Shown here one piece after another: positions 1-64,000 of a stretch of DNA of 64,000 bases. Below the pieces are notes generated by a model. It was not told the origin of the DNA. It was given only the letters and a program-made list of their open reading frames with translations, and ran no database searches. Positions within the stretch are counted from its first letter, which is position 1, and every line of letters starts with the position of its first letter. A program made the translations under genes and the position numbers. The stretch lies in the IMG/VR virus record IMGVR_UViG_3300027852_000033, positions 37,905 through 101,904 of that record; one strand, 5' to 3'. This stretch comes from a virus.

Positions 1-595
1 TTCTAAAAATATGGAAAATGCAGACAGGAGTAATCGAATCGTAGAAGCATTATCAGTAGCTCTCAGATATAATATAGAGTCAAATATTTCCAAACCAGAT
101 ATGGATAATATCGATGATACCTCTCAAAATACTGATGAAAATACAACTAATAATGATATTGATAATCCGGCTACCCCAGATAGTCCAGATAGTTCAGCCA
201 TTATAGATAATCAAGAGGATATAGATAATCCAGATACCAAAGACGATAATTCAAATAATAATAATGATAGTACTGATAATAATGATGATCCTGGCGATCC
301 CGACAGTAATACAGATAGTAATTCAGGTGATGATACAAATAGTAATAAAGATAGTAATTCCAATACAATAAAAGCAGATATTACCACTACCGATGGTAGT
401 GATACAACCAATGATGCAGATACTTCTGTTAATTCAGATGTATCTACCGATGAGAGCGGTGATAATATTGGCGCCCAACCGGAAGAAAGGGTTAGAATAG
501 GATCTATAGCAAAAGGAAAAACTAATAGCGCGTCTAGATCCTTTACAAGAAAACCGTTTCGACTAACTTCTATATCGGATATAGCAAATCAATAA
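1..595 (+). CDS. C-terminal part of an acidic low-complexity protein, probably capsid scaffold or prohead protease C-terminal region (5' truncated)
   Basis: The frame is open upstream of ATG 11 (TCT AAA AAT ATG), so the gene probably starts before the window. D/N/S/T-rich disordered sequence; lies directly upstream of the decoration and capsid genes. Confidence 0.55.
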   Translation, partial: SKNMENADRSNRIVEALSVALRYNIESNISKPDMDNIDDTSQNTDENTTNNDIDNPATPDSPDSSAIIDNQEDIDNPDTKDDNSNNNNDSTDNNDDPGDPDSNTDSNSGDDTNSNKDSNSNTIKADITTTDGSDTTNDADTSVNSDVSTDESGDNIGAQPEERVRIGSIAKGKTNSASRSFTRKPFRLTSISDIANQ

Positions 596-639
596 TGCTA
601 TTCTGATATAAAAACAGAAATACAAAATGAGGTAAAACA

Positions 640-1755
640 ATGGCAATAGGAGATTTGTATTATAATCCTACTGGCGAGGCTTTCAGTGGCAAACAGCCAA
701 TGAAAACCGTCGAAAAGCTAAGTTACCTTAACTCTATAGAAGATTGTTATCGATATAGCAGCAATCAAAGAGTTATTGGTACTTATTACCCGGTACGTCC
801 TCTCCCAGCTATGGATCTAGACAAAGATGCTGAATGGCCAATAGCTATGCCTGCCGGAACGATAGTATCTATTGTTCCACTAAAAGATGCACAAGGCTAT
901 ACTGTAGATGATGCAGTTACTGGAATAAGAATTGGAGGCGATATCTATGTTTCTTTAGGAATAGATGGTGTCGCTCTTGAAAAGAATATCAATGTAGTTT
1001 ATCCAAAAGAAACTGCAGGACTTATTACAGTATGTAATGGAAGCGGAGGAAGTGTTAATGATCCGTATAGTGATGCTTCAGGCGAATGGGGATTGTTAAC
1101 AGCTAGTGGCGAAATTGCAACTACCGGTGTTAACTATGCAAGGCCTGCTAATATTCCTATAGGAATAGTAAATAGCAGGGTATATGCTGATTTAAGAATG
1201 AGATATCTCAATTATGAGGTAGGACAGGATCCACAGGGTATAGCACTTGGTGGAATTCTTACTTTACCATATGTCGGAATATATGGTTCCGGAGATAGAG
1301 CTGCAGTTCTAGCGGCTATAAAAGGAGTAGTAGATTCCAAACATCAATATGTTCATGGTGAAAATGCAACTGGTAGTACAGTAGAAGCATATTTTGGCGT
1401 AGACGCTAGATTACAACCGGATGCTAATGGTAAATTCACAAATCATAGTGGTGCTGCAAATTTAGAATTTGCTAGAGTACTCGAAAAACGGAACAGGGTA
1501 CCATACGATCTTGATGAAGTAATTGATTCATTCCCTGGTTCAGGTATGCAAGGAATGGATACTGGCGGACTGAGCGCGAGATATTATGACTTCTCAAAAA
1601 AGATACTCGCATTAACCGCTGTAAAAGGCGCTGCATACGCAGCCGTGAAAGACAATCTAAAGAAAACATTATACGAGCCGCTTGTTACTGATACCGCTAA
1701 TGTTACCATTATTATGGGACAGGTTGATATTGCTTTCGGTAAGATAAGTTACTAG
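640..1755 (+). CDS. Putative head decoration / capsid stabilising protein
   Basis: 371 aa, GAGGT RBS, immediately upstream of the major capsid gene and co-terminated with it. G/A/V-rich composition. Call is by synteny. Confidence 0.55.
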   Translation: MAIGDLYYNPTGEAFSGKQPMKTVEKLSYLNSIEDCYRYSSNQRVIGTYYPVRPLPAMDLDKDAEWPIAMPAGTIVSIVPLKDAQGYTVDDAVTGIRIGGDIYVSLGIDGVALEKNINVVYPKETAGLITVCNGSGGSVNDPYSDASGEWGLLTASGEIATTGVNYARPANIPIGIVNSRVYADLRMRYLNYEVGQDPQGIALGGILTLPYVGIYGSGDRAAVLAAIKGVVDSKHQYVHGENATGSTVEAYFGVDARLQPDANGKFTNHSGAANLEFARVLEKRNRVPYDLDEVIDSFPGSGMQGMDTGGLSARYYDFSKKILALTAVKGAAYAAVKDNLKKTLYEPLVTDTANVTIIMGQVDIAFGKISY

Positions 1756-1761
1756 GAGGTA

Positions 1762-3174
1762 ATGAATATGTTGAATGAATTACGTCACAGTTCTTTGGTT
1801 CACAGTCTTCAGAACCTCAGTTCTTACAATCTCCGAAAGGAAATAGAAGATAAGTATAATACCTTCACTGATCAAGAATCAGCATATAATAGGATAGAAG
1901 AAGATGCTGAGGATATTTACGAGATAATAAACGCATTTAATACTGGTAAAATTGCGGGGGAAAGTCTAAGTCTAAAAGAAGTCCTTATGACCAAAGACTA
2001 CCCTAAACTATTTTATGCAGCTACCGAAATTCTTATGAAAAGTAGGATAGTTCCTAATAGAATAATTACTGGTAATTTGTTTCAGACTATACCTTATACT
2101 GGAAACTCCCTTAATGTTACAATTAGGACAATGGGTGGAGTGGAAGTAGAAGAAATAGGTGAAGGCGAGGAGTATCCTGAAACTTCCAGTGCAGTATCAG
2201 ATCAGGCTTTTAGAATTAACCTCTGGATTAAGAAGTATGGTGCAAAAGTGCCGGCTACCAGAGAATTGATAGAGTCTGACAATTGGGGTATATGGGCATA
2301 TACTATAGCTCAATTAGCTGATGCTTTACTTAACAAGAAGGAAAAACTTGCAGTAACTATGCTTAATGAATTTGCCGGTTATACACTTATGGATAATGCT
2401 AATTCTGCAAATGTAGCTCTTGGTTCTACTACCGGTAGAGGAATTGATGGTAATCAAAATGGAGCTCTTGGTGTTGATGACCTTATGAGAATAATGTCAT
2501 GGATGCATATGAGAGGTTACAATATAGATACCATTCTTATTAACCCTTTTGCATGGGCAATGTGGGCAAGAGATACTGAAATTAGAGAAGTTGTTATGGG
2601 TGGAGGTATATCTCATATTCCACAGGGAAACGCCGCACCAGGCTGGGATATGCCTTGGGGTGGATTAGGCCAACCTTATGATAGGTTTGGTGGTAATGGT
2701 CCTGCTAGTCTTCCCGCAGGGGGCGCTGGCGACCATAATACTTTAGATCCAATCTATGGTAAACTTGGGATAGCACCTTATGCTTTTCCTAACCTTACTC
2801 CGTTTGGGGCTACTTTTATGACACAGCCAAAACATCTTGATAGACCTATCAAGATATTGGTTACACCTATGGTTCCATACTACAAGATATCTAGTGGTGG
2901 GAAAACTGGGAAATATGCAACCAATATTATTTTTGCAGAATCTGCAAGATGCGGCTTGATATTACAGAAAGAAAACCCAACCATGGAACAATGGAACGAT
3001 ATCGAGAAAGAGATAGATTATACCAAGATTAGAGAAAGGTATGGTATGGCTTTACAAGAACAAGGGCGAGCAGTATGCGTAGCCCGAAATATTGTAGTTG
3101 ACAGAACTTACACTTTTGATAATGTTAATAGTGTATCTTTAAATCCACTTACCTACGAAACTGATTTAATATAG
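1762..3174 (+). CDS. Major capsid protein (HK97 fold)
   Basis: 470 aa, AGGAGG RBS. Capsid-like motifs VEEIGEGEEYPE, IKKYGAKVPATRELIESD, TILINPFAW, KIRERYGMAL. Possible maturation cleavage near LSLKE. Followed by a strong terminator. Confidence 0.85.
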   Translation: MNMLNELRHSSLVHSLQNLSSYNLRKEIEDKYNTFTDQESAYNRIEEDAEDIYEIINAFNTGKIAGESLSLKEVLMTKDYPKLFYAATEILMKSRIVPNRIITGNLFQTIPYTGNSLNVTIRTMGGVEVEEIGEGEEYPETSSAVSDQAFRINLWIKKYGAKVPATRELIESDNWGIWAYTIAQLADALLNKKEKLAVTMLNEFAGYTLMDNANSANVALGSTTGRGIDGNQNGALGVDDLMRIMSWMHMRGYNIDTILINPFAWAMWARDTEIREVVMGGGISHIPQGNAAPGWDMPWGGLGQPYDRFGGNGPASLPAGGAGDHNTLDPIYGKLGIAPYAFPNLTPFGATFMTQPKHLDRPIKILVTPMVPYYKISSGGKTGKYATNIIFAESARCGLILQKENPTMEQWNDIEKEIDYTKIRERYGMALQEQGRAVCVARNIVVDRTYTFDNVNSVSLNPLTYETDLI

Positions 3175-3195
3175 AATAGGATAACATAGGTAACT

Positions 3196-3227
3196 AAAAA
3201 GCCAGGGATAGTCCCCTGGCTTTTTTT
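3196..3227 (+). terminator. Rho-independent terminator after the capsid gene
   Basis: AAAAA-GCCAGGG-ATAGTC-CCCTGGC-TTTTTTT; the flanking A and T tracts make it potentially bidirectional. Confidence 0.9.
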
Positions 3228-3241
3228 GTGTTATTATCAAA

Positions 3242-3270
3242 TTGTATTATATATATCAATATGATAGAAT
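3242..3270 (+). promoter_or_regulatory. Sigma70-like promoter with extended -10
   Basis: TTGTAT (3242-3247), 17 nt, TAGAAT (3265-3270) preceded by TGn; directly after the terminator and upstream of 3303. Confidence 0.5.
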
Positions 3271-3302
3271 ATAATCACAAATAAAACAGGAAGGAAAAAA
3301 CT

Positions 3303-3791
3303 ATGGAAGATACTACTCAAATTGGTGGAGATAGTAATTTTGATACACCCGAAGGGAAAGTAACACTGACAATAGAGGATATTCCTACTTTGTCTATAAA
3401 ATTAGCAGAGGGGAAAGCATATTGGAGGTTAGAAAGCGGGGCGGTTGAGCTTAATTCATTTACAGGAAAAGTTTCGGCACGATTAGATGGTTCTTTAAGT
3501 GAATATGACCGAATGGCCGTTATGTTCGGATTAAATTCTGGCAATATTATTATAGCTAATGAAGTTAAAGACGAAGAACCATCTACTATGGATATATCTA
3601 ATTTATTATCCTCGGTTCATATCAATGCACGTATACTACTTGATGAAAAACACAAAGATAAATTTGTAAAAACACTATCTACAATAAGAAATGAAAAATT
3701 GCTTACGACCTGTGCTGAAGTAGAGATAGCGGAAGGAAAAAGAAAAGCATTTATAAAAGCAATAGATAGCAGACTTAAAGAGTTAGAATAA
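3303..3791 (+). CDS. Hypothetical protein, possibly head-associated
   Basis: 162 aa with AGGAAGG RBS; helical C-terminus (EGKRKAFIKAIDSRLKELE) of the kind often seen in genes after the capsid gene. Confidence 0.6.
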   Translation: MEDTTQIGGDSNFDTPEGKVTLTIEDIPTLSIKLAEGKAYWRLESGAVELNSFTGKVSARLDGSLSEYDRMAVMFGLNSGNIIIANEVKDEEPSTMDISNLLSSVHINARILLDEKHKDKFVKTLSTIRNEKLLTTCAEVEIAEGKRKAFIKAIDSRLKELE

Positions 3792-3867
3792 TTGAAAAGA
3801 TATAACCCTTAATGTAGGTCAGGATTGGTAACATAAAAGAACAATTAACAAAATTGGAAAGCGCTAA

Positions 3868-4017
3868 ATGGAATGTAAAGTATGCAATACCGAAATGATT
3901 ATCGATGAATGGGGAGGTTGGGTATGGGTTTGTTACATTTGCGGCTATGTCAGAGGAAAAGCAACTTCAAGAGAAATTGAAAAATACGAGGAAGAATTAT
4001 GGGGAGGAGGTGTTTAA
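3868..4017 (+). CDS. Small zinc-ribbon protein, 49 aa (absent from the ORF track)
   Basis: MECKVCNTEMIIDEWGGWVWVCYICGY...; two CxxC pairs; its TAA abuts the ATG at 4018. Confidence 0.6.
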   Translation: MECKVCNTEMIIDEWGGWVWVCYICGYVRGKATSREIEKYEEELWGGGV

Positions 4018-4407
4018 ATGGATATACTTAATGAAATGACAAAAGATGAAATTATTATGTGGGTTCGTTCACAAGCTTCCTACATATTTCATCCACCGAA
4101 AAAAAGTGATGTTTTGTGGATGCGCTACCAAAAGAAAGAAAAAGAGGTTTCTGACAATCGCAAGGAACATATAGAGCGTGGGAAGTCGTTGAATATGGTA
4201 GAGCGAGACAAACTCGCAAAACAATTTAATACTACAAATGATGCGAATAAACGATTAGAGATTCTGACAAAAATGGTGCCTTATGAGAAGAAGTGGCAAT
4301 CATATTTAGACGAAGGTAAAGACATAATGAGGGCAGAAAAAAAGGTTGATAAATTATATGCTCAAATTGAAATTGAGAGGACTAAAGAGAATGAAACGGC
4401 TGCGTAG
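4018..4407 (+). CDS. Hypothetical charged coiled-coil protein
   Basis: 129 aa, GGAGG RBS, K/E-rich helical sequence. Confidence 0.7.
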   Translation: MDILNEMTKDEIIMWVRSQASYIFHPPKKSDVLWMRYQKKEKEVSDNRKEHIERGKSLNMVERDKLAKQFNTTNDANKRLEILTKMVPYEKKWQSYLDEGKDIMRAEKKVDKLYAQIEIERTKENETAA

Positions 4408-4573
4408 GTGTAGGCATTGCCAACACGAAATGTTTGTTGACGATTATTATAAATCGTATTTTTGTGATAATTGCGGATGCGAATATGGCGTAATTGCAGA
4501 ATGGGACGATAAGTATAATATACAATATCGATGTTCTACTTCAAATCATACTCAGTTTACTGGGGAAGTTTAA
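4391..4573 (+). CDS. Small zinc-ribbon protein
   Basis: Probable start ATG 4391 (MKRLRRCRHC...CDNC) with GAGG upstream; overlaps the end of the previous gene. Confidence 0.55.
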   Translation: MKRLRRCRHCQHEMFVDDYYKSYFCDNCGCEYGVIAEWDDKYNIQYRCSTSNHTQFTGEV

Positions 4574-4574
4574 A

Positions 4575-4790
4575 ATGATAACAGCTAAAAAATTAAGCGA
4601 AGTAGAAGAGAAATGGGGCATTGATATTGTTATTAATTTTACTGAACCGCTTCGTAATATTAATGTTACAAAGACCTTTAGTTTTGTTAACCAAAACCAA
4701 ATTGATTCAGAATATGAAACCAGAATAGCAAAAGCAATTACGAATATAGAATACAGAATATTAGAAAATGAGCTACTTAATGATACTTAA
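4575..4790 (+). CDS. Hypothetical protein
   Basis: Probable start ATG 4575 (MITAKKLSE) just after the preceding stop, with GGGGAAG upstream; same frame as track ORF 4494..4790. Confidence 0.55.
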   Translation: MITAKKLSEVEEKWGIDIVINFTEPLRNINVTKTFSFVNQNQIDSEYETRIAKAITNIEYRILENELLNDT

Positions 4791-4938
4791 ATGTTAGATT
4801 AGGTTGAATAATATTTTGAAAAAACTATATGTATGAGTAAAATATAGTACAAAGATATCAAAAATACAGAATTAATAATAGGCAAAAATGATTACAATAA
4901 TTAAACTGAACAAAATATGTCATGAGGGGAGTAAATAA

Positions 4939-6507
4939 TTGGCTAATCGTTTTGTAGATATAGGAACTGGTTCTAATTCAGATACAGGAGAAAACTTTGA
5001 TTTGGCCTGGGCAACTACGGAATATGCTTGGGAATCCGGCGCTTTATCCCCTGGCGATTTTGTATTTACAAGGCCTAATCATTTAGAAATTCCAACTGAT
5101 CATATTGCTCCGGTATATGATGGATTAGCTAATCAGTTCATAACAGTGTTAGCTTGGCCAAAACCGGCTTTTTCCATTACTTCAGCGACATGGACAAATG
5201 GAAGCACAACAGTTGATCTTGTATTGCCTGCAACGCTTACAAGAAATGGACATGCTGGTAGAATGATACTGGCCCCAAATGGTTTTATTTATTTCATTAC
5301 TTATATAGTCGATTCAAATACATTTTTAATTGATAGAGCATATTCAGGAAGCACTGTAAGTGGAGTATCCGGAGCAGCAACAATAGCAGCGGATCCATAT
5401 TATAACATGGCACAAGCAATTGACGACTCATCGACTACGATTAAAAAAGCTGATTGGAATGCAAATAATCCTGCAAGGCCTGTCATTAGTTTTAATAATG
5501 CGGCCTATCGATTGTCTTTTGCTATGGATCAGTATCAGAGGTTGCAAGGATTTGAGATTAAAGATTCAATCGACGTTACCGGAATACTTCAAATGTTCAC
5601 AGACGCCCAGGTTATTGTGAAAGGTTGTTTGATAAAGCAATCATCAAGTAATACCTGTTTGGTAAATATTTCAAGGACATCTTCTATAATTGATGAATGT
5701 ATTATTGAAGGAAGCGGTGCTGGAGCTAGCCAGGTTGGTATTACAGCAGGCCGGGGCGCGGCTGGTGGGGGTAATATATTAGTTAGAAATTCAGCTATTT
5801 ATAATTGTGGTAGTTATGGGATCCAGACTTTCCGTCCTTTATACCTAGATAATATGAATATTGGAATTGAACAACCTAATGGGGATGAAGATATTAGTAA
5901 TGCATCGCTTATGTTTGGAAAGGATGTGCGTTGTGGAGGAACAAATGGCGGACCTACTATATACTCATTATATGGAGGTAATTTAGCTTATTTTGAAAAC
6001 TATCAAAAGATATTAGGAGCTCACAGAACTCTTTTTCTTGGAGGGTATTATCAAAACGTACAGGTTAGTGGTGAAACACCTAACAAAAAACTATCAGATG
6101 AGATTATAAAAATAGTCCCAAATATTTCAGGGTTTGATTATATTCCGGAAATGGCTGTCTATGTATTTGAGGATGAATTGAATGGTGTACCTGCAGGTAC
6201 ATATGATTTTGGATATTGGATTTATAATGATTCAGGAGTGACTTTAAATGTCGGTGACCCGATGTTAAATATTTGGCTTGAAGTTGAGTTTTTAGGAGAA
6301 GCTGACGGCGCAAACAACTTTGTTACAACTAAAAAATATTCTACCCTGCAGGATATTGACGATGCGGCGGATGCAGATGACTGGGATAAGCTTATAGTAA
6401 GTAGTTGTACAATACCAACAGCAAGCAAGATTGTAGCAAAAATATATTTCAGTAAATACCTAGCAGCAACACATGTTTTTGTTGATACCAAAGAAACTGA
6501 AAACTAA
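4939..6507 (+). CDS. Putative fibre/appendage protein with a right-handed beta-helix-like middle region
   Basis: 522 aa, TTG start with GAGGGGAG RBS. Repeating beta-helix-type segments (VIVKGCLIK, IIDECIIEG, ILVRNSAIYNCGSYGI); beta-rich C-terminal domain. Confidence 0.55.
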   Translation: MANRFVDIGTGSNSDTGENFDLAWATTEYAWESGALSPGDFVFTRPNHLEIPTDHIAPVYDGLANQFITVLAWPKPAFSITSATWTNGSTTVDLVLPATLTRNGHAGRMILAPNGFIYFITYIVDSNTFLIDRAYSGSTVSGVSGAATIAADPYYNMAQAIDDSSTTIKKADWNANNPARPVISFNNAAYRLSFAMDQYQRLQGFEIKDSIDVTGILQMFTDAQVIVKGCLIKQSSSNTCLVNISRTSSIIDECIIEGSGAGASQVGITAGRGAAGGGNILVRNSAIYNCGSYGIQTFRPLYLDNMNIGIEQPNGDEDISNASLMFGKDVRCGGTNGGPTIYSLYGGNLAYFENYQKILGAHRTLFLGGYYQNVQVSGETPNKKLSDEIIKIVPNISGFDYIPEMAVYVFEDELNGVPAGTYDFGYWIYNDSGVTLNVGDPMLNIWLEVEFLGEADGANNFVTTKKYSTLQDIDDAADADDWDKLIVSSCTIPTASKIVAKIYFSKYLAATHVFVDTKETEN

Positions 6508-6534
6508 TGCGAAAGCAATTAGGGAGGAATAAGT

Positions 6535-7026
6535 ATGAATCCAAAAGAAAAAGGAAAATTCCAAGCAAAATGGAAAATAGAAAAGTACAAAAACGAACAG
6601 GATAAGAAAGATGGCAAACCTTATGAAGTGGTTTGCTGGCCTTTAAACTTACTTTTGAATGAAGGAATAAACGAAATATGGACAATCCTATGTAGTGCAG
6701 GTGGGACAAAATTTGATAATACCAATGCTTATCTTGGAGTAGGTGATTCAAATACGGCGGCTGCTGCAACACAAACCGCATTGCAAGCAGCGGTTAACAA
6801 ACTTTATAAAGGTATGGAGTCGGGATTTCCAACCTATGGTACTGATCAAAAAGCTGTTTGGAAATCTTCTTTTGCAAGCGCTGAAGCTAATTTTGCATGG
6901 GAAGAGTTTACCGTTGCAAATGGTAATTCAGATGCTAGTATCAATTTAAACAGAAAAGTAGAATCTAAAGGGACTAAGCTGTCAGGGACTGTTTGGGATT
7001 TAACCCTTGAAATCACTCTTGCATAA
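6535..7026 (+). CDS. Putative virion structural protein, fibre-associated
   Basis: 163 aa, GGAGG RBS. NLLLNEG...YLGVGDSNTAAAATQTAL...EANFAWEEF...LNRKV pattern resembles small fibre/baseplate-type structural proteins. Confidence 0.6.
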   Translation: MNPKEKGKFQAKWKIEKYKNEQDKKDGKPYEVVCWPLNLLLNEGINEIWTILCSAGGTKFDNTNAYLGVGDSNTAAAATQTALQAAVNKLYKGMESGFPTYGTDQKAVWKSSFASAEANFAWEEFTVANGNSDASINLNRKVESKGTKLSGTVWDLTLEITLA

Positions 7027-7107
7027 ATATGTTAGAACAAAAAGGTTTGTCAGTAAATATTTAGCATCAACTAATATTTTTATTGATATACGGGAGACTG
7101 ATAATTA

Positions 7108-7494
7108 ATGGCAATTGTTTGGAGTTATGGGAGAGCAAGAAGAACAGGACCATTTTGGAGAAATGGGCAAGCCAAGTTTTTACGGGAATATGGTAATGAA
7201 CAAATAAACATAACCGATTCCGGAATAGGAACTGATATCATTTCTCTGCTAAACAACTTGAGTATAGTTGATTCCGGAACCGGAACTGATGTTGTCTCTC
7301 TGATAAATAACATGAACATAGCTGATTCCGGAATTGGAACCGATATCGTTTCTCTTCTAAACAATCTGAACATAGCTGATTCTGGGATAGGAACTGATAT
7401 TATTTCTATACAAACCCCTCATTCAACAGTAAATCTTGGTAGATTATTTAATAGAGGAATAAACAGAGGATATATGAGAGGAATAATACATTGA
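7108..7494 (+). CDS. Small protein with 18-aa tandem repeats, fibre-shaft-like
   Basis: 128 aa, GGGAG RBS; repeat IxDSGxGTDxxSLxNNxN in about 3.7 copies. Confidence 0.65.
   Translation: MAIVWSYGRARRTGPFWRNGQAKFLREYGNEQINITDSGIGTDIISLLNNLSIVDSGTGTDVVSLINNMNIADSGIGTDIVSLLNNLNIADSGIGTDIISIQTPHSTVNLGRLFNRGINRGYMRGIIH
7207..7407 (+). repeat. 54-bp coding tandem repeat, about 3.7 copies
   Basis: GATTC(C/T)GG recurs at 7216, 7270, 7324 and 7378 (period 54), with synonymous divergence between copies. Confidence 0.9.
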
Positions 7495-7626
7495 ACAAGT
7501 TTAGAATAACAATATCAGCAAGGAATGAAACATATTTAAAACCTATGTAAAGGAGGAGGTACATTTCTTTACGGAGCTAACGAAGTAATATTTTATAGTT
7601 GCCGTGGGTTTCTGTGCCTAATATTT

Positions 7627-8178
7627 ATGGCAGAATTAAGAGCATATGGAATTGAAGATATAATATACTTTCCCTTAATAGACTTCGGCGATACCGATTT
7701 TGAAAAAACACCAGTCTCTTTTGAACTTGGAGATAGCCAAATATCTATAGATGGAATAGCTTTTGAAAACACTGCTAATTTGCCATCATATGTAGGAAAT
7801 GGGATGTATGGTGTTATTCTAACAGCAAGCGAACATTCATGTAAAAAGATTATATTAACTATAATTGATCAATCTGGTACTCCATTATGGGAAGATCAAG
7901 CAGTTTATATAGAAACTGTTGGGCATCTCCTATCTCAACATCCGGGAATCGGGCCAGGTACAGGTACAAGATTTGATTCAATTACACTTAACTTAGCAAA
8001 TATGTATACATTGATACAATTTTTAGTAGATATGGAAGAAGGGGATTGGGAACTTAAAGAACCTAATCAGCTTGTATACTATCTAAAAGGATCTGCAACA
8101 ATTATAGCACAATGGAATTGTTTTGATATCAATGGGGATCCATCAATAACCAATATAGCAAAGATAGTAAGAATATAA
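7627..8178 (+). CDS. Hypothetical virion protein with an Ig-like / fibre-associated N-terminal domain
   Basis: 183 aa; IYFPLID...QISIDG...GNGMYGVILTA pattern suggests a beta-sandwich; sits in the structural cluster. Confidence 0.55.
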   Translation: MAELRAYGIEDIIYFPLIDFGDTDFEKTPVSFELGDSQISIDGIAFENTANLPSYVGNGMYGVILTASEHSCKKIILTIIDQSGTPLWEDQAVYIETVGHLLSQHPGIGPGTGTRFDSITLNLANMYTLIQFLVDMEEGDWELKEPNQLVYYLKGSATIIAQWNCFDINGDPSITNIAKIVRI

Positions 8179-8217
8179 TATTTTATATTAGTATACATTT
8201 AATACCGGTTATGATAA

Positions 8218-9552
8218 ATGAAACGAAATTTTGCAGTAGCAGTAGGGTACTCTCATTCCAACCAATTTATGGCAAAGGGATTAAATGGAAGCGCCCAAGG
8301 TGAGCCAGATATGATACATATATTAAATAATATTCCGCATAATAATAGTTCAGGGCACTATCTTGATGATCCTATACTTTTTACCCTTGATCAAAATATA
8401 GAGTTATCATATTTAACCGATGATTATATAACAATATGGAAAACAAACCAAGACCAAAGCGAATTTTACTCTCAAATATCTATTAATATTGAGTCAGGAG
8501 ATTCTCAAAATATAATAAAAATAACACCTGATCCAATTCTATCCAGTGAAGAATATTATATTGTAGTATTAACTGGTGGTGAAAATGGTATAAAATCCAT
8601 TGGCGGTGACATTCTTGATGGAAATTTTGTACTATTTTTTAAATCCGGTGTAACTGTTCGCCCTACAACTGATACTGAAGAACCTATAGAAGGCGTTGAT
8701 CTTTTTCTAGATGGGAAAAAAGAAGAGATCTTTACCCTATCTTCTGATGCCTTTTCAGCGGATAGTGCAAATGCTAGGATATCATTAGTTAATACTATTC
8801 CTGAAGACTATAGTATAGGAGTAAAAAATATAGATAAAGTTATATATATCTATAACGATGATGTATATGATAATGTTCCGGATAATATATTAGTTGGGAA
8901 ATATTCTGAACTCCCAGTTGATCCTGATCCATTTGGGGATAGAGCCATACAATCTAGTGGGGTTATAGTATCCGATCATTCCGTGGCATTTTTAGTATCA
9001 GGAATAGTGGATATTCCAAACCGAGAATATATATTTAAACTTCCTGCTAATAAAATAAGAGGGATAAATAGAGAGGAATACGATAATGTAGATAGATATA
9101 TACGGTTTATGAGTGAATTAACTCCCGTATATGCAACTCCCGATCAGATACTAATTAGGTTAAAAGGGTTTAATCCCGATATGACAATAAGAATATCGGA
9201 ATATGATGTTTATAAACTTATTCATGAAAAATCAATATATGTTTCTACAGAGATAGGAATAACAGTGGATTCCATTAATTTAGCTATGATAAACCGATTA
9301 GTAGTATGTCTTGTATTAAGAGAGCTTATTGTAACTGGAATGCTACTATCAGGCGGCAATATAAAATCAAGAATGTTGCTAATGAATGAAGTAGTCTACG
9401 AGAATTTTGATATTAAAGATATACTCATGGAACTAGATAATTGTATAAAAGAGAATACACCAGAAGGTAGTTCTTTGTCAACAGTTAAAATTGGAATAAA
9501 ATCCGGTAAGTGGATGAACCGGCAAGGTAAGAACTACAATATATATAGGTAA
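8218..9552 (+). CDS. Putative neck / head-tail adaptor with N-terminal Ig-like domains
   Basis: 444 aa. Ig-like segments (IIKITPDPILSSEEYYIVVLTGGENGIKSIGGDIL...FKSG) followed by a helical C-terminal domain starting PVYATP; lies between head and tail genes. Confidence 0.55.
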   Translation: MKRNFAVAVGYSHSNQFMAKGLNGSAQGEPDMIHILNNIPHNNSSGHYLDDPILFTLDQNIELSYLTDDYITIWKTNQDQSEFYSQISINIESGDSQNIIKITPDPILSSEEYYIVVLTGGENGIKSIGGDILDGNFVLFFKSGVTVRPTTDTEEPIEGVDLFLDGKKEEIFTLSSDAFSADSANARISLVNTIPEDYSIGVKNIDKVIYIYNDDVYDNVPDNILVGKYSELPVDPDPFGDRAIQSSGVIVSDHSVAFLVSGIVDIPNREYIFKLPANKIRGINREEYDNVDRYIRFMSELTPVYATPDQILIRLKGFNPDMTIRISEYDVYKLIHEKSIYVSTEIGITVDSINLAMINRLVVCLVLRELIVTGMLLSGGNIKSRMLLMNEVVYENFDIKDILMELDNCIKENTPEGSSLSTVKIGIKSGKWMNRQGKNYNIYR

Positions 9553-9558
9553 TATAAT

Positions 9559-10062
9559 ATGCCAACATGGATAGACATGAGAGATGAGGCTGATGCACTC
9601 ATCAATGGAGATGCCCGCACTGTACCACAAGGATATTGGATTGTACTTCGTATGATGAGAGTTGGACAATATTCTGAATATTGGAATTCCGACAGGCACG
9701 AGGCTGTGGGTGGAACTAAGTGGTTATTTGATGATTATATAATCCGGACTATTTCAAATCCTGGCAAAGCGTATGGAGCTATGCCTAAATTAACAGAAGG
9801 ATCTAAAACAATAATAACATCCGGAGTAGACGATGTCAATAGTAAAATCTTTGCAATAGAGTGGAATACCGAATTTACTCGGTTAGCTTCCAATGAAGAT
9901 ATAATATATGAAATACATGAATATGCATCAATAGAACCCCCCGAGCCTCCCTTACATGTAGATGATAGATATAATATATTACATTCTATAAAATCACATG
10001 GCGACTATGGGCGTACTGAAATGATGTATATTCTAGCAGAAAGAATGCATGGAGAAAGCTAA
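9559..10062 (+). CDS. Putative head closure / neck protein
   Basis: 167 aa; ends with SHGDYGRTEMMYI; position between adaptor and terminator-like genes. Confidence 0.5.
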   Translation: MPTWIDMRDEADALINGDARTVPQGYWIVLRMMRVGQYSEYWNSDRHEAVGGTKWLFDDYIIRTISNPGKAYGAMPKLTEGSKTIITSGVDDVNSKIFAIEWNTEFTRLASNEDIIYEIHEYASIEPPEPPLHVDDRYNILHSIKSHGDYGRTEMMYILAERMHGES

Positions 10063-10851
10063 TTGATAATTAACTTACCATACAGTCCTAATTTTGATTA
10101 TACAGAGTGGGCACAATATCGGCAAAATATATATGGCGATTTTGCTAAGTGGATATGGAGAATTCCCGATAATCCAGACTATCAAAGATTACCAGGTAAT
10201 ACAAATATCTTTGATTTACTAATCTATGTCGGGAAAGTTTTTGATGAATACCTATTACAGATAGCATATACCGGTGAAAACATACTGTATTCCCCTGCTT
10301 ATCCCGATATAATATATACCAGTGAAGGATATACTTCACCAAATAATGAGGCAGATATTTCTAATGATAGTCCTCATATTAAAATACCATACAATGTATC
10401 CTACTCGATCACAAAACGCTCTCCAGCTTCGGTAGATGCACCATTTGGAAGAAAGAAGAACTGGAAGTTTAGACAGTGTGGAGAATTTGAAGACGAAGAA
10501 GGGCAAGTATGGCTACTAAGAACCAGATGGTGGGAAAATCTTGTAGAGTTTGTATCAATAGCAAGATCAGGATATGAAGTAGAATTATTGTGTTTACTAT
10601 TTGAACACTTTATGGATATCAACGAAGGAAAGATGTTAGAAGCCGGTGTTGATAAGATGGTACCATTTGGTAGAATGAAGGAACCATCAATAAAAATAGA
10701 AAACAGTGGTGTCCACCATCGGACCACTTTATTCTGGTTTAGGACTCAAGAGTTCCAATTCGTTGGACCAGTTACTACCATATCTGGTATACAACTAGAC
10801 GTTCACAGTAATGAGAGTAATGGCGATGAAGATGAAAATTATTCACTATAG
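10063..10851 (+). CDS. Putative tail terminator / completion protein
   Basis: 262 aa, TTG start abutting the previous stop with GGAG RBS; immediately upstream of the tail sheath gene. Confidence 0.5.
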   Translation: MIINLPYSPNFDYTEWAQYRQNIYGDFAKWIWRIPDNPDYQRLPGNTNIFDLLIYVGKVFDEYLLQIAYTGENILYSPAYPDIIYTSEGYTSPNNEADISNDSPHIKIPYNVSYSITKRSPASVDAPFGRKKNWKFRQCGEFEDEEGQVWLLRTRWWENLVEFVSIARSGYEVELLCLLFEHFMDINEGKMLEAGVDKMVPFGRMKEPSIKIENSGVHHRTTLFWFRTQEFQFVGPVTTISGIQLDVHSNESNGDEDENYSL

Positions 10852-10872
10852 ACAATAAGGGGGTATGACAAT

Positions 10873-13293
10873 ATGAGTTTAGAAGAATTTAATGGAGTAA
10901 GATCAGAAATAAATGATGCAGGAACTCCACCTGCGGCCATAACTATATCCAGAAATGGTACTTTTATATTTGGAACAGCCAGTGCTGGGCCAATGAATGT
11001 TCCTATCAGACCAACTCCGGAAAATGTTAGAAGGTTGTTTGGTGAAGTGCCAACAGATGCATCTTTTGATACATCAGTAGTCAGAGGATATTATGAATAT
11101 GTAAATTCATCCAAAAATAAAGCTGATGTTGCTTTGGTTAGAGTTGGTAATGTAGACAGAGCAAAAATTGAGTTGTACGAAAATACTGTACATTTATCTG
11201 GCGATCTTAGTTATTCTCTAATAGATGGGCATCCAGCAGAATCAATGTGGATAGAAGCTATTCCTGATGGAGCGCTATATAATAAAACAAAGGTCACTGT
11301 AACTGAAGATACTAGCAATGAACCTACCTATTTTAAAATTGAACTACCGGATGGAACATCTAAAGGCTGGAATCTTTCATTAAATCCATCCGCGCCAGGT
11401 GTTATAACTGGAGTAGCCGATTTAGTTAATCTAATAAATAACGAGAGTGAATTTGAAAACAAAATCATGGCTGGCTATACCCCAATCCTGAAAGAGATAG
11501 ACCTTACTATAATAGAAACTAGTGGGGTAATAGAAATATCATATGATCTTGGACCAACTATAGCCACTGCTAATGAATCTTGGGGTAATAAATTACAAGG
11601 AATACAGAGTGCATATCAAGCAAAAGATGTAGAATATATGGCAGAAGCTGGCGATCTTATATCTATCCTTGATACAATACCGGAAAAATCACTAACTGGT
11701 CCCGGTACTATGGATGATTTTATCAGAGTATCAAATATGGAATCAGTATTAACTGTAACCCCAACTTATGCAAACCAAAGTAATTTGGAACGTGACTTGT
11801 ATTGCAATTCGGTAACTGGATGGGATAATTCTTATTTAATTTCCGGAAGTGTAACCCATGATTGGGCATTTAAGTTATATGTAAAAAGAAATGGCGCATC
11901 TGTTTATACTGAGTTAGAAGAAACTACTCATTATACTCTTAATACTACCACTGCTAAATTAACAATAGTAGAAACTACAAATCTCGGCGATGTTTATTAT
12001 GTATCTTATAGGTACCAGATAAGTTATGCAGAAGCTAAATTAAAATCTGATTTGGTAGATGGCGATGACCGTATGTATTTTATTTCAGGTAATAACATTA
12101 TATTTGGTGCAGAACAACCAACTGATACTTATATATACTATAATGCAAATGTATATTTTGAGAGTGCCGATATTGAAATTAGTGACTACAATACTGCTAC
12201 AATAGAGTTTATTAACGGATCTAACTTACCGGATCCTACTTTAACAGTTACTTTGGAATTACTTGTCGAACCAGAATTACCGGCTATAACCAGTCAAGTT
12301 TTACCAGGTAGTGTCATACAACCTGGCGCTTTATCAGGTGGTAGTGATGGTAGTACAATGACTAAATCTAAATTTACTGAAGCAGTTAAAGCAGCTTTTG
12401 TATCTGTAGATCTTTATCCTAGGAAAAACAATGTAGTCATGGGACTATACTTGGATGATGTAACTGCGGGTTATAATGATGAAACAGGTTTAGCAGAAAA
12501 TAAACCAGTGAATATGCATGCTGCCATATTGCCATATATAGATAGATCGTCTAATCTTGTTAGTGAATGTGTACTTGAAGTTCCGGTTAGACCATTGGCT
12601 GATTTAGACCAATCATCTATCAATACTTGGTTAACCTCTCTAACAGAGAATTCTGATAGTGATCTAAATAGACCGGCTAATTTAATAGATGGTATAAACA
12701 ATTTTAGAGCAGAAGCTCCCCTTGGAGTATTTATCACTTCAATATCAGAGATTAATAGCGGTAGAAAGTACTTTATGAATCCTGCTACTTTATATGCTGC
12801 ATATAAACAGGATATGCCATATAATGAATCAGCTACTCATGGCTTTATACCAGGAAATGTACAGGATCTTGGGGTAAAAATATTTAATGGGGAAACAATA
12901 GGTAAACTAAATGCTAAACGATATACTTCGGCTATAGTAGATTATGGTGAACGTGCAATATGGGCAGATGGCCCTACATTAGCCATAGCTGGAAGGTCTC
13001 AATTTGACAGGCAATTTGTAAGAGATACTACATATTTAGCAGTTGGTATAGCAAGAGAAGTAGCCGAAAAGTATATAGGTAAACCTAGACTTCCTATGTA
13101 TTTGATAGCAATGAAAAAGGATATTTCAAAAGCGCTTGGTATGTTGGTACCAGATGCATTATCTGATTTCTTTGTTAGTCTTATCCCTGTAGAAGATGGA
13201 TATATAACAGGGAATACCAAAATAGGACTATTTTTAGTAACTGCTAAAGAAATACGGAAAGTTACTATAGAAACTTCAATTAGTTTAATATAG
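10873..13293 (+). CDS. Contractile tail sheath protein
   Basis: 806 aa. N-terminal GVRSEIND...IFGTASAGPMNVP, ALVRV, LSGGSDG; C-terminal sheath domain ending EIRKVTIETSI; followed by the tube gene. Confidence 0.85.
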   Translation: MSLEEFNGVRSEINDAGTPPAAITISRNGTFIFGTASAGPMNVPIRPTPENVRRLFGEVPTDASFDTSVVRGYYEYVNSSKNKADVALVRVGNVDRAKIELYENTVHLSGDLSYSLIDGHPAESMWIEAIPDGALYNKTKVTVTEDTSNEPTYFKIELPDGTSKGWNLSLNPSAPGVITGVADLVNLINNESEFENKIMAGYTPILKEIDLTIIETSGVIEISYDLGPTIATANESWGNKLQGIQSAYQAKDVEYMAEAGDLISILDTIPEKSLTGPGTMDDFIRVSNMESVLTVTPTYANQSNLERDLYCNSVTGWDNSYLISGSVTHDWAFKLYVKRNGASVYTELEETTHYTLNTTTAKLTIVETTNLGDVYYVSYRYQISYAEAKLKSDLVDGDDRMYFISGNNIIFGAEQPTDTYIYYNANVYFESADIEISDYNTATIEFINGSNLPDPTLTVTLELLVEPELPAITSQVLPGSVIQPGALSGGSDGSTMTKSKFTEAVKAAFVSVDLYPRKNNVVMGLYLDDVTAGYNDETGLAENKPVNMHAAILPYIDRSSNLVSECVLEVPVRPLADLDQSSINTWLTSLTENSDSDLNRPANLIDGINNFRAEAPLGVFITSISEINSGRKYFMNPATLYAAYKQDMPYNESATHGFIPGNVQDLGVKIFNGETIGKLNAKRYTSAIVDYGERAIWADGPTLAIAGRSQFDRQFVRDTTYLAVGIAREVAEKYIGKPRLPMYLIAMKKDISKALGMLVPDALSDFFVSLIPVEDGYITGNTKIGLFLVTAKEIRKVTIETSISLI

Positions 13294-13309
13294 AATATAG
13301 GGGGATAAT

Positions 13310-14005
13310 ATGGGAGCTGAAGCAAGTGGAACCGGAATATCAAAGAGTTTTGTAAAAACATATTCCACTTTTAGTGGAGTAGATATAACCGCATTATTTG
13401 ATGACATGACTCTTATGACTGTGCAAGGAATAGCGGTTTCAATAACCAGAGAAAAAGTGCCGGTATATGTATTTGGCAGGTCTAGACCAGTATCAATATC
13501 CAGAGGTAAAAGAGGTATAGCTGGTACTCTTCAATTTGTGTTATTTGATAGAGATGCACTTTATGCACTAACTGATGATCCTGATCATTGGTACTATGCA
13601 CATGCAGATGAAGTAGATTGGTTAACAAATCAAGTTAATTATGCGGATTATCATGCCGAAGTAAATGGTGCAAATCCCGCAGTTGCGGCTTCGGTTAGGA
13701 GCAGACCGGATTATATGGACCAAGTATGGCCGTTTGATGTAACACTCATAGCCCAAAATGAATATGGGCATGGTGCTTGGAGTGCTATAATAGGGCTTGA
13801 AATTATAAATGAAGGTGGAGGTATATCTATGGATGACCTTACCAATGAGGAACAAGCAACTTATATAGCCATACACCGAACACCGTGGTCACCATTAGAG
13901 GACGCATGGTCGGGAGAAGAACAGGCAATGTCTTATGAGGCAGCTTCCGCGGTACTTACACCCGAAGGAACAATTGGGATTGGGACCCCACCTCAAGGCG
14001 GTTAA
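13310..14005 (+). CDS. Tail tube protein
   Basis: 231 aa directly after the sheath gene; motifs TYSTFSGVDI, SRGKRGIAGTLQF, DQVWPFDVTL, GISMDD; followed by a terminator. Confidence 0.8.
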   Translation: MGAEASGTGISKSFVKTYSTFSGVDITALFDDMTLMTVQGIAVSITREKVPVYVFGRSRPVSISRGKRGIAGTLQFVLFDRDALYALTDDPDHWYYAHADEVDWLTNQVNYADYHAEVNGANPAVAASVRSRPDYMDQVWPFDVTLIAQNEYGHGAWSAIIGLEIINEGGGISMDDLTNEEQATYIAIHRTPWSPLEDAWSGEEQAMSYEAASAVLTPEGTIGIGTPPQGG

Positions 14006-14090
14006 TAAGTAAATATATTTTTAATATATATATTGTAAAAAATAATGTTTCCCTCCTTCCTTTTCCGCTAGACATTATAGTCTAGTAACT

Positions 14091-14118
14091 AAAGGGGACC
14101 TTCGGGTCCCCTTTTTTT
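14091..14118 (+). terminator. Rho-independent terminator after sheath-tube
   Basis: AAAGGGGACC-TTCG-GGTCCCCTTT followed by a T tract; C(UUCG)G tetraloop. Confidence 0.92.
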
Positions 14119-14131
14119 GTTTACGTTTTTG

Positions 14132-14140
14132 TGATATAAT
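14132..14140 (+). promoter_or_regulatory. Extended -10 promoter element
   Basis: TGATATAAT just downstream of the terminator and 27 nt upstream of ATG 14168. Confidence 0.5.
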
Positions 14141-14167
14141 TAATCAAAACTACTTTGAGAGGATAAT

Positions 14168-15538
14168 ATGGGTACTGGTTCAAAAGCACTGGATAGTGTA
14201 TACAACGGGAATATCGGGGGTACAATATATGACCCAAAATATGGAGACCTTCTCAACTATCCTGAAAGTTTAGTAATTGGAGATCAATTATTTCCTATGC
14301 TATTTATATATTATTATGATGAGAAATCCGGGCGCAAAGTGGATCGTGAAAAATTAAAGGAAGGATTGATTCAGTTAACAAAAGATATTATAGAGTATAA
14401 AGGAGGGAAAGATACAAAATACAGTGAAAAACAGCGTAATGATTATATGGCTGATTTTCTAAAATATTCATCTAAATGGAGAAGAGCATTTGAGGATGGG
14501 GTTAATAAAAACCCTACATTTTTATGGCAGTTGGCTAATACTGTAGTAAACCTTATGAATAGATATAAAACCAGGATACCAAGTTCAAAGGGAGAATACT
14601 ACCAAAAGGGGACTGGGAAAAATAAGAAGTTTAGTTATTTTCCAATGATAGAAGCTAATAGTCCAGATGCGCTATATGATACTATGGAAACCCTTAAGAT
14701 ATTATATGAAAACGACATAATAGGATATGATCATAAAATAGGGATAAGGCCAATAAATTTATTCACTGGCGATTTCGCCAAAGATATGAGATATGTTATA
14801 GATGGTATGGAAACTGCCAGAATGCTTGGTCTTCCGGGACAAGGTCTATTTACAGTAAATAATATGCCGAAAACATCATGGATGTATCATACTTTTTCTG
14901 GGGTTGATATAAAAGCTACCGCCTCTTTAAATACTACTGTATCTGAACTAAGTGGACTAACCAGTTTATCATGGTCACTACATAAAGGAAAAACTACACA
15001 GCGGCCACTTGGAAAAACTAGTCCTGCCGGAAGGGCCAGTGGATCTAGAACCATAGCTGGTACTATGATATTTGCACTATCTGATCACCATCCTTTACTA
15101 GATATTATACCAAGTGATTACCCTGTAACAAATAAACTATCTATACTAAATGATCCTAGAGCATGGCGCCCAATGATGTTAGCTGACCAAATACCACCAT
15201 TCGATATAAATTTAATACTAACAAATGAATATGGATTTGCATCAATAGTTACCTTGTATGGAGTAGAAGTGATGGATGAAAGCTGTGTATATGGAGTGGA
15301 TAATCTTATTAATGAATTAGTTATCCAATATGTTGCAGTTACTATGGATCCCATAGTTCAAGTAGAATTGGATGAAAATGGTTTCATTGATCCGTATGGA
15401 TTGCTACAAGGCGGGTATTCTAAATTCTTCGAACATAGAGAAATGGTAGCCCAAGGCATTGCTTACTCTGACCTTGAAGAGAAATACGAAGAATATTATG
15501 ATACTGTGTTCGATGTTCTGAATCGGCAAAGAAATTAA
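14168..15538 (+). CDS. Tail tube paralog (tube initiator-like) with an N-terminal extension
   Basis: C-terminal half repeats the tube motifs: HTFSGVDIKA, GSRTIAGTMIF, DQIPPFDINLILTNEYG, GVDNL. GAGAGG RBS. Confidence 0.75.
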   Translation: MGTGSKALDSVYNGNIGGTIYDPKYGDLLNYPESLVIGDQLFPMLFIYYYDEKSGRKVDREKLKEGLIQLTKDIIEYKGGKDTKYSEKQRNDYMADFLKYSSKWRRAFEDGVNKNPTFLWQLANTVVNLMNRYKTRIPSSKGEYYQKGTGKNKKFSYFPMIEANSPDALYDTMETLKILYENDIIGYDHKIGIRPINLFTGDFAKDMRYVIDGMETARMLGLPGQGLFTVNNMPKTSWMYHTFSGVDIKATASLNTTVSELSGLTSLSWSLHKGKTTQRPLGKTSPAGRASGSRTIAGTMIFALSDHHPLLDIIPSDYPVTNKLSILNDPRAWRPMMLADQIPPFDINLILTNEYGFASIVTLYGVEVMDESCVYGVDNLINELVIQYVAVTMDPIVQVELDENGFIDPYGLLQGGYSKFFEHREMVAQGIAYSDLEEKYEEYYDTVFDVLNRQRN

Positions 15539-15556
15539 TTAGGATAACTTCTTTAG

Positions 15557-15781
15557 TTACCAATATGGCTTTTTTGTATCTGATGCATGTGATAGTTGTA
15601 CTTTCTTCTCAAGTTTTAAATCATCTGGGTCAAGATAAAATACTGGGCCGCGGAACCCACATGCGCACCATATACCATATGTATCTTTGTAGCCCTCTGG
15701 TCCATGTAATTCATGTCCGCACTCTTTTTCAAGATACGAATATGGGCAGTTATACAAAGAGTAATCTGCCTGATTTTTCAT
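15557..15781 (-). CDS. Small Cys/His-rich hypothetical protein
   Basis: 74 aa, AAGGAG RBS; CPY...CGHELH...CACG. Confidence 0.65.
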   Translation of the reverse strand: MKNQADYSLYNCPYSYLEKECGHELHGPEGYKDTYGIWCACGFRGPVFYLDPDDLKLEKKVQLSHASDTKKPYW

Positions 15782-15786
15782 TGATA

Positions 15787-16101
15787 CTACTCCTTATTTG
15801 TATGAATTGTCTGATCCAATTTTGGTGGTAAGTTTTCAGGACCTTTTCCGCCATCGGGAATATTTACATGTTCAAAATTGGGAGACTCCATTAATGGTTC
15901 TTTGCTCAAAACTATTAATCGGCTAACATCCAACCAAATACCATTGGTTATTTCTCCTTCTTTACCAAGTGCTATTGATCTTACCACAGCCTGAATACAT
16001 CCATATAAATCAAAAGATACGGAGGTTACTACTCCTTTAAAATCAGAAACTTTATCTTTTACTTCATGCCCTAATAATTCTAAATGCTTTTCGACACTCA
16101 T
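15787..16101 (-). CDS. Phage hypothetical protein (small beta-barrel-like)
   Basis: 104 aa, AAGGAG RBS; LGxEVKDKVSxFKGVVTS...LYGCIQ pattern common in small phage proteins. Confidence 0.75.
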   Translation of the reverse strand: MSVEKHLELLGHEVKDKVSDFKGVVTSVSFDLYGCIQAVVRSIALGKEGEITNGIWLDVSRLIVLSKEPLMESPNFEHVNIPDGGKGPENLPPKLDQTIHTNKE

Positions 16102-16168
16102 AAATTTACTCCTTATTTATATTGTTTTATCTAATTTGCAAGTAAAAAATAATCTGCTTATTTTTTCA

Positions 16169-16450
16169 TTACCCCTCCTTTTTTTGTCTTTTTACTTCCT
16201 TCTTTGCACTATGAATACGAACAGTTGCTCGTATCAATAATGTTAAAGGTAACAACGCAAGACATACTAAAATAGTGATGCCAACTCTCAAACTTGTGAC
16301 GAAATGACACATCACCTCATACAATGTTGCAAATAACTCTTTAACAAACTTACCAGTATCAAGCCGCAAAAACTCAATAATATTCATTTTGGCGACATTA
16401 GACTCGCAATTTCTAATTTTGCCATTATCTCTAATAAACTCTTTCTTCAT
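16169..16450 (-). CDS. Small membrane protein
   Basis: 93 aa; hydrophobic segment VGITILVCLALLPLTLLI; AAGGAG upstream; overlaps the end of the 1274-aa gene. Confidence 0.6.
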   Translation of the reverse strand: MKKEFIRDNGKIRNCESNVAKMNIIEFLRLDTGKFVKELFATLYEVMCHFVTSLRVGITILVCLALLPLTLLIRATVRIHSAKKEVKRQKKEG

Positions 16451-19400
16451 TTGTAATCCCTGATACTCCTTTATATAATTTATCTAATTCAGAAGGATAA
16501 GTATAGTCTGCCGAATTTTCGCATTTCTTTTTAAGTACTGTAGTTTTTATTCCGGGAACTATTATTCTTTCCAGATAATTAGTAGGTATTAATTTTTTCA
16601 GTAAATTCATACGCTGTAAACCACTAGCATAAGTGGCATGCTTAATATCTTTTTCAGTACGGGGTAATGCCATATCCGATAATATAGCGTGTTCACTACC
16701 GAATGGGTAAATAGCGATACTTAGATCCGGGATCTCTACCATATTACCTGGATCTTTTTGATGTCTTTCTCTTCTATGATAGAATTTGAAAGGAATATAG
16801 TCAGGTACTCCGGTCATATATCTAAACATGCCTGGAAAGGCATACGAATATATTTCACTCCCTTTCATACCGTCATGTGTTATTCTTGCATCTAATCTTC
16901 TCACATCAATTGATTTTCCAGCAGGGCTAATCATTTGTTGTGTAGTATCATACCATGTACCTATTTCTCTATATAGTTTATGCGTTACCCTATTGATTTC
17001 CTCTATTTTAGTCGTTACATAAGTTTGAGCATAATTATAGAACTGCATAGTAGATTTTACAAATGACAATGGGTACGCCATAAGGTCATAATATATCATA
17101 TTATATCTAAGTGTACTATAAGGCGGAATATTATCGGCCATATTTTCACTAATCTCTGTATTAACAGATGAACTTATTAAATACTTTGTAAATATACGAT
17201 TATTATACCAAGTATTATCATTGGAAGAATCATCATTGGAAGAATTAACTGTTTCTACATTCTCTGTTGGTTTTAGTCCTTTTAACATATCTTTCATTGG
17301 TAACTGTTTATTTTTCACAAAGTTGCGCAATGAATAATTTTGTATAGAACTAGGTAACACCCTAAAATAATTATGACTTACCGTACCATCTATAGTCTTA
17401 GCTAATTGACTAGGCCGTTCATGGTAGGTCATACGCGCCTTGATTCTTGTTGGTTTAAATATAGTCTTATCCTTACTTGTTATATACCCAAACCTATTTG
17501 TATGAGGATGATTTTCCAGATTTAGATTGTTATAATATACTTTAAATAAGTTAGGATTCCCTGCAAACATAGGCAATTTCTTTCTAAGAAATCTCATTAG
17601 TTTCTTATCGTTATCAAACAACTTGACAATTGTTTTACGCTTACTCGTCCGTTCTTTTTCTTTCATTTTATGTATAACATTAATAAATTCTATACCATGA
17701 ACAAACTTAGTTTTTTTACTTTTCCTTATATGGTTAGCCCTTAGTATAGAAAGCTCAGGGTATCTTTTTTTATCCTTGTTATACGCAGTTCTAATTTTAT
17801 CAAACAGTTTCTTATTATTACCTTTTACAAACTGTTTTCCCTCAATATATTCCCATCTATTTCTTACAGTATCTACCTTTGGTTGTGAATTATCATAACT
17901 ATAATTTGCGGCTATATAATCCTTATGTAACCCTTCTCTATCAGGCTTATTGGTAGTTATTGTAATATCTCTTGCAGGATGCATATTATCCTGTCCTAAT
18001 TTTTTATACGTTAGTTTAGACGTATATCTATATCTTTTATCCCTTGTTCTAATCCAATTCCCGTTCTCTTTGATATAGAAATAATCCATATCCTTGAGCT
18101 GATCCACATAATCATGATCGATAGTAGGTATAGTTTTAGCACTTGAGTCTATCATTGCTCCTGTAACATTAACCTTCATTAATTTATGACCTGCAAGTTT
18201 TTCAAAATATTCATGGCCATATTTACGCCAAGTTCTTGTGGATACTATCATAAATGGTCCATTGAGAGCAGCATCCCATACTTTTTTTACACTCCCATAT
18301 TCCTTAACTACTTCTGAGTAATTTTTATGGGTTGTTGCATCAGCATATCCGCCATATATTAAACCACCAGTGTTCATTACCTCTATCTTCCTAACTTTAG
18401 TTTTATAAATTTTAGTAATAGGTAACCTAGTAGCGCCTGTTTTTCTACCACGCCTCATTGAATACCCATTTCGTTGTCTACATTCTTTTCTTAAATTACG
18501 CCCGAATTTTATTACTTCTTTAAACCACCTATTGTATCCCATTATTACAAAATCTGTACGAATTCTGGTTCCATTGTAATTTAACATTTTACCAGGTTTG
18601 TCTCTCCCTTCGAAATATGGAAACATAGTTTTTAAACCCGCGTCTAGTCTATGTCTATATTCTCCACTACCTGAAGAACCTGCCCATAGAGCTATACTAA
18701 CATAATTCTTGTTAAAATATCTTTTGTAATCCTCTTTCTTAACTGATGGGCATCTTATTGGAGTTGCAAGAGACATCTCAGGATACATATCTCTAAACGC
18801 TTCTGCGAGGTTATACATTCTACCCCACCATCTCAAAGATTTTAGCGAGCCTGTCCCTGCCATATATTTATCATAAGCTTTTAAATAACTATCTATAGGA
18901 ATATATTTTAAATACAATCCCTCCCAGTAGTCATATATGTTCATATGAGCTATAGCTTTCTGATAGTCCTTTTTTGCCTTTTCAAATTGGCCAACTGGAT
19001 ATTTTTTAAAGTTGGCATACTTCTTAATATTACACATTTTAGTATCCCATCTTTTATTATTGAGCTTACCTTTATAATTATAATCCCCTATATGTCCAGC
19101 TATGTACTCAGTTTCATACTCTTTAATCTTTTTGTACATACCAGCAATACTATAACTTGGAGTTTGTCTATATTTAAAACCGCTTTTATACCATTTAGGT
19201 GCAGGATGGCATAATTTAGTAAGTCTGAGTTTTGCCATGTACATTCTGGTAAATATATATACCCTAATTTTACGAAGCAGCTCACTGTTAGGATCATTTA
19301 TTAACGGACCATAAGTTAGTTTCGCCTTATTATGAAATGTTTGCCGTCTTGTTGGTCCTTTTGATGACCCTTTCATTATTTGTTTATGTTGGCGATAATC

Positions 19401-20255
19401 CCACTCATGTTTAGACATTCTATCTTCTATAAAATTGTCATCATGCCCATAGAGTAATCTGTCATGAAATGCCCAGTCGCTTGAACTTTTTCTATATCTT
19501 TTAAAATCATAGACATACAAAAACGGGCCATTCTTATTAGTAGTTAAAATTTTATCAAACGGTTTCTCATCTCTAAAATCATACATAATATCATCATCGA
19601 TCATACTGCAATATTCTATATTATTCTTTCTTTTCTTCCCGGCCCATACCCTATATTTCATAGGATAGTCCTCGGGATGAAATAGAGAATAATCCTTAGG
19701 AGCTACATATTTTGTACTACCTACTGTAGTATGTAACCATTTATTAGGTGCTATATCATCAAAAAAACCAAACTTTGGATTTTTATGATAACGATACTTA
19801 AAGGTTTTATACTCATTTTCTTTTGTACGAAAATTAAATTTCCTTGGGTATACAACATTTTCTTTATTGTAAAGTAATTTACCCGCTATTTTCTTATCAG
19901 TAATACATATACTATCTATAGTATTAGATATATCAAATCTATGTATTTTACTAAATTTAATTGCATTATTAGCGACGAAATATCCTGGGTAATAGGGTGT
20001 ACAAGGACCAGCCCCACTAAAGAAAGGATCAGTTTTCAACATTCTCGCTTTTTTCCAATCTAGTCTATGTCTATTAACCCTAAAATGATATTCCATTTTT
20101 TCACTAAATGTTTTTTGATACTGTTTATTATCTACATCTAAAGGGATAACCTTGTACTCCCAACCAAAACCATATTTGGCATATCCGGCATATCCAATTT
20201 CAGATAATACAACAGAAAGGCCTATCAATAATACAACTTTAAATAGAGTTTTCAT
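16431..20255 (-). CDS. Large K/Y-rich basic protein with a Sec signal peptide, function unknown
   Basis: 1274 aa, AAGGAG RBS. N-terminus MKTLFKVVLLIGLSVVLSEIGYA has n-, h- and c-regions. No recognisable catalytic motif. Confidence 0.8.
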   Translation of the reverse strand: MKTLFKVVLLIGLSVVLSEIGYAGYAKYGFGWEYKVIPLDVDNKQYQKTFSEKMEYHFRVNRHRLDWKKARMLKTDPFFSGAGPCTPYYPGYFVANNAIKFSKIHRFDISNTIDSICITDKKIAGKLLYNKENVVYPRKFNFRTKENEYKTFKYRYHKNPKFGFFDDIAPNKWLHTTVGSTKYVAPKDYSLFHPEDYPMKYRVWAGKKRKNNIEYCSMIDDDIMYDFRDEKPFDKILTTNKNGPFLYVYDFKRYRKSSSDWAFHDRLLYGHDDNFIEDRMSKHEWDYRQHKQIMKGSSKGPTRRQTFHNKAKLTYGPLINDPNSELLRKIRVYIFTRMYMAKLRLTKLCHPAPKWYKSGFKYRQTPSYSIAGMYKKIKEYETEYIAGHIGDYNYKGKLNNKRWDTKMCNIKKYANFKKYPVGQFEKAKKDYQKAIAHMNIYDYWEGLYLKYIPIDSYLKAYDKYMAGTGSLKSLRWWGRMYNLAEAFRDMYPEMSLATPIRCPSVKKEDYKRYFNKNYVSIALWAGSSGSGEYRHRLDAGLKTMFPYFEGRDKPGKMLNYNGTRIRTDFVIMGYNRWFKEVIKFGRNLRKECRQRNGYSMRRGRKTGATRLPITKIYKTKVRKIEVMNTGGLIYGGYADATTHKNYSEVVKEYGSVKKVWDAALNGPFMIVSTRTWRKYGHEYFEKLAGHKLMKVNVTGAMIDSSAKTIPTIDHDYVDQLKDMDYFYIKENGNWIRTRDKRYRYTSKLTYKKLGQDNMHPARDITITTNKPDREGLHKDYIAANYSYDNSQPKVDTVRNRWEYIEGKQFVKGNNKKLFDKIRTAYNKDKKRYPELSILRANHIRKSKKTKFVHGIEFINVIHKMKEKERTSKRKTIVKLFDNDKKLMRFLRKKLPMFAGNPNLFKVYYNNLNLENHPHTNRFGYITSKDKTIFKPTRIKARMTYHERPSQLAKTIDGTVSHNYFRVLPSSIQNYSLRNFVKNKQLPMKDMLKGLKPTENVETVNSSNDDSSNDNTWYNNRIFTKYLISSSVNTEISENMADNIPPYSTLRYNMIYYDLMAYPLSFVKSTMQFYNYAQTYVTTKIEEINRVTHKLYREIGTWYDTTQQMISPAGKSIDVRRLDARITHDGMKGSEIYSYAFPGMFRYMTGVPDYIPFKFYHRRERHQKDPGNMVEIPDLSIAIYPFGSEHAILSDMALPRTEKDIKHATYASGLQRMNLLKKLIPTNYLERIIVPGIKTTVLKKKCENSADYTYPSELDKLYKGVSGITNEERVY

Positions 20256-20467
20256 AATATTCTCCTTGATCTTTTAATTAGTTAAATATTATTATTATAT
20301 TTTAACTGTGTTTTCCAGATAATAAAAGAATAAGTTTTGAATATCAGCGGAAATAGTACAATAATGGTTAGATAGATCAAGTGGTAGGTAACAATAACTT
20401 GTTAACAATGTGAAAATAAATAATCCCACTCCGAACGCATAGCGTGAGGTTCTGGGTATATATTAAT

Positions 20468-21043
20468 TCCTAAGCAACTTAGGATTATTATCTTATTGTT
20501 AAGATGATAACTATCTACTAATCCCAGCTTACTTCATTTATCTGACAAGTATCTGACGAGCATAGCGAGTCGTGAGAAAATATAGCTTCCAAGTATCTTG
20601 GAAATATTATCTTATCATCTACTATCGGGAGGATATTGTAATTTTAGAATAGCGATAACTGTTTAGATTTGCTAAAACCGGCCCTCGGTTTTAATAAATA
20701 TATCTCAAGCAACTTGAGAATAATCTCTTATCGCTCATTTGTTTATTAATAAAATCTTCCAGTTCATTCCTAACACAAGCGCATGGAAATTTTTTAGCAA
20801 TTGAATATAACTATTTGGATAATTGTGTCACCTGGAGCATAGGAGCATCCCCGTTTACCTTTCCTGTATTAATCCAGGTTTTTCCATCCCCAGTCGTACT
20901 CCAACTATCACTACCCAATCCCATCCATCACTTCTCTCAAGCTGCGATCAGGTTAACAGCGATAGCGCTGCATCTGCTGGTTCTTTCATTTTCCATAGGA
21001 AAATAAATAATATCTTACAGGTATCCTGTAATTAATATCTTAT
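20468..21043. repeat. Four dispersed copies of a 29-nt hairpin-plus-box element
   Basis: TCCTAAG-CAA-CTTAGGA-TTATTATCTTAT (20468-20496); TTCCAAG-TAT-CTTGGAA-ATATTATCTTAT (20587-20615); TCTCAAG-CAA-CTTGAGA-ATAATCTCTTAT (20703-20731); TTACAGG-TAT-CCTGTAA-TTAATATCTTAT (21015-21043). Confidence 0.85.
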
Positions 21044-21052
21044 ATTCATGTA

Positions 21053-21712
21053 TTACTCAGTTAAGTATTCATTGTGTTTTTTTACAAGGCCGGTGCCCCT
21101 GCAAAGTTTACAAACAATCTGGGTATTTTCTTTTGTTAAAATATACCCAGTTCCTTTACATTTAGAGCATTCGGTCATAATATCATTATATCTTTCCACA
21201 ATTGTCCTCGCTTCCTTTAGTTTACTTATAGTTAAGAGAATAACCTTATCTACCGGCGATATAGGCAAACCTATTTGGGATAGTAAATAACGGCACTCTA
21301 ATCCTATGTATTGTATAATACTATTATTATATAGCTGATAGTAAATTTTGGCAATATCTATTACTGTTCTTTTAAGATCAATATTGTTGTCAATATCATC
21401 ATTCTCTAAAGTTGATATAATATCTAACATATCACTTTTTATTGTATTATTATACCCCATAATATCTTTAGACTCACACTCAGATAATACATGCACTGCA
21501 GCTTTGTGAATAATATTAGAACTTGGAGTATTTTCTTTATTCTTATTTTTTAGTTCCCATGCTGTAACGCACCATATTATATTTAAACTAAATACATTTT
21601 TCCATTTGATTGACAACTTATTTCTAATAATAGATACAATATATGTTATTAATATAATGCTCAAAATATAAAATACAAAGTTGAGTATTAACAAACTGTT
21701 AATGTATTGCAT
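21053..21712 (-). CDS. Membrane-anchored protein with a C-terminal DnaJ-type zinc finger
   Basis: N-terminal hydrophobic helix; C-terminal CSKCKGTG and CKLCRGTG (CxxCxGxG twice). Confidence 0.7.
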   Translation of the reverse strand: MQYINSLLILNFVFYILSIILITYIVSIIRNKLSIKWKNVFSLNIIWCVTAWELKNKNKENTPSSNIIHKAAVHVLSECESKDIMGYNNTIKSDMLDIISTLENDDIDNNIDLKRTVIDIAKIYYQLYNNSIIQYIGLECRYLLSQIGLPISPVDKVILLTISKLKEARTIVERYNDIMTECSKCKGTGYILTKENTQIVCKLCRGTGLVKKHNEYLTE

Positions 21713-21713
21713 A

Positions 21714-22034
21714 TTATTCTCCCTGTTTCTTAATATTTTGTCGCTCGTTGAGTGTTAATATTCTCCCATATTCTATAATTTCATCAACCATCCAATCATA
21801 TCCTGAAAACCCTGTGCTCTTCTTTCTTCTTTTGGCCGCTTCATTAGCATAAACACTTTCTACCTCTATATTAGCCCCCCATCCATCACCGAAATTGTAA
21901 TAGAAATTATGTCCTGATAATTGCTCTTCCTTTTCTTTAGATACTCTTCTGGTTATGTAATGTAAATCACTTTCTCCTGTCCATTTTCCATTCCAGCTTC
22001 CAATATTCGGCATAGTTAATCTAAAAGATAGCAT
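21714..22034 (-). CDS. Phage hypothetical protein
   Basis: 106 aa, GGAGGAG RBS; W/G/Y-rich (GSWNGKWTG, YNFGDGWGA, GFSGYDWMV). Confidence 0.75.
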   Translation of the reverse strand: MLSFRLTMPNIGSWNGKWTGESDLHYITRRVSKEKEEQLSGHNFYYNFGDGWGANIEVESVYANEAAKRRKKSTGFSGYDWMVDEIIEYGRILTLNERQNIKKQGE

Positions 22035-22207
22035 AGTTACTCCTCCGTATTGTTAATAAGTTTTATATAATATATACTACTTGTTTATTACCTTCATATC
22101 TCTTGCTTCTTCCACTCAAATGTATCTGATGTTCCAGATCTACTTTCAAAAAAACATAGGGTCTTATTAAAAGTTTCTGATAACTGTAGGATTTGTCCAT
22201 TGGTGAT

Positions 22208-22513
22208 TTATGGTAAGTCTGTATAATTTTTATTGATGATACTAGCTAAAACTGCCGAGATAGTAGAAACCACTATAGGTAACATAATTATATTTATAAT
22301 GCCGAAATTGGCAAAATATATTATAGAGAATATAAGACCTACCCAGAATCCTATACACTGAGAGCAAAATAGAAGGGTAGATATATTATGTTCAAGTGGT
22401 CCTCCAGTAGGTAATCTTTTCAATATTAACATTTTTGGAGTATCAAAAATAGTAGAGGTTGATAAAAATATAGTAATTGATACTGAATATAAAATAATTT
22501 CTATAAAGTCCAC
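22208..22513 (-). CDS. Small membrane protein, DUF1360-like
   Basis: GTG start; about three hydrophobic segments and LLFCSQCIGFWVG, matching the CxxCxxxW signature recalled for DUF1360. Confidence 0.6.
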   Translation of the reverse strand: MDFIEIILYSVSITIFLSTSTIFDTPKMLILKRLPTGGPLEHNISTLLFCSQCIGFWVGLIFSIIYFANFGIINIIMLPIVVSTISAVLASIINKNYTDLP

Positions 22514-22902
22514 TATCTTTTCCCCTTATCTATATGGCGCAATAGTAATTTTTCTACAACCGGTTTAAGTGCGAAGGCAGTCGCCATATAGTTATCTTTA
22601 ACCGATTCTTTTATATGGGTATATCTTGCATTGCAATATTCAGTATCATCTGAATATAAAACACAATCTATACACACGTTAGGATCCGGGGGATCCGGCA
22701 TATCTCTTATAACACATAAAGGGCAGCTTTTAGGATTTGCGACAGTATCAATATTTACTCTTTTGGCTTTATCCAAATACGATATTGTCATATATTTTCC
22801 AATAAGTAATATCGCATCTACAAGGTCTTGTTTATGAGTATGTACATATGTTTTTGCTATATCCGTAGTAATAGTAGCAATATCTTTTAATATACTACTC
22901 AT
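22513..22902 (-). CDS. Hypothetical Cys-containing protein
   Basis: 129 aa; CPLC, CIDC and a further C; GGAGG RBS; overlaps both neighbours. Confidence 0.65.
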   Translation of the reverse strand: MSSILKDIATITTDIAKTYVHTHKQDLVDAILLIGKYMTISYLDKAKRVNIDTVANPKSCPLCVIRDMPDPPDPNVCIDCVLYSDDTEYCNARYTHIKESVKDNYMATAFALKPVVEKLLLRHIDKGKR

Positions 22903-23116
22903 TAAAACTAACCTCCGTTTTTACACTTGTAGTAACAACTTTACAATATCTTACCTTATCTTTGCCATATTGTTCAATAGCCGCTATATATCTTGAAGAT
23001 ATTATTTCAGGGTTCTGAACATTGTCAAGATTTATTACAGTAACTCTTGGGCCTACATCTATTATTATACAATGTATATCCGGCAAGGTAGAAACAGGTT
23101 GTGAATTGCTTGGCAT
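22895..23116 (-). CDS. Hypothetical protein
   Basis: 73 aa, AAGGAG RBS, tightly packed in the operon. Confidence 0.6.
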   Translation of the reverse strand: MPSNSQPVSTLPDIHCIIIDVGPRVTVINLDNVQNPEIISSRYIAAIEQYGKDKVRYCKVVTTSVKTEVSFNE

Positions 23117-23117
23117 G

Positions 23118-23480
23118 TTAGTTATTCTCCTTTTTCTCTAAACTTTCTATTTTATCAACTATTGAATTATAATCCGATATCACTTTTGAATATCCTATTA
23201 ATGTAGTATCTTCCATATCAGTTTGTACTGTTATAGCCATAGCTATTTCCTTTCTTATATTATCTGGAGATAATGCAATAGCCAATTCCCGTTCCATCGC
23301 ATTGTTTAGTGATTTGTCAAGGGCATCATGCATCACACCACTAGGTGCCCTATTAGTAGATTTTATTGCCATGCTGACACTTGCTTTTTTCGATATACTT
23401 ATATCCCCGATATTCATAGCTATTGTAGTACCACGAATGGCCCATAAACTATCCACCCACATATCATACTTATCTGCCAT
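23118..23480 (-). CDS. Hypothetical protein
   Basis: 120 aa, GGGAGG RBS, directly downstream of recA. Confidence 0.7.
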   Translation of the reverse strand: MADKYDMWVDSLWAIRGTTIAMNIGDISISKKASVSMAIKSTNRAPSGVMHDALDKSLNNAMERELAIALSPDNIRKEIAMAITVQTDMEDTTLIGYSKVISDYNSIVDKIESLEKKENN

Positions 23481-23489
23481 AATTCCTCC

Positions 23490-24653
23490 CTATAAAAAAT
23501 TCTGGTCTTTACTAGATTTGGCTACTTTTTTGAATAGAGTGTCAGGATCTCTAATTCTATCCTGTATATCTTCCAGAAGATCGGGATTAGATATAAGATA
23601 ATTTACAGTATTGAAACCCCCCTGACCTAGTCTCTCACCATTATATGAATACCATGCCCCCGCTCTATGTATTATTCCTAATTTAGTACCAAGATTCACA
23701 ATATCAGCGGCAATAGTTTTTGAAGCATCAAAATACATTTGAAAAGTTTCTTCCCCGAATGGAACACCAACCTTATTTTTTATAACCTTAACTTTAGTAT
23801 CATTGGCATAAATTGTCTCGTTCATAACTTTCTTACCTATTCTACGCATATCTAATCTCATAGATGAATAGAACTTAAGGGCATTCCCGCCTGAACCTGT
23901 TTCGTTACTCCCATATGTGATTCCCACAAGTTGGCGAATTTGGTTTATAAATACCAAAGTACACCCTGATTTAGCTAGTGGCGCTGCAAATTGTCTTAAA
24001 GATTGGCTCATCAAAAATGCGGCTCTTCCAGGTTGGGTATCTCCTATTTCTTTTTCATGCTCTATTTTTGGCACTAAAGCGGATACCGAGTCAACAACTA
24101 TAATATCGGTTGTAGGTATAAGCTTACCTACTATATTTAATGCATCTTCAGCAGTAGTAGGATAAAATATATCAAGTTCAGATACTCCACATGCTTCCAT
24201 ATGATATCCCTCTAAAGCAAATTCTAAATCAATATATGCTGCTATACCTCCTTCTCTTTGACATTCAGATATCGTATGTAATACTAGAGTAGTTTTACCA
24301 CTGGATTCCGGCCCTATTATTTCTACTACTCTACCTTTGGGCATCCCGCCTATTTTAGTAGCTCTATCAACAGATAATATACCAGTAGGGCGCGCATCAA
24401 CTTTTATATATGAGGATATATCCGGATTAGTTATATCTATCCTAGTAATTGCATCCTTGCCATATACTTTTATAACCTCCAATAATTTTGCTTCATACGA
24501 AGCTCTTTTCTCACTTTCGGCAATATTGTTTTCCTCTTTTTCTAATGTAGTAGGTATTATATTTTCCTCAATTGCAGATTCAGGTTGGGCTGAAGAAATC
24601 TCGTTTTCAATTGGTTCTTCGCTTTGAATAGTTTCACTTATTTCTGTTCCCAT
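23490..24653 (-). CDS. recA: RecA recombinase with an acidic N-terminal extension
   Basis: GGMPKGRVVEIIGPESSGKTT (Walker A), IIVVDSVSAL (Walker B), FINQIR, GGNALKFYSSMRLD, KNKVGVPF, GAWYSY, RLGQG. Start probably ATG 24653 after GAGGAGG; the ORF track extends to 24713. Confidence 0.95.
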   Translation of the reverse strand: MGTEISETIQSEEPIENEISSAQPESAIEENIIPTTLEKEENNIAESEKRASYEAKLLEVIKVYGKDAITRIDITNPDISSYIKVDARPTGILSVDRATKIGGMPKGRVVEIIGPESSGKTTLVLHTISECQREGGIAAYIDLEFALEGYHMEACGVSELDIFYPTTAEDALNIVGKLIPTTDIIVVDSVSALVPKIEHEKEIGDTQPGRAAFLMSQSLRQFAAPLAKSGCTLVFINQIRQLVGITYGSNETGSGGNALKFYSSMRLDMRRIGKKVMNETIYANDTKVKVIKNKVGVPFGEETFQMYFDASKTIAADIVNLGTKLGIIHRAGAWYSYNGERLGQGGFNTVNYLISNPDLLEDIQDRIRDPDTLFKKVAKSSKDQNFL

Positions 24654-24714
24654 AGCTACTAACTTATCCTCCTCATTATTGTAATATATCTTTTCCAGAT
24701 GAATGTGATACAAA

Positions 24715-24767
24715 TTGCAAAGTATGATCTAATATGATAGACTAATATAAATAATAAATATTGTCAA
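24715..24767. promoter_or_regulatory. Overlapping, oppositely oriented sigma70-like promoters
   Basis: Plus strand: TTGCAA (24715-24720), 17 nt, TAGACT (24738-24743) with TGn. Minus strand: TTGACA (24767-24762), 17 nt, TAGTCT (24744-24739). Confidence 0.55.
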
Positions 24768-24792
24768 GTAATATCATAGTCGGAGATATGCA

Positions 24793-27771
24793 GTGGCTAA
24801 TACAAAATCAGCTAGAGAATTACCAAAACCGGATACCTATAATATATATGATAAGGGGTACAAAACTGGCTCACAAATGAGTGTTTTTATAGGTCCTATA
24901 TGGCTCGAAGAAATCGTATCATTACAGTTAGATACAAGTTCATCAGACCAAGAGATATGGTCATATTCAAACCCCTATTTTGATAGATTAATGATAGGAC
25001 GATATAGAATAAGAGGATCTATTGGAGTAACATATACCGAGCCTGATTATTTATTGAGGGTAATAACCGAAGCTAGAGATATATCCATTCAGGATAATGA
25101 ATTATATGATATCATAAACAATAGAAAGAATGTATTTGAAAACACCTTGAAATACAGAATGATCACAGAAAAAGTATTACAAGGGGGATATGAGGAATCT
25201 ACAGATGCAGCAATAAACCGATATGTAGATCGTATATCTAGAGAAATAGAGCTTATGTCATTAAGTGGGGAGCGGCTGAACCCTAAACATTTTGAATTAA
25301 CTATAATTACTGGTAATATATATGACGATGAACAAGCTATAGAAATATTTGAGGATGCAAAAATAATAGGCACTGGCAAAATATCAGTAGTAGACGATAA
25401 TGCAATTTCGGAAATATATAGCTTTGTAGCTAAACGTAAACCCGACAGAAAAAAAGTGACTGAGTTACCTAATAAAATAGGATCACTATCTAAAAGAAAC
25501 CTTATTACAATGGCAAAAGAAGTAACTGAACAGCTTGCTGATAAATTATTAAGCCCGCCTGAAATGAAAGTAACTGCTCCAGAAATAAGAACTTCGGGTA
25601 TGTTTAATACTGATAAACTAGCAGTATGTGGATTGTTAAATCCTAGTACTAGAATGTATGGTAAAAAAGCATCATTTTGTGAATTAGTATGGTCATTTGA
25701 ATATCCTTTATATATACAAACCTCCCCAACCGGAATAGGTAATAATGGTAATATCAAATCAGTAACCGATCTTGCTATACTTGTAAAAACGATTGGGTCA
25801 GATGATCCGGGGGAAAGTAATAGCGAAGGTATAAAATTGGTTCCACCTAATGTTGAAGTGGATAATACAAATCAAAGAGGATTTAATAATTCGTTTGGTA
25901 GATTAATATCAATAGATAGAGAAAGAACATCTACTTTTACTTCCGCTGTAGCCCCTGTAGTTCCAGAAACTATAAGCAATACCATGGGTGGAACTGTAAT
26001 ATTGCCAAGGAAAAAAAGGAACGATTTTGAAATCGGGGCATTTATTCCCCCACAAATCGTAGATCCTACCGGATTTTCTTATACGGATACTGATCTGGAA
26101 GCGTTTACTGCAACCACATTATGGTGTGCACTTATGGGATTTAGATCAACAACTGGAAATAAAACGAATACCGATGGAACAGATACCCATGAACCAGGAG
26201 GTAAAGGGCAATATATAACAGAAATTGCACAACCAATCAACACATTTGCATATATTAATAGTGTCAAAGGAGAACTCAAAGGGGATGATTACATTTTAAA
26301 AATAGCTACTCCTATCTATATAGATCTGATGAATACTGCAAAATTAGGAGCAGGGTGTAAACCAACCGAAGAAGAAATACCAAGTGGTAAAATAGGTAAA
26401 GAAATTTGTATACCCGTAAATAAATCTAATGATGACATATCAATAACTGATAACGGAAAGGATTTATCAGGAGATGGGGATACAAATGAAGGAGAAGCCA
26501 ATGCTAAAATGATAAAGCTGGCGCGAGAGCTATCCTATAAAACTACTGTGGAAATTGCACCACTTGAGGAACCTAATGTAAATAACGATAAGGTCGCCCA
26601 TTTTTTTGAGATAGGAACTTTAATGGATAGTGGTATTTTAAGTACAGATTTTAGTAAATGCGTATATGTCGCTCCCTTTGTATATAAAGACTGGCCCGAT
26701 ATTACTGGTTTAACATGTGGAGGGCAGGGTAATCCCCATTCAGTTACTATAACTGAAATGGATGAATATCCTTCTGATCCTGACGAATATTTAGTGCATA
26801 TGTTACATACTTACAATCAAACCGATATTAGTTGTGATCTATCAGTAGACTATGATTGGACAATAAAAGATATAGCCGGATATAACCAAACTGGCCAGAC
26901 ATTTTCTATACATGGTGTATATTTTCTTACTCCGGAAAATCCAGATAAATACTATATAACTTGCCCAACTTGCGGCGATATAATATGGTATGGAAATCTA
27001 GAACTGGAAGGGTCAGGAGAAGATTATCCATTCAATGCAAAGGTAGTATGGTTTTTATCTATAATGCCACTATGGAGGGAAGAAAGTACAGAAAATGATA
27101 AAGTAAATTACATTCATGATCTTGAATCTGAAGCAGGCCGATATGTTGAATTATATAATATAACTAGATGCGATTCAAAGTTAATGGATTTAGAAGTATT
27201 AACAGTTAGAAGCGCCGGTTTATGGGATGCATTTATTACTAAATTAAAAGAACTTTTACATATAGATATAGAAACCCAAAGTTATTTATTTCCAGTTAAA
27301 GCAACTATGCAAAGAATAGCCGCTTTTTGTAGGGGGTATGCATTTAGAATTAGTTTGGATAGAATAGTTGATCAGCTTTTATTATGTGGTTTTAGCGAAA
27401 ATATTACTTCCGCAAGTGGAGGAATTATTAAACAACCAGCCGGGGGGTGGACTCTCGGTTCGGCATTAGATATAGCAATAACAGATGATAAAAATAAAGA
27501 TAAAATAGGGACTATTCGTAAGGAATTACATTCTATGGTAAATTCAGTATTTAAAACCGCCATGCAATTATCAGGGATACGAATAACTGAGGAAAAAAAG
27601 GGTGGAAAATACATAAGGGCCGAAATAGATATTTTAAGTCCTTCGCCCAGTATAGTATCTTGGGGCTTAACCGAGGAAGGATATGAAGAACTAAAGGAAT
27701 CTTCTTCGGAAAGCGATGAGGCGGGCGAACCGGAAGGTGAGACCCAAATAATTTTAGGAGGCTATGAATAA
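24793..27771 (+). CDS. Virion protein with an N-terminal tail-tube-like domain
   Basis: 992 aa, GTG start with GGAG RBS. N-terminal YKTGSQMSVFIG...GRYRIRGSIGV...FELTI...EIYSFVA resembles a tube fold; CPTC motif near the C-terminus. Confidence 0.6.
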   Translation: MANTKSARELPKPDTYNIYDKGYKTGSQMSVFIGPIWLEEIVSLQLDTSSSDQEIWSYSNPYFDRLMIGRYRIRGSIGVTYTEPDYLLRVITEARDISIQDNELYDIINNRKNVFENTLKYRMITEKVLQGGYEESTDAAINRYVDRISREIELMSLSGERLNPKHFELTIITGNIYDDEQAIEIFEDAKIIGTGKISVVDDNAISEIYSFVAKRKPDRKKVTELPNKIGSLSKRNLITMAKEVTEQLADKLLSPPEMKVTAPEIRTSGMFNTDKLAVCGLLNPSTRMYGKKASFCELVWSFEYPLYIQTSPTGIGNNGNIKSVTDLAILVKTIGSDDPGESNSEGIKLVPPNVEVDNTNQRGFNNSFGRLISIDRERTSTFTSAVAPVVPETISNTMGGTVILPRKKRNDFEIGAFIPPQIVDPTGFSYTDTDLEAFTATTLWCALMGFRSTTGNKTNTDGTDTHEPGGKGQYITEIAQPINTFAYINSVKGELKGDDYILKIATPIYIDLMNTAKLGAGCKPTEEEIPSGKIGKEICIPVNKSNDDISITDNGKDLSGDGDTNEGEANAKMIKLARELSYKTTVEIAPLEEPNVNNDKVAHFFEIGTLMDSGILSTDFSKCVYVAPFVYKDWPDITGLTCGGQGNPHSVTITEMDEYPSDPDEYLVHMLHTYNQTDISCDLSVDYDWTIKDIAGYNQTGQTFSIHGVYFLTPENPDKYYITCPTCGDIIWYGNLELEGSGEDYPFNAKVVWFLSIMPLWREESTENDKVNYIHDLESEAGRYVELYNITRCDSKLMDLEVLTVRSAGLWDAFITKLKELLHIDIETQSYLFPVKATMQRIAAFCRGYAFRISLDRIVDQLLLCGFSENITSASGGIIKQPAGGWTLGSALDIAITDDKNKDKIGTIRKELHSMVNSVFKTAMQLSGIRITEEKKGGKYIRAEIDILSPSPSIVSWGLTEEGYEELKESSSESDEAGEPEGETQIILGGYE

Positions 27772-29030
27772 TAATAATAAAATTATGAAAATTAATTTAT
27801 CCTATAAGACTGAATTAGACTTAAACAATAAACAAAAATCACAAATAAATCAAGCTACAGGTGGAGCCAGATTTGCATATAATTGGGGGCTTGGTAGAAG
27901 AATCAAATTGTATGAAGAAGAAAAGAAATCAACTAATGCAATAGATCAACACAGAGAACTCACTAAACTTAAAAAGACAGATTATGATTGGATGTATTTA
28001 TCATCAAAATGTGTATTTCAAGAAGCACTACGAGATTTAGATAAGGGTTTTGAAAACTTCTTTAGAAATGTTAAGCAAGGTAAGCCGCCAGGATTTCCTA
28101 AGTTTAAATCCAAACATAATTCTAAACAATCTTTTAGATTGAATGGTTCAATTCATGTATTTAATGATAAAATTCAGTTACCAAGATTAGGAAAGTTAAA
28201 TCTAAAAGAAAAAGGTTATATTCCAACTGATGAAAAAATACTGTCAGCGACAGTTTCTAAACATGCTAATCGTTATTTTGTATCAGTTAATATTGAAAAA
28301 GAAGTAGAATTACCACCTAATATTAGCAAAGAAACAGTTGGTATAGATTTAGGAATAAAAGATTTGGCAATAACTTCTGCCGGAATACATTTTGAAAATC
28401 CAAAGACCTATAAGAAGTTCCTAAAGAAACTAAAAAGAATGCAAAGACGGTTAAGTCGTAAGACAAGAGGAAGTAATAACAGAAGGAAACAGAAAGAAAA
28501 AGTTGCTAAATTACATTATAAAATATCAAATATACGAAAAGATAATATTCATAAGATGACAAGCTCTGTGGTGAAAGCAAAGCCACAAACTATAGTCATT
28601 GAGGATTTATCTGCTCGTAATATGATGAAAAATCATAAGTTAGCTCAGTCAATAGCAGATTCTTCTTTTGGAGAAATTAGAAGGCAGTTTGAATATAAAT
28701 GTAAATGGAATAACATCAATCTTGTTATTGCAAACAGGTGGTTCCCTTCTAGTAAATTGTGTTCAGGTTGTGGTTTCAAGAAAGAAGAATTAAAACTATC
28801 AGATAGAATTTATAAGTGTAATATTTGTGGTTTAAAAATTGATAGAGATTTTAATGCAGCACTTAATTTGAAGGAATATACCGCAAGTTCTGCGGGAATT
28901 AACGCCTCTGGAGAAGATAAAGCCCATGATAGTAATATCAGGTGGTCTTCGTTGAATGAGGAATTTAACAGCAAAACTAGTGAGTTAATAATATGCTAGT
29001 AATTCATAAGTTTAAAAGGACGAGCTATGA
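27761..29030 (+). mobile_element. Solo tnpB insertion (no tnpA) bounded by GCTATGA direct repeats
   Basis: GCTATGA at 27761-27767 and 29024-29030; no transposase gene nearby; removing one copy plus the insert restores a clean gene overlap. Confidence 0.65.
27764..28999 (+). CDS. tnpB: TnpB RNA-guided endonuclease (IS200/IS605/IS607 family) with intact RuvC
   Basis: N-terminal HTH (YKTELDLN...GGARFAYNWGL), GFPKFKSK, RuvC-I VGIDLGIKDLA, RuvC-II IVIEDL, zinc finger CSGC...CNIC, RuvC-III DRDFNAALNL. Alternative start ATG 27785. Confidence 0.95.
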   Translation: MNNNNKIMKINLSYKTELDLNNKQKSQINQATGGARFAYNWGLGRRIKLYEEEKKSTNAIDQHRELTKLKKTDYDWMYLSSKCVFQEALRDLDKGFENFFRNVKQGKPPGFPKFKSKHNSKQSFRLNGSIHVFNDKIQLPRLGKLNLKEKGYIPTDEKILSATVSKHANRYFVSVNIEKEVELPPNISKETVGIDLGIKDLAITSAGIHFENPKTYKKFLKKLKRMQRRLSRKTRGSNNRRKQKEKVAKLHYKISNIRKDNIHKMTSSVVKAKPQTIVIEDLSARNMMKNHKLAQSIADSSFGEIRRQFEYKCKWNNINLVIANRWFPSSKLCSGCGFKKEELKLSDRIYKCNICGLKIDRDFNAALNLKEYTASSAGINASGEDKAHDSNIRWSSLNEEFNSKTSELIIC

Positions 29031-29045
29031 TGCCTAAATCTAGTG
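28878..29045 (+). ncRNA. Putative TnpB omega-RNA: scaffold overlapping the tnpB 3' end plus a flanking guide
   Basis: Hairpins CCGCA-AGTTC-TGCGG and TGATA-GTAA-TATCA (GNRA loop) in the region encoding TASSAGINASGE, where omega-RNAs are normally encoded. Boundaries are estimates. Confidence 0.55.
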
Positions 29046-32000
29046 ACCCATCGGATATCAACAATAGTGTAAATGGGTTTAACATTACAAAATGTAGTGT
29101 AACAGAAGAAATAACACTATTTTTAGTTTTTCCAAACTTATCATATGGGATTATGGCAAATACATATGCCAAAAGTAACGATAGTACTAAAGATGTTAAA
29201 GGTAATAAAGAAGCTTCTCGCACAGTAGTGAACCCAACAAGTAACTATACCTATGATATTAACGATATTCCAATTGTAGATAAAGGCGCAGGATTAACTA
29301 CTACTATAATTGGAACTGAAACATTTTATATAGGGGCAGGAATAGGTAAAGAATTCTTTCTTACAAGTATGCCAATAAATAGTATATGTGCAAAGGCAAT
29401 TGTAACCGATCCTGCACTCTCTATTCCTATTCCACTAAAGATAGACCCATTGGTAGAAAATGAAGAAGTAGAAGCTATCAGAACCGCCGATAATTCTGTG
29501 TCTTTACAATGGGCACTATTGTCAATGGCTATGCAAGTAGTACAATCAAATCCGGGAACTGATATTAAGGGTAAAACCGGGGACGCTATAGTAACCGAAA
29601 TTATGCGGCTCGCTAGTAGTATGTCAAGTTATGATGGCTTTAAATGGACAGGGAATAGCGCCGATGATAATAGAGTAGAATTTTCTCATTTGGGATACCC
29701 TCTCGATTCAACAAGCGAACAATCAGAAGAGGCAGGACAAGACACCTTGAGGACATTATTTCAAACAGGCATGTCTACTCCTCTTCTCAAAGATGTATTT
29801 TCAAAACCCTCGGTTATTATCTTACACTCAGGTCCATCTGGTCCAAGATTATACCATTCTTCAACATTATCAGATGCAATTATGCCAACATTTACTATAA
29901 TTGGTAGAGATACCCCTCCTAAAATCGAATTTAGTAGTGTTATAAAATTACTTGATGTAGATGATATATCTGCAATACCGAATTGGTCAGAAAATATGGA
30001 AGCAGCAGAAGCTGCAGCTAAAGGTATATCTTCAGAAGAATTTGCAATACTATCAAATTCAGATAATAGTGTTGAACATATATTCCCATCAAGTCTTATA
30101 GTACCAATAGAAAATGGGGGATCAACTTTTAGACAATATAATGAGGGAACAGGATTACCAGAGGATAGAGATTATACTTTGATTACCCCTAGACCACCGG
30201 TATTTACTGCCGGTGAATATATGATAACTGCCGATAATAGCCCATTTATACCTATAACAAATTCATATTTTTATCCAATAGTAAAACATAAACCATATAC
30301 TTATGAAAATTGTAGAGTTTGTGGGGGGACTAAATCCCTTGGTTTTGAAACTTGTCTAACTTGTATAGAAAATCCAGGATATGTGAAAAATGATCAAGGA
30401 GATTATATAATTTGTCCTAACTGTATTGGGACCGGAATAGGTAAATTTATAGTTTGTCCAGTATGTAACTCGGAAAAGAAAAGTTATGTTTATAAGTGTG
30501 GTACCTGTGGGCATGACCTTGGGGAACAAATATTACTAAAAACACCGGATGATAATAATCCTAGATATGAACTTAAGACTGAAAATGGTGAAAATATACT
30601 TTATGTATATTTAAACAAGATTATTAAAACAACAGATATTATTATATACATGAACAATACCTATGTTCCAAACATTGCACAATTATATGATGATGCTTTT
30701 GTAGAAATATATACCATAAATGGAAATGTTATTAAATTTAATTACATGATAACGGGATATCCCGGATATAATGCAGGTAATTTACCAGATACTATAAATA
30801 GTATAGAAGTATATGAATCCGGGCCGGCTATGCAAACTTGTGAAGAATGTAAAATAGAAGTTAGCGATGTCAATTACCGACTTGGTTATGTTTTTAGTCC
30901 TACCGTTCCGGTAACAAGTTCACCAGATGTAACTGAATATATAACTGAATTATCAGATGTTCTTAACTTATCATATCGGTATCCTGATAATAATACTACG
31001 CCAGCAAAAGAAGGATTTAATTTACTTGGCTCGGCTTTATATATGTACAACGAGATTATAGTAAAGGCTCGTCCTTCTCTCAAATATATAGCCGGCCACG
31101 TTATCGATAAATGGAATACTATTGATAAAGAAAGTGTAGAAAATATAGTTTCTTCTACAATAGTATTACCAATATCAGGTACTGAAGTATCATCATGGGA
31201 AGAAACAAGTAAAAAACCTTGGCTACCTTGGAGAGGTGCGGCATGGGAGAGTAATGATAGTTTTTGGGATGACTATAATCCTGAAAATCATATAATGTTA
31301 TTGTCTAATCTTGAATATATAGGACAATCCATCCCAAGTGAATTGTCTATATTTGAGATGCCCCAAGCAACTGGATTAGCTGAGGAACAAAGCAAAGATT
31401 ATTTAGACAATATGATATCTAACTGTATTCCCTCTGGTTATGCTACAGTTATTAACAAAGATAATATACACAAAGTTTCAACCATAAGAGAAGTTACTTA
31501 TATAACTAATAACAATAGTAGTGGAAAATCGGTAGCTACTGATGGTATATCATTGGATAAAGAGGAAAAGATAGTTGCAGATACTATAAGCCCGATACAA
31601 CAATCTATACCTTTAAGTGTAGAAACTGGGGGGACAATCAAGGTAGGGGATTTTTTGAACGGTTTAATTAGTATACAGAATAAAGATAGTATATTAGCTA
31701 TTCAACAATTATTGCATACCCTACCAGAAATTGCGCGTGGTATTTCTAATATGGTAAAACAAACGTCAATAATAGTAAAAAATAATAAAGTAGTACCTAC
31801 TCCGGTATGGGAAGAAAGTGCCTCACCTATCATTACTACTTCATTTATGTGTATAACAGAGATGATGGATGAGATAACTACTAATTTTGATATTGGTGGT
31901 AGTGACAAAGAATATGGAGTTATAGAAAATTCATTGAAAGCTATAATAAATGATGAAAAACCTGTAGAATCTATTGTAGAATCAATAGATGTCATATTAG

Positions 32001-34045
32001 ATTTTGTTAATGATGTTATATTTTATTCTAAATTATGTCGTGACATAACTATGTATCGTAATAATGATAATAATGGCACGGTATTTCACTCTTATATAGA
32101 TAATGATATATCCCATGAGATAGAAATTGTAGATAGTTCTATGATATACGGAACATGGTTTTATAATATTAGAAAAACATATTTACTATGGATTAGTGCT
32201 TTTTCATTACTTGAAGCCATGGCTATACAAATATATAGTATTGCATGTTCATTCAAATATACTTTTTCAGCATTACCAGTAGTAGATGCAGAAAGCGGAG
32301 ATATTCCAACTCGTAAACTTGATATTGCATTATTCATAGCCGGCGATGATAAATGTCATCCAATAGTTGAATCATCTATAGAATTAACTGATACTTTAAA
32401 AAATGCAACATTAGGTATATGCCAAATCGCCGATATATTTGGCAGTAACACACTCCATTACGATATAGAAGGAAAGGTTCCAACTTTAGTAGACAGTGTT
32501 GCCGAAACTATCCCGTTAGTTGGGATGGGAGCAGCAGATAATTCAGAATTTGATGATCAACATGAACAGTTCTTTGTCACTACTGGAGAGCTTGCAAAAG
32601 AACCATATTCTACTATTATGCCGGTATTCGATACGAATTTTGACTATCTGCGAAATAGTATATCCACCAAGGATTTTATGATACGAGAAAGTGGTGAATT
32701 AAGATATATATCTAATGATGGTAATAGTATAAATAGTATAACCATGACAGAAGGGGACTATCCTAAAATATTTAATTCGATAACCAATGGTGGAAAGGTT
32801 ACTATAAATAGGATAGAGAGTGAAGATTTTACAGGTAAGATTAATTGTTCTATGGTTCTTCCATATCTCAGTAATATTAGACAAACACTTAGTCCTTCCT
32901 CTCCTATTGATGTAGATTTTAAAAGCGGCCAGCCTGATACAGTAGATATAACATGGACATATAATAATTTAGTATCGAGTCTCGACTCAATAATGACAAA
33001 TAAGACTAATGCAATGTTATCTATGGATAAAGTATCTGCAGAAATCAAAGGAATACTAAGTAACAAAACTGTACTTGATTTATTATACAATAACCCAGGT
33101 ACAATAAAATTTAACATACCTTTCCTTGGATTTGCAGATGCTAGTATTTCAACTACAAACAATATGTGCGAATCAGCTTTAATGGCATATGTATTCCACG
33201 CACTTGGATTTACTTTGAGGCCCGAGTTTTTATCAGGCGGTATAGTGAATAAACAAACTGTAGCACAAAGTATAGGTAATTTATTATGGTACAATGGTAC
33301 TTTTTCAAATCCAGAATGGGCATTGAATTATAATCTATTTCTATCGAAAAGGAGAGCATATATTGTAGCACTATATATTATATATAAATTATCTGAGATT
33401 CCATGGCAAGTAGGGGAATATGAAGTAAGTATATCTACAACCCCTGGGAGTGGGCCCGATTATGCTACAAAAGTATTTAATTGTTATGGGTTTGGAGCGA
33501 TGTTTGGTAGTGCAGCATATACTGCAGATGGCAGAGCCAATAATATCGTAAAAGGACAAAGAACAACATATATATCAAAAATGATACCCACTCTTGGTAT
33601 ATTACCTGTAACCGGAATATCAAATATGAGCATACATTTAACTGCGCCTATTGGTAGAGATATAACCGGCGATATAGGTTGTATGTCTATTATTGAGAAT
33701 AATACTATATATAGTCCGGTTACAAAAGATAAGGAATATAATACCTTTGTTTCTTATAACAAAGATAATAATGATATAATAGGATTATATAATAATGCGG
33801 CCGAAGCATTATTGGTTGGAGGGGAAAATGCAATAACTAATACAGGGAAAAATATATCAGATATGGTATTACTTTATGCTAATGGGAAATACCCGGCATC
33901 TAAGCGAGTAAGACTTAGTATAGGTGAATTTATATCGGGCGCGTTTAACCAATTATCTCCGGTATATCTCGCTAATAATATATCACCTTTTAAAACAACT
34001 ACTTCAATATTAGATGATTTTTATCTAAATATACATAAGATTTAA
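29027..34045 (+). CDS. Large putative virion protein with an internal multi-CxxC zinc-finger region
   Basis: 1672 aa in the tail operon; CRVCGG, CLTC, CPNCIGTG, CPVC, CGTCG clustered at about 30310-30510, and CEEC further on. Confidence 0.7.
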   Translation: MMPKSSDPSDINNSVNGFNITKCSVTEEITLFLVFPNLSYGIMANTYAKSNDSTKDVKGNKEASRTVVNPTSNYTYDINDIPIVDKGAGLTTTIIGTETFYIGAGIGKEFFLTSMPINSICAKAIVTDPALSIPIPLKIDPLVENEEVEAIRTADNSVSLQWALLSMAMQVVQSNPGTDIKGKTGDAIVTEIMRLASSMSSYDGFKWTGNSADDNRVEFSHLGYPLDSTSEQSEEAGQDTLRTLFQTGMSTPLLKDVFSKPSVIILHSGPSGPRLYHSSTLSDAIMPTFTIIGRDTPPKIEFSSVIKLLDVDDISAIPNWSENMEAAEAAAKGISSEEFAILSNSDNSVEHIFPSSLIVPIENGGSTFRQYNEGTGLPEDRDYTLITPRPPVFTAGEYMITADNSPFIPITNSYFYPIVKHKPYTYENCRVCGGTKSLGFETCLTCIENPGYVKNDQGDYIICPNCIGTGIGKFIVCPVCNSEKKSYVYKCGTCGHDLGEQILLKTPDDNNPRYELKTENGENILYVYLNKIIKTTDIIIYMNNTYVPNIAQLYDDAFVEIYTINGNVIKFNYMITGYPGYNAGNLPDTINSIEVYESGPAMQTCEECKIEVSDVNYRLGYVFSPTVPVTSSPDVTEYITELSDVLNLSYRYPDNNTTPAKEGFNLLGSALYMYNEIIVKARPSLKYIAGHVIDKWNTIDKESVENIVSSTIVLPISGTEVSSWEETSKKPWLPWRGAAWESNDSFWDDYNPENHIMLLSNLEYIGQSIPSELSIFEMPQATGLAEEQSKDYLDNMISNCIPSGYATVINKDNIHKVSTIREVTYITNNNSSGKSVATDGISLDKEEKIVADTISPIQQSIPLSVETGGTIKVGDFLNGLISIQNKDSILAIQQLLHTLPEIARGISNMVKQTSIIVKNNKVVPTPVWEESASPIITTSFMCITEMMDEITTNFDIGGSDKEYGVIENSLKAIINDEKPVESIVESIDVILDFVNDVIFYSKLCRDITMYRNNDNNGTVFHSYIDNDISHEIEIVDSSMIYGTWFYNIRKTYLLWISAFSLLEAMAIQIYSIACSFKYTFSALPVVDAESGDIPTRKLDIALFIAGDDKCHPIVESSIELTDTLKNATLGICQIADIFGSNTLHYDIEGKVPTLVDSVAETIPLVGMGAADNSEFDDQHEQFFVTTGELAKEPYSTIMPVFDTNFDYLRNSISTKDFMIRESGELRYISNDGNSINSITMTEGDYPKIFNSITNGGKVTINRIESEDFTGKINCSMVLPYLSNIRQTLSPSSPIDVDFKSGQPDTVDITWTYNNLVSSLDSIMTNKTNAMLSMDKVSAEIKGILSNKTVLDLLYNNPGTIKFNIPFLGFADASISTTNNMCESALMAYVFHALGFTLRPEFLSGGIVNKQTVAQSIGNLLWYNGTFSNPEWALNYNLFLSKRRAYIVALYIIYKLSEIPWQVGEYEVSISTTPGSGPDYATKVFNCYGFGAMFGSAAYTADGRANNIVKGQRTTYISKMIPTLGILPVTGISNMSIHLTAPIGRDITGDIGCMSIIENNTIYSPVTKDKEYNTFVSYNKDNNDIIGLYNNAAEALLVGGENAITNTGKNISDMVLLYANGKYPASKRVRLSIGEFISGAFNQLSPVYLANNISPFKTTTSILDDFYLNIHKI

Positions 34046-34069
34046 AAAAAACAGGAAGGAGAAAAGGAC

Positions 34070-34582
34070 ATGGGGAACGAACAAAATGTAGAGATTCAAG
34101 AATCAGATAATATTCAGGACAATCAGATATATGATATTGAACCAACAACTGACAGTGGGTTAACTACAGATCAAATAATATCTATAACTGATAAAGTTAA
34201 AGAGCAATATAAAAATAATAAAATATTCAGAATAATTGTACCATACATTGGTATCTATTTTATAAAAGCTCAGAACTATTCTGATGTATTAGAAGCTAAT
34301 CGGTTGGTTATGATATTTATAGACAGTAAAATAGAATCGGTTGGTGGGAATACTGAAATAGATAAATTACCTGATGAAAACAGGAATAAATTCATGAGAG
34401 AATTAGATGAAGAAATTAGTGATTTATCTAATAAAGAAACTCTCAAGAGATGTGTAGTATATCCTGATAATTTTCCGGAAAAAGTAGACGCGGGTAATAT
34501 AGAATCTGGTTTAATGTCTTTACTACTTGAAAAAATAATGGACATATCGGGATGGGTAGATCCGATAGTCGAAGAAATATAA
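34070..34582 (+). CDS. Putative tail assembly chaperone
   Basis: 170 aa acidic protein, AGGAG RBS; LKRCVVYP...SGLMSLLLEKIMDISGW; two genes upstream of the tape measure gene. Confidence 0.6.
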   Translation: MGNEQNVEIQESDNIQDNQIYDIEPTTDSGLTTDQIISITDKVKEQYKNNKIFRIIVPYIGIYFIKAQNYSDVLEANRLVMIFIDSKIESVGGNTEIDKLPDENRNKFMRELDEEISDLSNKETLKRCVVYPDNFPEKVDAGNIESGLMSLLLEKIMDISGWVDPIVEEI

Positions 34583-34591
34583 GGTATATCA

Positions 34592-35419
34592 GTGAAAGAG
34601 TATGGAATAAGTATAACCGGTACAGGCGGTGAGAAAATTACAGTATATTTTGTCCCAATGACATATATGGATTGGAAATCATACTCGTCATTTTCCAATA
34701 GGTATGAATTACCAAATGTACGATATCTTATTCGACAATATGTTATTAGAGCATACAAAATAACTGATAGTCAAGAGGAGGTAGAAATATCATTTAAAGA
34801 TATTATGGAGTTACCCCCTACCCCTATCAATAAAATTATTGATATGATGTTTGATAAAGCAGGGTTTGGATCGTTAGATCTTGTACGGAAAGAAATAGAA
34901 GAGGCAGAGCAACAGAGTATGACTCTTATAGGCATATATGATAGGTTTATTCTTATGCATGGTGGTATAGAAATGTATATGTCTATGCTTGAACAAAACG
35001 TGCATGTTAGAGCAAATGTAATTTCGGCGATGGAGTTAATTACAGATGTTAAAGTAGCGGATAGATTTGATGATTCTTTAGAATATGAGATACCTATCGA
35101 CATAATAACCCCTAAAGATAAGTATGATAATATGATAAGGAGACGTAATAAAGGCCAACATGTCCCGGTTCCGCGTCAAAATCTTGATCGATCTGTTGAT
35201 AGTGAGAAAGGCAATAGTGAATCTCCCACCGATATGACAGAGTTAGTTGAACTATCTAGAACAATGTTATCTAAACAATTAACAGCAGACAAAGGAAATA
35301 GATCCAAACGAAAGGTTGCATTTGACTGGATGAGAGATGAACAAGACTATGTAACACACTCAAACAGAGAAGAACGTGATATCCTAAATACTAAACTACC
35401 ATCTAACTCCGAGGGTTAA
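34592..35419 (+). CDS. Putative second tail assembly chaperone
   Basis: 275 aa, GTG start; ELPPTPINKIIDMMFDKAGF echoes the C-terminus of the previous gene; directly upstream of the tape measure gene. Confidence 0.55.
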   Translation: MKEYGISITGTGGEKITVYFVPMTYMDWKSYSSFSNRYELPNVRYLIRQYVIRAYKITDSQEEVEISFKDIMELPPTPINKIIDMMFDKAGFGSLDLVRKEIEEAEQQSMTLIGIYDRFILMHGGIEMYMSMLEQNVHVRANVISAMELITDVKVADRFDDSLEYEIPIDIITPKDKYDNMIRRRNKGQHVPVPRQNLDRSVDSEKGNSESPTDMTELVELSRTMLSKQLTADKGNRSKRKVAFDWMRDEQDYVTHSNREERDILNTKLPSNSEG

Positions 35420-35423
35420 TTTT

Positions 35424-38400
35424 ATGATAGGCGGCATTCTAGGCTTTGCTACTTCAATGGTAGCATGGCAAGCTACAGCTATGGCGGTTAAGGAAGGTGC
35501 AAAATGGGCAGCATCTACCGCCAGAAGATCTATTGTAAAATACGCCAGGTATGCAGAATCGGCTCGTAATACTAGAGGTACTAGAACTGCGAGGCATATT
35601 TTTGATAGAGTTAGTAAAGTTGAACCAAGACTAGGTTCAAGAAATTTAACTGAACAAACCATTCGTACCACAACTGCTGCATATAGAAACAGAATGAGTG
35701 CCGCAGTTCGTCGTAGAGTATTATCCAAACAAACTCCAAAAGTTAGAAAAGCACTTACTGTAACCGGAAAAGCAATAGGCGATGAAATATCGGTTCTTCC
35801 GGCTACTTATGTAATGTATAGATTAGAAAAACATACTGCAGTAAGTCCTGAAGAAAAAGAAACCACTGCATCATTTTCTAAGTGGTATCTTGGGGCACCG
35901 ATGGCTTTTTCTATAGGTATAAATGCTGCTTTAAGAGCAAAACAAAAAGGTACGGTGAAACGTACAACAATGAAAGTAGCTAAAAAATATAGTCGACAAA
36001 CCAGATCGGTGGTTAAGACAGGAATGCGTGGGTTAAAACATATTTCTTCCGAGCATAAATATAATATAGCTGATAAAGCAATTGCATTATCTAGAGCACG
36101 AAGAATGACTACTGAAAATAGAGGACTTTTATCATTGGTAGGTTCCCGTAGGCCCAGTGATATATATAAGCATATAAAGAATCATTACAAAGAAGAACTC
36201 CCAAGAGTAAAACACCTTAGAGAACACCGGCTTACAGCTATAGATAAACAAATGGATAAGTTACATGAAACAATAGTTGAGATGAGAGCTGGTAAAAAAT
36301 ACAGTACAATAGAACCTGCAGAGAAAAAACAATACTCTAGTGAGACTAGGGAAGTTATGCGACAGGTTAGATCTATAGGATATCAAAACTATGAAAAGGA
36401 GGTTAACAAACGAAGCAGGATTTTAAACTTTGTAAATGAAGTTCTTGAAAATGCAGGCAGTACTGATTTGCAGATACGTAGAAAAACAGCGCGTAGATCG
36501 ACACAGAGTGGAACTAAAGATATGCCATTAGATCCTAGTTTATATAGTTATAGAGGTGAAGATTTCGACATGGGGAATCTTAGTATGAGCAGTATAAAAG
36601 ATTCTTTGATAAAAAGAGCGGGAAAAGGCATTCCACAATTTGCATTATCATTATTTGGTCAGGGGGATATGATAAATTATCTTCATTCAGAACATGCCAT
36701 GGGTTCGGCATTTAGGATAGGTAGATCAGGAAGTCGAATATATTTTCCACATGCATTATCATCAGATCCTCTTCAAAGAGAGTCACCTTCCGATATAATT
36801 TTATCGATGATGGGTACAACTGCATCTACTGCTACTAGGGCGCAGAGAGATACCGCTAGTCAATTTCTTGATACCAGATATAAACTATATATGAAAGAAG
36901 GGATGTCAAGGGGCGCTGCATCTAATGCAATGAAAGTATCGGCTAATAGAGGAGAATTGTGGCTGGCTGCAGATGATATTTTATTACATAGCCCTGGTGG
37001 AAAAATGGGCATTATTAGTAAAAATAGCAAAGATAATAAACCTATGTTCATAAATATGGGAGGTGCACCAGGCGGTAAGATGTTAGATTACCTACAGTTT
37101 TCTAGTCAAACAAATAGTATTGGTTCAAAATTGTACAGAAATTGGCTTGGTTCGGAAAGATATGAATATTTTGACAAAATAGGTAAAGTAAATAGACATA
37201 TACAATTAGGCCCTACTCCTATAGAACGGATAAAAGACCAAGTAGAAGTATCAGGAACCATGGGTGGATTACGTAAAGTACTAAAGAAATTTGAGATTGG
37301 ATATTCCCAAGAGCAATCCATATTTTCAAAAGTGGCCGGGCTGATGAAAAAACATGGGGATCCCAGATATACTGGCACTTTATTTTCTAAAGACTATCTC
37401 CGAAGCGAGAGATGGATTGATGAAATGTTAAAGACTGATAGAAGCATAGAAGAATTTGGTAACATTATACGAGGGGAAGCCAAAGATGCTTCAGATTATT
37501 TTTGGCATAATATGATCAGGAAAGCAGGTGGGATGAAAAGAATGCGGCCAACTTTTAAGAAACATTCTGAAAATCTCCCGGTATCCATGAATGAATTTTT
37601 GATATATGATGATCAAACAGTTAGTCAAGCTAAAGCTAATATAGATTCACTACATGATTTTCTTATAGATATATCCACTGAGAAATCAGATAAACGTAGA
37701 TTATATAGCTGGTTAAGAGATGATATTAAAGAAGTAAAGATGATGCAGAGACGGTTTCATGATAATGACATACCAGACCAAAAATTATTTGACTTACTTG
37801 GAGATAAATTTGATACTAATTCTGTAACAATAGCGGGTAGAAATCGAAAACCTACAGCAATTGATAGTTATAACGCCACAGTATTTCGGATAACCACTGC
37901 AGTTATGCAATCTATTCCTGAAGAATTTGTAGCTCATAAATTTCCTAAACATATTTCAGGAGAAGGATATAGAGAACAGGTAACAAATGCTCTAGACCAA
38001 ATGTTTACTGATTCAGTATATAATGTTACAAAACAAAAGGAAAGGAGTGCATATGAAGTATCAAAAAGATTAGGTAAAGTTTATCAAGATATTAGTGGTA
38101 GCTTTTCAGAAATACATCCTGCAATTAGTGAAAATGATAGAGCAAAAATTGTAGGTAGTATAAAATCCTCCGTTCGTCATTTTATAGGCGATCATACTGA
38201 ACTTAAACCGGATATAGATTATGTGGTAGATTATCATAAAAGCAGGAAATTAAAATATTCTGCCGCGGCCCCTTGGAATTTTGATACTAGACCAAAAGTC
38301 GGCCAGCCTGATTACGATGAAATATTCCTGATGCCTAAAACTTGGAATACCGGCCCTATAAACAAAAGGCAAATAAAAGTCGGACCAGACCAGACTATAG

Positions 38401-41400
38401 ATATAGCCGAAGGTATAATGGATGCATCTAATGTAGGTATGATGTCAATGTTTCATGCCTTTAATAGAACCGCGTCTGAATTTCTCGGTATAGGCTTGGA
38501 TGAAACTCTTACTACTACCCCTAGAATGTATCTTAAAAAGATGTTCACAAAAAGAGTTGCACCAGTTATTGGAATATCTATGGCATACTCCGTAGTTAAC
38601 CGAATGGCAGATGAATATTTAGATGGCACAATATTTGGTGAGGGAATTGGGGTATTTGGAGCTAATATAATAGCAGGGGCTAGAGTAGCCGCTCAGGGTA
38701 TGTTAGATGTTACTGGTGGTACTGAAACTGCTGCTTATCTCGAAGATTTAATGCCTGGTTCTATAACTTCTCCATTATCTGGATTAGTGAGAGGAATAGG
38801 ACCTATGATAGGTGGGGTATTAGCAGGAGCTAGATTCGGTCCCAGGGCTGCAATTACTGGAGGAGGAATAGGTGGCGCAGTTGGTATGCTATTAGGCGGT
38901 GGTCCACTAGGGGTCTTTGGATTGCATGATATTTCTAAAAGCAGAAAACAGGTAGTAGAAGAACTTATAGGAGAAAGGGAAGTACCTATACGGAAAGCCA
39001 GATTTTGGGAGTTAGGTGCACAAGATTTTCATGGTGGGCGTGTCCAATATTTTCGGCCACATATGTATGCAATGTTAAGAAGTGACTATCAACATGCACC
39101 GGGCTATAAAGATTCTTTAATGACAGAAATGGTAGGAAGTGTAGCGCCTGACATTTATGCTATGAAAAATTACTATTCTCGGCCATACCCTGCTACCGCT
39201 GGTTTATTTTCAGATATTCCAGTATTTAGTAATATGATGCATATGATCCCTGGATCAGATATGGTTACTGGAACAGGAATATCAATGCACCAAGATGAAT
39301 TAGAAGTACCTATGGGGGCTGCATCAACCGGTTATTCTATGGGGCAGGCTGCACAAGCTGGGCTCGGAATAGACAGTATATCGGCCATGTATAAAGATAA
39401 ACAGGGATTATATGGTTTTGCAGAAGGAGGAGCAAATGCAGTTGGTGGAGGAGATATAAATACATTGTTAGCTCCTACCCCTATGGAAATGGGATCGGCA
39501 GAACATGCTATAGGAAATACTATAACTAATATGCAAGATATAGTAGGACTTCGTGGTTTTATAGGTAGTTCTATATTTGGTTCAATAACTGGCCGAAGTG
39601 AATTATTTGACTATGCTCCGGAACTTGCATCCCCTATAGACATAGCAGGTATAAGGCAATCCTACTGGGAGATGGAATTAGGGGGACTTGCGGGATTATG
39701 CCTAGCAGATAATACTCCTATAGAAACTCAAACCAAAGTAAAGAAAGCAGAGGATATTCTGGTAGGAGATAGTATATTATCAAAGGATGGGAAGTATAGA
39801 CCGGTAAAGCGTATATTCAAAAGAAAACTGGATGATAACAAACTTTATGATATCTCGTATAGTGGTATAAATCGTCCACTATCTATTAGCGGAAATCATA
39901 AATTACCCATATATAGAAATCAAAAATGTGTAAAAACAAATACCACATCATGTTGTAAATCTGATACTAAACATAAATGTATTGATTGTGCTTTCAATAT
40001 AAAAACAACTGATCCATTTACTAACTCAAAAATAATCGATATCCCGCCTCATACTGCCATAACCAATAACTATTATTACACTGCATGTAGACAAGAATTC
40101 GCAGAAGTATATGAATATATAGAAAACAATGGAACTGATGATATACCTTCAGATTACCCTAATCGGTTTTTCGGTTTCAAACCATATACTGATGTAGTGA
40201 GACATGTACTTGATCATATCAAAAGAGGCTGGGAAATTAAACGACATCCTTTAACCTGTAAACTATACGAGAAAAATACAGTTGATACCTTAAAAAAAGG
40301 AGATTATCTGCTGCGTGCTATCCCTGTAGTAAATAATTTTCCTAATATAGTAATAGATTTAGGAAAATATGTTCCAGATACTTATTGTATTACAGATAAC
40401 TATATATATAGAAAAGGACTAGATCCTAATTTTATAAAGGCCGTTGAATACTTTGAAAATAATCCGGATATGCTAAATAAATCAGTAAAAGAAATGTCTA
40501 TATTGTTAAATGTTAGTCCTATAAAGATTACGACTGCGCGTACTCATTTCATGTTAAAAAAGGAATCGAAAAGATGGAATAGATATCTTGAGATAAATGA
40601 GGATTTTGCATATTTTATAGGATGGTATCTTGCAGAAGGATATTCATCAGTTGGCAAGGAGATATGTCTTGCATTAAATAGTAATGAAATTGAATATGCT
40701 ACACATCTCAAGACTATCATAACTGGTATTCTAGGGGTTAATGTATATATAGACATAGATAATGAACACCATACCTTAGTACTTAGATTCAGCCATCCTC
40801 CCCTATCATATTTTCTTAAAGCTGAATTAGGTACATATTGTTATAATAAGCGTTTATCTTCTTATTTATGGACAAACAATAAAAGTACCATGCTCTCATA
40901 TATCAAGGGCTTATTCTTTGGCGATGGTACAATAACTAATACCAAGAATAATAAAGGTAATGGTTGTAGTCTCAAAACCACTTCAGAATCTCTTGCATTT
41001 TTATTTCATACTATATTATCAACATTTGGTATAGTAAGTACTATATTTATAGAATACCCTAAAGATCGTAGAGTTGTATATAAAATAGCAGTATATGGAT
41101 ATAACAATATTCTGTTTCGTAATCTATTTGGAATACCTATATCTACCCCTCCCAAAGATATTAGGCGATTAAAGAAGATAGGTAGTAAAGATGGCGTTTT
41201 TATTAAAGGTAATTACATACATTACCGTATATCGAATATAACAACAAAATATTATAATAGATGGGTATATGATTTTGAGGTAGAAAAAGTACACTATTAC
41301 CACTCTAATTTAATTTGTATATGCAATTCTGAAGTCATAAGGCGTTATGTGCCCCATTCTCGCAATCAAATCGATGTATTTAATCCACATGTTAATACCA

Positions 41401-43325
41401 TGCCTGATTGGTTATGTGGTTCAGAATATTATGTGGATTTTAGACACGGGGATCCTTTTGCCGCTGTCCCCATGGGAGAAGCTCGTTTGCCCGGGCCTAG
41501 TTACGAAAGTTTACATAATATAGATCTTTCCATGCCTTTAGAAGCTGATATATTAGGAGAAGAACTCGATTCTCAAATGGCATTTTATCTAGGATTACCA
41601 GAATATATGTCTCATAAAAATAGACTGATTGATATGGTAGAACCTGTTAAAAAAGATATAGAGTTGGCTGCCAGACGTTATGGGAGTATGGTAAAAGGCG
41701 AAACCCATTTGTATGAACCTTCTATAAATTTACATGCTCAAGCTGACGCTATAGTAAAAGATGCTAGTGGTGAGAAAGTTCCGATAAAAATTGTACCTAG
41801 AGGAATTGCAGGAGAAGCTTCCATAAATGCATTTATGGTATTAAGTGATGTAGAGAAGGGGCTACTTATAGAAGTAGATACTGAAACCGGCGATATAGCT
41901 CAACGAATAGTAAATAAAGATATTAGGCGGTTTCAAGCAGATATAGAACGAACAAAATCGGCAGCAGTAGCATCCTATGGTTCTATAAATCAGTTGGAAG
42001 AAGATGGCAAAGCTATGAATTTAGCTAATGCGTATTCATGGTTTGATCGTTTCAAAATCCTAGCAGATGTAGCCCAATATTCAGATAGTTATAAAGTAGC
42101 AGAAGCTATAGTAGACCAACAAATGGCTAGTGGTAGACTAAATGATAGGACGGCTGAATACCAGGTCATAAAGGACCAGATAAGAGAAAAGCAAAAGGCA
42201 CTTGATTTTGATGAATACAGATTTTCAAATATAGGAAAATCCATAACCGAATATGGAAAAGCAAAAGATGAATTTCATCAAGATAACTATAGTTATTTGG
42301 AGCAACAAATAGGTACGCTGTGGGAACGTGCATCGCATTTCAGATCGCCAGTTCATACAAAATTGCTTCATCAAAGTTCCGCCATGGAAGAATACGAAAG
42401 ATCAGTTATGTATGGAAAAGGTGTAAAACTTTGGGAGCAACCAGGTGAGGACTTTTTAGCTTCCTATTATCATCTCGCTAGAGGTGAAAAAGATCCACTA
42501 CAGGGATTTTCTTCATGGGGAGTAGGTGGATATTTATTAGGTGGCGGCCCGGTCGGTTTAGCTATGGGAGCAGCAGGGGCTGGGGTTTCAATGTGGAATC
42601 GCATGTCAGGTAGCACATATATACCTGACAGGGTAGCTCAGCGTCGAGATGTGATGGAACAAATGGATGCGGTAAAATATGCTAAATTCAAAAACCTATT
42701 TCAACAAACAGGGGATAGTGAATATCTTGATAAAGCTAATAGGACTATGACTAGCACTTCAATGCAAAATCAAATATTAAGCCCAATTTCTACTGCGTGG
42801 AATATAGGAGGACCGGATAAGTATTATATAGAGGATATAATAAATAATGTTACTACAGAGAATATAGATAGGGTACGAGACATGTTACCTGAAACTGCAG
42901 TGGCCTCATTGTATCAAGCTATGGGTGATGAAAAACTGGCTACTTTCACCATGGGAAAATTTGCAGAGCGCCAAATGGAAAGAGAGTTACCTGACATTAC
43001 ATCTACTGTATATTCTCCGGATGTCCCAATTGAGAGCCCACTTATTGAAACTTTGGAACAAAGAGGAGTAACCGCTCATGATGCAGGGGTAGGATGGTAT
43101 AGACAAATGGCTACTCTCCAAAGATCAAAACAATTAGGGATATATAAAGACCAAGACCTTTTATATCCGGATGCTTTTCAAGGTAGAGTAACAGTCAAAG
43201 ATTTTGATAATTCATTAACTGATACTGGCCAGTTGCGCAATTTATTATTACAATTTTCAACTAATGTTAGTATTATAGAAGATGGGCAAAGTAGAATAGA
43301 ACTTGAGATAGTAGGTAGGAGTTAA
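35424..43325 (+). CDS. Tape-measure-like / ejected protein precursor containing an intein (2090 aa after splicing)
   Basis: 2633 aa after the chaperone pair; basic helical N-terminus; Gly/Ala-rich hydrophobic segments (GGVLAGARFG...GGAVGMLLGGG; GGYLLGGGPVGLAMGAAGAG); intein; degenerate nuclease-like domain. Confidence 0.7.
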   Translation: MIGGILGFATSMVAWQATAMAVKEGAKWAASTARRSIVKYARYAESARNTRGTRTARHIFDRVSKVEPRLGSRNLTEQTIRTTTAAYRNRMSAAVRRRVLSKQTPKVRKALTVTGKAIGDEISVLPATYVMYRLEKHTAVSPEEKETTASFSKWYLGAPMAFSIGINAALRAKQKGTVKRTTMKVAKKYSRQTRSVVKTGMRGLKHISSEHKYNIADKAIALSRARRMTTENRGLLSLVGSRRPSDIYKHIKNHYKEELPRVKHLREHRLTAIDKQMDKLHETIVEMRAGKKYSTIEPAEKKQYSSETREVMRQVRSIGYQNYEKEVNKRSRILNFVNEVLENAGSTDLQIRRKTARRSTQSGTKDMPLDPSLYSYRGEDFDMGNLSMSSIKDSLIKRAGKGIPQFALSLFGQGDMINYLHSEHAMGSAFRIGRSGSRIYFPHALSSDPLQRESPSDIILSMMGTTASTATRAQRDTASQFLDTRYKLYMKEGMSRGAASNAMKVSANRGELWLAADDILLHSPGGKMGIISKNSKDNKPMFINMGGAPGGKMLDYLQFSSQTNSIGSKLYRNWLGSERYEYFDKIGKVNRHIQLGPTPIERIKDQVEVSGTMGGLRKVLKKFEIGYSQEQSIFSKVAGLMKKHGDPRYTGTLFSKDYLRSERWIDEMLKTDRSIEEFGNIIRGEAKDASDYFWHNMIRKAGGMKRMRPTFKKHSENLPVSMNEFLIYDDQTVSQAKANIDSLHDFLIDISTEKSDKRRLYSWLRDDIKEVKMMQRRFHDNDIPDQKLFDLLGDKFDTNSVTIAGRNRKPTAIDSYNATVFRITTAVMQSIPEEFVAHKFPKHISGEGYREQVTNALDQMFTDSVYNVTKQKERSAYEVSKRLGKVYQDISGSFSEIHPAISENDRAKIVGSIKSSVRHFIGDHTELKPDIDYVVDYHKSRKLKYSAAAPWNFDTRPKVGQPDYDEIFLMPKTWNTGPINKRQIKVGPDQTIDIAEGIMDASNVGMMSMFHAFNRTASEFLGIGLDETLTTTPRMYLKKMFTKRVAPVIGISMAYSVVNRMADEYLDGTIFGEGIGVFGANIIAGARVAAQGMLDVTGGTETAAYLEDLMPGSITSPLSGLVRGIGPMIGGVLAGARFGPRAAITGGGIGGAVGMLLGGGPLGVFGLHDISKSRKQVVEELIGEREVPIRKARFWELGAQDFHGGRVQYFRPHMYAMLRSDYQHAPGYKDSLMTEMVGSVAPDIYAMKNYYSRPYPATAGLFSDIPVFSNMMHMIPGSDMVTGTGISMHQDELEVPMGAASTGYSMGQAAQAGLGIDSISAMYKDKQGLYGFAEGGANAVGGGDINTLLAPTPMEMGSAEHAIGNTITNMQDIVGLRGFIGSSIFGSITGRSELFDYAPELASPIDIAGIRQSYWEMELGGLAGLCLADNTPIETQTKVKKAEDILVGDSILSKDGKYRPVKRIFKRKLDDNKLYDISYSGINRPLSISGNHKLPIYRNQKCVKTNTTSCCKSDTKHKCIDCAFNIKTTDPFTNSKIIDIPPHTAITNNYYYTACRQEFAEVYEYIENNGTDDIPSDYPNRFFGFKPYTDVVRHVLDHIKRGWEIKRHPLTCKLYEKNTVDTLKKGDYLLRAIPVVNNFPNIVIDLGKYVPDTYCITDNYIYRKGLDPNFIKAVEYFENNPDMLNKSVKEMSILLNVSPIKITTARTHFMLKKESKRWNRYLEINEDFAYFIGWYLAEGYSSVGKEICLALNSNEIEYATHLKTIITGILGVNVYIDIDNEHHTLVLRFSHPPLSYFLKAELGTYCYNKRLSSYLWTNNKSTMLSYIKGLFFGDGTITNTKNNKGNGCSLKTTSESLAFLFHTILSTFGIVSTIFIEYPKDRRVVYKIAVYGYNNILFRNLFGIPISTPPKDIRRLKKIGSKDGVFIKGNYIHYRISNITTKYYNRWVYDFEVEKVHYYHSNLICICNSEVIRRYVPHSRNQIDVFNPHVNTMPDWLCGSEYYVDFRHGDPFAAVPMGEARLPGPSYESLHNIDLSMPLEADILGEELDSQMAFYLGLPEYMSHKNRLIDMVEPVKKDIELAARRYGSMVKGETHLYEPSINLHAQADAIVKDASGEKVPIKIVPRGIAGEASINAFMVLSDVEKGLLIEVDTETGDIAQRIVNKDIRRFQADIERTKSAAVASYGSINQLEEDGKAMNLANAYSWFDRFKILADVAQYSDSYKVAEAIVDQQMASGRLNDRTAEYQVIKDQIREKQKALDFDEYRFSNIGKSITEYGKAKDEFHQDNYSYLEQQIGTLWERASHFRSPVHTKLLHQSSAMEEYERSVMYGKGVKLWEQPGEDFLASYYHLARGEKDPLQGFSSWGVGGYLLGGGPVGLAMGAAGAGVSMWNRMSGSTYIPDRVAQRRDVMEQMDAVKYAKFKNLFQQTGDSEYLDKANRTMTSTSMQNQILSPISTAWNIGGPDKYYIEDIINNVTTENIDRVRDMLPETAVASLYQAMGDEKLATFTMGKFAERQMERELPDITSTVYSPDVPIESPLIETLEQRGVTAHDAGVGWYRQMATLQRSKQLGIYKDQDLLYPDAFQGRVTVKDFDNSLTDTGQLRNLLLQFSTNVSIIEDGQSRIELEIVGRS
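39699..41327 (+). mobile_element. Intein (543 aa) with a LAGLIDADG homing endonuclease
   Basis: Block A CLADNTPI, block B ISGNHKLPI, LAGLIDADG motifs FIGWYLAEGY and YIKGLFFGDGT, block F VYDFEV, terminal ICN followed by Ser+1. Spliced junction GGLAGL/SEVIRRY. Confidence 0.92.
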
Positions 43326-43327
43326 AA

Positions 43328-46300
43328 TTGATATTTCGTGATCCGAGAAGAGACACAGTAGATACTTCAGTATCATATCTAAAAACTATGGGGGTACTTT
43401 CCGCTATAGCTTATGGTGGAGTTCGGCTTTCTACCTCATTCACATCTAGTTATAGAGATGCAAAAAGATTAGTGGCCTCCGCTAAATCTATACGTGAGGA
43501 CTGGGCGCAAGCTGCCAGATTATTCCCAGAAATTGAACCTGAAGAAATCAAGAAATTATTACCTAATCAAAGAATAGATCCTATAGTCCCAGCAGGTGTG
43601 CCTGATATTGATAGGATAATAGATACTGATGAATATAAAAGGTTATCACAAGATAACTTAATGTATAGTACTGATCAGGTAATAGAAGAAGAACAATGGG
43701 AGAAAAAAGCAGCAAAGCTACTTACAGATGATGATTTAATAAGAGATTATTCACTATATGAACCCCATGTACGCCAAGAACTGATAGACAAAGTGGATAC
43801 ACTAAATCAAAAAATGAGTCTAACCGGTTCGGAAACCCCATGGGAATTGTCAAAAAAGATGACAGAGGTAACTTCCGCGAAGAATACATTCCTAAAAGAA
43901 TATAGTACTTTACCTAGTATATTAACTGATAATGGAGTAAATATCGAAAAGATATCATCAGATGGTTCGGGATATACTATAAAAATAAAACATGCGGAAT
44001 CAGGTAAATTTGCTACCGTAAATTTACCATCTTATAAAGGAGGTATGATACAAAAAGGAGTAACCGATTGGTTGCCTACCCTAAGTGCCGAGATTGTTAC
44101 TGCGAAAGAACCAGGAGCATATTGGGATGTAGGACAAAAAATATTGGTACACCGGTCTTTCGGCAGTGAGTTACTAGAAGAGGCCCAAAAAATAATTGGC
44201 GCGCGATTTCACATGATAGAACCGGGGATGAATCCGGCACAAGTAGTTGCAAATTCCTTATCTAATGCAGTCGATTCTTTGTTATCAAGAGCAGAAGAAG
44301 CAGGGAGAGTATCTAAACTAGGAGGCATAACCTCTGATAGATTTATACTAAAAGAAGTACTTGAAGCAAAACAAAAACCAGGAACTAAATCAGCCAGAGC
44401 AATAAAATCAACATATGCACAGTTAGTAGAAGGTATCCCGGTAGTTACTCTATCTGTAGAGGGAGAATTAAAAGCAACTGGTAGAGAGATATCAATGGCT
44501 GGTATATCCGAAGCCGCATATGTAAAATCTGGCAAAATAGCTACTGCGCCGGTTATAGGTGCTTTTCCTTATACTCCATTAAATGCCCAATCCCATCTAA
44601 GACCAACTTATGCAAAGAAATTAGTGTCAGGAGAACAACTATCCGTTAATATGTTATCCAGAATATTAGGTCCTACCTCGACTGAAGTACTTGAAAAAAT
44701 ATCAAAAGAGATAGGGAGAGAAGCCATCCCGGGTAAGATGGTTAATATAGGATTCTGGCTTGATGAATTGTACGGGGTAGGAGAAGGTAGCGTAGCCATG
44801 GTAGTAGATACCAGAATAAAATTAGGCGAGAATATTGATCCCACTGCTAAATTTTCAACAAAACAAATAGAAAATATATTATCTGAACATGGGTTAAACC
44901 AAAGTCAGATAGATCAAGTATTTGATTCTACTACCTTAAAAACTAATAATGTATATAAAGGAGGAATAACTATAAATGATATTAAGGACAAAGTAAAGGA
45001 CAACAAATCCATAAAAAAAGAGATAAGGGATATGATAACTCTAGGCAGAAAAAGAGGGTCTACCATTTTAGATACTTTTTCAAGTGTTAACATGTCTATA
45101 ATAGATGTTAAAGAATTTACAAAAGATGAAGCGGGTAAAGCATTTATTCATCCTATTACTAAAGATCTTATACTTAATAAACTTGGCGGCGAGTTTGGCA
45201 AAGAAGGAGCAATAAGTAAGAGCTTACTAAAAGGAAACGAAGCTCCGGTTGTTATAAAAAAAGGACAACCCCTTGGTATAGACCCTGTAAGTAATGAAAT
45301 GAAATTTGCGGATAAGAATCTTAAATTAATACGGATGGAAGTAGATAACGGGCTTATTAGATTTATAGGAGCAGAAGATATACCTCTGGCCCCAGGTCGT
45401 ACTAAACTTAGCACTACAAAGGCCATAGTTAATAAAATAACAACAAGGGAAGAATTAGGCCAACTTATGTTATCCGAGGGGGTATTTGACAAAGAGGCAG
45501 CAAAGTTATATGCCAAGGGGCAAATACCTGGTGCCGCTAATATTATAATGTCCGCAAACCAAATGAAAAAATTACATGGTGGCGGTATAGACCTAGGAAT
45601 AATGAACAAGATGCTTGGGGATATTGCCAAGATGAAATCTATAGAAATAGAAACATGGATAAAACAGGGCAGGATATCTGAATCAGTGAGAGGGGCACAT
45701 ATTGATACACTCAAGAAGGGGCTTCGTGAGGTAATGGTATATATGATGGATAGAGACGGGGTTGATACCGTGCTCGATAAACTCGAAATAGACGCAGGTG
45801 GAGAATTATCTATTAAATTAAAAAATGGGATATCTACGGCACATGATAAGTTTAAAAAACTATCGATTATGGAGAGTCTTATTCTGAAATCACAAACTGG
45901 TAATCAAGCCGCTATTCAAGAATTACATAGAGTATCAGAGAATTTACAAAAGATGGTTAAATCTACTACTGGTGTTGATTATACAATGTCGGTTGGATTA
46001 AAGCAATATAATAAATTATTACAAAGCCCAGGCGATACAATAAAAAATATGCCAGTACTTGTATTTGGTGATAATGGAACCAACCTTAAGGGTGTATTTA
46101 CAAGGACTTTTGAAGCAACTCACCTTGTAAGTATAGATAATTTCACTAAATTTTCAGGAGAGGATAGAGGATTAAACGGTTTTAGTAGAGGACGAAGACA
46201 AGGTATGGATGACATGATAAATGCTCATGCATCCGGATTAAAACATCTTGAACATTATTATAGTGCCCAACTAGACTATAAGTTTCCATATATTTTAGAT

Positions 46301-49300
46301 AAATACGAGGCTGCTTCCGATTGGCTAAGTGATAAACAATTTTCTACAGGGAAAGGAGCGGATACTTATAAGTATAACAATGGACAATGGGTTAGTATAA
46401 CAACAGGCAGGGAAGCAATAGGAGTAGGAGCAACTGGTAAAAAGAAGATGGCAGTGCTTTCACTAAACGATATAAGAGGTATAAAAAACTTCGGTAACGA
46501 AGACTTTGTGACAAGGTTAGTAACTGAATATGAAAATACAAGTAATATATCGGCGGCTAGTAGATTTCGGATAGTAATGGATAATATGAAAGATATGGCA
46601 ATGTTTACAGATGATGCAGATATAGCCGATTTGATAAAAAACAATAACCTGAGTATAGAACAATTAACAAGTCATGGTATGCTAGGTGGTAGAGGAAATA
46701 GTGCCCTTATAGAATCTGAAGTTATGGAAGAGTTAATGAAAGTATTTAACTCTGTCCCGGATGATGCTGTATTGTATATGAAACTTCCCATGGAAGTAGA
46801 TATAAATGGTAAAAAAACAAGATATGTTCCAATGCATAAATTTGACAAATCTGATATTTTTGAATTAGCGGAACACCGTACAGGACCTGATCTTGCTACT
46901 ATAGACAGAGAAGTGATAGGATCATTTTTTACTGGATCTGATTTTGTAACTAACCAAGTAAATTATGTAAGACAGATAGCAAAGATTGAAGAAGAACTCA
47001 GATTACATGCTGGAAATGATACTGTTAAAAAAGAAGCTATGGCACAGCTTAGGGTAGCCACTGCCGATAAAAGTGCAGCCATTCGAGCATCATTTACTGG
47101 TAAACATTCTGCAGCAAATCGTAGATTAATAGAAAATTCTATACCTTTTACTATGCAAGGGAAAGTAATAAGCGCTGAAGGTATACCTTTTGGAGTCAGC
47201 GCTGTATCTGCAGATGATGCAGTGAAGTTTTTTACTGGTGGCGTTGTAGATTCTATGGATATGGCTACTAAATTGACTAATGAAATAGACACTGTAAATA
47301 TTTTGCAAGATAGTTTAAAAAAGGTAGCCAATGTTTTTGACCATGCAACTTCAGGTGAAGCTCTTGATAACTCATTAACTGAATTACTAGAAGGGCTTGC
47401 CGGTATAAAAAGCAAGGTATATACAAAAGATATAGGGAATTTAACCGATACTATTGTTCAATATTGGAATGCCTCCAGACAACAATCTATATTATCAAAA
47501 GAAAAAGTATTAACTATCCCTGGCTCAATTGTAAAAAGATTCCCTACCATATCAGATAGTGCAGGTAGTAAAACTACAAAAATTACACCCAATATATTAA
47601 CTAATATAAAAGATAAGTTAGGTACATATGTAACAAAACATACAACCAATATACAGGAAAGAATTGATGAACGAGCCAAAGTAATGGCCACTGGAAAAAT
47701 GGCTACTGATGTTTTAAAAGATCTCGGCATGGAGTGGTCTGAAGACAATATGTATATGAAATATCCTGGATTAAATTCTACAAAGTATTTTCCAGGTTCG
47801 AGAGTTGTTAGACCGAATCAATTTGTATCTACTAATATATTAGGATATCCCTTGTTATCCAGTGCAGCTACAAAAGATTTACAGTTATCAGTTATAAACG
47901 AGAAAGGAGTATCCCAAAAGCTTATGGAGGAACTCCCTGCTACTGCAGTAAAAGATATACATAAAATGCATAATGCTCCAATATATATTAATAGCATAAC
48001 TGCAGATTCTATGGCAAGAGACTTTGATGGCGATTTAGTATTTATGGAAAATAGAGCTCTTGATTACCTAGAAGATAAACGGTCTCAAATTGATAATACA
48101 ATATCGTTATCTAAATCATTAAATATGACCAGTGAAGATTTCAAAAACTTAAGTCATGAAAGTATGATAAATGGTATACAGGAGCGATTAGCTATAGTCG
48201 GACCAGATAACGAACTTCTTCCAGCTAATAGGCAGTCTATAAAAATGATGTATAGTATATCCGAGGGAGGATATCAAAATCGGATTGTAACGCGTAGTGT
48301 AACAGATGAAATAGATAGAATACTACAGGAATATAATATAAGTGGGACAGAAGCCACTCAAGTTAGGAAAAAAATATATAACAATATAAGAACGAGTACT
48401 ACAGGATTTCTTAATGTTGATCATGCCAACATACAAGATCTAATAAATATAGATATGGCAGTTGTATCTAGAATAAGTACACCTGATGAAACCGAAAGGG
48501 CAAGAGAAATAGCCAAAGAAAAACACAAAGCTAAGTCACTTTTAACAGAAGCGGGATCTGAACAGGAAATGCTCAAGCTTTATCCGGATACTGAATATAA
48601 CATATTAGTAGATAAACTTACTCCAGAAAAACGGATTATACATCAAGCAATGATAGATGATCTGAAATCTCAGTTACCGCAGTTAAGAAAAGAGATGCAA
48701 CTTACCCAGGTATCAAGTTTTATAAATATAAAGGAAGGTACTCCGCCATCTTATAAATTGAGAGCGGCAATAAGACATATATCTGCCAATTTTACAAATA
48801 ATGAAAGAGAGAAAGCATTTTTGGACCTTCTAGCTAGTGAAACAATAGCCCAAAAAACTATATCGTCAAAGCATGGTACCCCTGATGTATTAGATGATCT
48901 TCTTGATACATTTAGAAAACTATCAAATAAAAACATATCATTGGATGATAATATATTTGAAAAAGTGTCAAGATATAATTTTTCAGTAAACTTGGCCCCG
49001 GAAATATCAGAAGAGATGGAAGAATGGGGCATGAAACAACCTGGGGTTAAGGTAGATTATGATACATATGAAGATTATTTATCTAAGAAAAAAGAATATT
49101 TAACAAAGCTTACAGATGTTAATCATAATGCCGACCTTGAGATGGTAGCCGCCATAACCGAAGGTAAAAGTGATATAAGAACCCTTAAAAATACTAGAGT
49201 AAAACATATAGATGGCAAGATGCAAAACTATAAAATGGTAAATCGCGGGGGAGAAAGTAAAAAAATAGCTCTGAAATATTGGGGATATGGATCCGCATTA

Positions 49301-50230
49301 GCAGAGGAAAAGCTTACTGAAGTAGATACATGGATACAAAATGCAAAAAAACATAGAAGGAGTTCGATATTATATAAAACATTTTCTCGTGGTATGCCTG
49401 GTGCAGATCCGAATACTGTATGGGAAAATACTACCAGGGAAATAAAACCATACGTAAAGAAAATGACAAAATCATTTCGTGAATTTCATGAATTACATGG
49501 AACGACTATAATGGAAGATAGAGGATATGCGGCTATTACTAAGTTTAGCAACGATGGGGTTAGTACCCTTGATGTAATAAAAGATTTAGAGGAAAAATTA
49601 TCCAAGGGTGAATCTATCCAAACATCTAGTATGGGGGAAAAAAGAATAGCCGAATTTAGTGCATGGGTCAGAGGTGAACAAGATATACGAACTACTAATG
49701 TAGATTATACTGATCGAATGAATAATCTTGTAAATTTGCATAATCGGGAGAAAAAAGATCTTATAAAATTAAGAGCAGAAAGGATAGCTCAGGAATCAAC
49801 AGTATTTAGGGCCGGATCAGTATTCGATGCAATAACCGAAGGAACCATAAAGCATACTGCATCTGCTGCAGATGACCAATTAATAAGATCAGCAGGGAAG
49901 TTACGAATTGGTACTATTCTTGCAGGGCTATTGACAGGAGTAATTGCTGGACAAACGGTGAATCAGATTACAAAAGGTTATGCAGTTCCTGATTTAGAAA
50001 AAACTGCGGGACTTGGAGGGGAGTATTATGAAGATAGTAGTGGTATAATGGGTAGAGAAATGGAAATTATGCTTAAACCAAGGCCTGCTAAAATAGTGTC
50101 ACAATATCAAGATGGCATGGGGGTATCAGGTGCAGCAAGGCATATCCATGATATGTTTACGGTATTATCCCCTAAACCGCAGGGCCAGGGGGAATATCGT
50201 TCTAAATATAGAGGCGTGGTAGTCGGATGA
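43328..50230 (+). CDS. Putative single-chain two-barrel (beta plus beta'-like) RNA polymerase, probably virion-associated
   Basis: TTG start with AGGAG RBS. Collinear motifs: PLAPGRTKLSTTKAIVNKI (aa ~686-704), GRRQGMDDMINAHASG (~955), TGKHSAANRRL (~1257), IYINSITADSMARDFDGD (DFDGD aa 1565-1569, nt 48020-48034), ETIAQKTISSKH (1838-1849). Confidence 0.8.
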   Translation: MIFRDPRRDTVDTSVSYLKTMGVLSAIAYGGVRLSTSFTSSYRDAKRLVASAKSIREDWAQAARLFPEIEPEEIKKLLPNQRIDPIVPAGVPDIDRIIDTDEYKRLSQDNLMYSTDQVIEEEQWEKKAAKLLTDDDLIRDYSLYEPHVRQELIDKVDTLNQKMSLTGSETPWELSKKMTEVTSAKNTFLKEYSTLPSILTDNGVNIEKISSDGSGYTIKIKHAESGKFATVNLPSYKGGMIQKGVTDWLPTLSAEIVTAKEPGAYWDVGQKILVHRSFGSELLEEAQKIIGARFHMIEPGMNPAQVVANSLSNAVDSLLSRAEEAGRVSKLGGITSDRFILKEVLEAKQKPGTKSARAIKSTYAQLVEGIPVVTLSVEGELKATGREISMAGISEAAYVKSGKIATAPVIGAFPYTPLNAQSHLRPTYAKKLVSGEQLSVNMLSRILGPTSTEVLEKISKEIGREAIPGKMVNIGFWLDELYGVGEGSVAMVVDTRIKLGENIDPTAKFSTKQIENILSEHGLNQSQIDQVFDSTTLKTNNVYKGGITINDIKDKVKDNKSIKKEIRDMITLGRKRGSTILDTFSSVNMSIIDVKEFTKDEAGKAFIHPITKDLILNKLGGEFGKEGAISKSLLKGNEAPVVIKKGQPLGIDPVSNEMKFADKNLKLIRMEVDNGLIRFIGAEDIPLAPGRTKLSTTKAIVNKITTREELGQLMLSEGVFDKEAAKLYAKGQIPGAANIIMSANQMKKLHGGGIDLGIMNKMLGDIAKMKSIEIETWIKQGRISESVRGAHIDTLKKGLREVMVYMMDRDGVDTVLDKLEIDAGGELSIKLKNGISTAHDKFKKLSIMESLILKSQTGNQAAIQELHRVSENLQKMVKSTTGVDYTMSVGLKQYNKLLQSPGDTIKNMPVLVFGDNGTNLKGVFTRTFEATHLVSIDNFTKFSGEDRGLNGFSRGRRQGMDDMINAHASGLKHLEHYYSAQLDYKFPYILDKYEAASDWLSDKQFSTGKGADTYKYNNGQWVSITTGREAIGVGATGKKKMAVLSLNDIRGIKNFGNEDFVTRLVTEYENTSNISAASRFRIVMDNMKDMAMFTDDADIADLIKNNNLSIEQLTSHGMLGGRGNSALIESEVMEELMKVFNSVPDDAVLYMKLPMEVDINGKKTRYVPMHKFDKSDIFELAEHRTGPDLATIDREVIGSFFTGSDFVTNQVNYVRQIAKIEEELRLHAGNDTVKKEAMAQLRVATADKSAAIRASFTGKHSAANRRLIENSIPFTMQGKVISAEGIPFGVSAVSADDAVKFFTGGVVDSMDMATKLTNEIDTVNILQDSLKKVANVFDHATSGEALDNSLTELLEGLAGIKSKVYTKDIGNLTDTIVQYWNASRQQSILSKEKVLTIPGSIVKRFPTISDSAGSKTTKITPNILTNIKDKLGTYVTKHTTNIQERIDERAKVMATGKMATDVLKDLGMEWSEDNMYMKYPGLNSTKYFPGSRVVRPNQFVSTNILGYPLLSSAATKDLQLSVINEKGVSQKLMEELPATAVKDIHKMHNAPIYINSITADSMARDFDGDLVFMENRALDYLEDKRSQIDNTISLSKSLNMTSEDFKNLSHESMINGIQERLAIVGPDNELLPANRQSIKMMYSISEGGYQNRIVTRSVTDEIDRILQEYNISGTEATQVRKKIYNNIRTSTTGFLNVDHANIQDLINIDMAVVSRISTPDETERAREIAKEKHKAKSLLTEAGSEQEMLKLYPDTEYNILVDKLTPEKRIIHQAMIDDLKSQLPQLRKEMQLTQVSSFINIKEGTPPSYKLRAAIRHISANFTNNEREKAFLDLLASETIAQKTISSKHGTPDVLDDLLDTFRKLSNKNISLDDNIFEKVSRYNFSVNLAPEISEEMEEWGMKQPGVKVDYDTYEDYLSKKKEYLTKLTDVNHNADLEMVAAITEGKSDIRTLKNTRVKHIDGKMQNYKMVNRGGESKKIALKYWGYGSALAEEKLTEVDTWIQNAKKHRRSSILYKTFSRGMPGADPNTVWENTTREIKPYVKKMTKSFREFHELHGTTIMEDRGYAAITKFSNDGVSTLDVIKDLEEKLSKGESIQTSSMGEKRIAEFSAWVRGEQDIRTTNVDYTDRMNNLVNLHNREKKDLIKLRAERIAQESTVFRAGSVFDAITEGTIKHTASAADDQLIRSAGKLRIGTILAGLLTGVIAGQTVNQITKGYAVPDLEKTAGLGGEYYEDSSGIMGREMEIMLKPRPAKIVSQYQDGMGVSGAARHIHDMFTVLSPKPQGQGEYRSKYRGVVVG

Positions 50231-50367
50231 GAATAACAATAACTGTTGATATGGTAAATCAAGATACTGTAAATAAAATAATTCAAGCTATACGAGAAAT
50301 AACAGATCAGGAAGTTAATACCCGGATAGTTGATAGTCCGACTCTTCCTTTTTCTACAGAAATGTGA
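50227..50367 (+). CDS. Small 46-aa protein coupled to the RNAP-like gene (absent from the ORF track)
   Basis: ATGA overlap with the stop at 50228-50230; MRITITVDMVNQDTVNKIIQAIREITDQEVNTRIVDSPTLPFSTEM; fills the gap to the next RBS. Confidence 0.55.
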   Translation: MRITITVDMVNQDTVNKIIQAIREITDQEVNTRIVDSPTLPFSTEM

Positions 50368-50374
50368 GGTTTTA

Positions 50375-52282
50375 TTGTCAATTGCTAACGAACATAGAGA
50401 ATACATACAAAGGATGGCAAATCCTAATTCAGAAGAAGCACTAATCCAAGTAGGTAATATATGGTATGGCGCCGATGGATATACGACACTATCTGGACTA
50501 TATTATTTTACCAACAAAAATATAGTGCCAATACCAGGACTCAGAGTAGAATCGGCTATATCTATGTCTAATTCTTATTCACCTATAGATAGTATCCAAA
50601 TTGAGTTAGTTGTAAATTATTTACGGTTTAAATCACACATACAAAAACTATTTGCACTTGCACAATGTTGTGTAATTATTCCAATAATGAACCCCCTAGT
50701 TGCGGCATTGCTCCAACCAATGCAACAGAATAAAAAAATATATATTGCCTATGGGATTGATCAAACCGCGTTAGATTGGAGCAGTAAATATGATAGTCCT
50801 GCTTCTGTCCTATTAGCATATGCATCTACTCCAATTATGGTAAAGATAGATAGTATTCATTTAGAATCTATAGCAAATCATCCTAGGGAACTAAGAGTAG
50901 TGATGAAAGTAACTAAGGTACTAACAACTACTACTTATGGTGATAAAACCTTATATATAAAAACAATAGATGGCGCTATAGAACAGTCAAAAATAATGGA
51001 CAAAATATCCAGTCAAAAATCAGATACCCCCCAGGTTGATGCTATGGCTAGAATGTTTGGAGTAAGTGTACCTAAAATAAGAGAAATGATGAAAAATATG
51101 AGCGGCGAACGATATACTCCTACTGTTTCTTCCAAGGATATATATATGAAGAAATTAAAGAAAGTACTTGCCGGTGATATATTTGAATATATAGCCGAGG
51201 GTCAATCTACAGTAGGTAGAGGAAGTATATTTGGTATAGATGCACCTATAAATAAAGAACATATAAATGAATACAAATTGTCGAAAAAATATAAGGAACA
51301 AATACCAGGAGGAGATAAATCCAAACTGGCTCTTGAGGCGTGGATAAAATCTGCGCTCAAAGATAAACATAGAATAAAAATGATAGATGAGGGACATGAA
51401 AATTATAAACTAACTAGTCCGAAGGGTAAAATATCTAAACGATACCAACTATTAATAGAATCCAAAGATGGGATAGTTATAGATATTGGAGAACAACTAA
51501 TAAAATCAGGATATGCTTATCCTACCAAAGAACTTATAGAACATACCAGTCATCCTCTTCATAACACATATATGGAGGCTTGGTCAGGTGAATCTACATC
51601 AAAAGATACTATAGAAATGCGTAAGGATATTTTACCAGGGTATTCCCCAGCTATGTCAAGTTATACCAAAATATACACTCTTCAAAATATCAAAGTTGAT
51701 AATCCTGAATATACTCCATATATGCAATCTAATAATATATATCAACTCATTACTCCAACTGAATATAGAAGAATTATTAAGAAATCATTTGTTGGAATAA
51801 CAACTATAGAATCTGAACCCCGTAAGGACGTTACTCTTGTTAGCATAACTGATGGGGATACTTTAATTGTAGATTACAATGGAGAAATATTGACTGCAAG
51901 ATTGTTAGGGATAGATACTCCAGAAACAGTAGATGGAAAAAAAGGAAGGAAGGACGCGGCAAATATTGGAGTTAGTATCGAAACGATAATTATGTGGGGA
52001 AATATGGCAACTGATTTTGTTAAAAGTCAAATTAGTCCAGGGGATTCATTAATTCTTAGATTCGGGCAAAAAGCAAAACGTGACACATATAACCGATTAT
52101 TATCATTTGTATATTTACCGGATGAAAGAATGCTAAATAGAATGATAATCCAGGAAGGGTACGCTGCTCCCCTTCCAGCCGATGTAACTCCCAAATACAA
52201 CAAAGAGTTTAATGATTTATATAAAGAGGCAGCAAAAGATAACAAGGGAATTTGGGAATACTGGGTTAATTTTCGCCCATAG
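50375..52282 (+). CDS. Virion protein with two thermonuclease (SNase) domains
   Basis: Probable TTG start 50375 after GAGGT. Intact C-terminal SNase (ITDGDTL, RLLGIDTPE, DTYNRLLSFVY, QEGYA, KGIW) preceded by a degenerate copy (LAGDIF, SIFGIDAP, LIKSGYA). Confidence 0.85.
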   Translation: MSIANEHREYIQRMANPNSEEALIQVGNIWYGADGYTTLSGLYYFTNKNIVPIPGLRVESAISMSNSYSPIDSIQIELVVNYLRFKSHIQKLFALAQCCVIIPIMNPLVAALLQPMQQNKKIYIAYGIDQTALDWSSKYDSPASVLLAYASTPIMVKIDSIHLESIANHPRELRVVMKVTKVLTTTTYGDKTLYIKTIDGAIEQSKIMDKISSQKSDTPQVDAMARMFGVSVPKIREMMKNMSGERYTPTVSSKDIYMKKLKKVLAGDIFEYIAEGQSTVGRGSIFGIDAPINKEHINEYKLSKKYKEQIPGGDKSKLALEAWIKSALKDKHRIKMIDEGHENYKLTSPKGKISKRYQLLIESKDGIVIDIGEQLIKSGYAYPTKELIEHTSHPLHNTYMEAWSGESTSKDTIEMRKDILPGYSPAMSSYTKIYTLQNIKVDNPEYTPYMQSNNIYQLITPTEYRRIIKKSFVGITTIESEPRKDVTLVSITDGDTLIVDYNGEILTARLLGIDTPETVDGKKGRKDAANIGVSIETIIMWGNMATDFVKSQISPGDSLILRFGQKAKRDTYNRLLSFVYLPDERMLNRMIIQEGYAAPLPADVTPKYNKEFNDLYKEAAKDNKGIWEYWVNFRP

Positions 52283-52297
52283 TAAACGGAGAGCATT

Positions 52298-55200
52298 TTG
52301 GCTACAATCAAAAACAAAGATAGAAATAACGCTAAATTATTGATAGATGATTTTTTGTCAGATACTACTGATCCAAAAATAGATAGTGGTGGCATTGAAC
52401 TAACTGATAATATATGTGAGTGTGAACCTTTATCAAATATGATAGATAGTATAATTGATAACACTGCAGATAATAAACTATCAGCAAGTTTCCCTTTTGA
52501 AAGATATACGAAATTTGATCACAACAAACTCGATCATGATTTTCAAATATCAGTAAGGTACAAAGATCGAAAATCTGTAGGGGAATCTATAAAAAAATAT
52601 AGCCCTGTATTTTCAGTGGCTAACTATTTACATAGCCCACATAAACTTATATTATCTGCTATTCTTAACGATGTGTTAAATGAAGATACTATATTTGGAC
52701 GAACATATCGCTCTATCCCCCCAAAAGTTAGCGATGTATTACAATGGCTACATACCGAAACTCTCAAGATTATTCCTATATTAAGAGAACTACATACTGA
52801 TAAGATTATCAAAATGATAGATGGTAAATCTGATAATAATAGTTTATATAATTTGTTACAAAAAGTACAAGCAAGTGAAAAAAATAACCCCGATAGTATA
52901 AGAGTAGATGTAAAACTCGACACTACCAAGTTATTCGTAAATCCAGGCATAGGGTCTGCTGGAGTGCGGCAAAATATTATAGATGAATTATTAAAATATC
53001 TTAACCCGCCTGTTAAATATGTATGGGGAGAACCACCAGAAGGAAACCCAGGTAAAGGAATAAAAGACGGATGTGATTGCTCGGGGCTATCTTATTATTT
53101 ATATCATAAGTATGCACGTATGGAGATTCCAAGAACTGCAAGGGATCAACATAGCAGTAGTACAAAAATAACCCAACAAAGTACTTTACCTGGGGATATT
53201 ATATTTTTAGATACTACAGGAATATCTGATAATAATACTATACCCAAAACCCTTAAAGTAACCCATTTGGGTATAGTAACATCAGCGGGTTGTAAATCAT
53301 TTATTCATGCTGCCGGTCGCCCAGTATATAATAATAATATAGTATCCGGAAATACCGGACAGTTGAAATATGATACCCAAGTATCATGGTGGAAAGGTAG
53401 AATAGTAGGGTATGGTCGGTTTCTAAGTGAGGAATCCTCTTTACCTGTATCTACTGTTACTCCTATTGATAGCGCAGGTTTTCCAGATAATTTAGATGAA
53501 TCTAGTATTAGTACAATGAATTTTAGTATATCCGGAAATACAAGTACAGGTAAATCATTAGAAACCGATATAAAACAATTATTAAGTAAATTAGATACAG
53601 AAATTAAACAAGTATCTGTAGATATATATAGACGGGCATTAACAAAAGTATATAAAAGCTTTGTAAACGATTTAACTGCAAAGGTAGAATATATCAGTGT
53701 TAATTACGCCCCAGGTACAAGTGCATATATACCCATAGCTGGGGAATTTGCTCCGGTAGTACAATCAACTGGTGGCAAAATTATTCAGGCATCAATCAGA
53801 CTTAAAGAGGTTAAAGCAGTAGATGTTGCTAGATTATCTACAATGTTTAATATATCTAGTAGTGATGATACTATAATATCTATGTTAATGACCGCCAGGA
53901 GTATTTTCAAGGGAGGTGGAGATACAACTAATCGCATAAAGTATCTTATGTTATACGCTGAAGAGAAAAAGATGGAGGAAATAATTAATGAACTCCAGGG
54001 AGTTTCACATCTTGCCAGATTTGATGAACCAGTTAGAATAACTAATGATATATTGAATTCACTAGGATTAGAAACTTTCACCCCTGTATCTATGGAATTA
54101 AAAACCAATGAGACAATAGCTGGAGCATATGATATTTCTATTGTATTTAATTATATAAACCTTGGACAGAGAGTAACCGAATCGTTAAAGAAATTAAAGG
54201 GCGGGATTCAAGCGCCCATCATTCCTATAGCTTGTAGGCTTAGTAAATCCCCTATAGATATTAATGAGCTAGGCGATAGTTCAATTGATGATACAAAATT
54301 TTCATTCCTTCATTCAATAAGCACCGCTAGTATACATCATGGTTTATCAGAGTTATTACCATTATATGTAATTACCAGAATAAACGATATGATATGCAAT
54401 ATATTAGCTATAATAGAGGACAAAAAAATAAGAGGCGAGCCACTCACTATAAATTCTACTGACCTTGAAGAATCACTTATGTTGTGGTCTAGGAAAAGTA
54501 AGGCGAAGGAATGGATAAGAAAGAATGAAAAACTACGACAACAAGAATATGATAATGGAAATGTGGGGAAAGAATATCCTTATGGTACTAAAGTAACTGA
54601 TACCGCATCTATCGGGGCCAGTAAATGGGCGAAACATGGATCAGAGGCTTTACTCGGAGCGCCGGCTATAGGAGTTGCGCTATCTACAATGAAATTAACT
54701 AAAAAACTATCTGGGGGTTCCGCATCCTTTTCAAAATGGTCAAAGCTTTTTTATGCATGTACTCAAGTAGGTTCAGTAATATTTTCTACTATTCTTGGAA
54801 CCTCGTCTAATATAGATAATCCATTTGCAACAAATTCTAAAGGTACACAACCAAAGATGTTATTTTTTAATATATTAACATATATTCCATATATGATAAC
54901 TGATATTATGAGAGAATACGCATATGCCATATGTGAAAATAGAACAGATAGTTTCATTTCAGGTATAGCACAAGATGCTCTTGATTTTTTCACAAAAACT
55001 AAAGTACTAACCGAAGGGAATGAAGAATTACCGGCAAGAATGTATAAATTTCCAGAGGATATAACTATAATAGATTATGATAATAAAGAATATAGTCTTG
55101 GTGGAATTGTAGTTTCCATGTATAGTTCAGGAGTTAACGCTAAAATTAAAACTGATATTTCTATTCCATTTACAAATCGTACTTTGCTTACAACAGAGGA

Positions 55201-58200
55201 AGGTATAGGATTAACAGATCTTAGTATAAAGCTCGCTAACAAATTAAAAAAAACCACTGCTGACAATATAAAAACAGGGAAATTTGCTAATGCTACTAAT
55301 CCTGTTAATTACGCATCTGATACTCTTATGTTACATACTATCATGAGTATATTAAATTCAAACAAAATAAATGAGGTTTTTGGGACTAAAGATGGTGGAA
55401 TTGGCAATTTAGAGACACTATGTGGCCATCTCTTAAGCTCTGATTCAGCCAGACTACACGCAAAACAATTAGTTCAAAGTTTATTTACTTCTTCATTTAT
55501 GGATATTCTTGCCTCTTTGTCTTTAACCGAAACTAATACTTCTGTAATAACCGATATTATGGATAGCCAAATTTCTAAATTTCGGCTATATAGTGAATCC
55601 ACTGCAACTGAACCAATCATGTTAGTGTTTAAAGATAGAGTTGAAACAGATATTGGAACACTAATTAACATATCTGATACTATACTACCTGATAATAAAA
55701 TAAAATTAGAAATATCTGTATCGGATATAATTGATACCGATGAAGAGATAAAAAACAGAGTAAAAGATATATGGAATGAATTGTCAGAAAATGACTATGT
55801 ACAGCATAACCCTTTGTTAGTAACTATAATAGATATAACAGAATATACTATTGCAATGGTTAAAATGAATAAACCTATCCCTGATAGTTTAATTGGGGCA
55901 ACTCATATTATTTCAATTATAGGTACTTTACAACTATCTTCAACTGATATTAATATAGCCATGACTGAAGTATTAACTTCCCATATAGAAGCATTTAAAC
56001 AAGATATACTATTAGGCAAAGAAGATATAAAGAGCGGAGCAATTTCCCAGGAATTATTGTGCGGTATGTTTGTTGATGATACATTAACTGGAAATATAAG
56101 TAAAGCATATGGTCAAGCTTTATTGTCTTTACTTATACCTGTAGAAAATGAAATATTATCAGAACCTATTGTAGGTGAGACAGAGCAAGCATTACGATCA
56201 ATAGCCAAAAGTTTGCTAGGTAACGTGCCTATGTTTCAAGGAATGATAGATGTAGATACCCATATGGCTGCAGAAAAAACAAGAAATGAGACGGTAACTG
56301 CTGGGCATATAGCCAGATTAATTGAGCCCTCTACTATAACCTTATTTTCTCTTACCATCGAAAATATAATAAAACTCACTGTTTCGGTAATCGTTGATTT
56401 TTCTTTACTTATACTGGCCGAAATATTATTAGCATTAGCAACACAGGGAGTAAGTATACTTAAGTGGATAGTAAACGCGGCATGGTCATTATATGAAATA
56501 GGCGCGGCAGCTATAGCATATTTTGCAGAAAAAGGACCTGACATAGTTTTAACTCATGGAAGTATATTTATATTATCTCATTGGTTATCCGGAAGATTAC
56601 ATGATGGATTGGATAGTAGTACAATAGTAGAAATATGTTATAAAACAGGAATATGGTTACCCTCTGCTTTACAATATGATAAAGACGTAAGAGATCATCA
56701 ACAAACTTCATATTTGGATTACCCTGTTGTATCCTATAATTCCAAAGATGGAATGAAACCACTTGCCCCTGATTTTTATGTATATAAGATAGGATTTATA
56801 AATGAATCATACAAAGAAATGAGGAGGCTTATCGATACTTTAAATGGGGTGGCTGAAGATACATTTAATGATAATGAATCCGCAGATTTTGAAAAATATA
56901 CTAATACTATAAAAGATAGAACAAATGGAATGTTCGATGGTATTCGTACTACCACCGAAGAAAGAATAGCTACCCCTCTTTTCCCAGAGAAAGTATATCA
57001 TGCTAAAATAATAAAGAATGTTCCAGCTAATAGATTATTTAAAACCGGACCAAATAATGACTATGACTATCTGAAATATGCTAAAATAGCTCAATATATT
57101 GATGATATTTATTTTGACACTGTAGGAGAACAACCATATAATATAGTATATATTTCTATAAACAGTGAAGATGGAGCCAAATATAGTCATAATTCCAAAA
57201 GGAAAGCCATGATAGTACTTGATTTAGAATTTTCTAAATTGAGTGAATATACAGATGTAATAGATCCAGTAGTTAAAATATATAACGGAGATATGTTTGA
57301 TGTAATTACTAAATCGGACCAATATGCAGAGTTTACTGATGGTAATTTTGCAACCCGTATCCGGACTTCATTCGATACAGTAATGCGTTCCAAGGTATCA
57401 ATGAGTAAAATAGAATTAATTAAATTTAAAGATACTTTAACTGAGATAATAACCGCAATTTTTGATTATAGTACAAACACTAAGCATTTTGATAAAGGAG
57501 TATTAGAACAAATTAATGAAAATATGCCAAAAACTTTGGGTAATTTAATGATGGCAAAATCTCTGGTAGGTTCAAATATTAAAGCTATAGGAAAACCAGG
57601 GATGAATTTATTCAAAAAAGAACTATCATCAATTGGTATAAACACTTTACTACGGAGTTCAGCATTCAGGTCTGGTTATTTTTATCCAACCATAAAGTTA
57701 TTCTTTATAGAAGAAGATGCCGAAGCATGGTATCTTTTTGACGATCTTTATTCTTATGCATCTGTAGTATCTGCTATAGTACATATGGATAAAGATAGTC
57801 CTATACAAACAGCTATAATAAAAGTTACAAATTTACATAATCATCTTAACAATATGATGGCAGATAGAGTAAATATGGAAATGAATTTTGTATCCGCGCC
57901 GGATGAAAATTCTGGTATAAATGCTCTTATGTTACAAGTAGGATGTAAAATAAAGATACAAGCGGGAAATACCCCTATCTTATCAGAAAGTGATACTATA
58001 TTTACTGGTAGAATAAATCGGCTGGATTTTAATCAAATAACTACTATTGAAGCTACAAGCGGAGGTGATGTTTTAACAGAAGCAGTTTCAAAAAATAGCT
58101 ATGAAACTTTTGGCGATGTATCAAAATTATCTAGAGGACTAATAAATCCTGCAAAAATAGCAAGTGGAATAAAATCTATGGCCGGCGCAGCGGCTGATTT

Positions 58201-60964
58201 TAATGGAACATATATTAGACCAGTTCATAGAATAAAAGATATTGCAAGTCAAGTATTAATGAGAATAACCCAGGTAATATCTACATTAGCCGATTTCACA
58301 GCTAACCCGGCGCTACAAAAACAACCGGAGCAGGAGCTTTATGTATCTTATAATTCATATATGGACTCTCTAAAAGGCGGGGTAGTAAAAGAACTTACAG
58401 GTACAGCTTTAGGAGTAACTGGGTTAACCAAAGAACAAGTTGGGTATAACCATCAATTACTAGAAAATGTAAATATAAGTGGAGATAGATATTGGCCAAT
58501 GATGGATTCACCCGATAAGGGAGCTTGGGTTACTTTTGATGAAACTGCATGGGATATTCTACGCGAGTTGAATTTGTTACTACCTAATAATATATTAACT
58601 GTTAGGCCTATGGATACTAGAAGCACAATAGTATGGGGAGATAATAATGGTTATTATAGAATACGAAGATCAATAGATATTGAATGCGTTGTTGCTAACC
58701 AGTTAATATATAAAATTGATCCTATTTTATCAGCTAACCAACCAAAAAGTTTATCTGTATTTAATATAATTAGAAAAGAAATAAATAGTGAACGCGAAAA
58801 TACAAGAGCGGCTGGAATTGCACTTGCGACCTTGGTATCTTATTATTCCCAAATGATTATGGGCGGGATGGGATTCAGTATACCAGAGAATGAAAGGGTA
58901 TATATAGGACAAGATACTTCAATTGGTAGAGCTATTGCATGGTATGACCTTGAAAAAAATAATACCGTGGAGATAGAACATATGGTAAAACTTGCGGTAG
59001 GTAAAATGTCTGAATTATCTGCCAAAGCTATGGATGAAATTGGAGATGCAAATGCGGCCAGACTATCCCAAGTTACTATGAAAAATATAAGAGATAATTT
59101 AGTTATGCAAGATTCAGGAATAACTGAGCTTTCTGTAGCTAAAGCGCTTTGTACAGAATTTGCATGTGAGATAGTACTTAAATATTGTAGAGAAGTAGCT
59201 TATAGTAGTAGTAATTCGCATAGGAAAATAAGTGACTATCATATAAAAATTTCAGGAAGGGATATTGTAAGTAATGATTTACAACTAACAAAGCCATATA
59301 ATGCAGTAAACCTAGAATTTCCTAAACCTGGGACAGACCCTGATGAACTGTTAGAGACCTCTAAAGGATTAACCACCGGGGATAATATAGAGGGCACAGT
59401 AACCCCTCATCTTGCTCATTATAAATTAAAACCATGGGCATGGAAGGTATACCAATCCTATTTCAAAAATATAAACGTATTTAGTAGCGCTAGATCTTCG
59501 GCTATATCAATGGCCGGGGCTAGTATACTGACTAATTTGATGAAAGATACATATCAGGGTACTATAACTACATTAGGTGATTCTAATATTCGCGAAAATG
59601 ACAAAATGCTTATATGGGATGAAACCCGGGATATGTATGGAATAGTTGGAATAAAAACACATACGTTTATGTTTACTCCAACCGAGGGATGTATCAGTAC
59701 CGTAGTTCCTGAAATGGTAGTTAGAAATGAATTTAATATGCAGAATAGTTTGTTTGATTCACTTTTACACGGTACCAGATGGATTATATCAACATTATTA
59801 TTTGGCGCCGCCGCATGGTGGCTCATACGGAAGGGAAAAAGTCTTCATATATCCACAAAGCTAAAGCTTCTCCGTAACCAGAGCAGTGGATTAAAATTTG
59901 CGGATAAAGCATTAGATAAAGTAGGTAAACCTTTCATGCAATTAGAAAAGGTAATGCCAGGATTTATGAAAAGGTTTACAGGGTCAAAGGTTACTATGCA
60001 AGAAGTCAATTCATTCTTGCAAGAAGGAAAATCAGTAGCATCAAGAATTACTAACTTATCAGTCAAAGCAAGGAAAGCTACCGAAGAAGTAGTTATATCA
60101 GAGCGTAATATTAATGAAGTTTTGGGTACATTTAATAGAGTAAAAGGTAGATTAGGTATAGATAAAGTACACAATAGAAAAACAATAGAAGATATGTTTA
60201 TTAATACCATGGAAGAAGTAATCACTTCAAAAACCACAGGAGCGATACGAAGATTAAATGGCAATCAGATGGAAAAATTGTTTGAATCTACCCTCAAAAC
60301 AAATATTACTAATGAACTTAAGGGCGCAATGAAAGGCTCGAAAGCCCAAGTGAACGATTTATTCAATGGCCAGAATGGAGAAACAAGTGTAAATAGTGCG
60401 GTTACATTTGTTATGGGTAGAATTTCCCCTTCCTATTTAGGAAAAAAGATACCAGGTGGGGAATTTAATAAGTCATATGTAGCTAATATTAACAAAATAT
60501 ATGATATTAAAGCAGGGGAAGGTAAGTCATATCAAAAAATGATTGACATGGTCAGTAATAGTATTGTTGGCAGGAAAGGATCTATAATAAGTCATTTGAA
60601 AAAAATAGCAGGTTTTGCTATAGGGTACGCTACTGTAGATTGGTTAACCGATACTACCAGAGTATTTGGAGAAATGTTATTATTAGATTTAAAAACCGCC
60701 GATAATTTAGTAATTAGTCCATTATTTTTCAGAGGAGAACCACTAGTCGCAGGACTTGACGGGATAGAAAAACTGGATGGAGAACATATCTCAAATTGGG
60801 ATATAATGAAATCTAGATTTGGTGATCTTGTGGATGTTATGGGTAGTGCAGTAACTGACACAATATCCCAAGCATATTTTGATGCTGCAATAGAATATAA
60901 CCGGTTTAGTGAACAAAATACTGCTGTTAATGCTGGTAAATATTTCAAATCTGGAGTAGAATAA
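52298..60964 (+). CDS. Giant baseplate hub / tail-associated protein with an NlpC/P60 peptidase domain
   Basis: 2888 aa, TTG start with GGAG RBS. NlpC/P60 motifs KYVWG, DCSGL, IPRTARDQ, PGDIIF, HLGI, FIHA at about 53010-53420. Hub-like C-terminal region (YQGTITTLGDSNIRENDKMLIWD); upstream of spike and wedge genes. Confidence 0.75.
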   Translation: MATIKNKDRNNAKLLIDDFLSDTTDPKIDSGGIELTDNICECEPLSNMIDSIIDNTADNKLSASFPFERYTKFDHNKLDHDFQISVRYKDRKSVGESIKKYSPVFSVANYLHSPHKLILSAILNDVLNEDTIFGRTYRSIPPKVSDVLQWLHTETLKIIPILRELHTDKIIKMIDGKSDNNSLYNLLQKVQASEKNNPDSIRVDVKLDTTKLFVNPGIGSAGVRQNIIDELLKYLNPPVKYVWGEPPEGNPGKGIKDGCDCSGLSYYLYHKYARMEIPRTARDQHSSSTKITQQSTLPGDIIFLDTTGISDNNTIPKTLKVTHLGIVTSAGCKSFIHAAGRPVYNNNIVSGNTGQLKYDTQVSWWKGRIVGYGRFLSEESSLPVSTVTPIDSAGFPDNLDESSISTMNFSISGNTSTGKSLETDIKQLLSKLDTEIKQVSVDIYRRALTKVYKSFVNDLTAKVEYISVNYAPGTSAYIPIAGEFAPVVQSTGGKIIQASIRLKEVKAVDVARLSTMFNISSSDDTIISMLMTARSIFKGGGDTTNRIKYLMLYAEEKKMEEIINELQGVSHLARFDEPVRITNDILNSLGLETFTPVSMELKTNETIAGAYDISIVFNYINLGQRVTESLKKLKGGIQAPIIPIACRLSKSPIDINELGDSSIDDTKFSFLHSISTASIHHGLSELLPLYVITRINDMICNILAIIEDKKIRGEPLTINSTDLEESLMLWSRKSKAKEWIRKNEKLRQQEYDNGNVGKEYPYGTKVTDTASIGASKWAKHGSEALLGAPAIGVALSTMKLTKKLSGGSASFSKWSKLFYACTQVGSVIFSTILGTSSNIDNPFATNSKGTQPKMLFFNILTYIPYMITDIMREYAYAICENRTDSFISGIAQDALDFFTKTKVLTEGNEELPARMYKFPEDITIIDYDNKEYSLGGIVVSMYSSGVNAKIKTDISIPFTNRTLLTTEEGIGLTDLSIKLANKLKKTTADNIKTGKFANATNPVNYASDTLMLHTIMSILNSNKINEVFGTKDGGIGNLETLCGHLLSSDSARLHAKQLVQSLFTSSFMDILASLSLTETNTSVITDIMDSQISKFRLYSESTATEPIMLVFKDRVETDIGTLINISDTILPDNKIKLEISVSDIIDTDEEIKNRVKDIWNELSENDYVQHNPLLVTIIDITEYTIAMVKMNKPIPDSLIGATHIISIIGTLQLSSTDINIAMTEVLTSHIEAFKQDILLGKEDIKSGAISQELLCGMFVDDTLTGNISKAYGQALLSLLIPVENEILSEPIVGETEQALRSIAKSLLGNVPMFQGMIDVDTHMAAEKTRNETVTAGHIARLIEPSTITLFSLTIENIIKLTVSVIVDFSLLILAEILLALATQGVSILKWIVNAAWSLYEIGAAAIAYFAEKGPDIVLTHGSIFILSHWLSGRLHDGLDSSTIVEICYKTGIWLPSALQYDKDVRDHQQTSYLDYPVVSYNSKDGMKPLAPDFYVYKIGFINESYKEMRRLIDTLNGVAEDTFNDNESADFEKYTNTIKDRTNGMFDGIRTTTEERIATPLFPEKVYHAKIIKNVPANRLFKTGPNNDYDYLKYAKIAQYIDDIYFDTVGEQPYNIVYISINSEDGAKYSHNSKRKAMIVLDLEFSKLSEYTDVIDPVVKIYNGDMFDVITKSDQYAEFTDGNFATRIRTSFDTVMRSKVSMSKIELIKFKDTLTEIITAIFDYSTNTKHFDKGVLEQINENMPKTLGNLMMAKSLVGSNIKAIGKPGMNLFKKELSSIGINTLLRSSAFRSGYFYPTIKLFFIEEDAEAWYLFDDLYSYASVVSAIVHMDKDSPIQTAIIKVTNLHNHLNNMMADRVNMEMNFVSAPDENSGINALMLQVGCKIKIQAGNTPILSESDTIFTGRINRLDFNQITTIEATSGGDVLTEAVSKNSYETFGDVSKLSRGLINPAKIASGIKSMAGAAADFNGTYIRPVHRIKDIASQVLMRITQVISTLADFTANPALQKQPEQELYVSYNSYMDSLKGGVVKELTGTALGVTGLTKEQVGYNHQLLENVNISGDRYWPMMDSPDKGAWVTFDETAWDILRELNLLLPNNILTVRPMDTRSTIVWGDNNGYYRIRRSIDIECVVANQLIYKIDPILSANQPKSLSVFNIIRKEINSERENTRAAGIALATLVSYYSQMIMGGMGFSIPENERVYIGQDTSIGRAIAWYDLEKNNTVEIEHMVKLAVGKMSELSAKAMDEIGDANAARLSQVTMKNIRDNLVMQDSGITELSVAKALCTEFACEIVLKYCREVAYSSSNSHRKISDYHIKISGRDIVSNDLQLTKPYNAVNLEFPKPGTDPDELLETSKGLTTGDNIEGTVTPHLAHYKLKPWAWKVYQSYFKNINVFSSARSSAISMAGASILTNLMKDTYQGTITTLGDSNIRENDKMLIWDETRDMYGIVGIKTHTFMFTPTEGCISTVVPEMVVRNEFNMQNSLFDSLLHGTRWIISTLLFGAAAWWLIRKGKSLHISTKLKLLRNQSSGLKFADKALDKVGKPFMQLEKVMPGFMKRFTGSKVTMQEVNSFLQEGKSVASRITNLSVKARKATEEVVISERNINEVLGTFNRVKGRLGIDKVHNRKTIEDMFINTMEEVITSKTTGAIRRLNGNQMEKLFESTLKTNITNELKGAMKGSKAQVNDLFNGQNGETSVNSAVTFVMGRISPSYLGKKIPGGEFNKSYVANINKIYDIKAGEGKSYQKMIDMVSNSIVGRKGSIISHLKKIAGFAIGYATVDWLTDTTRVFGEMLLLDLKTADNLVISPLFFRGEPLVAGLDGIEKLDGEHISNWDIMKSRFGDLVDVMGSAVTDTISQAYFDAAIEYNRFSEQNTAVNAGKYFKSGVE

Positions 60965-60968
60965 GGGT

Positions 60969-61931
60969 ATGGATATTATAGAAATTAGCAAATCTTTCTC
61001 TAAACAAAATGTAAAAGGGACAATAAGAGTACCAAATACTGATAATAATAGCATATCGGGTGGAACTATATCAGAGAAAGGTGGATCTAGTCCTCCGCCT
61101 CCTACTGGGAAAATTATATGCGATGCTATGTTATTACCTATTGATCCTACTTTGGACGCCAAGGCGATGAATGCGGAGAACGAAACTGAACCCTTGGATA
61201 TTCTTGGTGGAGATATTAGACTATCTGTAATTACCAAAGATCCTTATACCGGAGAGGTAATTCAACTCAACAATATACCAGTTAGAAAAACTCCCGGCAC
61301 TATACTAGAGGGAATTCAACCTGGACAAAGATTTAGACTTGAATGTGTGTCATATGAAGCCTTTAAGGATAAAGATACTACTTTAATGGAAGTATATCCA
61401 ACTGGTAGTCCTCCAGTTATTCAAAACAAAGCTCTTCCTACTCCAGTGAAAAATAAAAACGAGATGGATAGTTTCTCTTCTAAACCTACTCCAATCTGTA
61501 AACAATTTAATGTTATGGAAGAACAAGCTAAACGCAGATTAGGAATTGTATATGACAGAGATGATGTAACTATAGTTCAAGGCAAAGATAATGGAAGATC
61601 ACCAGGTATATTGATACATCAAAATGATGGTAAGATATATATGTTTGACTCTTCAGGGAAACAACACATAGCACTCGATGGGGAACGAGTACAGATACAA
61701 GCGTCAGAGATAGATCACGGTTCTGCAAAGGTTGGGGTTGATATGGCCGGTTTTCCTATTCCCATGGAAGAAAACCAGATGAATAATTTTGTTGTTCAAG
61801 GAACTATAGTATCTCCTCAAACAAAGCTTATACCCAATGTAATCAAAACTATAAATACAATTTCATCAATAGTTGGCCTTATCGAACTGGTTGTGGCTTG
61901 TAAAAAAGCTGTAGATATTATGCGAGATTAA
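60969..61931 (+). CDS. Putative baseplate spike / gp5-like protein
   Basis: 320 aa after the hub gene; short beta-repeat stretch GILIHQNDGKIYMFDSSGKQHIALDGERVQIQA. Confidence 0.45.
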   Translation: MDIIEISKSFSKQNVKGTIRVPNTDNNSISGGTISEKGGSSPPPPTGKIICDAMLLPIDPTLDAKAMNAENETEPLDILGGDIRLSVITKDPYTGEVIQLNNIPVRKTPGTILEGIQPGQRFRLECVSYEAFKDKDTTLMEVYPTGSPPVIQNKALPTPVKNKNEMDSFSSKPTPICKQFNVMEEQAKRRLGIVYDRDDVTIVQGKDNGRSPGILIHQNDGKIYMFDSSGKQHIALDGERVQIQASEIDHGSAKVGVDMAGFPIPMEENQMNNFVVQGTIVSPQTKLIPNVIKTINTISSIVGLIELVVACKKAVDIMRD

Positions 61932-61944
61932 AAGAGGTAGTATA

Positions 61945-62904
61945 TTGAATTATGATATTCAAATAAACCCAGATGGCACTTATGTTATATTAAACGGGGA
62001 TATTGTACCTACTAACTATTCTCAATTTTGTTATCAATTAATATATAAGGCTATAATGAATATGCCAGCAGATACAATAACCGGCGATTCAAGTAGTAAT
62101 ATAGAACTTACACGCATATTATTACAATCATATTTTGCTAATTATTTTATAGGTAATACAACCATTGATGCTTCACTTATAGATATAAAAATTACTAAAA
62201 CTACAGTGGATAGTTCATTAGTCAGTTTATCTTATGAAACAACTACCCCAGATGGCGTAGTAGTAGATATATTACAAAATGTAAGTTTTACATTAGTAGG
62301 CGGGGCGCTTACAACTGTAAATTTTGATCCTTTATGGTTAGAAGATATACAAATAGGGTACGAAAAAGAGGTTATTCATAACATAACAGTTTATGAGAAT
62401 ACTAATCAAATTGTTCTTCCCATTAGGCCATATCCTGCGTCATACGTTTCCGGAAATAGAAAAACCAAAGATTTAATATATTTGTTAAAAACTACACATG
62501 ATATAAATATAGAAGAAATAGATCTTCCATTTGATTTTTATAGTTCAGCCAATCAATCACGATATGCAATATCTAGATATATAGAAGGATTTATAGATAA
62601 AGAAAAATCTGTGGTAAATGTAACATTGAATGCAAGTATTGATCCATCTTTATATTCAGTCAATACAATAAACGGCGAGATAACTATTATATTATCTCAA
62701 CTTTCTGTTATGAGAGTATATGGGACTGCATCCGTGGTTAATGCTATACAAGTTACAGATACTTTTGATATAATAGAGCCACTTTCAGTAAATCCAGTAT
62801 ATCCATTATCGCATATAAGAGGTAAAATAGTATCCATATTTCCAAGAACAGTGTCCCCAGGTTCCTATGTTTTAAAGTACACTGGAGCACTTGAGAATAA
62901 ATAA
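61945..62904 (+). CDS. Putative baseplate wedge / sheath initiator with a gp25-like N-terminus
   Basis: TTG start with GAGG RBS; begins YDIQINPDGTYVILNGDIV as gp25-like proteins often do; precedes the J-like gene. Confidence 0.55.
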   Translation: MNYDIQINPDGTYVILNGDIVPTNYSQFCYQLIYKAIMNMPADTITGDSSSNIELTRILLQSYFANYFIGNTTIDASLIDIKITKTTVDSSLVSLSYETTTPDGVVVDILQNVSFTLVGGALTTVNFDPLWLEDIQIGYEKEVIHNITVYENTNQIVLPIRPYPASYVSGNRKTKDLIYLLKTTHDINIEEIDLPFDFYSSANQSRYAISRYIEGFIDKEKSVVNVTLNASIDPSLYSVNTINGEITIILSQLSVMRVYGTASVVNAIQVTDTFDIIEPLSVNPVYPLSHIRGKIVSIFPRTVSPGSYVLKYTGALENK

Positions 62905-62916
62905 AGAGGAAAAATC

Positions 62917-64000
62917 ATGGCAGTTATACCATATGATAGGCGCGGAATAGTAAATAGTAGTGTAAATAAAATATTGACAGAAAATGGTTATATAGATATT
63001 TCATCATCTCCATTTCTTGGGCAAATGACTGATAGTGTTATTTCTGCTATATCTATAGGATTTGATACATTATATAGTATAGCAGACAATATAGATATTG
63101 GTAGGTCTGAAGGATCATATCTTGATAGATGGGGTAAATTTATGAATGAGCCCAGAACTATGCTATCATATGCTTCTGACCTCTCGTTAGCAAATACTTA
63201 TATATACATAAATCCGGAAGATAAAATCGCTAGTGATATTACTGTAAATAGCACCGGTTTTAATATACCTAGTGGTACTGCTATTTCTACCGAAGACAAT
63301 AGTATTGAATTTGAGACAATTGATCCTGTATATATGAAATCAAATAGAAGTAAAGTATTTTGTAGAACCATGTCAAAAGAAGCAGGAGCAATATATGTAT
63401 TACCGGGCCAATTAACTGAAGTGAATATTAACTTAAATGAAATAGAAGGAATTATACCGTCTGCGTTATCTACATATAGCCTTTCCGCAAACAACATGTT
63501 TTCAATATCTGGTGGTGGGGATATCGCTGATGATTTGACTTATCAATATATTTTACAGGAAAAAGCAGAATCTCTTGGGTTGTTTAATGAACATACTATA
63601 AATACTATGATGGATATTTCAGAAGTAGTTAACTTATCTATCAAGGAATATATCGGGGGAGTAAATGTATATATAGAAACTAGAAGGCCCGATATGTCCG
63701 ATATTATAATAGAAATTGCAAGAATGGGATTACGGAATAAAAGAATACTTGGAAATGCAATAACCGTATTTGCTCCATTATATAGTACATTAAAAATATC
63801 AATACAGTTAGAGCTTGAGAGACCAGATAATAATCAAATTACTCAAAGTCAATATAAATCCGCGGTATACGAAGCCATAATTGCGCAATCTATGGGATCA
63901 TCAATAGATTTAACTCAAGTATGTAATGATATAAAACTTGATTTTCCAAATGTTATTGGCACAAGAGTTAAATCCGCGGCTATCAATTCTAGGACTATGA
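62917..64000 (+). CDS. Baseplate J-like wedge protein (3' truncated, absent from the ORF track)
   Basis: ATG 62917 with GAGG RBS, open to the window end; RSEGSYLDRWGKF, FNIPSGTAIST, ISGGGDIADD motifs typical of baseplate J proteins. Confidence 0.75.
   Translation, partial: MAVIPYDRRGIVNSSVNKILTENGYIDISSSPFLGQMTDSVISAISIGFDTLYSIADNIDIGRSEGSYLDRWGKFMNEPRTMLSYASDLSLANTYIYINPEDKIASDITVNSTGFNIPSGTAISTEDNSIEFETIDPVYMKSNRSKVFCRTMSKEAGAIYVLPGQLTEVNINLNEIEGIIPSALSTYSLSANNMFSISGGGDIADDLTYQYILQEKAESLGLFNEHTINTMMDISEVVNLSIKEYIGGVNVYIETRRPDMSDIIIEIARMGLRNKRILGNAITVFAPLYSTLKISIQLELERPDNNQITQSQYKSAVYEAIIAQSMGSSIDLTQVCNDIKLDFPNVIGTRVKSAAINSRTM

Follow-up and report, generated by a model that had tools for sequence, protein, structure and literature searches.

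A predicted fused β-β′-type RNA polymerase and a separate array of covarying hairpin elements in a rare contractile-tailed phage

The window analysed here is a stretch of 64,000 nucleotides from a 102-kb phage genome that belongs to a rare, contractile-tailed lineage; the genome encodes a tail sheath, and the phage is therefore not a podovirus. Two parts of the window concern us, a block of very large genes that surrounds a 2300-aa RNA polymerase gene, and a non-coding gap about 22 kb away from that gene which holds an array of small hairpins (Table 1). The polymerase gene lies in a translationally coupled, conserved operon of giant tail/ejection-type proteins, including a partner of 2100–2600 aa, with gaps of 2–15 nt between genes on the gene map. 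The gene order is common to the relatives L004, L005 and G001, and runs from proteins of ∼175, ∼265 and ∼2100 aa through the polymerase to a ∼470–650-aa staphylococcal-nuclease protein and a ∼2700–2900-aa NlpC/P60 protein. The NlpC/P60 and minor-tail matches found in the 2888-aa giant near the polymerase gene mark the operon as virion- or ejection-related.

Table 1. Features discussed in the text, numbered from the first nucleotide of the window.
Feature	Position	Strand	Remark
1274-aa basic protein with N-terminal hydrophobic (signal or anchor) segment	16431..20255	-	variable accessory slot
797-bp non-coding gap	20256..21052		genome's largest, houses the hairpin array; gene map
Four ATAGCG motifs	20439, 20562, 20649, 20962 (20439..20967)	+	one per hairpin
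Element c1	20452..20500		minus-strand reading: box ATAAGATAATAA, stem TCCTAAG/CTTAGGA, loop TTG
Element c2	20571..20619		minus-strand reading: box ATAAGATAATAT, stem TTCCAAG/CTTGGAA, loop ATA
Element c3	20687..20735		minus-strand reading: box ATAAGAGATTAT, stem TCTCAAG/CTTGAGA, loop TTG
Element c4	20999..21047		minus-strand reading: box ATAAGATATTAA, stem TTACAGG/CCTGTAA, loop ATA
219-aa protein with C-terminal CxxCxGxG zinc-finger-like motif	21053..21712	-	nearest gene upstream of the array
2633-aa giant protein with intein	35424..43325	+	directly 5′ of the polymerase gene, conserved operon
2300-aa single-chain β-β′-like (two-barrel) RNA polymerase, predicted	43328..50230	+	fold matches, invariant DxDxD
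DFDGD metal-binding motif, aa 1565–1569	48020..48034	+	inside the 2300-aa polymerase gene
650-aa protein with C-terminal staphylococcal-nuclease domain	50330..52282	+	directly 3′ of the polymerase gene
2888-aa protein with N-terminal NlpC/P60 peptidase domain (minor-tail type)	52298..60964	+	
Left-arm modules	left arm		T-run/CTATAGGAAT

The 2300-aa protein is, as judged from its modelled fold, a fused β-β′-type RNA polymerase. Residues 351–1180 resemble the β subunit of RNA polymerase (82 Foldseek matches at E ≤ 1e-3, best 9.2e-6), and residues 351–940 align with residues 536–1243 of E. coli β over 356 residues (VIA Z 12.5, rmsd 5.2), the β-like half matching 401 chains at Z ≥ 8 (VIA). Residues 1150–2300 resemble β′/Rpb1, with VIA Z of 10.0–10.7 over ∼350 aligned residues. 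The aspartates of the metal-binding motif, D1565, D1567 and D1569, are invariant in 21 members of the family, with variable residues between them. Sequence searches of Pfam, PHROGs and the PDB, by single sequence and by profile, gave no match, nor did tblastn against 50,697 phage records, and the family numbers 23 representatives among 1.8 billion proteins. This phage family is rare and had not been filed before.

Precedents for two-barrel RNA polymerases carried in the virion are phi14:2 gp66 and the enzyme of P23-45. The first of these (PDB 6VR4) is delivered with the DNA and transcribes the early genes; its transcripts share no common upstream motif, single-stranded templates are preferred, and the phi14:2 transcripts of long intergenic regions rank with the first to appear and the most plentiful. 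Like gp66 (∼2200 aa), the protein described here is one giant chain that contains both barrels and an Asp-x-Asp-x-Asp motif, encoded among genes for structural and giant proteins. Unlike gp66, to which it has no sequence similarity even by profile, its fold is nearer to full-length cellular β and β′ than to a QDE-1-like core. In BFVD it matches giant proteins of the crAss-like group weakly (E 1.3e-3, prob 0.92), and 6VR4 is absent among the structural matches listed. The phage also differs from a crAss-like podovirus in having a tail sheath and a host that uses Shine-Dalgarno sites. In P23-45, the virion polymerase gp96 is fused to the tape measure and transcribes the pre-early genes, including the gene of a second, non-virion polymerase (gp64), from AT-rich promoters. 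The present genome is similar in that it encodes two putative two-barrel polymerases, the first within the tail/structural block and the second heading a predicted early operon, together with AT-rich promoter-like modules in the left arm; here, however, the 2300-aa polymerase is separate from the tape measure. With the phiKZ and AR9 polymerases it shares a β/β′-like make-up that lacks α and ω, and their β-like chains, at Z 12.3 and 11.7, rank with its best structural matches, whereas those enzymes consist of 4–5 polypeptides and the β- and β′-like parts are here fused in one chain encoded by a ∼100-kb genome. Its place within the conserved operon of giant tail/ejection-type genes makes delivery of the polymerase in the virion plausible. 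Most probably it is synthesized late and then, by inference, enters the virion and leaves it along with the DNA, as in crAss-like phages.

The hairpin array (20452–21047) consists of four copies in a single orientation, each composed of a 12-nt box, a 7-bp stem and a 3-nt loop. All 28 of the 28 stem cells are paired; three pairs are invariant and four of the seven change on both sides, giving a covariation score that 0 of 500 shuffles reached. Of 25 perfect hairpins genome-wide (stem ≥7 bp, loop 3 nt), five fall within the 797-bp gap, where ∼0.09 would be expected from shuffles. On the + strand, each hairpin has an ATAGCG motif 25–54 nt ahead of it, so that the array holds 4 of the 16 copies in the genome, versus 0.16 expected. 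The gap has no credible open reading frame (those of 70 aa on the + strand and 37 aa on the - strand look non-coding), gave no blastn match in the phage collection, and contains, like the window as a whole, no tRNA or Rfam match in either gathering or E-value mode. A covariance model of the array, R1, found no further copy in the 102-kb genome and none in L003–L008, L039 or G001. An IUPAC pattern of hairpin and box gave 30 single matches and no arrays in IMG/VR; the one distinct perfectly paired sequence among them is about the level of chance, and the covariance-model E-values were 0.18–0.59. CRISPR-like repeats, type III toxin-antitoxin repeats, integron attC sites and IS200/IS605 ends were considered and rejected, owing to misfits in spacing, sequence variability or missing partner genes. 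A preliminary description of this DNA had recognized an RNA polymerase among structural genes and, in the hairpins, non-random structured elements with N4-like geometry; the invariant aspartates and matching β and β′ folds bear out the first, and the complete pairing and the shuffles the second.

The gene downstream of the array on the minus strand encodes the 1274-aa protein (pI 9.8), with its one hydrophobic segment at residues ∼5–24. It had been described as an exported protein directly downstream of the hairpins; the hydrophobic segment and the downstream position stand, but the gene begins 212 nt past the last element and is thus not directly adjacent. The closest relatives are P0002 (65%), P0026 (51%) and P0027. 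The hydrophobic segment is also found in P0026, which is 51% identical, whereas two distant homologues, P0027 and the one encoded by L039, lack it; the L039 genome has no such hairpins. Searches of Pfam, PHROGs, PDB profiles and the ESM Atlas gave no lead to the function of the 1274-aa protein.

An IMG/VR search anchored on a 992-aa neighbour returned only G001, the one syntenic relative examined. At the equivalent place, this genome has two perfect hairpins with 7–8-bp stems and 3-nt loops, with TATCT(Y) behind each of them on the same strand, and genome-wide it has four hairpin-TATCT combinations versus 0.5 expected. Since the covariance model gave the G001 hairpins no score, their homology to the array rests on the short motif and the position. 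The G001 slot gene encodes a Kelch lipoprotein unrelated to the 1274-aa protein (hhalign negative), so that the genes downstream of the hairpins in the two phages are both predicted to be signal-bearing and are non-homologous; the 219-aa protein has no homologue in G001. The array is a lineage-conserved cluster of cis-elements placed where the recA module gives way to a variable accessory gene, whose product would be secreted or anchored.

The mixture of invariant bases with covarying pairs in the stems, next to a 12-nt box that does not vary, points to recognition of shape as well as sequence by some factor. Our best guess, offered with limited conviction, is that the array is a structured transcription signal; the elements would be structure-dependent signals in tandem that serve the accessory cassette as promoters or as promoter/terminator punctuation. 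For the window as a whole, we tentatively favour, at clearly less than even confidence, two separate things: a fused polymerase that is probably delivered in the virion, and an array of cis-acting, structure-dependent transcription signals.

The elements could also act as RNA, as weak tandem terminators or attenuators or as nut-like protein-binding sites in a long leader between cistrons, and so tune the read-through from the recA operon into the accessory gene, which we regard as unlikely. On the minus strand a T-rich stretch lies behind each hairpin, a terminator scan flags three of the four elements on that strand (c2–c4, and c1–c2 on the + strand), and c4 begins 9 nt past the stop codon of the 219-aa gene; together, the T-rich stretches and the position of c4 keep a terminator or attenuator in consideration. 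The first G001 hairpin similarly lies 14 nt past the upstream stop codon. The order of box and stem-loop resembles that of boxA and boxB, in which a linear box directly precedes a stem-loop. However, the stems are AT-rich with three G-C pairs and weak as DNA (-4.5 to -5.0 kcal/mol), the T-runs are broken, and the first G001 hairpin has no T-run at all, whereas the evident terminators of this genome are GC-rich with T7 runs. Nor does termination need four spaced copies with a fixed 12-nt box and an ATAGCG partner.

The layout and folding of the gap suggest a further interpretation, in which it encodes several small non-coding RNAs, perhaps early transcripts, in units ∼117 and ∼312 nt long with the box and hairpin as a common 3′ or 5′ module. 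Unit spacing is regular at 119 and 116 nt (full range 116–312 nt), the units contain a repeated internal ATAGCG/GC-rich stem, and on either strand the gap has a more stable fold than its shuffles (z of -3.1 and -3.8). The highly transcribed intergenic regions of phi14:2 offer a precedent. We nevertheless give small RNAs little credence, since Rfam gave no match, the unit bodies align neither with each other nor with G001, and the individual units have no evident promoters. The skew in composition along the gap gave no clear indication of the transcribed strand.

It is also conceivable, and in our estimation very doubtful, that the array works at the level of DNA, as a replication origin or a packaging or recombination site with repeated protein-binding elements. 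A single locus that holds several copies, all oriented alike, within the genome's largest non-coding gap and adjoining a stretch of 27% GC, would suit such a site, as would the position next to the recA/recombination module and bordering a variable gene slot. Iterons bound by sequence-specific dimers should, however, keep their sequence, and the array stems covary; the terminase gene is 28 kb away, and no initiator gene was identified nearby.

The elements resemble neither the canonical terminators of the genome nor its σA-like promoters. The array has no common -35 and only a weak -10-like GATAAT. Ordinary σ70 promoters had been noted elsewhere in the preliminary description, and single good matches do occur, with TTGACA before recA and TGTGATATAAT before a 456-aa gene, but a scan with the consensus finds 60, no enrichment over the 53.1 ± 7.3 of shuffles. 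The left arm carries at least nine conserved AT-rich promoter-like modules before small genes, and a similar AT-rich motif is present in the early region of a relative. The genome encodes a second RNA polymerase, which is YonO/PF05183-like by language-model neighbours only. The left-arm modules, in a region of the kind that the P23-45 virion polymerase transcribes, are better candidates for early promoters than the hairpins, and the early programme would more probably start in the left arm, with the YonO-like polymerase gene and then the AT-rich promoter-like modules.

The closest parallel in geometry is with the early promoters of N4, which are used by a T7-like virion polymerase and have a 5–7-bp stem, a 3-nt purine-centred loop and a GC-rich heptamer with the loop at its centre (PMC4496689); gyrase and SSB are involved in their use. 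The array resembles them in the size of stem and loop, in its combination of invariant and covarying stem positions, in the adjacent conserved sequence and in the small number of copies. Unlike the N4 promoters, its stems are AT-rich and its hairpins weak as DNA, its loops are TTG or ATA (CAA or TAT on the other strand), and its four copies sit within 600 bp. The candidate enzyme is β/β′-like, of a different superfamily from the T7-like polymerases.

The preliminary description had joined these parts into one system, in which the injected 2300-aa polymerase reads extruded or single-stranded hairpins as promoters for a rifampicin-resistant, pre-early 1274-aa cassette while host RNA polymerase transcribes the rest. 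The polymerase appears real and lies in a structural gene context, the hairpins have a geometry close to that of N4 promoters, and phi14:2 offers both a preference of gp66 for single-stranded templates and early, abundant transcripts of long intergenic regions. Co-occurrence of polymerase and hairpins, proposed at the outset as a check, was found in the one syntenic relative examined, where similar elements accompany the polymerase. The link itself found no support. The array elements are confined to one locus, so that the injected enzyme would have a single transcription unit; the gene downstream is exchanged for an unrelated one in G001, the L039 homologue of the 1274-aa gene does without such hairpins, and distant homologues of the protein have no signal segment. 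On the + strand the box follows the hairpin on its 3′ side; with N4 geometry, transcription would then lead away from the 1274-aa gene. The lack of a common motif among gp66 early transcripts and the polymerase of this phage not being T7-like also count against the link, and the second phage polymerase with the left-arm modules makes a better early programme. An injected polymerase that fires from the hairpins to express the 1274-aa protein first is thus a possible, minority reading, and we judge it improbable. Quite unlikely too, in our view, is the wider proposal that a fused β-β′ polymerase ejected by a contractile-tailed phage would read covarying DNA hairpins with a TATCT-type box as promoters for the first transcripts, whether these are non-coding RNAs or an accessory secreted-protein cassette.

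To our knowledge, two-barrel RNA polymerases that travel in the virion have been described for crAss-like podoviruses and P23-45, and few rules are known for their promoters. The predicted complete β-β′ fusion described here comes from a sheath-bearing phage lineage of ∼100–150 kb with almost no database presence, and its family widens the set of phages that come with a cellular-type polymerase of their own. With the YonO-like polymerase, the AT-rich modules and the hairpin array, one genome offers three candidate classes of signal for three polymerases, two from the phage and one from the host. If the hairpins are not promoters, they are still an unexplained conserved element that marks a variable accessory-gene slot. 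If they are structured promoters for the 2300-aa polymerase, they would be a striking convergence with N4, an independent reinvention by an unrelated superfamily.

The window covers positions 37905–101904 of one virus contig of 101,904 bp. The genome is that of a very divergent tailed phage: it encodes a large terminase, a portal and a major capsid protein, and one product of 806 aa matches tail sheaths. A reading frame still open at the right end reaches its stop, a TAG, 11–13 nt into the contig's left end, so the assembly is probably circular. The left end itself is non-coding and filled with repeats (CCTATATATATAGA spaced 27 bp and copies of CCCATATAGACATAT), and could serve as a terminus, an origin or a site for packaging. 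Gene blocks switch direction in turn along the contig, and strong Shine-Dalgarno sites precede genes, for example AAGGAG ahead of the 1274-aa gene. A solo TnpB (OrfB_IS605 and Cas12f1-like TNB) lies between the genes for 992-aa and 1672-aa proteins, whose homologues abut without this insert in G001, a syntenic 150-kb IMG/VR contig.

Features of the phage genome and of related contigs (L001, full-contig numbering; L044, piece of G001; L039, Leptospirales MAG contig)
Feature	Coordinates	Strand
Left arm, small genes		minus
Structural block		plus
Block from recA to 1274-aa gene		minus
Giant-protein operon: 992 aa, TnpB, 1672, 170, 275, 2633, 2300, 650, 2888 aa, onward		plus
Repeat-filled left end	L001:1-375	
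Small genes with repeated module	L001:7400-12100	minus
852-aa protein	L001:12187-14745	minus
tRNA-like elements	L001:14780-15660	minus
1274-aa gene	window 16431-20255	minus
Hairpin within 1274-aa gene	window 17576-17612	
Gap with hairpin elements	window 20256-21052	
TnpB	window 27764-28999	plus
2633-aa protein	window 35424-43325	plus
RNAP C-terminal tail	window 49750-50227	plus
650-aa SNase protein	window 50330-52282	plus
664-aa Kelch-repeat lipoprotein	L044:7968-9962 (G001 87968-89962)	minus
1274-aa homologue	L039:9725-12784	

Sequence searches of Pfam, PHROG and PDB gave no match to the 2300-aa protein, nor did tblastn among 50,697 phage records, and HMMER, run exhaustively over 1.8 billion representatives, returned only 23 relatives, nearly all of 2000–2300 aa. 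D1565, D1567 and D1569 stay the same throughout 21 aligned sequences, whereas the intervening residues differ (DFDGD, DMDGD, DVDKD, DQDMD and others). An AlphaFold model of aa 1150–2300 (pLDDT 70.5) matches almost exclusively RNAP β′/Rpb1 chains in Foldseek (probabilities near 1, E about 4e-3), and VIA-align superposes ∼350 residues with Z 10.0–10.7 (model 1–961, β′ 100–1355). The model of aa 351–1180 (pLDDT 71) matches RNAP β, Rpb2 and vaccinia Rpo132, with 82 Foldseek matches at E ≤ 1e-3 (best 9.2e-6); it aligns with E. coli β 536–1243 at VIA Z 12.5 (rmsd 5.2 Å, 356 aligned) and with the β-like chains of phages phiKZ and AR9 at Z 12.3 and 11.7. From these fold matches of a β half and a β′ half, the protein is predicted with high confidence to be a fused β-β′-type RNA polymerase, and it represents a family that is new but of a known kind. 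The preliminary description had called it a probable virion RNA polymerase, and both folds and the invariant aspartate triad confirm the polymerase call. The C-terminal tail (aa ∼2140–2296) is strongly conserved in the family, reading GQxxNQ...GYxVPDL...GLGGEYYE...GRExE; its model has pLDDT <50, so that no fold was obtained, and the tail may act as a module for packaging or ejection.

The polymerase gene starts 2 nt past the 2633-aa gene. Next come the genes for two further proteins, one of 650 aa with a staphylococcal-nuclease domain and one of 2888 aa that has an NlpC/P60 peptidase at its N terminus and matches minor-tail PHROGs. The order [∼175][∼265][∼2100][RNAP][∼470–650][∼2700–2900] is kept in two metagenome contigs and G001. 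In crAss-like phages the virion RNAP gene has the same arrangement, and the enzyme, once ejected, transcribes early genes (phi14:2 gp66 study); BFVD listed giant proteins from such phages as weak matches. By this analogy of gene context, the 2300-aa polymerase is somewhat more probably carried in the virion than otherwise. The SNase protein (domain C-terminal), conserved directly after the polymerase gene in relatives, may be an ejected nuclease. The 2633-aa giant carries an intein with Hint and LAGLIDADG domains at aa ∼1425–1965; its relatives have 2094–2105 aa, and it is precisely the intein stretch that blastp leaves unaligned against G001.

The 797-bp gap ahead of the 1274-aa gene is the genome's largest non-coding stretch and holds four elements (c1–c4) in a single orientation. 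On the minus strand each reads ATAAGAkAwTAw, then T-NNNANG, a 3-nt loop (TTG or ATA), CNTNNN-A and an A/T-rich stretch. All 28 stem cells across the four copies are paired; three pairs are invariant, and in four both partners vary. The observed covariation score is reached in 0 of 500 column shuffles, and shifting the partner columns abolishes the pairing. Five of the genome's 25 perfect hairpins (stem ≥7, loop 3) sit in this gap; shuffled whole genomes contain 11.5 of them in total, or about 0.09 per 797 bp. The repeat unit is composite, because ATAGCG accompanies each hairpin, 25–54 nt ahead on the plus strand (4 of 16 genome copies; 0.16 expected). The array described earlier is real and more structured than first reported. 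A covariance model from the four copies found no additional copy in the genome. Inside the 1274-aa gene, a perfect hairpin (7-bp stem, 3-nt loop) preceded by ATAAGAAAC on the minus strand (covariance-model E 5.7) could be a fifth, degenerate element or have arisen by chance.

Since invariant and covarying stem positions adjoin a fixed box, some factor would read both the shape and the sequence of these elements. The preliminary description proposed that the injected 2300-aa polymerase uses the hairpins as promoters for the exported 1274-aa protein, an attractive analogy that now meets several counter-indications and that we consider improbable. N4 promoters have the hairpin upstream of +1 on the RNA-like strand and conserved bases between hairpin and start (PMC4496689), whereas here, on the plus strand, the strictly conserved box follows the hairpin on its 3′ side; read as in N4, the elements would therefore point transcription away from the 1274-aa gene, in antisense to the recA block. 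The regions upstream of phi14:2 gp66 transcripts, moreover, share no common motif.

An early programme would be better suited by the left arm. Its 852-aa protein contains GGDFDGD, and PF05183 (RdRP/QDE-1/YonO family) is found in 25 of the 30 ESM-Atlas clusters closest to it (top score 0.96). It is likely a second phage RNA polymerase, of the non-virion kind; G001 (79% complete) showed no homologue. Downstream, at least nine small genes each have a repeated module ahead: a GC-rich terminator with a T-run, CTGGATAAT or CTATAGGAAT, an imperfect palindrome TGGAATAG-N5-CTATTCCA, and an RBS. Five copies of a similar AT-rich motif, TTTC(C/T)ATATATATGA, lie on the gene-sense strand in the early region of G001, one of them ahead of the homologue of a left-arm gene. 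The virion RNAP of P23-45 uses AT-rich promoters at the entering end and transcribes the second RNAP gene; the left arm would fit this scheme better than one locus at a distance of 40 kb. The stop codons of consecutive genes upstream of the 852-aa gene are followed by tRNA-like elements (an acceptor-like stem and GGTTCGATTCC T-arm); the ARAGORN search covered the window, and these elements lie outside it.

The 1274-aa protein (pI 9.8, 11.7% Lys) has a single hydrophobic segment at aa ∼5–24, and searches gave no family, structure or atlas lead. Three relatives were found: one, 51% identical, likewise has an N-terminal hydrophobic segment, and two, 32% identical, are without it, one of these on a Leptospirales MAG contig with no hairpin array upstream. 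Acidic and aromatic residues in strictly conserved blocks of the family (MIDDD, YVYDF, HDRLLYG, DMDYFY) suggest an enzyme.

G001 has the replication, structural, recA and giant-protein modules in shared order (identities: TerL 51%, capsid 67%, sheath 58%, recA 48%, RNAP 23%). In the slot of the 1274-aa gene it has an unrelated 664-aa Kelch-repeat protein with a lipoprotein signal (LLSGC) and a weak CBM5/12 match, and so the slot has different secreted proteins in different phages. The 271-bp gap ahead of it holds two perfect 3-nt-loop hairpins (8-bp stem, loop ATG; 7-bp stem, loop ATA), each followed by TATCT(Y) on the plus strand (GATAGG ahead on the gene-sense strand) and oriented to the flanking genes as in this phage. 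Four such combinations occur in G001 (0.5 in shuffles), two of them inside this gap. They are likely homologous to c1–c4, although the covariance model gave them no score. The co-occurrence of polymerase and elements proposed as a check thus holds in both genomes, but these share everything else too, and it does not discriminate.

A further point against the preliminary proposal is that element c4 starts 9 nt past a stop codon, as does the first G001 hairpin at 14 nt; such a placement would also suit a terminator, an attenuator or an RNA-binding site. The elements are unlike the genome's evident terminators (GC-rich stems, T7 runs), as they are unlike its sigma-A-like promoters, and the hairpins are modest as DNA (−4.5 to −5.0 kcal/mol). 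Attenuators or binding sites acting at the RNA level are rather unlikely; small RNA genes are a doubtful reading, an origin, packaging or recombination site still more so, and other readings take up the remainder. The element cluster and its position are conserved, and the gene behind them is a replaceable accessory gene. Tandem copies heading a replaceable cassette would most simply be transcription signals, and the elements may, tentatively, be structured promoter-type signals read by some polymerase, the 2300-aa enzyme included.

Follow-up and report, generated by a model that had tools for sequence, protein, structure and literature searches.

Structure-selected hairpin-and-box elements in the longest non-coding gap of an uncultured marine phage, with a possible promoter-type role

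The early promoters P1-P3 of phage N4 are few per genome and are read by gp50, the injected virion RNA polymerase (PMC4496689). Promoters of this type have a loop rich in purines (5'-G, 3'-A) that is closed by a C-G pair and lies in the middle of a GC-rich heptamer, and on the template strand the central loop base (-11) is a purine (PMC4496689). Transcription starts approximately 11 nt from the loop centre, ahead of early genes. Extrusion of the N4 hairpins is made possible by the C-G closing pair in the GC-rich heptamer together with the purine-rich loop. For the two-barrel single-chain phage RNA polymerases (YonO, crAss gp66 and relatives) promoters are undefined. A single start site is used by YonO, for which the promoter sequence was left open (PMC5467207), and early transcripts of crAss phi14:2 showed no common upstream motif (bioRxiv 10.1101/2020.03.07.982082).

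The DNA analysed here belongs to IMG/VR record IMGVR_UViG_3300027852_000033, an uncultured marine phage. The full record is 101,904 bp (102 kb) long and approximately 75% complete, with approximately 25% missing, and all positions are given for a 64,000-nt stretch of it (the window). The ORF map of the 102 kb showed that the longest non-coding stretch is a gap of 797 bp, in agreement with the approximately 800 bp reported in the first-pass annotation, and that minus-strand genes lie on both sides of it:

20256..21052, no strand assigned: non-coding gap, 797 bp, from the ORF map
16431..20255, minus strand: 1274-aa gene, immediately past the array when read in the minus direction; homologues P0002 and L001-L006
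21053..21712, minus strand: 219-aa gene, final gene of the recA-side operon

The 1274-aa protein has an N-terminal signal-peptide-like segment, and its gene has the ribosome-binding site AAGGAG and no strong sigma-70-type promoter, the top promoter-like match being 9/12. Good sigma-70-type promoters were found for the capsid gene and for recA, which lies near the gap. The 219-aa protein carries an N-terminal membrane segment and a C-terminal DnaJ-type CxxCxGxG zinc finger, and its gene has no homologue in the syntenic relatives. The metal motif DFDGD of two-barrel RNA polymerases was present in two ORFs of 852 aa and 2300 aa, the products of which are non-canonical candidate phage RNA polymerases. 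A search with PF00940 (T7-like RNA polymerase) gave nothing in the approximately 75% complete record, and the control genomes likewise gave nothing. Within the gap, no tRNA was found, no small ORF with a ribosome-binding site was present between the elements described below, and tblastx against relatives showed no protein homology. Rfam gave no match to the gap at E<0.3, the best hit reaching 26.8 bits where the gathering score is 60 (all E at least 0.35). Elsewhere in the phage, the early region is built of modules of terminator, palindrome and gene, and the genuine operator-like palindromes (TGGAATA-N7-TATTCCA) keep their sequence between copies.

Four elements (U1-U4) were located in the gap, each composed of a perfect 7-bp stem, a 3-nt loop and a directly adjoining 12-nt box WTAWTMTCTTAT. 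Re-reading of the sequence confirmed the coordinates, sequences and start-to-start distances (119, 116 and 312 bp) previously given for them. A fifth perfect 7/3 hairpin, absent from that four-element description, was found as an atypical copy:

20468..20496, plus strand: U1, hairpin TCCTAAG-CAA-CTTAGGA (20468-84) and box TTATTATCTTAT (20485-96); DNA dG -3.9 kcal/mol
20587..20615, plus strand: U2, hairpin TTCCAAG-TAT-CTTGGAA (20587-603) and box ATATTATCTTAT (20604-15); dG -4.5 kcal/mol
20703..20731, plus strand: U3, hairpin TCTCAAG-CAA-CTTGAGA (20703-19) and box ATAATCTCTTAT (20720-31); dG -4.3 kcal/mol
21015..21043, plus strand: U4, hairpin TTACAGG-TAT-CCTGTAA (21015-31) and box TTAATATCTTAT (21032-43); dG -4.2 kcal/mol
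20988..21018, plus strand: fifth, atypical copy, perfect 7/3 hairpin ATTTTCC-ATA-GGAAAAT (20988-21004); dG -3.6 kcal/mol

The fifth hairpin is followed after 2 nt by a degenerate box-like ATAATATCTTAC (21007-18) that overlaps the 5' arm of U4. Its closing pair is C-G and not G-C, and it was not found by the covariance model. The U4 box comes to within 9 nt of the stop codon of the 219-aa gene.

Among U1-U4, stem positions 1, 5 and 7 are invariant while positions 2, 3, 4 and 6 vary with compensation; the conserved parts are the outer T/A and the inner ARG-N3-CYT. Each copy has exactly three G:C pairs, with dG between -3.9 and -4.5 kcal/mol. The plus-strand loops are CAA or TAT (minus strand TTG or ATA), each strand has a 5'-G...C-3' closing pair, and 3/7 positions of the central heptamer are G or C. 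Invariant features beyond the stem are the box, the A at the loop centre (plus strand) and a TA 3-4 nt past the hairpin. The flanks are 80-100% A+T and the stem 43% GC. On the minus strand the unit is read as ATAAGAKAWTAW, hairpin, NN-TA and AT-rich stretch. Measured from the loop centre, the invariant TA is 11-12 nt off on the minus-sense side, and on the plus side an A at 11 nt is likewise invariant. Box positions 2-7 are TATTAT, TATTAT, TAATCT and TAATAT (TAnnnT), and on the sense strand the box is written ATA-AGA-TAA-TAA. The elements form the sister pairs U1/U3 and U2/U4, which suggests a two-unit duplication. They are separated by spacers of 87-283 nt, the bodies of which showed neither conservation nor structure (z of -0.2 and -1.3 for the 283-nt spacer). 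A GC-richer hairpin stands 28-35 nt before each element hairpin on the plus strand. Further hairpins in the gap are:

20431..20449, plus strand: hairpin B1, CC-GA-ACGC-ATA-GCGT-GA-GG, approximately 35 nt left of U1 (centre to centre)
20555..20571, plus strand: hairpin B2, GAC-GA-GC-ATA-GC-GA-GTC, approximately 31 nt left of U2 (centre to centre)
20673..20693, two-way, no strand assigned: canonical intrinsic-terminator-like hairpin TAAAACCG-GCCCT-CGGTTTTA, between U2 and U3

B1 contains the clustered ATAGCG motif and has tandem G.A mismatches on the plus strand only; B2, of repeat family D2, shares the tandem mismatches and the GC-ATA-GC top. B1 was weak in the nearest-neighbour model (z -1.7) and B2 was not significant by folding (z 0.07). 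Sheared tandem G.A pairs are the basis for B1 and B2 being stable on the plus strand only. The terminator is of the same type as the others in the genome (cf. 3196-3225 and 14091-14114), which are canonical, with GC-rich stems of 8-12 bp and T5-7 runs.

All 28/28 stem cells of U1-U4 were Watson-Crick paired, compared to 29-57% when the partner column was slid, and compensatory double changes were present at 4/7 stem positions. None of 500 shuffles reached the observed pairing or covariation score. The full pairing, the compensation and the narrow dG range support well that selection acts on pairing and not on stem sequence, which bears out the earlier inference of structure or symmetry selected over sequence. 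With matched mutations that keep the pairing and a fixed 12-base box on each hairpin, the sequence comparison confirmed the elements as genuine structure-selected signals. No G.T wobble was found in the 35 pairs of the five hairpins, which mildly favours a constraint at the DNA level or on both strands over RNA. The record contained 25 perfect 7/3 palindromes, 5 of them inside the 797-bp gap (Poisson P(>=5) approximately 7e-7), while 5000 first-order Markov simulations of the gap gave a maximum of 3 and any other 800-bp window of the record a maximum of 2. Both gap strands folded better than shuffles (z -3.1 and -3.8), and the folding energies showed no strand asymmetry. Whichever role the elements have, RNA or origin included, they represent an unusually clean case of covariation within one genome.

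The covariance-model scan of the record proposed in the first-pass annotation was run and recovered no further copy, and the motif was confined to the gap. The full pattern, which combined a partly fixed stem, a YAW loop and the box, matched 3 sites in 596 Gb of GTDB genomes with no paired stem, and in IMG/VR the relaxed-box pattern gave 57 matches with none fully paired; these were unpaired chance hits. An alignment scan of the GTDB genomes gave nothing. Close relatives of both flanking proteins were absent from IMG/VR, scans of IMG/VR by RecA and by capsid gave unrelated phages only or nothing, and GenBank phages had no DNA or protein match to the gap or the 1274-aa gene. The homologue P0002 is 51% identical to the 1274-aa protein, and its cluster is found on Logan and JGI contigs of at most 43.7 kb. 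The JGI relatives L001-L006 have 30-33% identity in this protein; they carried no array, and their gaps were not significantly structured. However, the syntenic relative L005/L006 (RecA 52% identical) has a single 7/3 hairpin and box core at the equivalent genomic position, with the sole AAGATAATA in 12 kb. The stem letters of this hairpin differ, all paired, and it shares with the elements here the ATA loop on the sense strand, the G-C closing pair and the NN-TA that follows. In L005 it lies 23 nt past the upstream stop; the box core there does not abut the hairpin but is separated from it by 20 nt, and it shares bases with the true stop codon of the upstream gene. The hairpin and box core of L005/L006 are a possible orthologue of the elements.

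From the observed structure, covariation, uniqueness and context of the elements we infer that transcription may start at them, which enzyme would read them and in which direction. The best explanation, with a rough probability of 35%, is that they are structure-read promoter-type signals for one of the two DFDGD polymerases, firing towards the 1274-aa gene. As cis-acting signals they would be read as nucleic-acid structure plus sequence, with the fixed 12-nt box next to a 17-nt hairpin for which a DNA hairpin or cruciform extruding from the very AT-rich flanks would be the simplest form. They would serve as tandem entry sites for the 852-aa or 2300-aa enzyme, with initiation in the minus direction and a start near the invariant TA, where N4-type hairpin promoters start. 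The terminator at 20673-20693 would stop host polymerase arriving from the sigma-70-driven recA operon and would be ignored by the phage enzyme. This is suggested by the selected structure, the AT-rich flanks, the invariant columns outside the stem and the two candidate polymerases, and by the 9/12 promoter match of the 1274-aa gene against the good sigma-70-type promoters of recA and the capsid gene. In addition, confinement to one gap recalls the few N4 virion polymerase promoters and the single YonO start site, L005/L006 has a possible orthologue, and the elements are unlike the canonical terminators of the genome.

Several observations speak against promoters. The loops and closing pair are not the GNA/C-G mini-hairpins of N4, and non-GNA loops with a 5'-G...C-3' closing pair would not be expected to extrude easily. 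Transcription from U3 in the minus direction would run straight into the terminator 10 nt away, 3/5 hairpins lie upstream of that terminator, and four or five promoters with a leader of up to 790 nt for one gene would be odd. The box core of L005, 20 nt from its hairpin, is awkward for one rigid promoter. As to direction, an A at 11 nt from the loop centre is invariant in the plus direction too. The tandem G.A mismatches of B1 and B2 favour the plus strand as the folded one, which fits a template-strand model and equally a plus-strand RNA or single-stranded DNA. It is tentative, and rather doubtful, that the elements represent a new promoter class, a non-GNA triloop DNA hairpin with an abutting 12-nt box read by a two-barrel phage RNA polymerase (YonO/RdRP-like or fused beta-beta'). 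If so, hairpin promoters would have arisen independently of the T7-like N4 enzyme, and a polymerase family with promoters so far undescribed would gain a defined one (YonO PMC5467207; crAss gp66 bioRxiv 10.1101/2020.03.07.982082). No similar hairpin was seen on reading the SPbeta yonN-yonK gap, the YonO start region. The phage joins two candidate enzymes with a sharply defined, structure-selected signal in one regulatory gap, and its 39-nt elements offer a concrete in vitro template in which the natural compensatory variants are inherent controls.

Somewhat unlikely, but next in weight, is a role of the elements as RNA in minus-sense transcripts, where box and hairpin would form a binding or processing site. 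U4, hairpin 5 and U3 would then belong to the 3' UTR of the recA-side operon, and U2 and U1 to the leader of the 1274-aa gene, all acting as an exonuclease stabiliser, a site for an endonuclease or RNA-binding protein, or a nut/put-like signal for antitermination past the terminator. Both flanking genes are on the minus strand, and since the first canonical terminator met by the sigma-70-driven recA operon is the one at 20693-20673, U4, hairpin 5 and U3 must be transcribed. The short distances from stop codons, 9 nt for U4 and 23 nt for the L005 hairpin, agree with this, and the box immediately 5' of the hairpin resembles the boxA-boxB order. In lambda nut, boxA precedes boxB, and nut sites occur once per operon with a spacer between the boxes and 5-nt loops that are read sequence-specifically. 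However, the 35 stem pairs include no G.U, and the loop letters vary between copies (UUG, AUA), unlike the case of a protein that reads the loop, such as N. Neither the AT-rich flanks nor the spacing of the array would be explained, no Rfam family corresponds, and the 283-nt spacer is unstructured.

The B1 and B2 hairpins, stable on the plus strand only, also bear on the quite unlikely case of the gap as an origin of replication or a group of signals for single-strand initiation. The plus-strand hairpins, when single-stranded, would recruit a primase, a helicase loader or a priming polymerase, with the AT-rich flanks as unwinding elements; this overlaps with a promoter role if the transcripts prime replication. 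No other non-coding region is as long as the gap, the surroundings of the hairpins are very AT-rich, both strands beat shuffles in folding, and recA is adjacent. However, no initiator, primase or helicase gene adjoins it and the small neighbouring proteins gave no informative matches. GC skew follows the direction of transcription with no switch at the gap, and B1 and B2 were not significant by folding. Known phage iterons keep their sequence and are not known to covary.

The TAnnnT of box positions 2-7 and the canonical terminator approximately 60 nt past U2 would fit plus-strand cassettes encoding short ncRNAs antisense to the flanking operons, which we consider very unlikely. A unit would run from GC-richer hairpin or terminator through AT-rich run and palindrome to the TAnnnT box, that is, from one transcript end to the next start, as in an RNA that spans the approximately 80 nt between U2 and the terminator at 20693. 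The GC-richer hairpin 28-35 nt ahead of each element hairpin agrees with such a unit, and so do the terminator, palindrome and gene modules of the early region. However, a -35-like element is absent, the consensus promoter scan was silent at the elements, transcripts from U3 and U4 would meet no terminator and would enter the recA operon in antisense, and the bodies between elements are neither conserved nor structured.

Hairpin plus conserved 3' single-stranded box is the standard layout of an HUH substrate, and the box may resemble the R388 nic region. Independently of this layout, it may also resemble the phiX174 origin and the T7 class II pause signal. It is nevertheless highly improbable that a structure-specific DNA enzyme (HUH nickase/relaxase, Y1 transposase or other recombinase) uses the elements as substrates, binding the hairpin and cutting the adjacent single-stranded box, or that they are remnants of a small mobile or duplicating cassette of gene end and hairpin. 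The sister pairs suggest a two-unit duplication, and the sense-strand box and the L005 box core overlapping a stop codon would suit such a gene end. However, the approximately 75% complete record had no match at E<=1 to the Y1 transposase, relaxase and phiX gpA-like families (PF01797, PF03432, PF05840), no dispersed copies in the genome and no target duplications.

Operators of a dimeric dsDNA-binding protein, 17-bp palindromes (7+3+7) as for lambdoid repressors, are scarcely probable: half-site centres 10 bp apart and conserved inner ARG-N3-CYT and outer T/A would suit them, but stem positions 2-4 and 6, which a protein would fix or free, differ across copies and stay complementary within each, the one-sided box breaks the symmetry, the genuine operator-like palindromes of the phage conserve sequence, and the approximately 118-bp spacing is unlike that of clustered operators. 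Lambdoid operators follow one half-site consensus with uncompensated deviations, which was not the pattern here; with half-sites varying between copies and always identical within a copy, a dimeric protein was the least compatible of the three options raised earlier.

Other known signal types were disfavoured or rejected. Intrinsic terminators are disfavoured by stems with 3/7 G:C pairs and no T-run directly after; the first five tail bases are TTATT, ATATT, ATAAT and TTAAT on the plus strand and ATTAA, GCTAT, TATAT and GATAT on the minus strand, and a loose terminator scan flags the elements only because the flanks are AT-rich. No sigma-70 promoter was recognised (no -35 at sensible spacing, no scan match). 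A T4 MotA box was rejected, TGCTT being present in U1 and U3 only and at the wrong spacing, and so was a Bacteroidetes-type promoter, the motifs of which are absent; the genes use AAGGAG ribosome-binding sites. For a CRISPR array, the repeat stems differ at 4/7 positions and the spacers are 87-283 nt versus 25-50 nt, and the geometry does not fit type III antitoxin repeats, integron attC or a CsrA sponge.

Compared with known systems, the elements share with the PeSL (promoter-early stem-loop) cassettes of T4-type phages the repetition of short modules of stem-loop and promoter-like AT-rich segment in phage intergenic DNA. PeSLs, as Arbiol et al. are said to have described in 2010, flank many small ORFs across hyperplastic regions and reportedly have a clear sigma-70 early promoter, whereas the elements have no ORFs between copies and no sigma-70 match. 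HUH substrates (oriT nic regions, IS200/IS605 ends, REP/RAYT) likewise combine a one-strand hairpin with a conserved 3' single-stranded segment approximately 10 nt distant, but their hairpins are imperfect with bulges whereas those here are perfect, the copies here are not dispersed, and no HUH enzyme was detected in the record. The lambda nut and HK022 put RNAs resemble the elements in having a conserved linear box and then a small hairpin on the sense strand, upstream of an intrinsic terminator and of a gene without its own strong promoter; the elements differ from nut in their 4-5 copies, variable triloops, missing spacer and lack of a recognisable N-like protein.

The likeness to N4 that had been pointed out held for the geometry and not for the chemistry. 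Like P1-P3, the elements are short inverted repeats with a 3-nt loop (stems of 5-7 bp across the two systems) in a handful of copies, four plus the fifth, with some stem bases conserved and the rest free to covary as long as they pair, with conserved bases beside the hairpin and with an invariant base 11-12 nt from the loop centre. However, N4 loops are of the 5'-GNA type, closed by C-G in a GC-rich heptamer, whereas those here are CAA or TAT, closed by G-C in an AT-rich setting with only the central plus-strand A invariant. No 12-nt box abuts the stem in N4, while one does here, and the N4 enzyme is T7-like, whereas the candidates in this phage are two-barrel (DFDGD) proteins only. Finally, N4 promoters each head an early transcription unit, whereas the elements are stacked in one non-coding gap.

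The gap between the 219-aa and 1274-aa minus-strand genes (20256-21052) exceeded in length every other non-coding stretch in the record (101,904 bp, 35% GC, of which the window is bases 37905-101904) and lay inside a minus-strand island. Re-reading of the window sequence agreed with the four units described in the first-pass annotation (U1-U4), each arranged on the plus strand as an AT-rich run, a 7-bp stem, a 3-nt loop, the returning 7-bp stem and a 12-nt box, with spacings of 119, 116 and 312.

Hairpin features of the gap (window positions)
20468-20496, plus strand: U1, hairpin TCCTAAG-CAA-CTTAGGA, box TTATTATCTTAT
20587-20615, plus strand: U2, hairpin TTCCAAG-TAT-CTTGGAA, box ATATTATCTTAT
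20703-20731, plus strand: U3, hairpin TCTCAAG-CAA-CTTGAGA, box ATAATCTCTTAT
21015-21043, plus strand: U4, hairpin TTACAGG-TAT-CCTGTAA, box TTAATATCTTAT
20988-21004: fifth perfect 7/3 hairpin (7-bp stem, 3-nt loop), ATTTTCC-ATA-GGAAAAT, then AA, then ATAATATCTTAC
20431-49, plus strand: small hairpin B1, ATAGCG top, tandem G.A mismatches
20555-71, plus strand: small hairpin B2, ATAGCG top, tandem G.A mismatches
20673-93: canonical two-way terminator-like hairpin between U2 and U3

In a 39-column alignment of U1-U4, all 28 stem cells paired, compared with 29-57% when the partner was slid by 1-3 columns, and four of the seven stem pairs showed changes on both sides, which bears out the earlier claim that the stems differ yet stay paired. 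None of 500 shuffles reached the observed pairing or covariation. The alignment also showed that stem positions 1 (T:A), 5 (A:T) and 7 (G:C), the loop centre (A on the plus strand), box positions 2, 3, 5 and 7-12 (T, A, T and TCTTAT) and a TA 3-4 nt left of the hairpin were invariant. Every stem of U1-U4 held exactly three G:C pairs, with predicted DNA stabilities of -3.9, -4.5, -4.3 and -4.2 kcal/mol (-3.6 kcal/mol for the fifth hairpin) that were equal on both strands. The A+T content was 80-100% in the 10 nt left of the hairpins and 10-11 of 12 positions in the box. Perfect 7/3 palindromes numbered 25 in the record, five of them in the 797-bp gap (Poisson P 7e-7); the gap maximum in 5000 first-order Markov simulations was three, and other 800-bp windows held at most two each. 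Overall, the array showed selection on structure, sequence selection on the box and confinement to one regulatory gap.

Similarity between U1-U4 ended beyond the 39-nt core, where the units were unalignable, and they are therefore not recent whole-unit duplicates. U1/U3 (loop CAA) and U2/U4 (loop TAT) formed sister pairs whose members were separated by two compensated stem positions, which implies at least four double substitutions after an old two-unit duplication. The ATAATATCTTAC that follows the fifth hairpin overlapped the U4 5' arm. Stop codons were present in two frames of the box, and two minus-strand mini-frames without a ribosome-binding site ended in boxes, ATG-AAT-ATA-AGA-TAT-TAA in that of U4 (window 21032-21049) and ATG-ATA-AGA-TAA in that of U2 (window 20604-20618).

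The covariance model proposed in the first-pass annotation was built from the four units and scanned across the whole record, where it found U1-U4 and no further copy (next best E 0.86). The box alone had one further occurrence in the record. The full pattern had no match in IMG/VR and three in 596 Gb of GTDB genomes, every stem of which was unpaired, while none of 57 IMG/VR matches to a relaxed-box pattern was fully paired. Rfam and tRNA searches of the gap gave no match. An AT-only perfect 7/3 hairpin, ATATAAT-CCT-ATTATAT, was seen on the minus strand inside a 1672-aa ORF (window 33760-33790), followed after 2 nt by TTATTATCTTTG, which agreed with the box at 10 of 12 positions; this is probably chance in AT-rich DNA.

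To the right of the gap was a recA-led operon ending in the 219-aa gene (window 21053-21712), whose product has a membrane segment at the N-terminus and a double CxxCxGxG zinc finger of the DnaJ type at the C-terminus. To the left was the 1274-aa gene, which has AAGGAG as its ribosome-binding site and encodes an N-terminus resembling a signal peptide. An ATAGCG motif was located 26-55 nt left of each hairpin (4 of that strand's 16 genome copies) and formed the top of B1 and B2, the small plus-strand hairpins of U1 and U2, which were not significant in nearest-neighbour folding. Ordinary terminators of the genome had GC-rich stems of 8-12 bp and T-runs, from which the five hairpins differed; their stems and tails do not fit a host terminator. 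An 8-bp long-range complement, AGCGATAA / TTATCGCT (window 20651-20658 with 20728-20735), bracketed the terminator, U3 and the U3 box, which allows base-pairing between the U3 ATAGCG motif and the end of the U3 box; the other units had no equivalent pairing. The U3-U4 spacer (window 20732-21014) had 39% GC and the strand skews expected of a gene on the minus strand (GC skew -0.28). Every reading frame in it contained stops and RNA folding showed no significant structure; it may be a decayed gene.

Among relatives, the 1274-aa protein had a 51%-identical homologue (P0002 cluster). Three JGI contigs (L002, L005 and L006) were syntenic, with identities of 51-53% for RecA, 56% for capsid and about 31-33% for the 1274-aa protein. 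The array was absent from their equivalent gap (320-340 bp), and they had no counterpart of the gap sequence or of the 219-aa gene, so the array may have been acquired along with that gene. L005 and L006 carried one perfect 7/3 hairpin, CCTTCCG-ATA-CGGAAGG (sense strand), 23 nt past the upstream stop codon, with the loop and G-C closing pair of U2 and U4 and followed by CG-TA. The box core AAGATAATA was found 20 nt before it, as the sole copy in 12 kb (expected 0.04); in L005 it overlapped the upstream gene's real stop codon. This hairpin could be a single-copy relative with a fully re-paired stem, which is suggestive only because the box-hairpin spacing differs and the discovery was post hoc. 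L002 and L003 had a mid-gap 6/3 hairpin, TCCTGC-TAC-GCAGGA. In the syntenic gap of L005 (9118-9230; L006 5514-5626), a 9-bp stem (GGTGTGCAT/ATGCACACC, read antisense to the gene) enclosed a loop of GCGAAGC-type repeats, GCGAAGC being a very stable DNA mini-hairpin sequence, and L002 had a similar stem, GTCGAAT/ATTCGAC, around AGCGAA repeats. AGCGA-type words recurred in the window's gap (ATAGCG four times), and such a motif may be common to the regions that lie upstream of the giant gene.

Clear host-type promoters (window 24714-24792 and 14115-14167) were identified for recA (TTGACA-17-TAGTCT) and the capsid gene (extended -10 TGATATAAT), so host polymerase reads part of the phage programme despite two polymerase-like genes. 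The best host-type match at the 1274-aa gene reached only 9 of 12. Two ORFs carried the two-barrel RNA polymerase metal motif DFDGD, neither with a solved-structure match by sequence:
genome 12187-14745: 852-aa ORF, DFDGD motif
window 43328-50230: 2300-aa ORF, DFDGD motif

The early region (genome 6900-12050), which precedes the window, held about 10 minus-strand modules ordered as terminator, CTGGATAATT or CTATAGGAAT, TGGAATA-N7-TATTCCA, about 12 nt, AGGAG and ATG. Apart from a variable centre, the palindrome kept its sequence from module to module, and is therefore operator-like and a separate family from the U1-U4 hairpins.

The reading ranked first, with a probability of about 0.35, is that U1-U4 may form a promoter-type signal. 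Its proposed direction is minus, in the order box, hairpin, NN-TA and AT-rich start region, and the plus-strand hairpin with its central A would be the template-strand structure. The ranking was based on the two candidate phage polymerases, the downstream gene without a host-type promoter, the N4 and YonO precedents, and, as hints of a hairpin or cruciform at the DNA level, the AT-rich flanks and zero G.T/G.U among 35 stem pairs. The next possible explanation was that the elements act as RNA, in the 3' UTR and the leader. A serious weakness of the promoter-type reading is the non-GNA character of the loops. In addition, the terminator at 20673-93 has three of the five hairpins on its upstream side, and U3 would fire directly into it unless the phage enzyme ignores intrinsic terminators, which a minimal two-barrel enzyme might conceivably do. 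An origin or ssDNA initiation site was considered unlikely, and plus-strand ncRNA cassettes more doubtful still. Little credence was given to a site of nicking or recombination or to the remnant of a cassette, and no HUH enzyme was found in the record. Least probable was a dsDNA operator, since the dimeric-protein site first suggested leaves the compensated stem variation unexplained.

As a promoter-type signal, U1-U4 would have precedents in N4 vRNAP, with just three hairpin promoters (PMC4496689), and YonO, with a single start site (PMC5467207). The resemblance to N4 raised at first reading held for the geometry, which is that of N4 early promoters, but not for the loop and closing-pair chemistry or the GC-rich centre. 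The N4-defining T7-like vRNAP had no match in the record, nor in the control genomes. With these features failing or undecided, U1-U4 are placed outside the N4 promoter family; the array is a clean, testable signal that at most works like N4 promoters.

Follow-up and report, generated by a model that had tools for sequence, protein, structure and literature searches.

How can a tnpB gene with no transposase of its own lie exactly at the junction of two conserved genes of an uncultured marine phage, and could it do anything there for itself or for the phage? This question is raised by a 1.26-kb cassette, with tnpB and its predicted guide RNA as the sole cargo, that splits a large gene's start codon from its ribosome-binding site in the window, by which we mean the whole 64,000-nt stretch of viral DNA that was analyzed (all features described below lie on its + strand). 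The tnpB gene (27785..28999, with its stop codon at 28997-99) encodes 404 amino acids and was identified using Pfam, PHROG 506 (E 1e-124), and alignment to ISDra2 and ISFba1 TnpB. The domain order was HTH/WED-REC, RuvC (OrfB_IS605), and zinc-ribbon TNB, with PF12323, PF01385, and PF07282 all over their cut-offs. The original prediction that all three RuvC acidic residues are intact was correct, because D188 (28346-48), E273 (28601-03), and D355 (28847-49) align with D191, E278, and D361 of ISDra2; the zinc finger (CSGCG...CNICG) is also kept. The match to ISDra2 TnpB (E 5e-74) was the best among natural TnpB structures, with the AI-designed nuclease 9YYG scoring slightly higher, and ISFba1 TnpB (8IAZ) was matched with E 3.5e-62. 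The dN/dS of tnpB, which is an average over the whole divergence, was 0.12 versus the closest relative L002 and 0.21 versus L004, which points to purifying selection. Together with the relatives described below, the sequence data identify the insert as a probable IS607-type tnpB.

To define the insertion site, the neighboring genes were compared with their homologues. The upstream conserved phage gene of 992 aa (24793..27771) was taken from the ORF list and compared with P0122-P0125 and L083, while the downstream conserved phage gene of 1672 aa (29027..34045) was defined by the ORF list, the N-termini of its family, and synteny in L083. Neither gene obtained an annotation from Pfam, PHROGs, a PDB profile search, the ESM Atlas, or structure prediction, and the putative "tail gene" label given earlier found no support there. 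Sequence inspection showed that the insert is 1263 bp long and that the GCTATGA reported on both sides of tnpB is indeed present, at 27761-27767 and at 29024-29030. Because two boundaries that were fixed independently of the repeat, the end of the target-adjacent motif (TAM) at 27760 and the family-conserved right end at 29023, give a match at 7/7 positions, the 7-bp direct repeat appears to be more than a coincidence. By our own estimate, the chance of such a match is ~6e-5 at the local base composition with the boundaries fixed, or ~3e-3 when a functional need for the ATG is conceded. In the occupied allele the 992-aa ORF ends ATT TTA GGA GGC TAT GAA TAA (...ILGGYE-stop, stop 27769-71). The left repeat copy restores Gly-Tyr of this gene and gives ATG 27764, and overall the first insert bases, GCTATGAATAA, rebuild its Gly-Tyr-Glu-stop and provide tnpB with an in-frame ATG. 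The insert displaced the last two ancestral codons (D, A), and the orphaned original end of the gene, TAT GAT GCC TAA, now lies at 29026-37, where its codons match the homologue C-termini. The 1672-aa gene is separated by the insert from its own Shine-Dalgarno sequence, and directly before its ORF at 29027 there is now AAAGGACGAGCTATGATG; the conserved N-terminus of its family, M-x(3-6)-DPSDI.N.INGF, fits a start at 29027 or 29030.

The removal of the insert in silico gave a 992-aa gene ending ...ILGGYDA-stop. The same ILGGYDA end was found in P0122 (61% identical) and two cluster mates, the GGYDV end in two cluster mates, and the ELGGYDA end in P0123, and altogether the C-termini of seven cassette-free relatives were GGYDA, GGYDV, or GGYTE. 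In the distant phage L083 there is no tnpB, and the homologues of the two neighbors meet directly, sharing ATGA as an overlap. The original prediction had placed the insertion exactly in an overlapping, translationally coupled junction, in which the upstream gene would end ILGGYDA-stop across the next start, and had proposed comparison with related phages without tnpB; both the relatives' C-termini and the L083 overlap uphold it. Hence, the reconstructed empty site is correct, with independent support. Insert-free relatives were found in 7/7 cases, yet their neighboring protein is only 35-61% identical, and the site was compared at the protein level. The search returned no near-identical cassette-free genome, and the contigs of the only public run holding this DNA, which is probably its own source, contained no empty-allele joint.

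The means by which this cassette could move are reduced. As had been noted before, tnpA and nearly all of the left end are absent: the ORF list contains no serine-recombinase TnpA with an N-terminal MerR-like HTH at 27771-27785 or elsewhere in the insert, and only 24 nt precede tnpB, so the cassette cannot transpose by itself. The hallmarks used for IS607 elements were a left end of ~65-75 nt with a promoter before tnpA, a terminal GG, and insertion at or after GG; here the right end reads ...GGACGA(G) rather than ...GAACGG, while the target does hold a GG (AGGAGG). No promoter enrichment was found. Among the relatives, L003 (84% identical) has an IS607 serine recombinase directly upstream, and a Resolvase-domain TnpA is present in both L003 and L009. 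Where relatives carry tnpA, (A)GGG is found at the end of their left flanks. L002, L004, and L005, which are the closest relatives, are without tnpA and lie in phage-like contigs. The solo state is common among phage-borne relatives, most of which are without a recognizable IS607 TnpA (none within 3 kb in 61 of the 71 IMG/VR relatives).

The start of tnpB also differs from that of its relatives. The close TnpB relatives are ~400-415 aa long and begin with MKINL, which corresponds to the ATG at 27785, and therefore the seven in-frame codons MNNNNKI ahead of it (27764..27784), missing from all relatives compared, are peculiar to this copy. The proposed joining of tnpB to ATG 27764 by an (AAT)n linker holds in that this ATG is in frame through AAT AAT AAT AAT AAA ATT, but the 23-24-nt leader did not arise by simple (AAT)n slippage, because another gene of the same metagenome carries the 30-nt stretch 27762-27791 at its 5′ end. 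Only 2-3 nt separate GGAGG from ATG 27764, which is a short spacing, and no Shine-Dalgarno sequence precedes ATG 27785, so the expression of tnpB may be weak.

A predicted guide-RNA (reRNA/omegaRNA) scaffold overlaps the 3′ end of tnpB (28868..29023), as indicated by covarying stems, a RAGATH-18 match, and the right-end alignment; its start at 28868 is approximate and was placed by analogy with ISFba1. Its 5′ hairpin (28880-96) is conserved; a RAGATH-18-like core follows at 28905-28963, and the 60-nt 3′ flank behind the core ends with AAAGGACGA. The core matched RAGATH-18 (RF03064) over its full length with 31.1 bits (E 3.8e-4), which is below the Rfam gathering score of 44.9, and this motif was not picked up in a wider search, nor among the relatives in a 38-kb search. 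The covarying stems are kept in 16 relatives, the window included. The family consensus of the scaffold end is ...GAACGG, followed by unrelated sequence, which marks the boundary of the element. Here the last six bases are GGACGA versus GAACGG in all relatives collected by that motif, so that two invariant positions are changed; these changes could impair the RNA, which counts against activity. The mutated right end, AAGGACGA, supplies a Shine-Dalgarno-like sequence for the displaced downstream gene, in agreement with the replacement ribosome-binding site originally predicted at the end of the element. This surrogate AAGGA (29016..29020) lies 6 nt before ATG 29027 and 9 nt before ATG 29030, and at its position the closest relative L002 has AAGAA and the main clade GGAG.

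The sequence directly behind this boundary is the predicted 20-nt guide template GCTATGATGCCTAAATCTAG (29024..29043), which includes the right GCTATGA copy (29024-30) and is unique within the window. The AGGAG at 27756..27760, which is the Shine-Dalgarno sequence of the junction, is identical to the published TAM of IS607-type TnpB. This TAM is AGGAG or GAGGG, with AGGAG in 18/22 strains and every base required in ISFba1 (PMC11061315), and AGGAG is also treated in a review (PMC13565253). Because AGGAG directly precedes the guide-copied sequence in the reconstructed empty site, where it abuts GCTATGATGCC..., this site would present a TAM with a perfect target, with the boundary uncertain by ~1 nt. 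In the occupied allele the right junction has GACGA in place of the TAM, and at the left junction the guide match stops after 7 nt, which suggests that both occupied junctions would be protected and the empty allele targetable. Since the published TAM is the junction's own Shine-Dalgarno sequence and abuts the guide-matching sequence, the layout agrees with a spread in which copies of this site that lack the cassette are cut, and the case looks stronger than in the original prediction. On the other hand, the first ORF would have AGGAG in front of it as its ribosome-binding site with or without TnpB, so the presence of this motif is only partly independent evidence. A paper linking the AGGAG TAM to ribosome-binding sites was not found in the literature searched.

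These data are best explained by homing or self-retention of the cassette, which as a whole explanation we consider probable, though well short of certain. With probably no promoter of its own, tnpB would depend on operon transcripts, and its translation, starting at ATG 27764 or 27785, would be coupled to that of the upstream gene. TnpB would bind the scaffold RNA, whose 3′ extension would copy 29024-29043, and the complex would recognize AGGAG followed by GCTATGATGCCTAAATCTAG, a combination expected only in cassette-free genomes. The targets could be co-infecting relatives, or sister copies that lose the cassette via recombination between the 7-bp repeats, and a cut genome that is repaired with an occupied copy as template would gain the cassette (homing) or regain it (retention). 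The TnpA-independent spread by cutting empty copies was shown for plasmids and proposed for phages, according to the account of PMC11870625 given in PMC13565253. The present guide may match none of the known empty relatives, given their 35-61% identity in the neighboring protein.

Alternatively, the cassette could be a stranded remnant of an IS607-type insertion or of illegitimate recombination, whose TnpB and RNA do nothing for the cassette or the phage, and which persists only as it is unable to excise and nearly neutral, with the frames and ribosome-binding signals of the neighbors kept. The lack of tnpA, left end, and promoter enrichment, the two substitutions within the final six scaffold bases, which are invariant elsewhere, the single copy in the 102-kb record, and the lack of an empty allele among the contigs of the source sample are consistent with such a relic. 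However, the ORF is untruncated and keeps every catalytic and zinc-binding residue, the dN/dS of 0.12-0.21, although averaged over the whole divergence, was obtained versus relatives that are also solo and phage-borne, and the scaffold stems are retained. In addition, the TAM and guide match the empty site exactly, and decay would not maintain such a fit, which makes this explanation rather unlikely, if still one to be reckoned with.

The same TAM and guide layout would serve a weapon by which co-infecting cassette-free phages are cut at the junction mainly to destroy them, while the cassette would be copied rarely or not at all, so that the carrier phage gains an advantage from destroyed relatives. 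According to PMC13565253, competitors that have diverged too far for gene conversion can be killed by the homing nucleases of phages, and the known relatives are indeed divergent in the neighboring protein. However, single mismatches at target positions 1-13 abolish or impair cutting (PMC11061315), and this requirement for a near-perfect match means that only very close relatives would be cut, exactly those able to repair from the carrier. The window also codes for a UvsX-like recombinase, which favors repair by recombination, and we regard killing as the main role as improbable. TnpB-derived repressors carried by phages are known (bioRxiv 10.1101/2023.11.30.569447), and the guide template coincides with the region where translation of the downstream gene starts, but a domesticated TldR-like regulator that binds this region or its own junction to tune the expression of the 1672-aa gene is highly improbable, because TldRs are nuclease-dead while D188, E273, and D355 are intact here, the guide-matching site in the occupied genome is without a preceding TAM, and this TnpB is full length and closest to active nucleases.

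When compared with known systems, the cassette is a clean example of an already known kind of element. It is most similar to the ISFba1-type IS607 TnpB with a RAGATH-18-derived reRNA (Ren et al., Cell Res 2024, PMC11061315; PDB 8IAZ), with which it shares a homologous TnpB, AGGAG directly 5′ of the guide-matching sequence, and a RAGATH-18-like core followed by a ~60-nt 3′ flank (64 nt in ISFba1) and then the guide; the serine recombinase next to tnpB in the close relative L003 is a further likeness. It differs from ISFba1 in having neither tnpA nor a left end, in a right end without the terminal GG, in a RAGATH-18 match under the gathering score, in a scaffold that overlaps the tnpB coding end rather than lying downstream, and in its location in a phage operon junction, where it depends on the expression signals of its neighbors. 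ISDra2 TnpB-omegaRNA of the IS200/IS605 family (Karvelis et al. 2021, PMC8612924; PDB 8BF8/8EXA/8H1J) has the same catalytic triad and a right-end guide RNA overlapping the ORF, and in transposon restorative homing the nuclease is likewise aimed at the vacated site (bioRxiv 10.1101/2023.03.14.532601). In contrast, ISDra2 has a Y1 (HUH) TnpA, the TAM TTGAT, and hairpin ends, whereas here the TAM is G-rich, the partner in relatives is a serine recombinase, and there is no transposase to create empty sites.

The cassette also resembles the free-standing homing endonuclease genes of T-even phages (Seg, Mob; intronless homing), because a nuclease gene lies between two conserved phage genes, is missing in relatives, and is compatible with the expression of its neighbors; spread would be expected at co-infection via a cut cassette-free genome and repair from the carrier (PMC13565253). 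Unlike in Seg and Mob, recognition would depend on an RNA guide and a 5-nt motif instead of a protein, and, as in intron homing, it would be the insert, present or absent, that tells self from non-self, and not substitutions in a nearby gene. In the plasmid IS605 TnpA-independent gene drive (PMC11870625), named transposon non-restorative homing in PMC13565253, TnpB is likewise described there as cutting the orthologous empty site without transposition, and that case is experimental, while the phage case presented here is drawn from sequence. Since the element type, the TAM, and the homing idea were already described, this cassette adds an example and family-level statistics, and no new mechanism. 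As a natural case it is unusually well defined: for a TnpB without transposase, the sequence itself gives the empty site, the TAM, the guide, and the self-protection, and each can be checked against relatives. The proposal that OMEGA nucleases spread between co-infecting phages by non-restorative homing can therefore be tested directly.

The G-rich TAM of IS607 TnpB coincides here with a ribosome-binding site that is then replaced by the right end, and hence insertions in tightly coupled operons can be nearly harmless. Tentatively, and with less likelihood than homing of this one cassette, the whole clade could be built for life in operons: with the TAM serving as the Shine-Dalgarno sequence, it would land between the ribosome-binding site and the start codon, the first ORF would take the captured site, and the right end (GGAG-AACGG) would replace it. 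In phages, tnpA and the left end would then be shed, leaving RNA-guided homing during co-infection as the only mobility, and in the present copy the 7-bp repeat and the recoded leader would patch the upstream C-terminus. The relatives tend to lie 2-11 nt before a start codon, with GGAG in the right end, and an ATG opening an ORF of at least 50 aa was found within 12 nt of the right end in 23/69 of them, compared to 6.4% of random positions (p = 2e-11).

The repeats, the ORF ends, the in-frame ATG and the lead-in to the downstream gene, on which the original prediction was built, are all present in the sequence. The 1263-bp tnpB cassette is flanked by a direct repeat, GCTATGA, found in the sequence at 27761-67 and 29024-30. 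In the occupied allele the 992-aa ORF (24793..27771) ends in ...TTA GGA GGC TAT GAA TAA, ATG 27764 is in frame with tnpB via seven codons, the tnpB stop lies at 28999, and AAAGGACGAGCTATGATG leads into the 1672-aa ORF (29027..34045). The removal of one repeat copy together with all sequence between the copies gives TTAGGAGGCTATGATGCCTAA, in which the upstream frame reads L-G-G-Y-D-A-stop. Comparable C-termini were found in homologues of the 992-aa protein, namely ILGGYDA in the 61% identical record P0122 and two cluster mates, ILGGYDV in two cluster mates, and ELGGYDA in the ~35% identical record P0123. In L083, a 150-kb IMG/VR phage in which tnpB is absent between the homologues of the two flanking genes, the 992-aa homologue ends in LGGYTE, with a TGA stop overlapping the start codon (ATG) of the 1672-aa gene's homologue, which is 1966 aa long. 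Additionally, twenty-odd members of the 1672-aa family begin with M-x(3-6)-DPSDI.N.INGF, as does the window protein from 29027/29030. Hence, the homologue C-termini, the L083 overlap and the family N-termini indicate that the ancestral junction was overlapping and translationally coupled, and the same three observations showed the proposed empty site to be correct to the codon. Without the insert, translation of the 1672-aa gene more likely begins at the second ATG of ATGATG, 5 nt past GGAGG. The TAT GAT GCC TAA sequence at 29026-37 is the original end of the upstream gene, now orphaned. The identity of the insert, its insertion site and the reconstruction of the empty site are firmly established.

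The insert ORF carries three TnpB domains (Pfam), and it matches ISDra2 TnpB (E 5e-74) and ISFba1 TnpB (PDB 8IAZ; E 3.5e-62). The alignment to ISDra2 TnpB confirmed that the RuvC acidic residues D188, E273 and D355 are intact, and both CxxC pairs are intact as well. All close TnpB relatives are ~400-415 aa long with the N-terminus MKINL, and the Pfam HTH model begins at the same residue, which indicates that the native tnpB start is ATG 27785, and that the MNNNNKI extension is peculiar to the window copy. The dN/dS value between the window tnpB and that of locus L002, the nearest relative whose nucleotide sequence was available (82% identical), was 0.12. In the 84% identical locus L003 and in dozens of remoter loci, a Resolvase-domain ORF with an N-terminal HTH ends right at the tnpB start. 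Judged by its relatives, the window TnpB belongs to the IS607 group; an IStron identity was ruled out, because there is no group I intron and no space for one. Many metagenome loci of the main IS607 clade (L008-L081) contain a degraded tnpA, present as fragments of 50-140 aa keeping only the C-terminal ...EKIKQCVEQAMKEEE, beside an intact tnpB, which is consistent with the 30% of pseudo-TnpA reported previously (PMC11061315).

At tnpA-bearing loci the sequence 3′ of tnpB is conserved through ...(G)GAGAACGG and unrelated past that point, which therefore marks the right end of the element. In a gap-free alignment of right ends, L002 reads ttcataagtttaaaagaacgg followed by tttt, and the window reads ttcataagtttaaaaggacga followed by gctatga, which places the predicted right boundary of the cassette between 29023 and 29024, within one base. 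Upstream of this boundary, 200 nt form stems with covariation across 16 relatives, and the window preserves these stems; a focused Rfam search returned a full-length but sub-threshold match to RAGATH-18 at 28905-28963 (31.1 bits, E 3.8e-4). The ISFba1 guide RNA consists of a 5′ flank, the RAGATH-18 motif, a 64-nt 3′ flank and then the guide (PMC11061315), while in the window 60 nt separate the motif from the guide boundary. In the main clade the right end has a GGAG located 5 nt before the tip, and this motif is weak in the phage subclade (L002 AAGAACGG). In the window right end, AAGGACGA, an A-to-G change yields a Shine-Dalgarno (SD)-like AAGGA 6 nt before ATG 29027, and this change together with the final G-to-A hits two bases that are invariant in relatives. 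Among the 71 IMG/VR relatives, the right ends varied too much for simple motif-based boundaries, with GAACGG common to L085 and L086 only. At another locus (L057:371-3446), the tnpB relative is surrounded by a tRNA gene array with six or more members, and there are two occurrences of its right-end tip, TTTCATAGAACGG, at a distance of 26 nt.

According to Ren et al., the target-adjacent motif (TAM) is AGGAG in 18 of the 22 strains and GAGGG in the others; ISFba1 required all TAM bases, and a single mismatch within target positions 1-13 was harmful (PMC11061315). A 2026 review describes GG as the terminus of IS607 elements and places their insertion at or after a GG (PMC13565253). The AGGAG at 27756-60, which is the SD of the junction, matches the published TAM. 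In the empty allele it is directly followed by GCTATGATGCCTAAATCTAG, the exact 20 nt past the right end that the guide would copy; this sequence is unique in the window. At the occupied right junction a non-TAM sequence, GACGA, stands before the site matching the guide, and at the occupied left junction AGGAG is present with a guide match of only 7 nt. Thus, this is the classic arrangement, in which only the insert-free site is recognized by the nuclease. Recombination between the 7-bp copies would recreate a perfect TAM and target site, which TnpB from sister genomes could then cut, resulting in self-enforced retention without a transposase. Sequence logic and the published properties of the relatives make RNA-guided cutting of the empty junction, leading to homing or retention, the best-supported and a somewhat probable explanation. 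The main rival, in which the cassette is an inert relic, is rather unlikely; it would fit the altered right-end tip and the fact that no close empty allele was observed. An exact search of IMG/VR for the reconstructed empty site gave zero matches, and in the comparison of the flanking DNA and proteins with GenBank phages tnpB was the sole match. In the IMG/VR scans single-protein queries returned nothing, and alignment-based queries recovered the relatives. The contigs of the run holding the window DNA contained no joint skipping the insert, a result that is uninformative on empty alleles because contigs drop rare variants. The element type, the TAM and the homing concept are all already known.

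IS607 recombination duplicates only the 2-bp core, and IS200/IS605 transposition duplicates nothing, so the 7-bp repeat needs another cause. Two non-exclusive readings, a crossover with a circle and selection, could each account for it. If a circular form with the right-end/leader joint ...GACGA joined to GCTATGAAT had entered the target by a single crossover, the 7 bp common to both would now lie on each flank, exactly as observed; IS607 passes through double-stranded circles (PMC13565253). Under selection, only inserts starting with GC TAT would preserve LGGY, a motif that every relative of the upstream protein has unchanged at its C-terminus. As to the leader, the stretch 27762-27791 (CTATGAATAATAATAATAAAATTATGAAAA), and no more, recurs in another contig from the source metagenome, with ...AATAAGGAGTGTTT / ...GAAACAATAAGGAGTGTTT upstream there. 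Past the shared 30 nt this contig continues as ATTTACTCACAATAGTACTGCTATTTATAG, and its ORF, named here gene X, starts with the signal-peptide-like MNNNNKIMKNLLTIVLLFI behind its own AGGAG. Therefore, a second gene, behind an AGGAG of its own, begins with this leader too; an origin of the leader by slippage was ruled out by the 30-nt identity. The tnpB gene may have acquired the leader through a fusion at the common ATGAAAA, by a deletion or by recombination. The depth-table estimate was ~27x for the gene X contig versus 17x for the phage, and this contig was not found in the phage's own record, or in IMG/VR or GTDB genomes.

The left flanks of tnpA-bearing relatives finish in (A)GGG, and right ends lie 2-11 nt before the ATG of a substantial ORF much more frequently than expected by chance. 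An ATG at most 12 nt past the right end, opening an ORF of at least 50 aa, was found at 23 of 69 sites, compared to 6.4% of random positions (p = 2e-11), and a looser criterion gave 51% versus 32%. The start-codon proximity and the right-end GGAG together suggest that the elements tend to sit between a ribosome-binding site and a start codon, bringing a substitute site. A search of the accessible literature found no paper linking the AGGAG TAM to ribosome-binding sites.

As originally predicted, tnpA is absent from the cassette, and the record holds no second cassette copy. Only 24 nt precede tnpB, as compared to a 65-75-nt left end with a promoter in relatives, and the window copy is the most stripped-down form seen among them. 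The nearest relatives are also without tnpA and reside in phage-like contigs, with L005 located between tail-fibre-like and portal genes; in 61 of the 71 IMG/VR contigs with relatives there was no IS607 TnpA within 3 kb, a count covering transposases of the IS607 type only. The phage-borne relatives retain a small ORF that ends at the start of tnpB (or tnpA), its stop either overlapping or adjoining that start, and this ORF is often preceded by a promoter-like sequence. This ORF is RHH-like in L002:825-971 and L085:2838-2999, as well as in L032, L042 and L044, encodes an XRE-type HTH in L004:3810-3986, and is a conserved, unannotated protein of 55-58 aa with the motif EL.EVPTV.EFQK in L003:77-244 and L005:3828-4004. 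These small ORFs may be element-encoded regulators. TTGACA...TATAAT promoter-like sequences precede them in L003, L004 and L005, and their position further upstream undid the placement of the L002, L004 and L005 left boundaries directly after the AGGAG of the small ORFs.

The promoter scan in and before the cassette showed no enrichment (11 found versus 9.8 expected), and no +-strand terminator was found after tnpB, which makes read-through from the upstream gene likely. ATG 27764 sits 2-3 nt past the SD, which is a short spacing, and ATG 27785 lies 13 nt past the upstream stop, without an SD; termination-reinitiation could reach either of them. The strongest promoter-like match in the region, TTAACA-16-AATAAT (10/12), is located at 28965-28992 in the 3′ flank of the element, oriented toward the 1672-aa gene; L002 does not conserve it, and the overall scan was without enrichment.

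The window covers bases 37905-101904 of a 101.9-kb linear IMG/VR record with an estimated completeness of 75%, and the single public run containing its sequence, probably the one it came from, is a marine metagenome. The window encodes major-head-protein-like proteins, a protein matching tail sheath, a UvsX-like recombinase and several giant ORFs in a row, which indicates a large tailed phage; a crAss-like identity was ruled out by the tail-sheath match. The GC content is 31-38% across the window, and the insert is inconspicuous in the 2-kb composition profile. For the flanking proteins there was no significant Pfam or PHROGs match, a PDB profile search and the ESM Atlas were empty, and an AlphaFold model of the conserved N-terminal 530 aa of a flanking protein had a mean pLDDT of 44.5, unusable for a fold search. 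Both neighbors of the cassette are conserved, syntenic proteins without annotation. One public gene call has the 992-aa gene starting with GTG at 24793 (V1 in P0121), and another records M1 (P0152); the two protein records are identical apart from residue 1, and the phage was therefore assembled at least twice (JGI/IMG and ENA).

Follow-up and report, generated by a model that had tools for sequence, protein, structure and literature searches.

A 2,300-residue protein encoded in the tail gene block of an uncultured marine phage, in a 64,000-nucleotide stretch of its DNA (the window, from IMG/VR record IMGVR_UViG_3300027852_000033) is predicted to be a divergent single-polypeptide, two-barrel RNA polymerase (RNAP). 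The initial annotation had proposed this, as well as an uncharacterised lineage, and both proposals draw support from the fold as predicted, from the outcome of blind fold searches and from catalytic signatures conserved throughout the family. The folds nearest to the models are of the multisubunit β/β′ type, including phiKZ and AR9, with phi14:2 gp66, YonO and P23-45 gp96 further away. The best explanation, which we regard as probable, is a virion-borne, ejected single-chain DNA-dependent RNAP that starts the phage's own transcription.

A sequence-isolated family of giant phage proteins

43328..50230, + strand: candidate polymerase gene P0001, an open frame of 2,300 aa encoding a putative single-chain β/β′-like RNAP

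The open reading frame is uninterrupted across its 2,300 codons, and every motif listed in the initial annotation was recovered at its residue. Its start codon is TTG, a choice supported by a GGAG Shine-Dalgarno sequence ~6 nt 5′ of it, inside the 3′ end of the preceding gene, and by the homologue P0002 (68% identical), which likewise opens M-IFRDPRR. An exhaustive HMMER search returned 24 matches, ~21 of them full-length; family members are 2,000-2,300 aa long and all come from uncultured phages. Full-length relatives share 18-29% identity with the 2,300-aa protein, P0002 (68%) being the exception. These data support a small, uncharacterised lineage that is isolated in sequence.

Searches against known polymerases gave no RNAP match in Pfam for any of 22 family members, and no RNAP link for the family in PHROGs or among PDB sequences (phmmer and hmmsearch). 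Profile comparison by hhalign with E. coli rpoB/rpoC likewise gave no significant link, and PF05183 did not match the 2,300-aa protein. The assignment therefore rests on predicted structure, for which the input was a shallow alignment of 22-23 rows.

Predicted fold of the two halves

44525..46327, + strand: predicted β-like half, aa ~400-1000, with the second barrel, DPBB-B (Foldseek and VIA-align)
46328..48082, + strand: predicted β′ N-terminal-like part, aa ~1000-1585, ending with the catalytic loop (VIA-align)
47147..48058, + strand: predicted double-psi β-barrel (DPBB) A, aa 1274-1577 (Foldseek-free search of 48,161 chains)
47243..47722, + strand: predicted four-helix-bundle insertion in barrel A, aa ~1306-1465, sequence-variable and of low conservation

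An AlphaFold (AF2) model of aa 400-1599 had a pLDDT of 74.1 and a pTM of 0.66, and a second model, covering aa 1180-2150, a pLDDT of 70.7. Structure prediction followed by fold searches, as the initial annotation had recommended, matched aa 400-1599 to RNAP β and then β′, with barrel A a DPBB carrying DFDGD. Among the Foldseek matches listed for the β-like half against the PDB, nearly every one was a second-largest RNAP subunit (E 2.6e-4 to 1e-2), mostly with a probability of 0.9-1.0. VIA-align aligned 354-388 residues of this half with E. coli β 548-1342 (Z 12-12.8) and gave Z 12-12.6 against phiKZ nvRNAP chains 8que_C/7ogp_C (8que_C: Z 12.6, 369 aligned); AR9 7s01_C/7s00_C were also among its matches. 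The region of aa ~1000-1585 aligned over 217-246 residues with the N-terminal ~18-640 of Rpb1, A190 and archaeal A′ (Z 11.4-12.9), and the second model matched β′ chains with probabilities of 0.8-0.99 (E. coli β′ 262-490, Z 8.5-8.9).

In the Foldseek-free search of 48,161 chains, barrel A matched CDC48-N (9uw1_A; Z 12.9, rmsd 1.6, 83 aligned), the designed DPBB 7dww_A (Z 11.5, 82/86 aligned) and likewise VAT-N and PEX1-N. Its insertion matched helical bundles only (Z 11-12.4), a likeness unspecific for such bundles. Single-chain RNAPs covered both barrels at once in the same search, namely P23-45 gp96 (Z 9.2-9.4, ~200 aligned; 202 at Z 9.4), QDE-1 (Z 8.9, 237 aligned) and P74-26 gp62 (Z 8.6, 198 aligned); gp66 (6vr4_A) appeared in Foldseek as a low-probability match only (0.09). 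In BFVD the top two matches were uncharacterised phage giants (E 2e-8 and 4e-7), one labelled 'minor tail protein', followed by poxvirus and giant-virus RNAP subunits.

Conserved residues of the family

44600..44602, + strand: invariant R425 in NAQSHLRP, family consensus KQSxxRxN (22-sequence alignment)
45404..45421, + strand: lysine pair K693/K698 (KLSTTK), invariant in 22 sequences, in a loop between two predicted strands
47099..47164, + strand: GKxS...PF(S/T)xxG motif, K1259 conserved in at least 90%, P1273 invariant
47843..47860, + strand: G-Y-P1508-L-L-S, counterpart of RxPxLH minus the Arg, P1508 invariant
48020..48034, + strand: DFDGD, candidate Mg-binding catalytic loop closing barrel A, D1565/D1567/D1569 invariant
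48674..48793, + strand: candidate bridge helix, a predicted 40-residue helix (aa 1783-1822; DSSP of second model) with invariant K1802 (IKxxTPxAY)
48803..48925, + strand: candidate trigger loop, a predicted helical hairpin (aa 1826-1866) with tip AQxTISSKHGTP (second model and conservation)

Conservation was measured in a 22-sequence alignment in which identity with the query is 18-25%, except for P0002 (68%). Invariant positions include R425, G487, K693, K698, P1273, D1565, D1567 and D1569, together with P1508, K1802, Q1842, K1848 and G1850, while K1259 and H1849 are conserved in at least 90% of the sequences. The lysine pair and H1849 had been singled out beforehand for such a check, as had DFDGD, whose three aspartates are invariant but whose fourth position varies (consensus RDFDxD; DMDGD in P0002). 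The quoted motifs are far more than chance could supply.

Not all landmarks are equally kept. R425 probably lies near β NMQRQAVP, going by the aligned ranges (model residue 7 on β 662). In the proposed motif YGVGEGSVAMV, G487 is invariant but the acidic residue of YGVGEGS varies, and the acidic pair of β YNFEDS is not kept in the family. The lysines are spaced K-x4-K, versus K-x7-K in E. coli, and the further proposed motif GQIPGAANIIMSAN is poorly conserved in the 22 sequences. GKxS...PF(S/T)xxG was paired with E. coli β′ in the best, non-significant hhalign match (323-403). RFPTI (1404) and KYPGL (1478), the original candidates for RxPxL, were both rejected, being unconserved and located in or just after the variable, partly helical insertion; the conserved site is P1508, within the family motif G-x-P1508-(E/L)-L-S, and the Arg of RxPxLH is not conserved.

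The candidate bridge helix has a local pLDDT of about 75-85 in the second model, and aa 1801-1850 form the second most conserved 50-residue window of the polymerase. At the tip of the putative trigger loop Q1842, K1848 and G1850 are invariant and H1849 is conserved in at least 90%. Predicted secondary structure and conservation add to the earlier claim for both elements, but structural alignment to RNAPs gave no match for either, and we infer their identity from the former two lines only.

Two terminal regions flank the putative catalytic core.

43328..44524, + strand: N-terminal ~400 aa, with conserved DPR(R) start and a weakly hydrophobic segment at aa ~20-40 (alignment, hydropathy)
49775..50230, + strand: C-terminal module (aa 2150-2300), conserved more strongly than any other part of the protein (alignment, hydropathy)
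49892..49963, + strand: Gly-rich hydrophobic helix, aa 2189-2212, within the C-terminal module (hydropathy)

Hydrophobic segments had been reported at both termini. With a Kyte-Doolittle cut-off of 1.3 applied to eight family members, the C-terminal segment (aa 2189-2212) passed in 8/8 but the N-terminal one is weak, falling below the cut-off in 7/8. The helix is followed by GY(A/P)VPDL..GLGGEYYE..GRE.E..P.P, and the family consensus ends KGVxVR (RGVVVG in the 2,300-aa polymerase). This module may serve in membrane insertion or virion anchoring.

A conserved tail block and a second polymerase

35424..43325, + strand: upstream partner gene, 2,633 aa, a Gly-rich hydrophobic giant in tape-measure position, intein-carrying and translationally coupled to the polymerase gene
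50330..52282, + strand: partner gene downstream of the polymerase gene (650 aa), encoding a staphylococcal-nuclease (SNase) domain at the C terminus (Pfam, E 2.3e-17)
52298..60964, + strand: gene for a giant tail protein of 2,888 aa, further downstream, containing an NlpC/P60 peptidoglycan-hydrolase domain (Pfam, E 3.8e-10)

The upstream gene is a tape measure candidate by position only, and the polymerase frame differs from it, consistent with the original description of a separate polymerase gene. Five related loci share an identical gene order around the polymerase, a block of two small proteins, then a Gly-rich hydrophobic giant of ~2,100 aa, polymerase, nuclease-domain protein, NlpC/P60 giant and baseplate genes; the SNase-domain gene follows the polymerase in 5/5. 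In L004-L006 the polymerase gene is preceded by homologues of the upstream giant that are ~2,095-2,105 aa long, and in L008 and L009 by C-terminal fragments of this giant. The polymerases of the five loci are 24-56% identical to a P0006-based query and 23-28% to the 2,300-aa protein. The 2,888-aa NlpC/P60 protein, a PHROG 'minor tail protein', is syntenic in relatives. Tail sheath, baseplate J/wedge and capsid genes were found in the structural module, confirming a contractile-tailed phage, with a genome of about 135 kb (101.9 kb of sequence, estimated 75% complete).

The same genome encodes, in its non-structural part, a second, YonO/RdRP-like polymerase, P0026 (852 aa), with the motif SIARHP...GGDFDGD and PF05183 RdRP in 25/30 of its nearest Atlas clusters (score 0.96). 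The two polymerases share only the DFDGD stretch (hhalign, 23 columns).

Proposed role and alternative explanations

The fold as predicted, together with the motif conservation and synteny documented here, is compatible with the following scheme. The β-like half (aa ~400-1000, K693/K698 barrel) would join directly to the β′-like half (aa ~1000-1900), in which a barrel ending in the Mg-binding D1565-x-D1567-x-D1569 loop would precede the candidate bridge helix and trigger loop; we infer that the enzyme is catalytically active. Gene position, conserved synteny and the one C-terminal hydrophobic helix suggest packaging and ejection. Made late alongside the structural proteins, the polymerase would be incorporated into the particle, the conserved C-terminal hydrophobic module acting as anchor or membrane-contact element, would leave with the DNA via the contractile tail and would transcribe the first phage genes without host polymerase. 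P0026 may take over afterwards, a division of labour of the kind seen in phiKZ-like phages and in P23-45 of Thermus. A folded polymerase this large cannot pass the tail tube, and delivery would therefore need unfolding or a capsid location.

It is unlikely that the protein is an active single-chain RNAP that never enters the virion and acts in the cell, for example transcribing late or middle genes or priming replication. Packaging is itself deduced, the single hydrophobic helix is marginal and, with P0026 present, roles could be split otherwise. However, the gene is translationally coupled to a giant tail/ejection-type gene in an order kept in five related loci, an enzyme made late has little to transcribe unless carried into the next cell, and the precedents phiKZ vRNAP, crAss gp66, P23-45 gp96 and N4 vRNAP are all particle-borne.

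Less probable still is an RNAP-derived pseudo-enzyme serving as a bulky tail/inner-body component or as a DNA-binding chaperone in ejection. Although the RxP motif lacks its Arg, the β-barrel acidic pair is unconserved, the Lys spacing is altered and barrel A carries a 160-aa insertion, three Asp, two Lys and the trigger-loop-like His/Lys/Gln are kept at ~20% identity, whereas loss of such catalytic residues would be expected in a pseudo-enzyme. The 'minor tail protein' label on the best BFVD look-alike is an automatic annotation.

We consider it very improbable that this two-barrel polymerase has a different specificity, as either a QDE-1-like RNA-dependent RNA polymerase or a PolD-like DNA polymerase. 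The span of the QDE-1 match across both barrels, a weak RdRP lead in the Atlas feature search (score 0.82, rank 6) and the preference of gp66 and QDE-1-type enzymes for single-stranded templates fit such a reading, but DNA-dependent β/β′ of the multisubunit type gave the matches that score highest and extend furthest (Z 12-12.9, up to 388 residues), no PolD chain is among the matches listed, and an RdRP would be of no obvious use to a dsDNA phage.

That the fold is an artefact of the shallow alignment (22-23 rows; mean pLDDT 74 and 71), with coincidental motifs in a giant tail protein lacking any sequence-level RNAP link, is scarcely credible, since the two halves independently match the right RNAP subunits in the right order (β, then β′), the Foldseek-free search agrees with Foldseek, the DxDxD loop closes a predicted DPBB as in β′, and the invariant residues are catalytic landmarks named before any fold prediction.

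Comparison with known phage RNA polymerases

As a virion-borne RNAP, the 2,300-aa protein would have a functional analogue in the giant (~3,500 aa) virion RNAP of coliphage N4 (Schitoviridae), which is ejected with the DNA and transcribes early genes (PMC13434306); the N4 enzyme, from a podovirus, has a T7-like right-hand fold unrelated to two-barrel enzymes. SPbeta YonO and the PF05183 RdRP-type RNAPs resemble it as minimal two-barrel single-chain phage RNAPs, but the YonO-like protein of this genome is a separate gene, P0026. The crAss-like phi14:2 gp66 (6VR4; bioRxiv 10.1101/2020.03.07.982082) is a particle-borne single chain of similar size (2,180 aa), with a β-like barrel before the DFDxD barrel and large extra domains. 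It differs in grouping with QDE-1-type enzymes, in its podovirus lineage and in its DFDID and self-inhibited active site.

P23-45 gp96 is a tape-measure-fused virion RNAP with the non-virion partner gp64 (Chaban et al. 2024, PMC10770324; 8H2M/8H2N). Like gp96, the protein described here would be a single-chain two-barrel RNAP with DFDGD, encoded where a tailed phage has its tape measure; sequence searches are blind to both, and each is paired with a smaller two-barrel RNAP. In contrast to gp96, the polymerase here is a separate ORF in another frame than the upstream giant and belongs to a contractile-tailed phage; gp96 is a weaker structural match than multisubunit-type β/β′, and [RK]xP, the search filter of Chaban et al. 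(PMC10770324), is absent from the family.

The jumbo-phage RNAPs (phiKZ vRNAP/nvRNAP, AR9 nvRNAP; 7OGP/8QUE, 7S00/7S01) are likewise phage-encoded, very divergent β/β′-type enzymes without α, ω or σ homologues, and few structural matches are better than those to the phiKZ/AR9 subunits that correspond to the C-terminal half of β (Z 10.9-12.6, ~365 residues aligned); sequence similarity is not detectable. Their β/β′ is split over four or five polypeptides rather than carried on one 2,300-aa chain, and phiKZ vRNAP is an inner capsid component of >200-kb phages, whereas the gene described here is part of the tail/baseplate block in a ~135 kb phage. The phiKZ-like phages, too, have a non-virion polymerase alongside the particle-borne one (PMC13282480); the partner is a second multisubunit enzyme in those phages and YonO-like here.

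Genome and open reading frame

The IMG/VR virus record comprises 101,904 bp, with the window as its final 64 kb, and is estimated to be 75% complete; the phage is an uncultured marine myovirus of ~135 kb. The sole public run with this sequence is a marine metagenome DNA run, which may be the source sample, and no RNA run is listed among the sequencing runs carrying it. Structural genes near the candidate polymerase encode a capsid protein, a tail sheath (PHROG, E 1e-10) and a Baseplate_J/baseplate wedge protein, while the upstream part of the genome contributes a large terminase and a weak Mu-type portal match (E 7.7e-4, under Pfam's cut-off). The sheath, baseplate and other structural genes show that the initial annotation was correct in assigning this DNA to a contractile-tailed phage. 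The nearest cultured phages, large phages of Moorella, Acinetobacter and Bacillus, are very distant (terminase identity of at most 26%).

The candidate RNA polymerase (RNAP) gene, 43328-50230 (+), is open over 2,300 codons. It starts with TTG, two bases past the stop codon of an upstream gene of 2,633 codons, and its GGAG Shine-Dalgarno sequence sits within the 3´ end of that gene, indicating that the two are translationally coupled. A homologue with 68% identity, whose N-terminus is M-IFRDPRR, supports the TTG start. The ORF is uninterrupted both here and in all full-length relatives, and the β-like and β´-like portions are not on separate polypeptides. As the initial annotation had proposed, this is a separate ORF and not a tape-measure fusion: its frame differs from that of the upstream gene and, because the frame relation between the two varies among relatives, the products are separate polypeptides, not fused by read-through. 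The same annotation had named the adjacent gene as the tape measure. By position and composition the 2,633-residue upstream giant is indeed the best candidate, and no profile confirms the identity. Positions 34000-53000 of the window show no enrichment of sigma-70-like promoters or intrinsic terminators, and the giant proteins of the module have no terminal motifs in common.

A divergent family of giant proteins

Pfam, PHROG and PDB phmmer searches with the protein gave no match, Pfam detected no RNAP family (RNA_pol_Rpb1/Rpb2 or other) at E <= 1 in any of the 22 family members, and a PDB profile hmmsearch with the family gave no match either; these PDB sequence and profile searches also gave no match to gp66. 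When the family profile was aligned by hhalign to Escherichia coli rpoB and rpoC, the E values of 0.36 and 0.018 were not significant, and the rpoC alignment pairs GKHSAANRRLIENSIPFTMQGK with the β´ motif that the initial annotation had proposed for it. An ESM Atlas search with aa 400-1900 gave sub-threshold leads only, and for PF05183 there was no Pfam match and an Atlas lead of 0.82 at rank 6.

Relatives were also rare. No match was obtained by tblastn against 50,697 GenBank phage records, with three family members or with the upstream giant protein as queries, nor in IMG/VR contigs searched with peptide patterns and a back-translated AQNTISSKHGTP pattern. GTDB prokaryote genomes likewise gave no match, and so neither a prophage copy nor a host clue. 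A word-index search found a single homologue, at 68% identity. HMMER, run exhaustively over 1.84 billion representative proteins (query aa 660-1859), returned 24 matches, ~21 of them full-length at 2,000-2,300 aa, with 23-31% identity over the matched stretches; all are metagenomic, unnamed or "hypothetical", and lie on contigs of up to 218 kb, the length of the contig with member P0036 (that with P0003 has 212 kb). Marine and activated-sludge samples are among the metagenomes with family members. The family alignment used below contains 22 sequences that, the close homologue apart, are 18-25% identical to the query. No description of such a polymerase family was found in the literature searched.

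Predicted structures contain two polymerase-like barrels

The family alignment served to model aa 400-1599 with AlphaFold2 (pLDDT 74.1, pTM 0.66), and the model was compared with the PDB by Foldseek. The matches listed were almost exclusively second-largest RNAP subunits, among them bacterial β, the Pol III and vaccinia subunit B chains, plastid β and the AR9 nvRNAP (E 2.6e-4 to 1e-2, probability mostly 0.9-1.0, 400-630 columns aligned). VIA-align placed residues 400-1000 (model residues 1-~600) on E. coli β 548-1342 (Z 12-12.8, 354-388 residues) and on the β-C-like subunits of the phiKZ nvRNAP (8que_C, Z 12.6, 369 aligned) and the AR9 enzyme (7s01_C, Z 12.4). Residues ~1000-1585 (model ~598-1185) aligned with the N-terminal ~500-640 residues of Rpb1, A190 and C160 (Z 11.8-12.9, 218-246 aligned). 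These matches were repeated in a Foldseek-independent search of 48,161 representative chains (7ogp_C, Z 12.0; Pol II, Pol I and archaeal A´, Z 11.4-11.7). No PolD chain was among the fold matches listed, an absence that we do not count as evidence.

The initial annotation had predicted a pair of double-psi β-barrels (DPBBs), and such a pair is present in the model. Residues 1274-1577, which hold the β´-like barrel A, superpose on isolated DPBBs, including the CDC48 N-domain (Z 12.9, rmsd 1.6 Å, 83 residues) and a designed DPBB (Z 11.5, 82 of 86 residues), with VAT-N and PEX1-N matching too. A four-helix bundle of ~160 residues (aa ~1306-1465) is inserted in this barrel and has generic helical-bundle matches only. 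Both barrels were aligned in one superposition by P23-45 gp96 (8h2n_A, Z 9.4; 8h2m_A, Z 9.2; ~200 residues), QDE-1 (Z 8.9, 237 residues) and P74-26 gp62 (Z 8.6). Thus, single-chain enzymes align over both barrels, which makes their predicted mutual arrangement polymerase-like.

A second model, of aa 1180-2150 (pLDDT 70.7, pTM 0.52), gave weaker Foldseek E values (0.03-0.2), and the matches at probability 0.8-0.99 were all β´/Rpb1 chains; gp66 (6vr4_A) appeared at a probability of 0.09 only. VIA aligned model residues 28-655 with E. coli β´ 262-490 (Z 8.5-8.9). Downstream of the DFDGD motif, the model contains a 40-residue helix (aa 1783-1822), with the invariant K1802 in IKxxTPxAY. Immediately after it comes a helical hairpin (aa 1826-1866) that carries AQxTISSKHGTP at its tip; Q1842, K1848 and G1850 do not vary in the family, and H1849 hardly does. 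In conservation this stretch ranks second within the protein, and the spacing from Gln to His is that of the E. coli trigger loop, as the initial annotation had noted. The helix and hairpin are arranged as in a bridge helix and trigger loop, for which we regard them as candidates inferred from the model. The structural alignments did not extend over them, and the four-helix-bundle insertion so dominated the wide fold search with the second model that it is uninformative on these elements.

Against BFVD, the best two matches of the first model were uncharacterised phage proteins, A0A8S5SD80 and A0A7R7G2L5 (E 2.2e-8 and 3.6e-7, >1,100 columns), the former annotated as "Minor tail protein" and belonging to an uncultured siphovirus (Siphoviridae sp. 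ctnpt50). Poxvirus, mimivirus and other giant-virus RNAP subunits came after these two. A giant protein of Microcystis phage LMM01 was also listed, at low probability. All three phage proteins are probably further unannotated single-chain polymerases, and the BFVD matches suggest that similar hidden polymerases are already in UniProt under structural names.

Conserved residues coincide with RNAP landmarks

All motifs that the initial annotation had read as RNAP landmarks are present at the residues it gave. The family alignment has just 32 invariant columns, which include R425, G487, K693, K698, P1273, P1508, D1565, D1567, D1569, K1802, Q1842, K1848 and G1850; K1259 and H1849 reach at least 90% conservation. 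Of the residues whose conservation the annotation had singled out for checking, the three aspartates of DFDGD and the K693/K698 pair are therefore retained in all 22 sequences and H1849 in nearly all. Since the conserved residues are almost exactly the landmarks named beforehand, chance is no explanation.

In the family, the catalytic loop has the consensus RDFDxD, and the DxDxD loop is placed at the C-terminal end of predicted barrel A, as in β´. K693 and K698 lie in the β-like half, in a loop that links two predicted strands, and are candidates for the lysines of barrel B, the β-like DPBB, with a spacing that differs from that of β K1065/K1073. Some details of the initial reading did not hold. 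RFPTI (aa 1404) and KYPGL (aa 1478), offered as RxPxL, are not conserved and fall in or just after the variable, partly helical insertion; RxPxLH is not present upstream of DFDGD, and the conserved proline motif is G-x-P1508-(E/L)-L-S, in which the Pro is invariant and the Arg absent. The acidic residue of YGVGEGS (aa 482), proposed as a β landmark, is not conserved. Finally, of the hydrophobic segments suggested at both termini, the C-terminal one (aa 2189-2212) exceeded the hydropathy cut-off in every one of the eight members tested, which the N-terminal one did not.

The probable polymerase gene lies in a conserved gene order

Further features of the window (with positions)
13310-14005 and 14168-15538, +: adjacent gene pair just past the sheath gene, both PHROG 9206, "major head protein" (E 3e-33 and 1e-22)
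20458-21044, minus-strand reading: ~40-nt element, present four times in an 800-bp gap upstream of a 1,274-aa gene
27764-28999, +: TnpB/IS-type transposase (PHROG 506, E 1e-124)
39699-41327, +: 543-aa intein in the upstream giant, with Hint and LAGLIDADG homing-endonuclease domains
49775-50230, +: C-terminal module of the polymerase candidate, aa 2150-2300, from the family alignment
50330-52282, +: 650-aa protein with a C-terminal staphylococcal-nuclease (SNase) domain (Pfam E 2.3e-17)
52298-60964, +: 2,888-aa tail protein with an NlpC/P60 cell-wall hydrolase domain (aa 240-338, E 4e-10)

Five metagenome loci encode polymerases that are 24-56% identical to a query based on P0006, a family member, and 23-28% identical to the protein of the window. 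The shared gene order begins with the C-terminal part of a 1,672-aa protein, 170-aa and 275-aa proteins and a ~2,100-aa Gly-rich hydrophobic giant, and continues with the polymerase, a protein of the 650-aa type, a ~2,700-aa tail protein and a 320-aa protein. The order is complete in L004, L005 and L006 (the last on a 150-kb contig), and the sequences of L008 and L009 start within the gene for the upstream giant. A counterpart of the window's 650-aa SNase-domain protein is encoded directly 3´ of the polymerase gene in all five, and this protein may be a particle-delivered nuclease. In L009 the relative of the 2,888-aa tail protein is split into ORFs of 1,702 and 932 aa.

The intein runs from Cys1426 to Asn1968, with Ser at +1 and Cys, not His, as the penultimate residue, and is inserted after ELGGLAGL of the 2,633-aa giant; three related loci encode homologues of ~2,095-2,105 aa, all without it. 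The transposase gene separates the 992-aa and 1,672-aa genes of the structural module, and its 5´ end overlaps the end of the upstream gene. The position of the PHROG 9206 pair favours tail-tube-type paralogues over head proteins.

The C-terminal ~110 residues of the polymerase candidate are the most conserved of the family, above even the catalytic loop region, and are without known counterpart. The C-terminal module combines a Gly-rich hydrophobic helix with the motifs GY(A/P)VPDL, GLGGEYYE and GRE.E..P.P, and the family consensus ends in KGVxVR.

Each ~40-nt element consists of a box, RATAAGAKAWTAWT, a 6-7-bp stem with a 3-nt loop and an AT-rich tail, and the stem sequence varies by copy. 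The full element, with the box 7 nt before the stem, is absent elsewhere in the 101.9 kb searched, where three looser TAAGA-plus-hairpin matches were judged not to be members. The elements may be promoters for a phage polymerase or origin iterons; the N4 vRNAP uses such hairpins as promoters.

A probable second two-barrel polymerase

Second polymerase candidate (position in the IMG/VR record)
G000:C1:12187-14745, minus: P0026, 852 aa, 23 kb upstream of the window

P0026 carries SIARHP...GGDFDGDLISMV, and the DFDGD stretch is all that it has in common with the 2,300-aa protein. It has no Pfam, PHROG or PDB sequence match, and no profile library recognises it. Among its 30 nearest ESM-Atlas clusters, however, 25 carry PF05183 RdRP (score 0.96), the YonO/QDE-1 family. 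P0026 is thus probably a YonO-like, non-virion RNA polymerase. Together, these Atlas neighbours and the predicted fold of the 2,300-aa protein indicate that the phage encodes a pair of distinct two-barrel polymerases, the first within the structural block and the second among non-structural genes. The same arrangement is described for PhiKZ-like phages (PMC13282480) and P23-45 (PMC10770324).

Discussion

With the predicted fold, the conservation of the catalytic site and the kept position in the structural gene block demonstrated here, the 2,300-aa protein is very probably an RNA polymerase and quite likely an active one. That it is a particle-borne early transcriptase is a less certain step, which we nonetheless favour. 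In this proposal, the polymerase would be built into the particle, expelled at infection and transcribe the first genes, after which the YonO-like enzyme would take over. The conserved C-terminal ~110 residues would make a good candidate anchor in the particle or at the membrane, and we speculate that the nuclease and cell-wall hydrolase domains encoded next door fit a cassette of delivered enzymes.

More tentative, at slightly under an even chance, is the full reading: an undescribed virion RNAP lineage from the multisubunit β/β´ branch (with the jumbo-phage enzymes), fused into one chain, delivered by a contractile tail from a conserved "ejection cassette" of membrane-active giant protein, nuclease and cell-wall hydrolase, and acting in relay with a YonO-like polymerase. 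If true, a mid-sized marine myovirus would have fully host-independent transcription. The family was missed by Pfam, PHROGs and PDB profiles, and would also escape the [RK]xP...DxDxD filter, suggesting that host-independent early transcription may be commoner in uncultured phages than annotation indicates. A compact single-chain β/β´ enzyme is also of interest for a minimal RNA polymerase core, and its pairing with a YonO-like enzyme bears on the evolution of two-polymerase relays.

In the models, the structurally nearest enzymes are the multisubunit-type β/β´ polymerases, jumbo-phage ones included. The similarity extends beyond the barrels, over 354-388 residues of the β C-terminal half and 220-246 of the Rpb1/β´ N-terminal part (Z 12-12.9), and the contrast with Z scores of ~9 for single-chain families is suggestive, not decisive. 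P23-45 gp96 (9.4 and 9.2) and gp62 (8.6) score below the multisubunit-type matches, in a comparison for which the model is too large to be fair at the domain level. In P23-45 the polymerase is fused to the tape measure, whereas here it is a separate ORF; the phiKZ and AR9 enzymes are split into several chains, whereas the 2,300-aa protein is unsplit; and gp66 and YonO show no detectable relation to it. According to the description of Supplementary Data 4 of a published survey, its search filter was [RK]xP...DxDxD (PMC10770324), and the [RK]xP that it required is absent from the 2,300-aa family. We propose that the protein works much as the known virion RNAPs do, and by the tests available it is a member of none of the described families. 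To our knowledge, particle-borne two-barrel RNAPs have been shown experimentally in only three groups: phiKZ-like jumbo phages, crAss-like podoviruses and P23-45 Thermus siphoviruses. The present family would add a contractile-tailed, non-jumbo marine lineage whose architecture, β and β´ in one chain encoded by a separate gene beside a gene in tape-measure position, combines features of all three.
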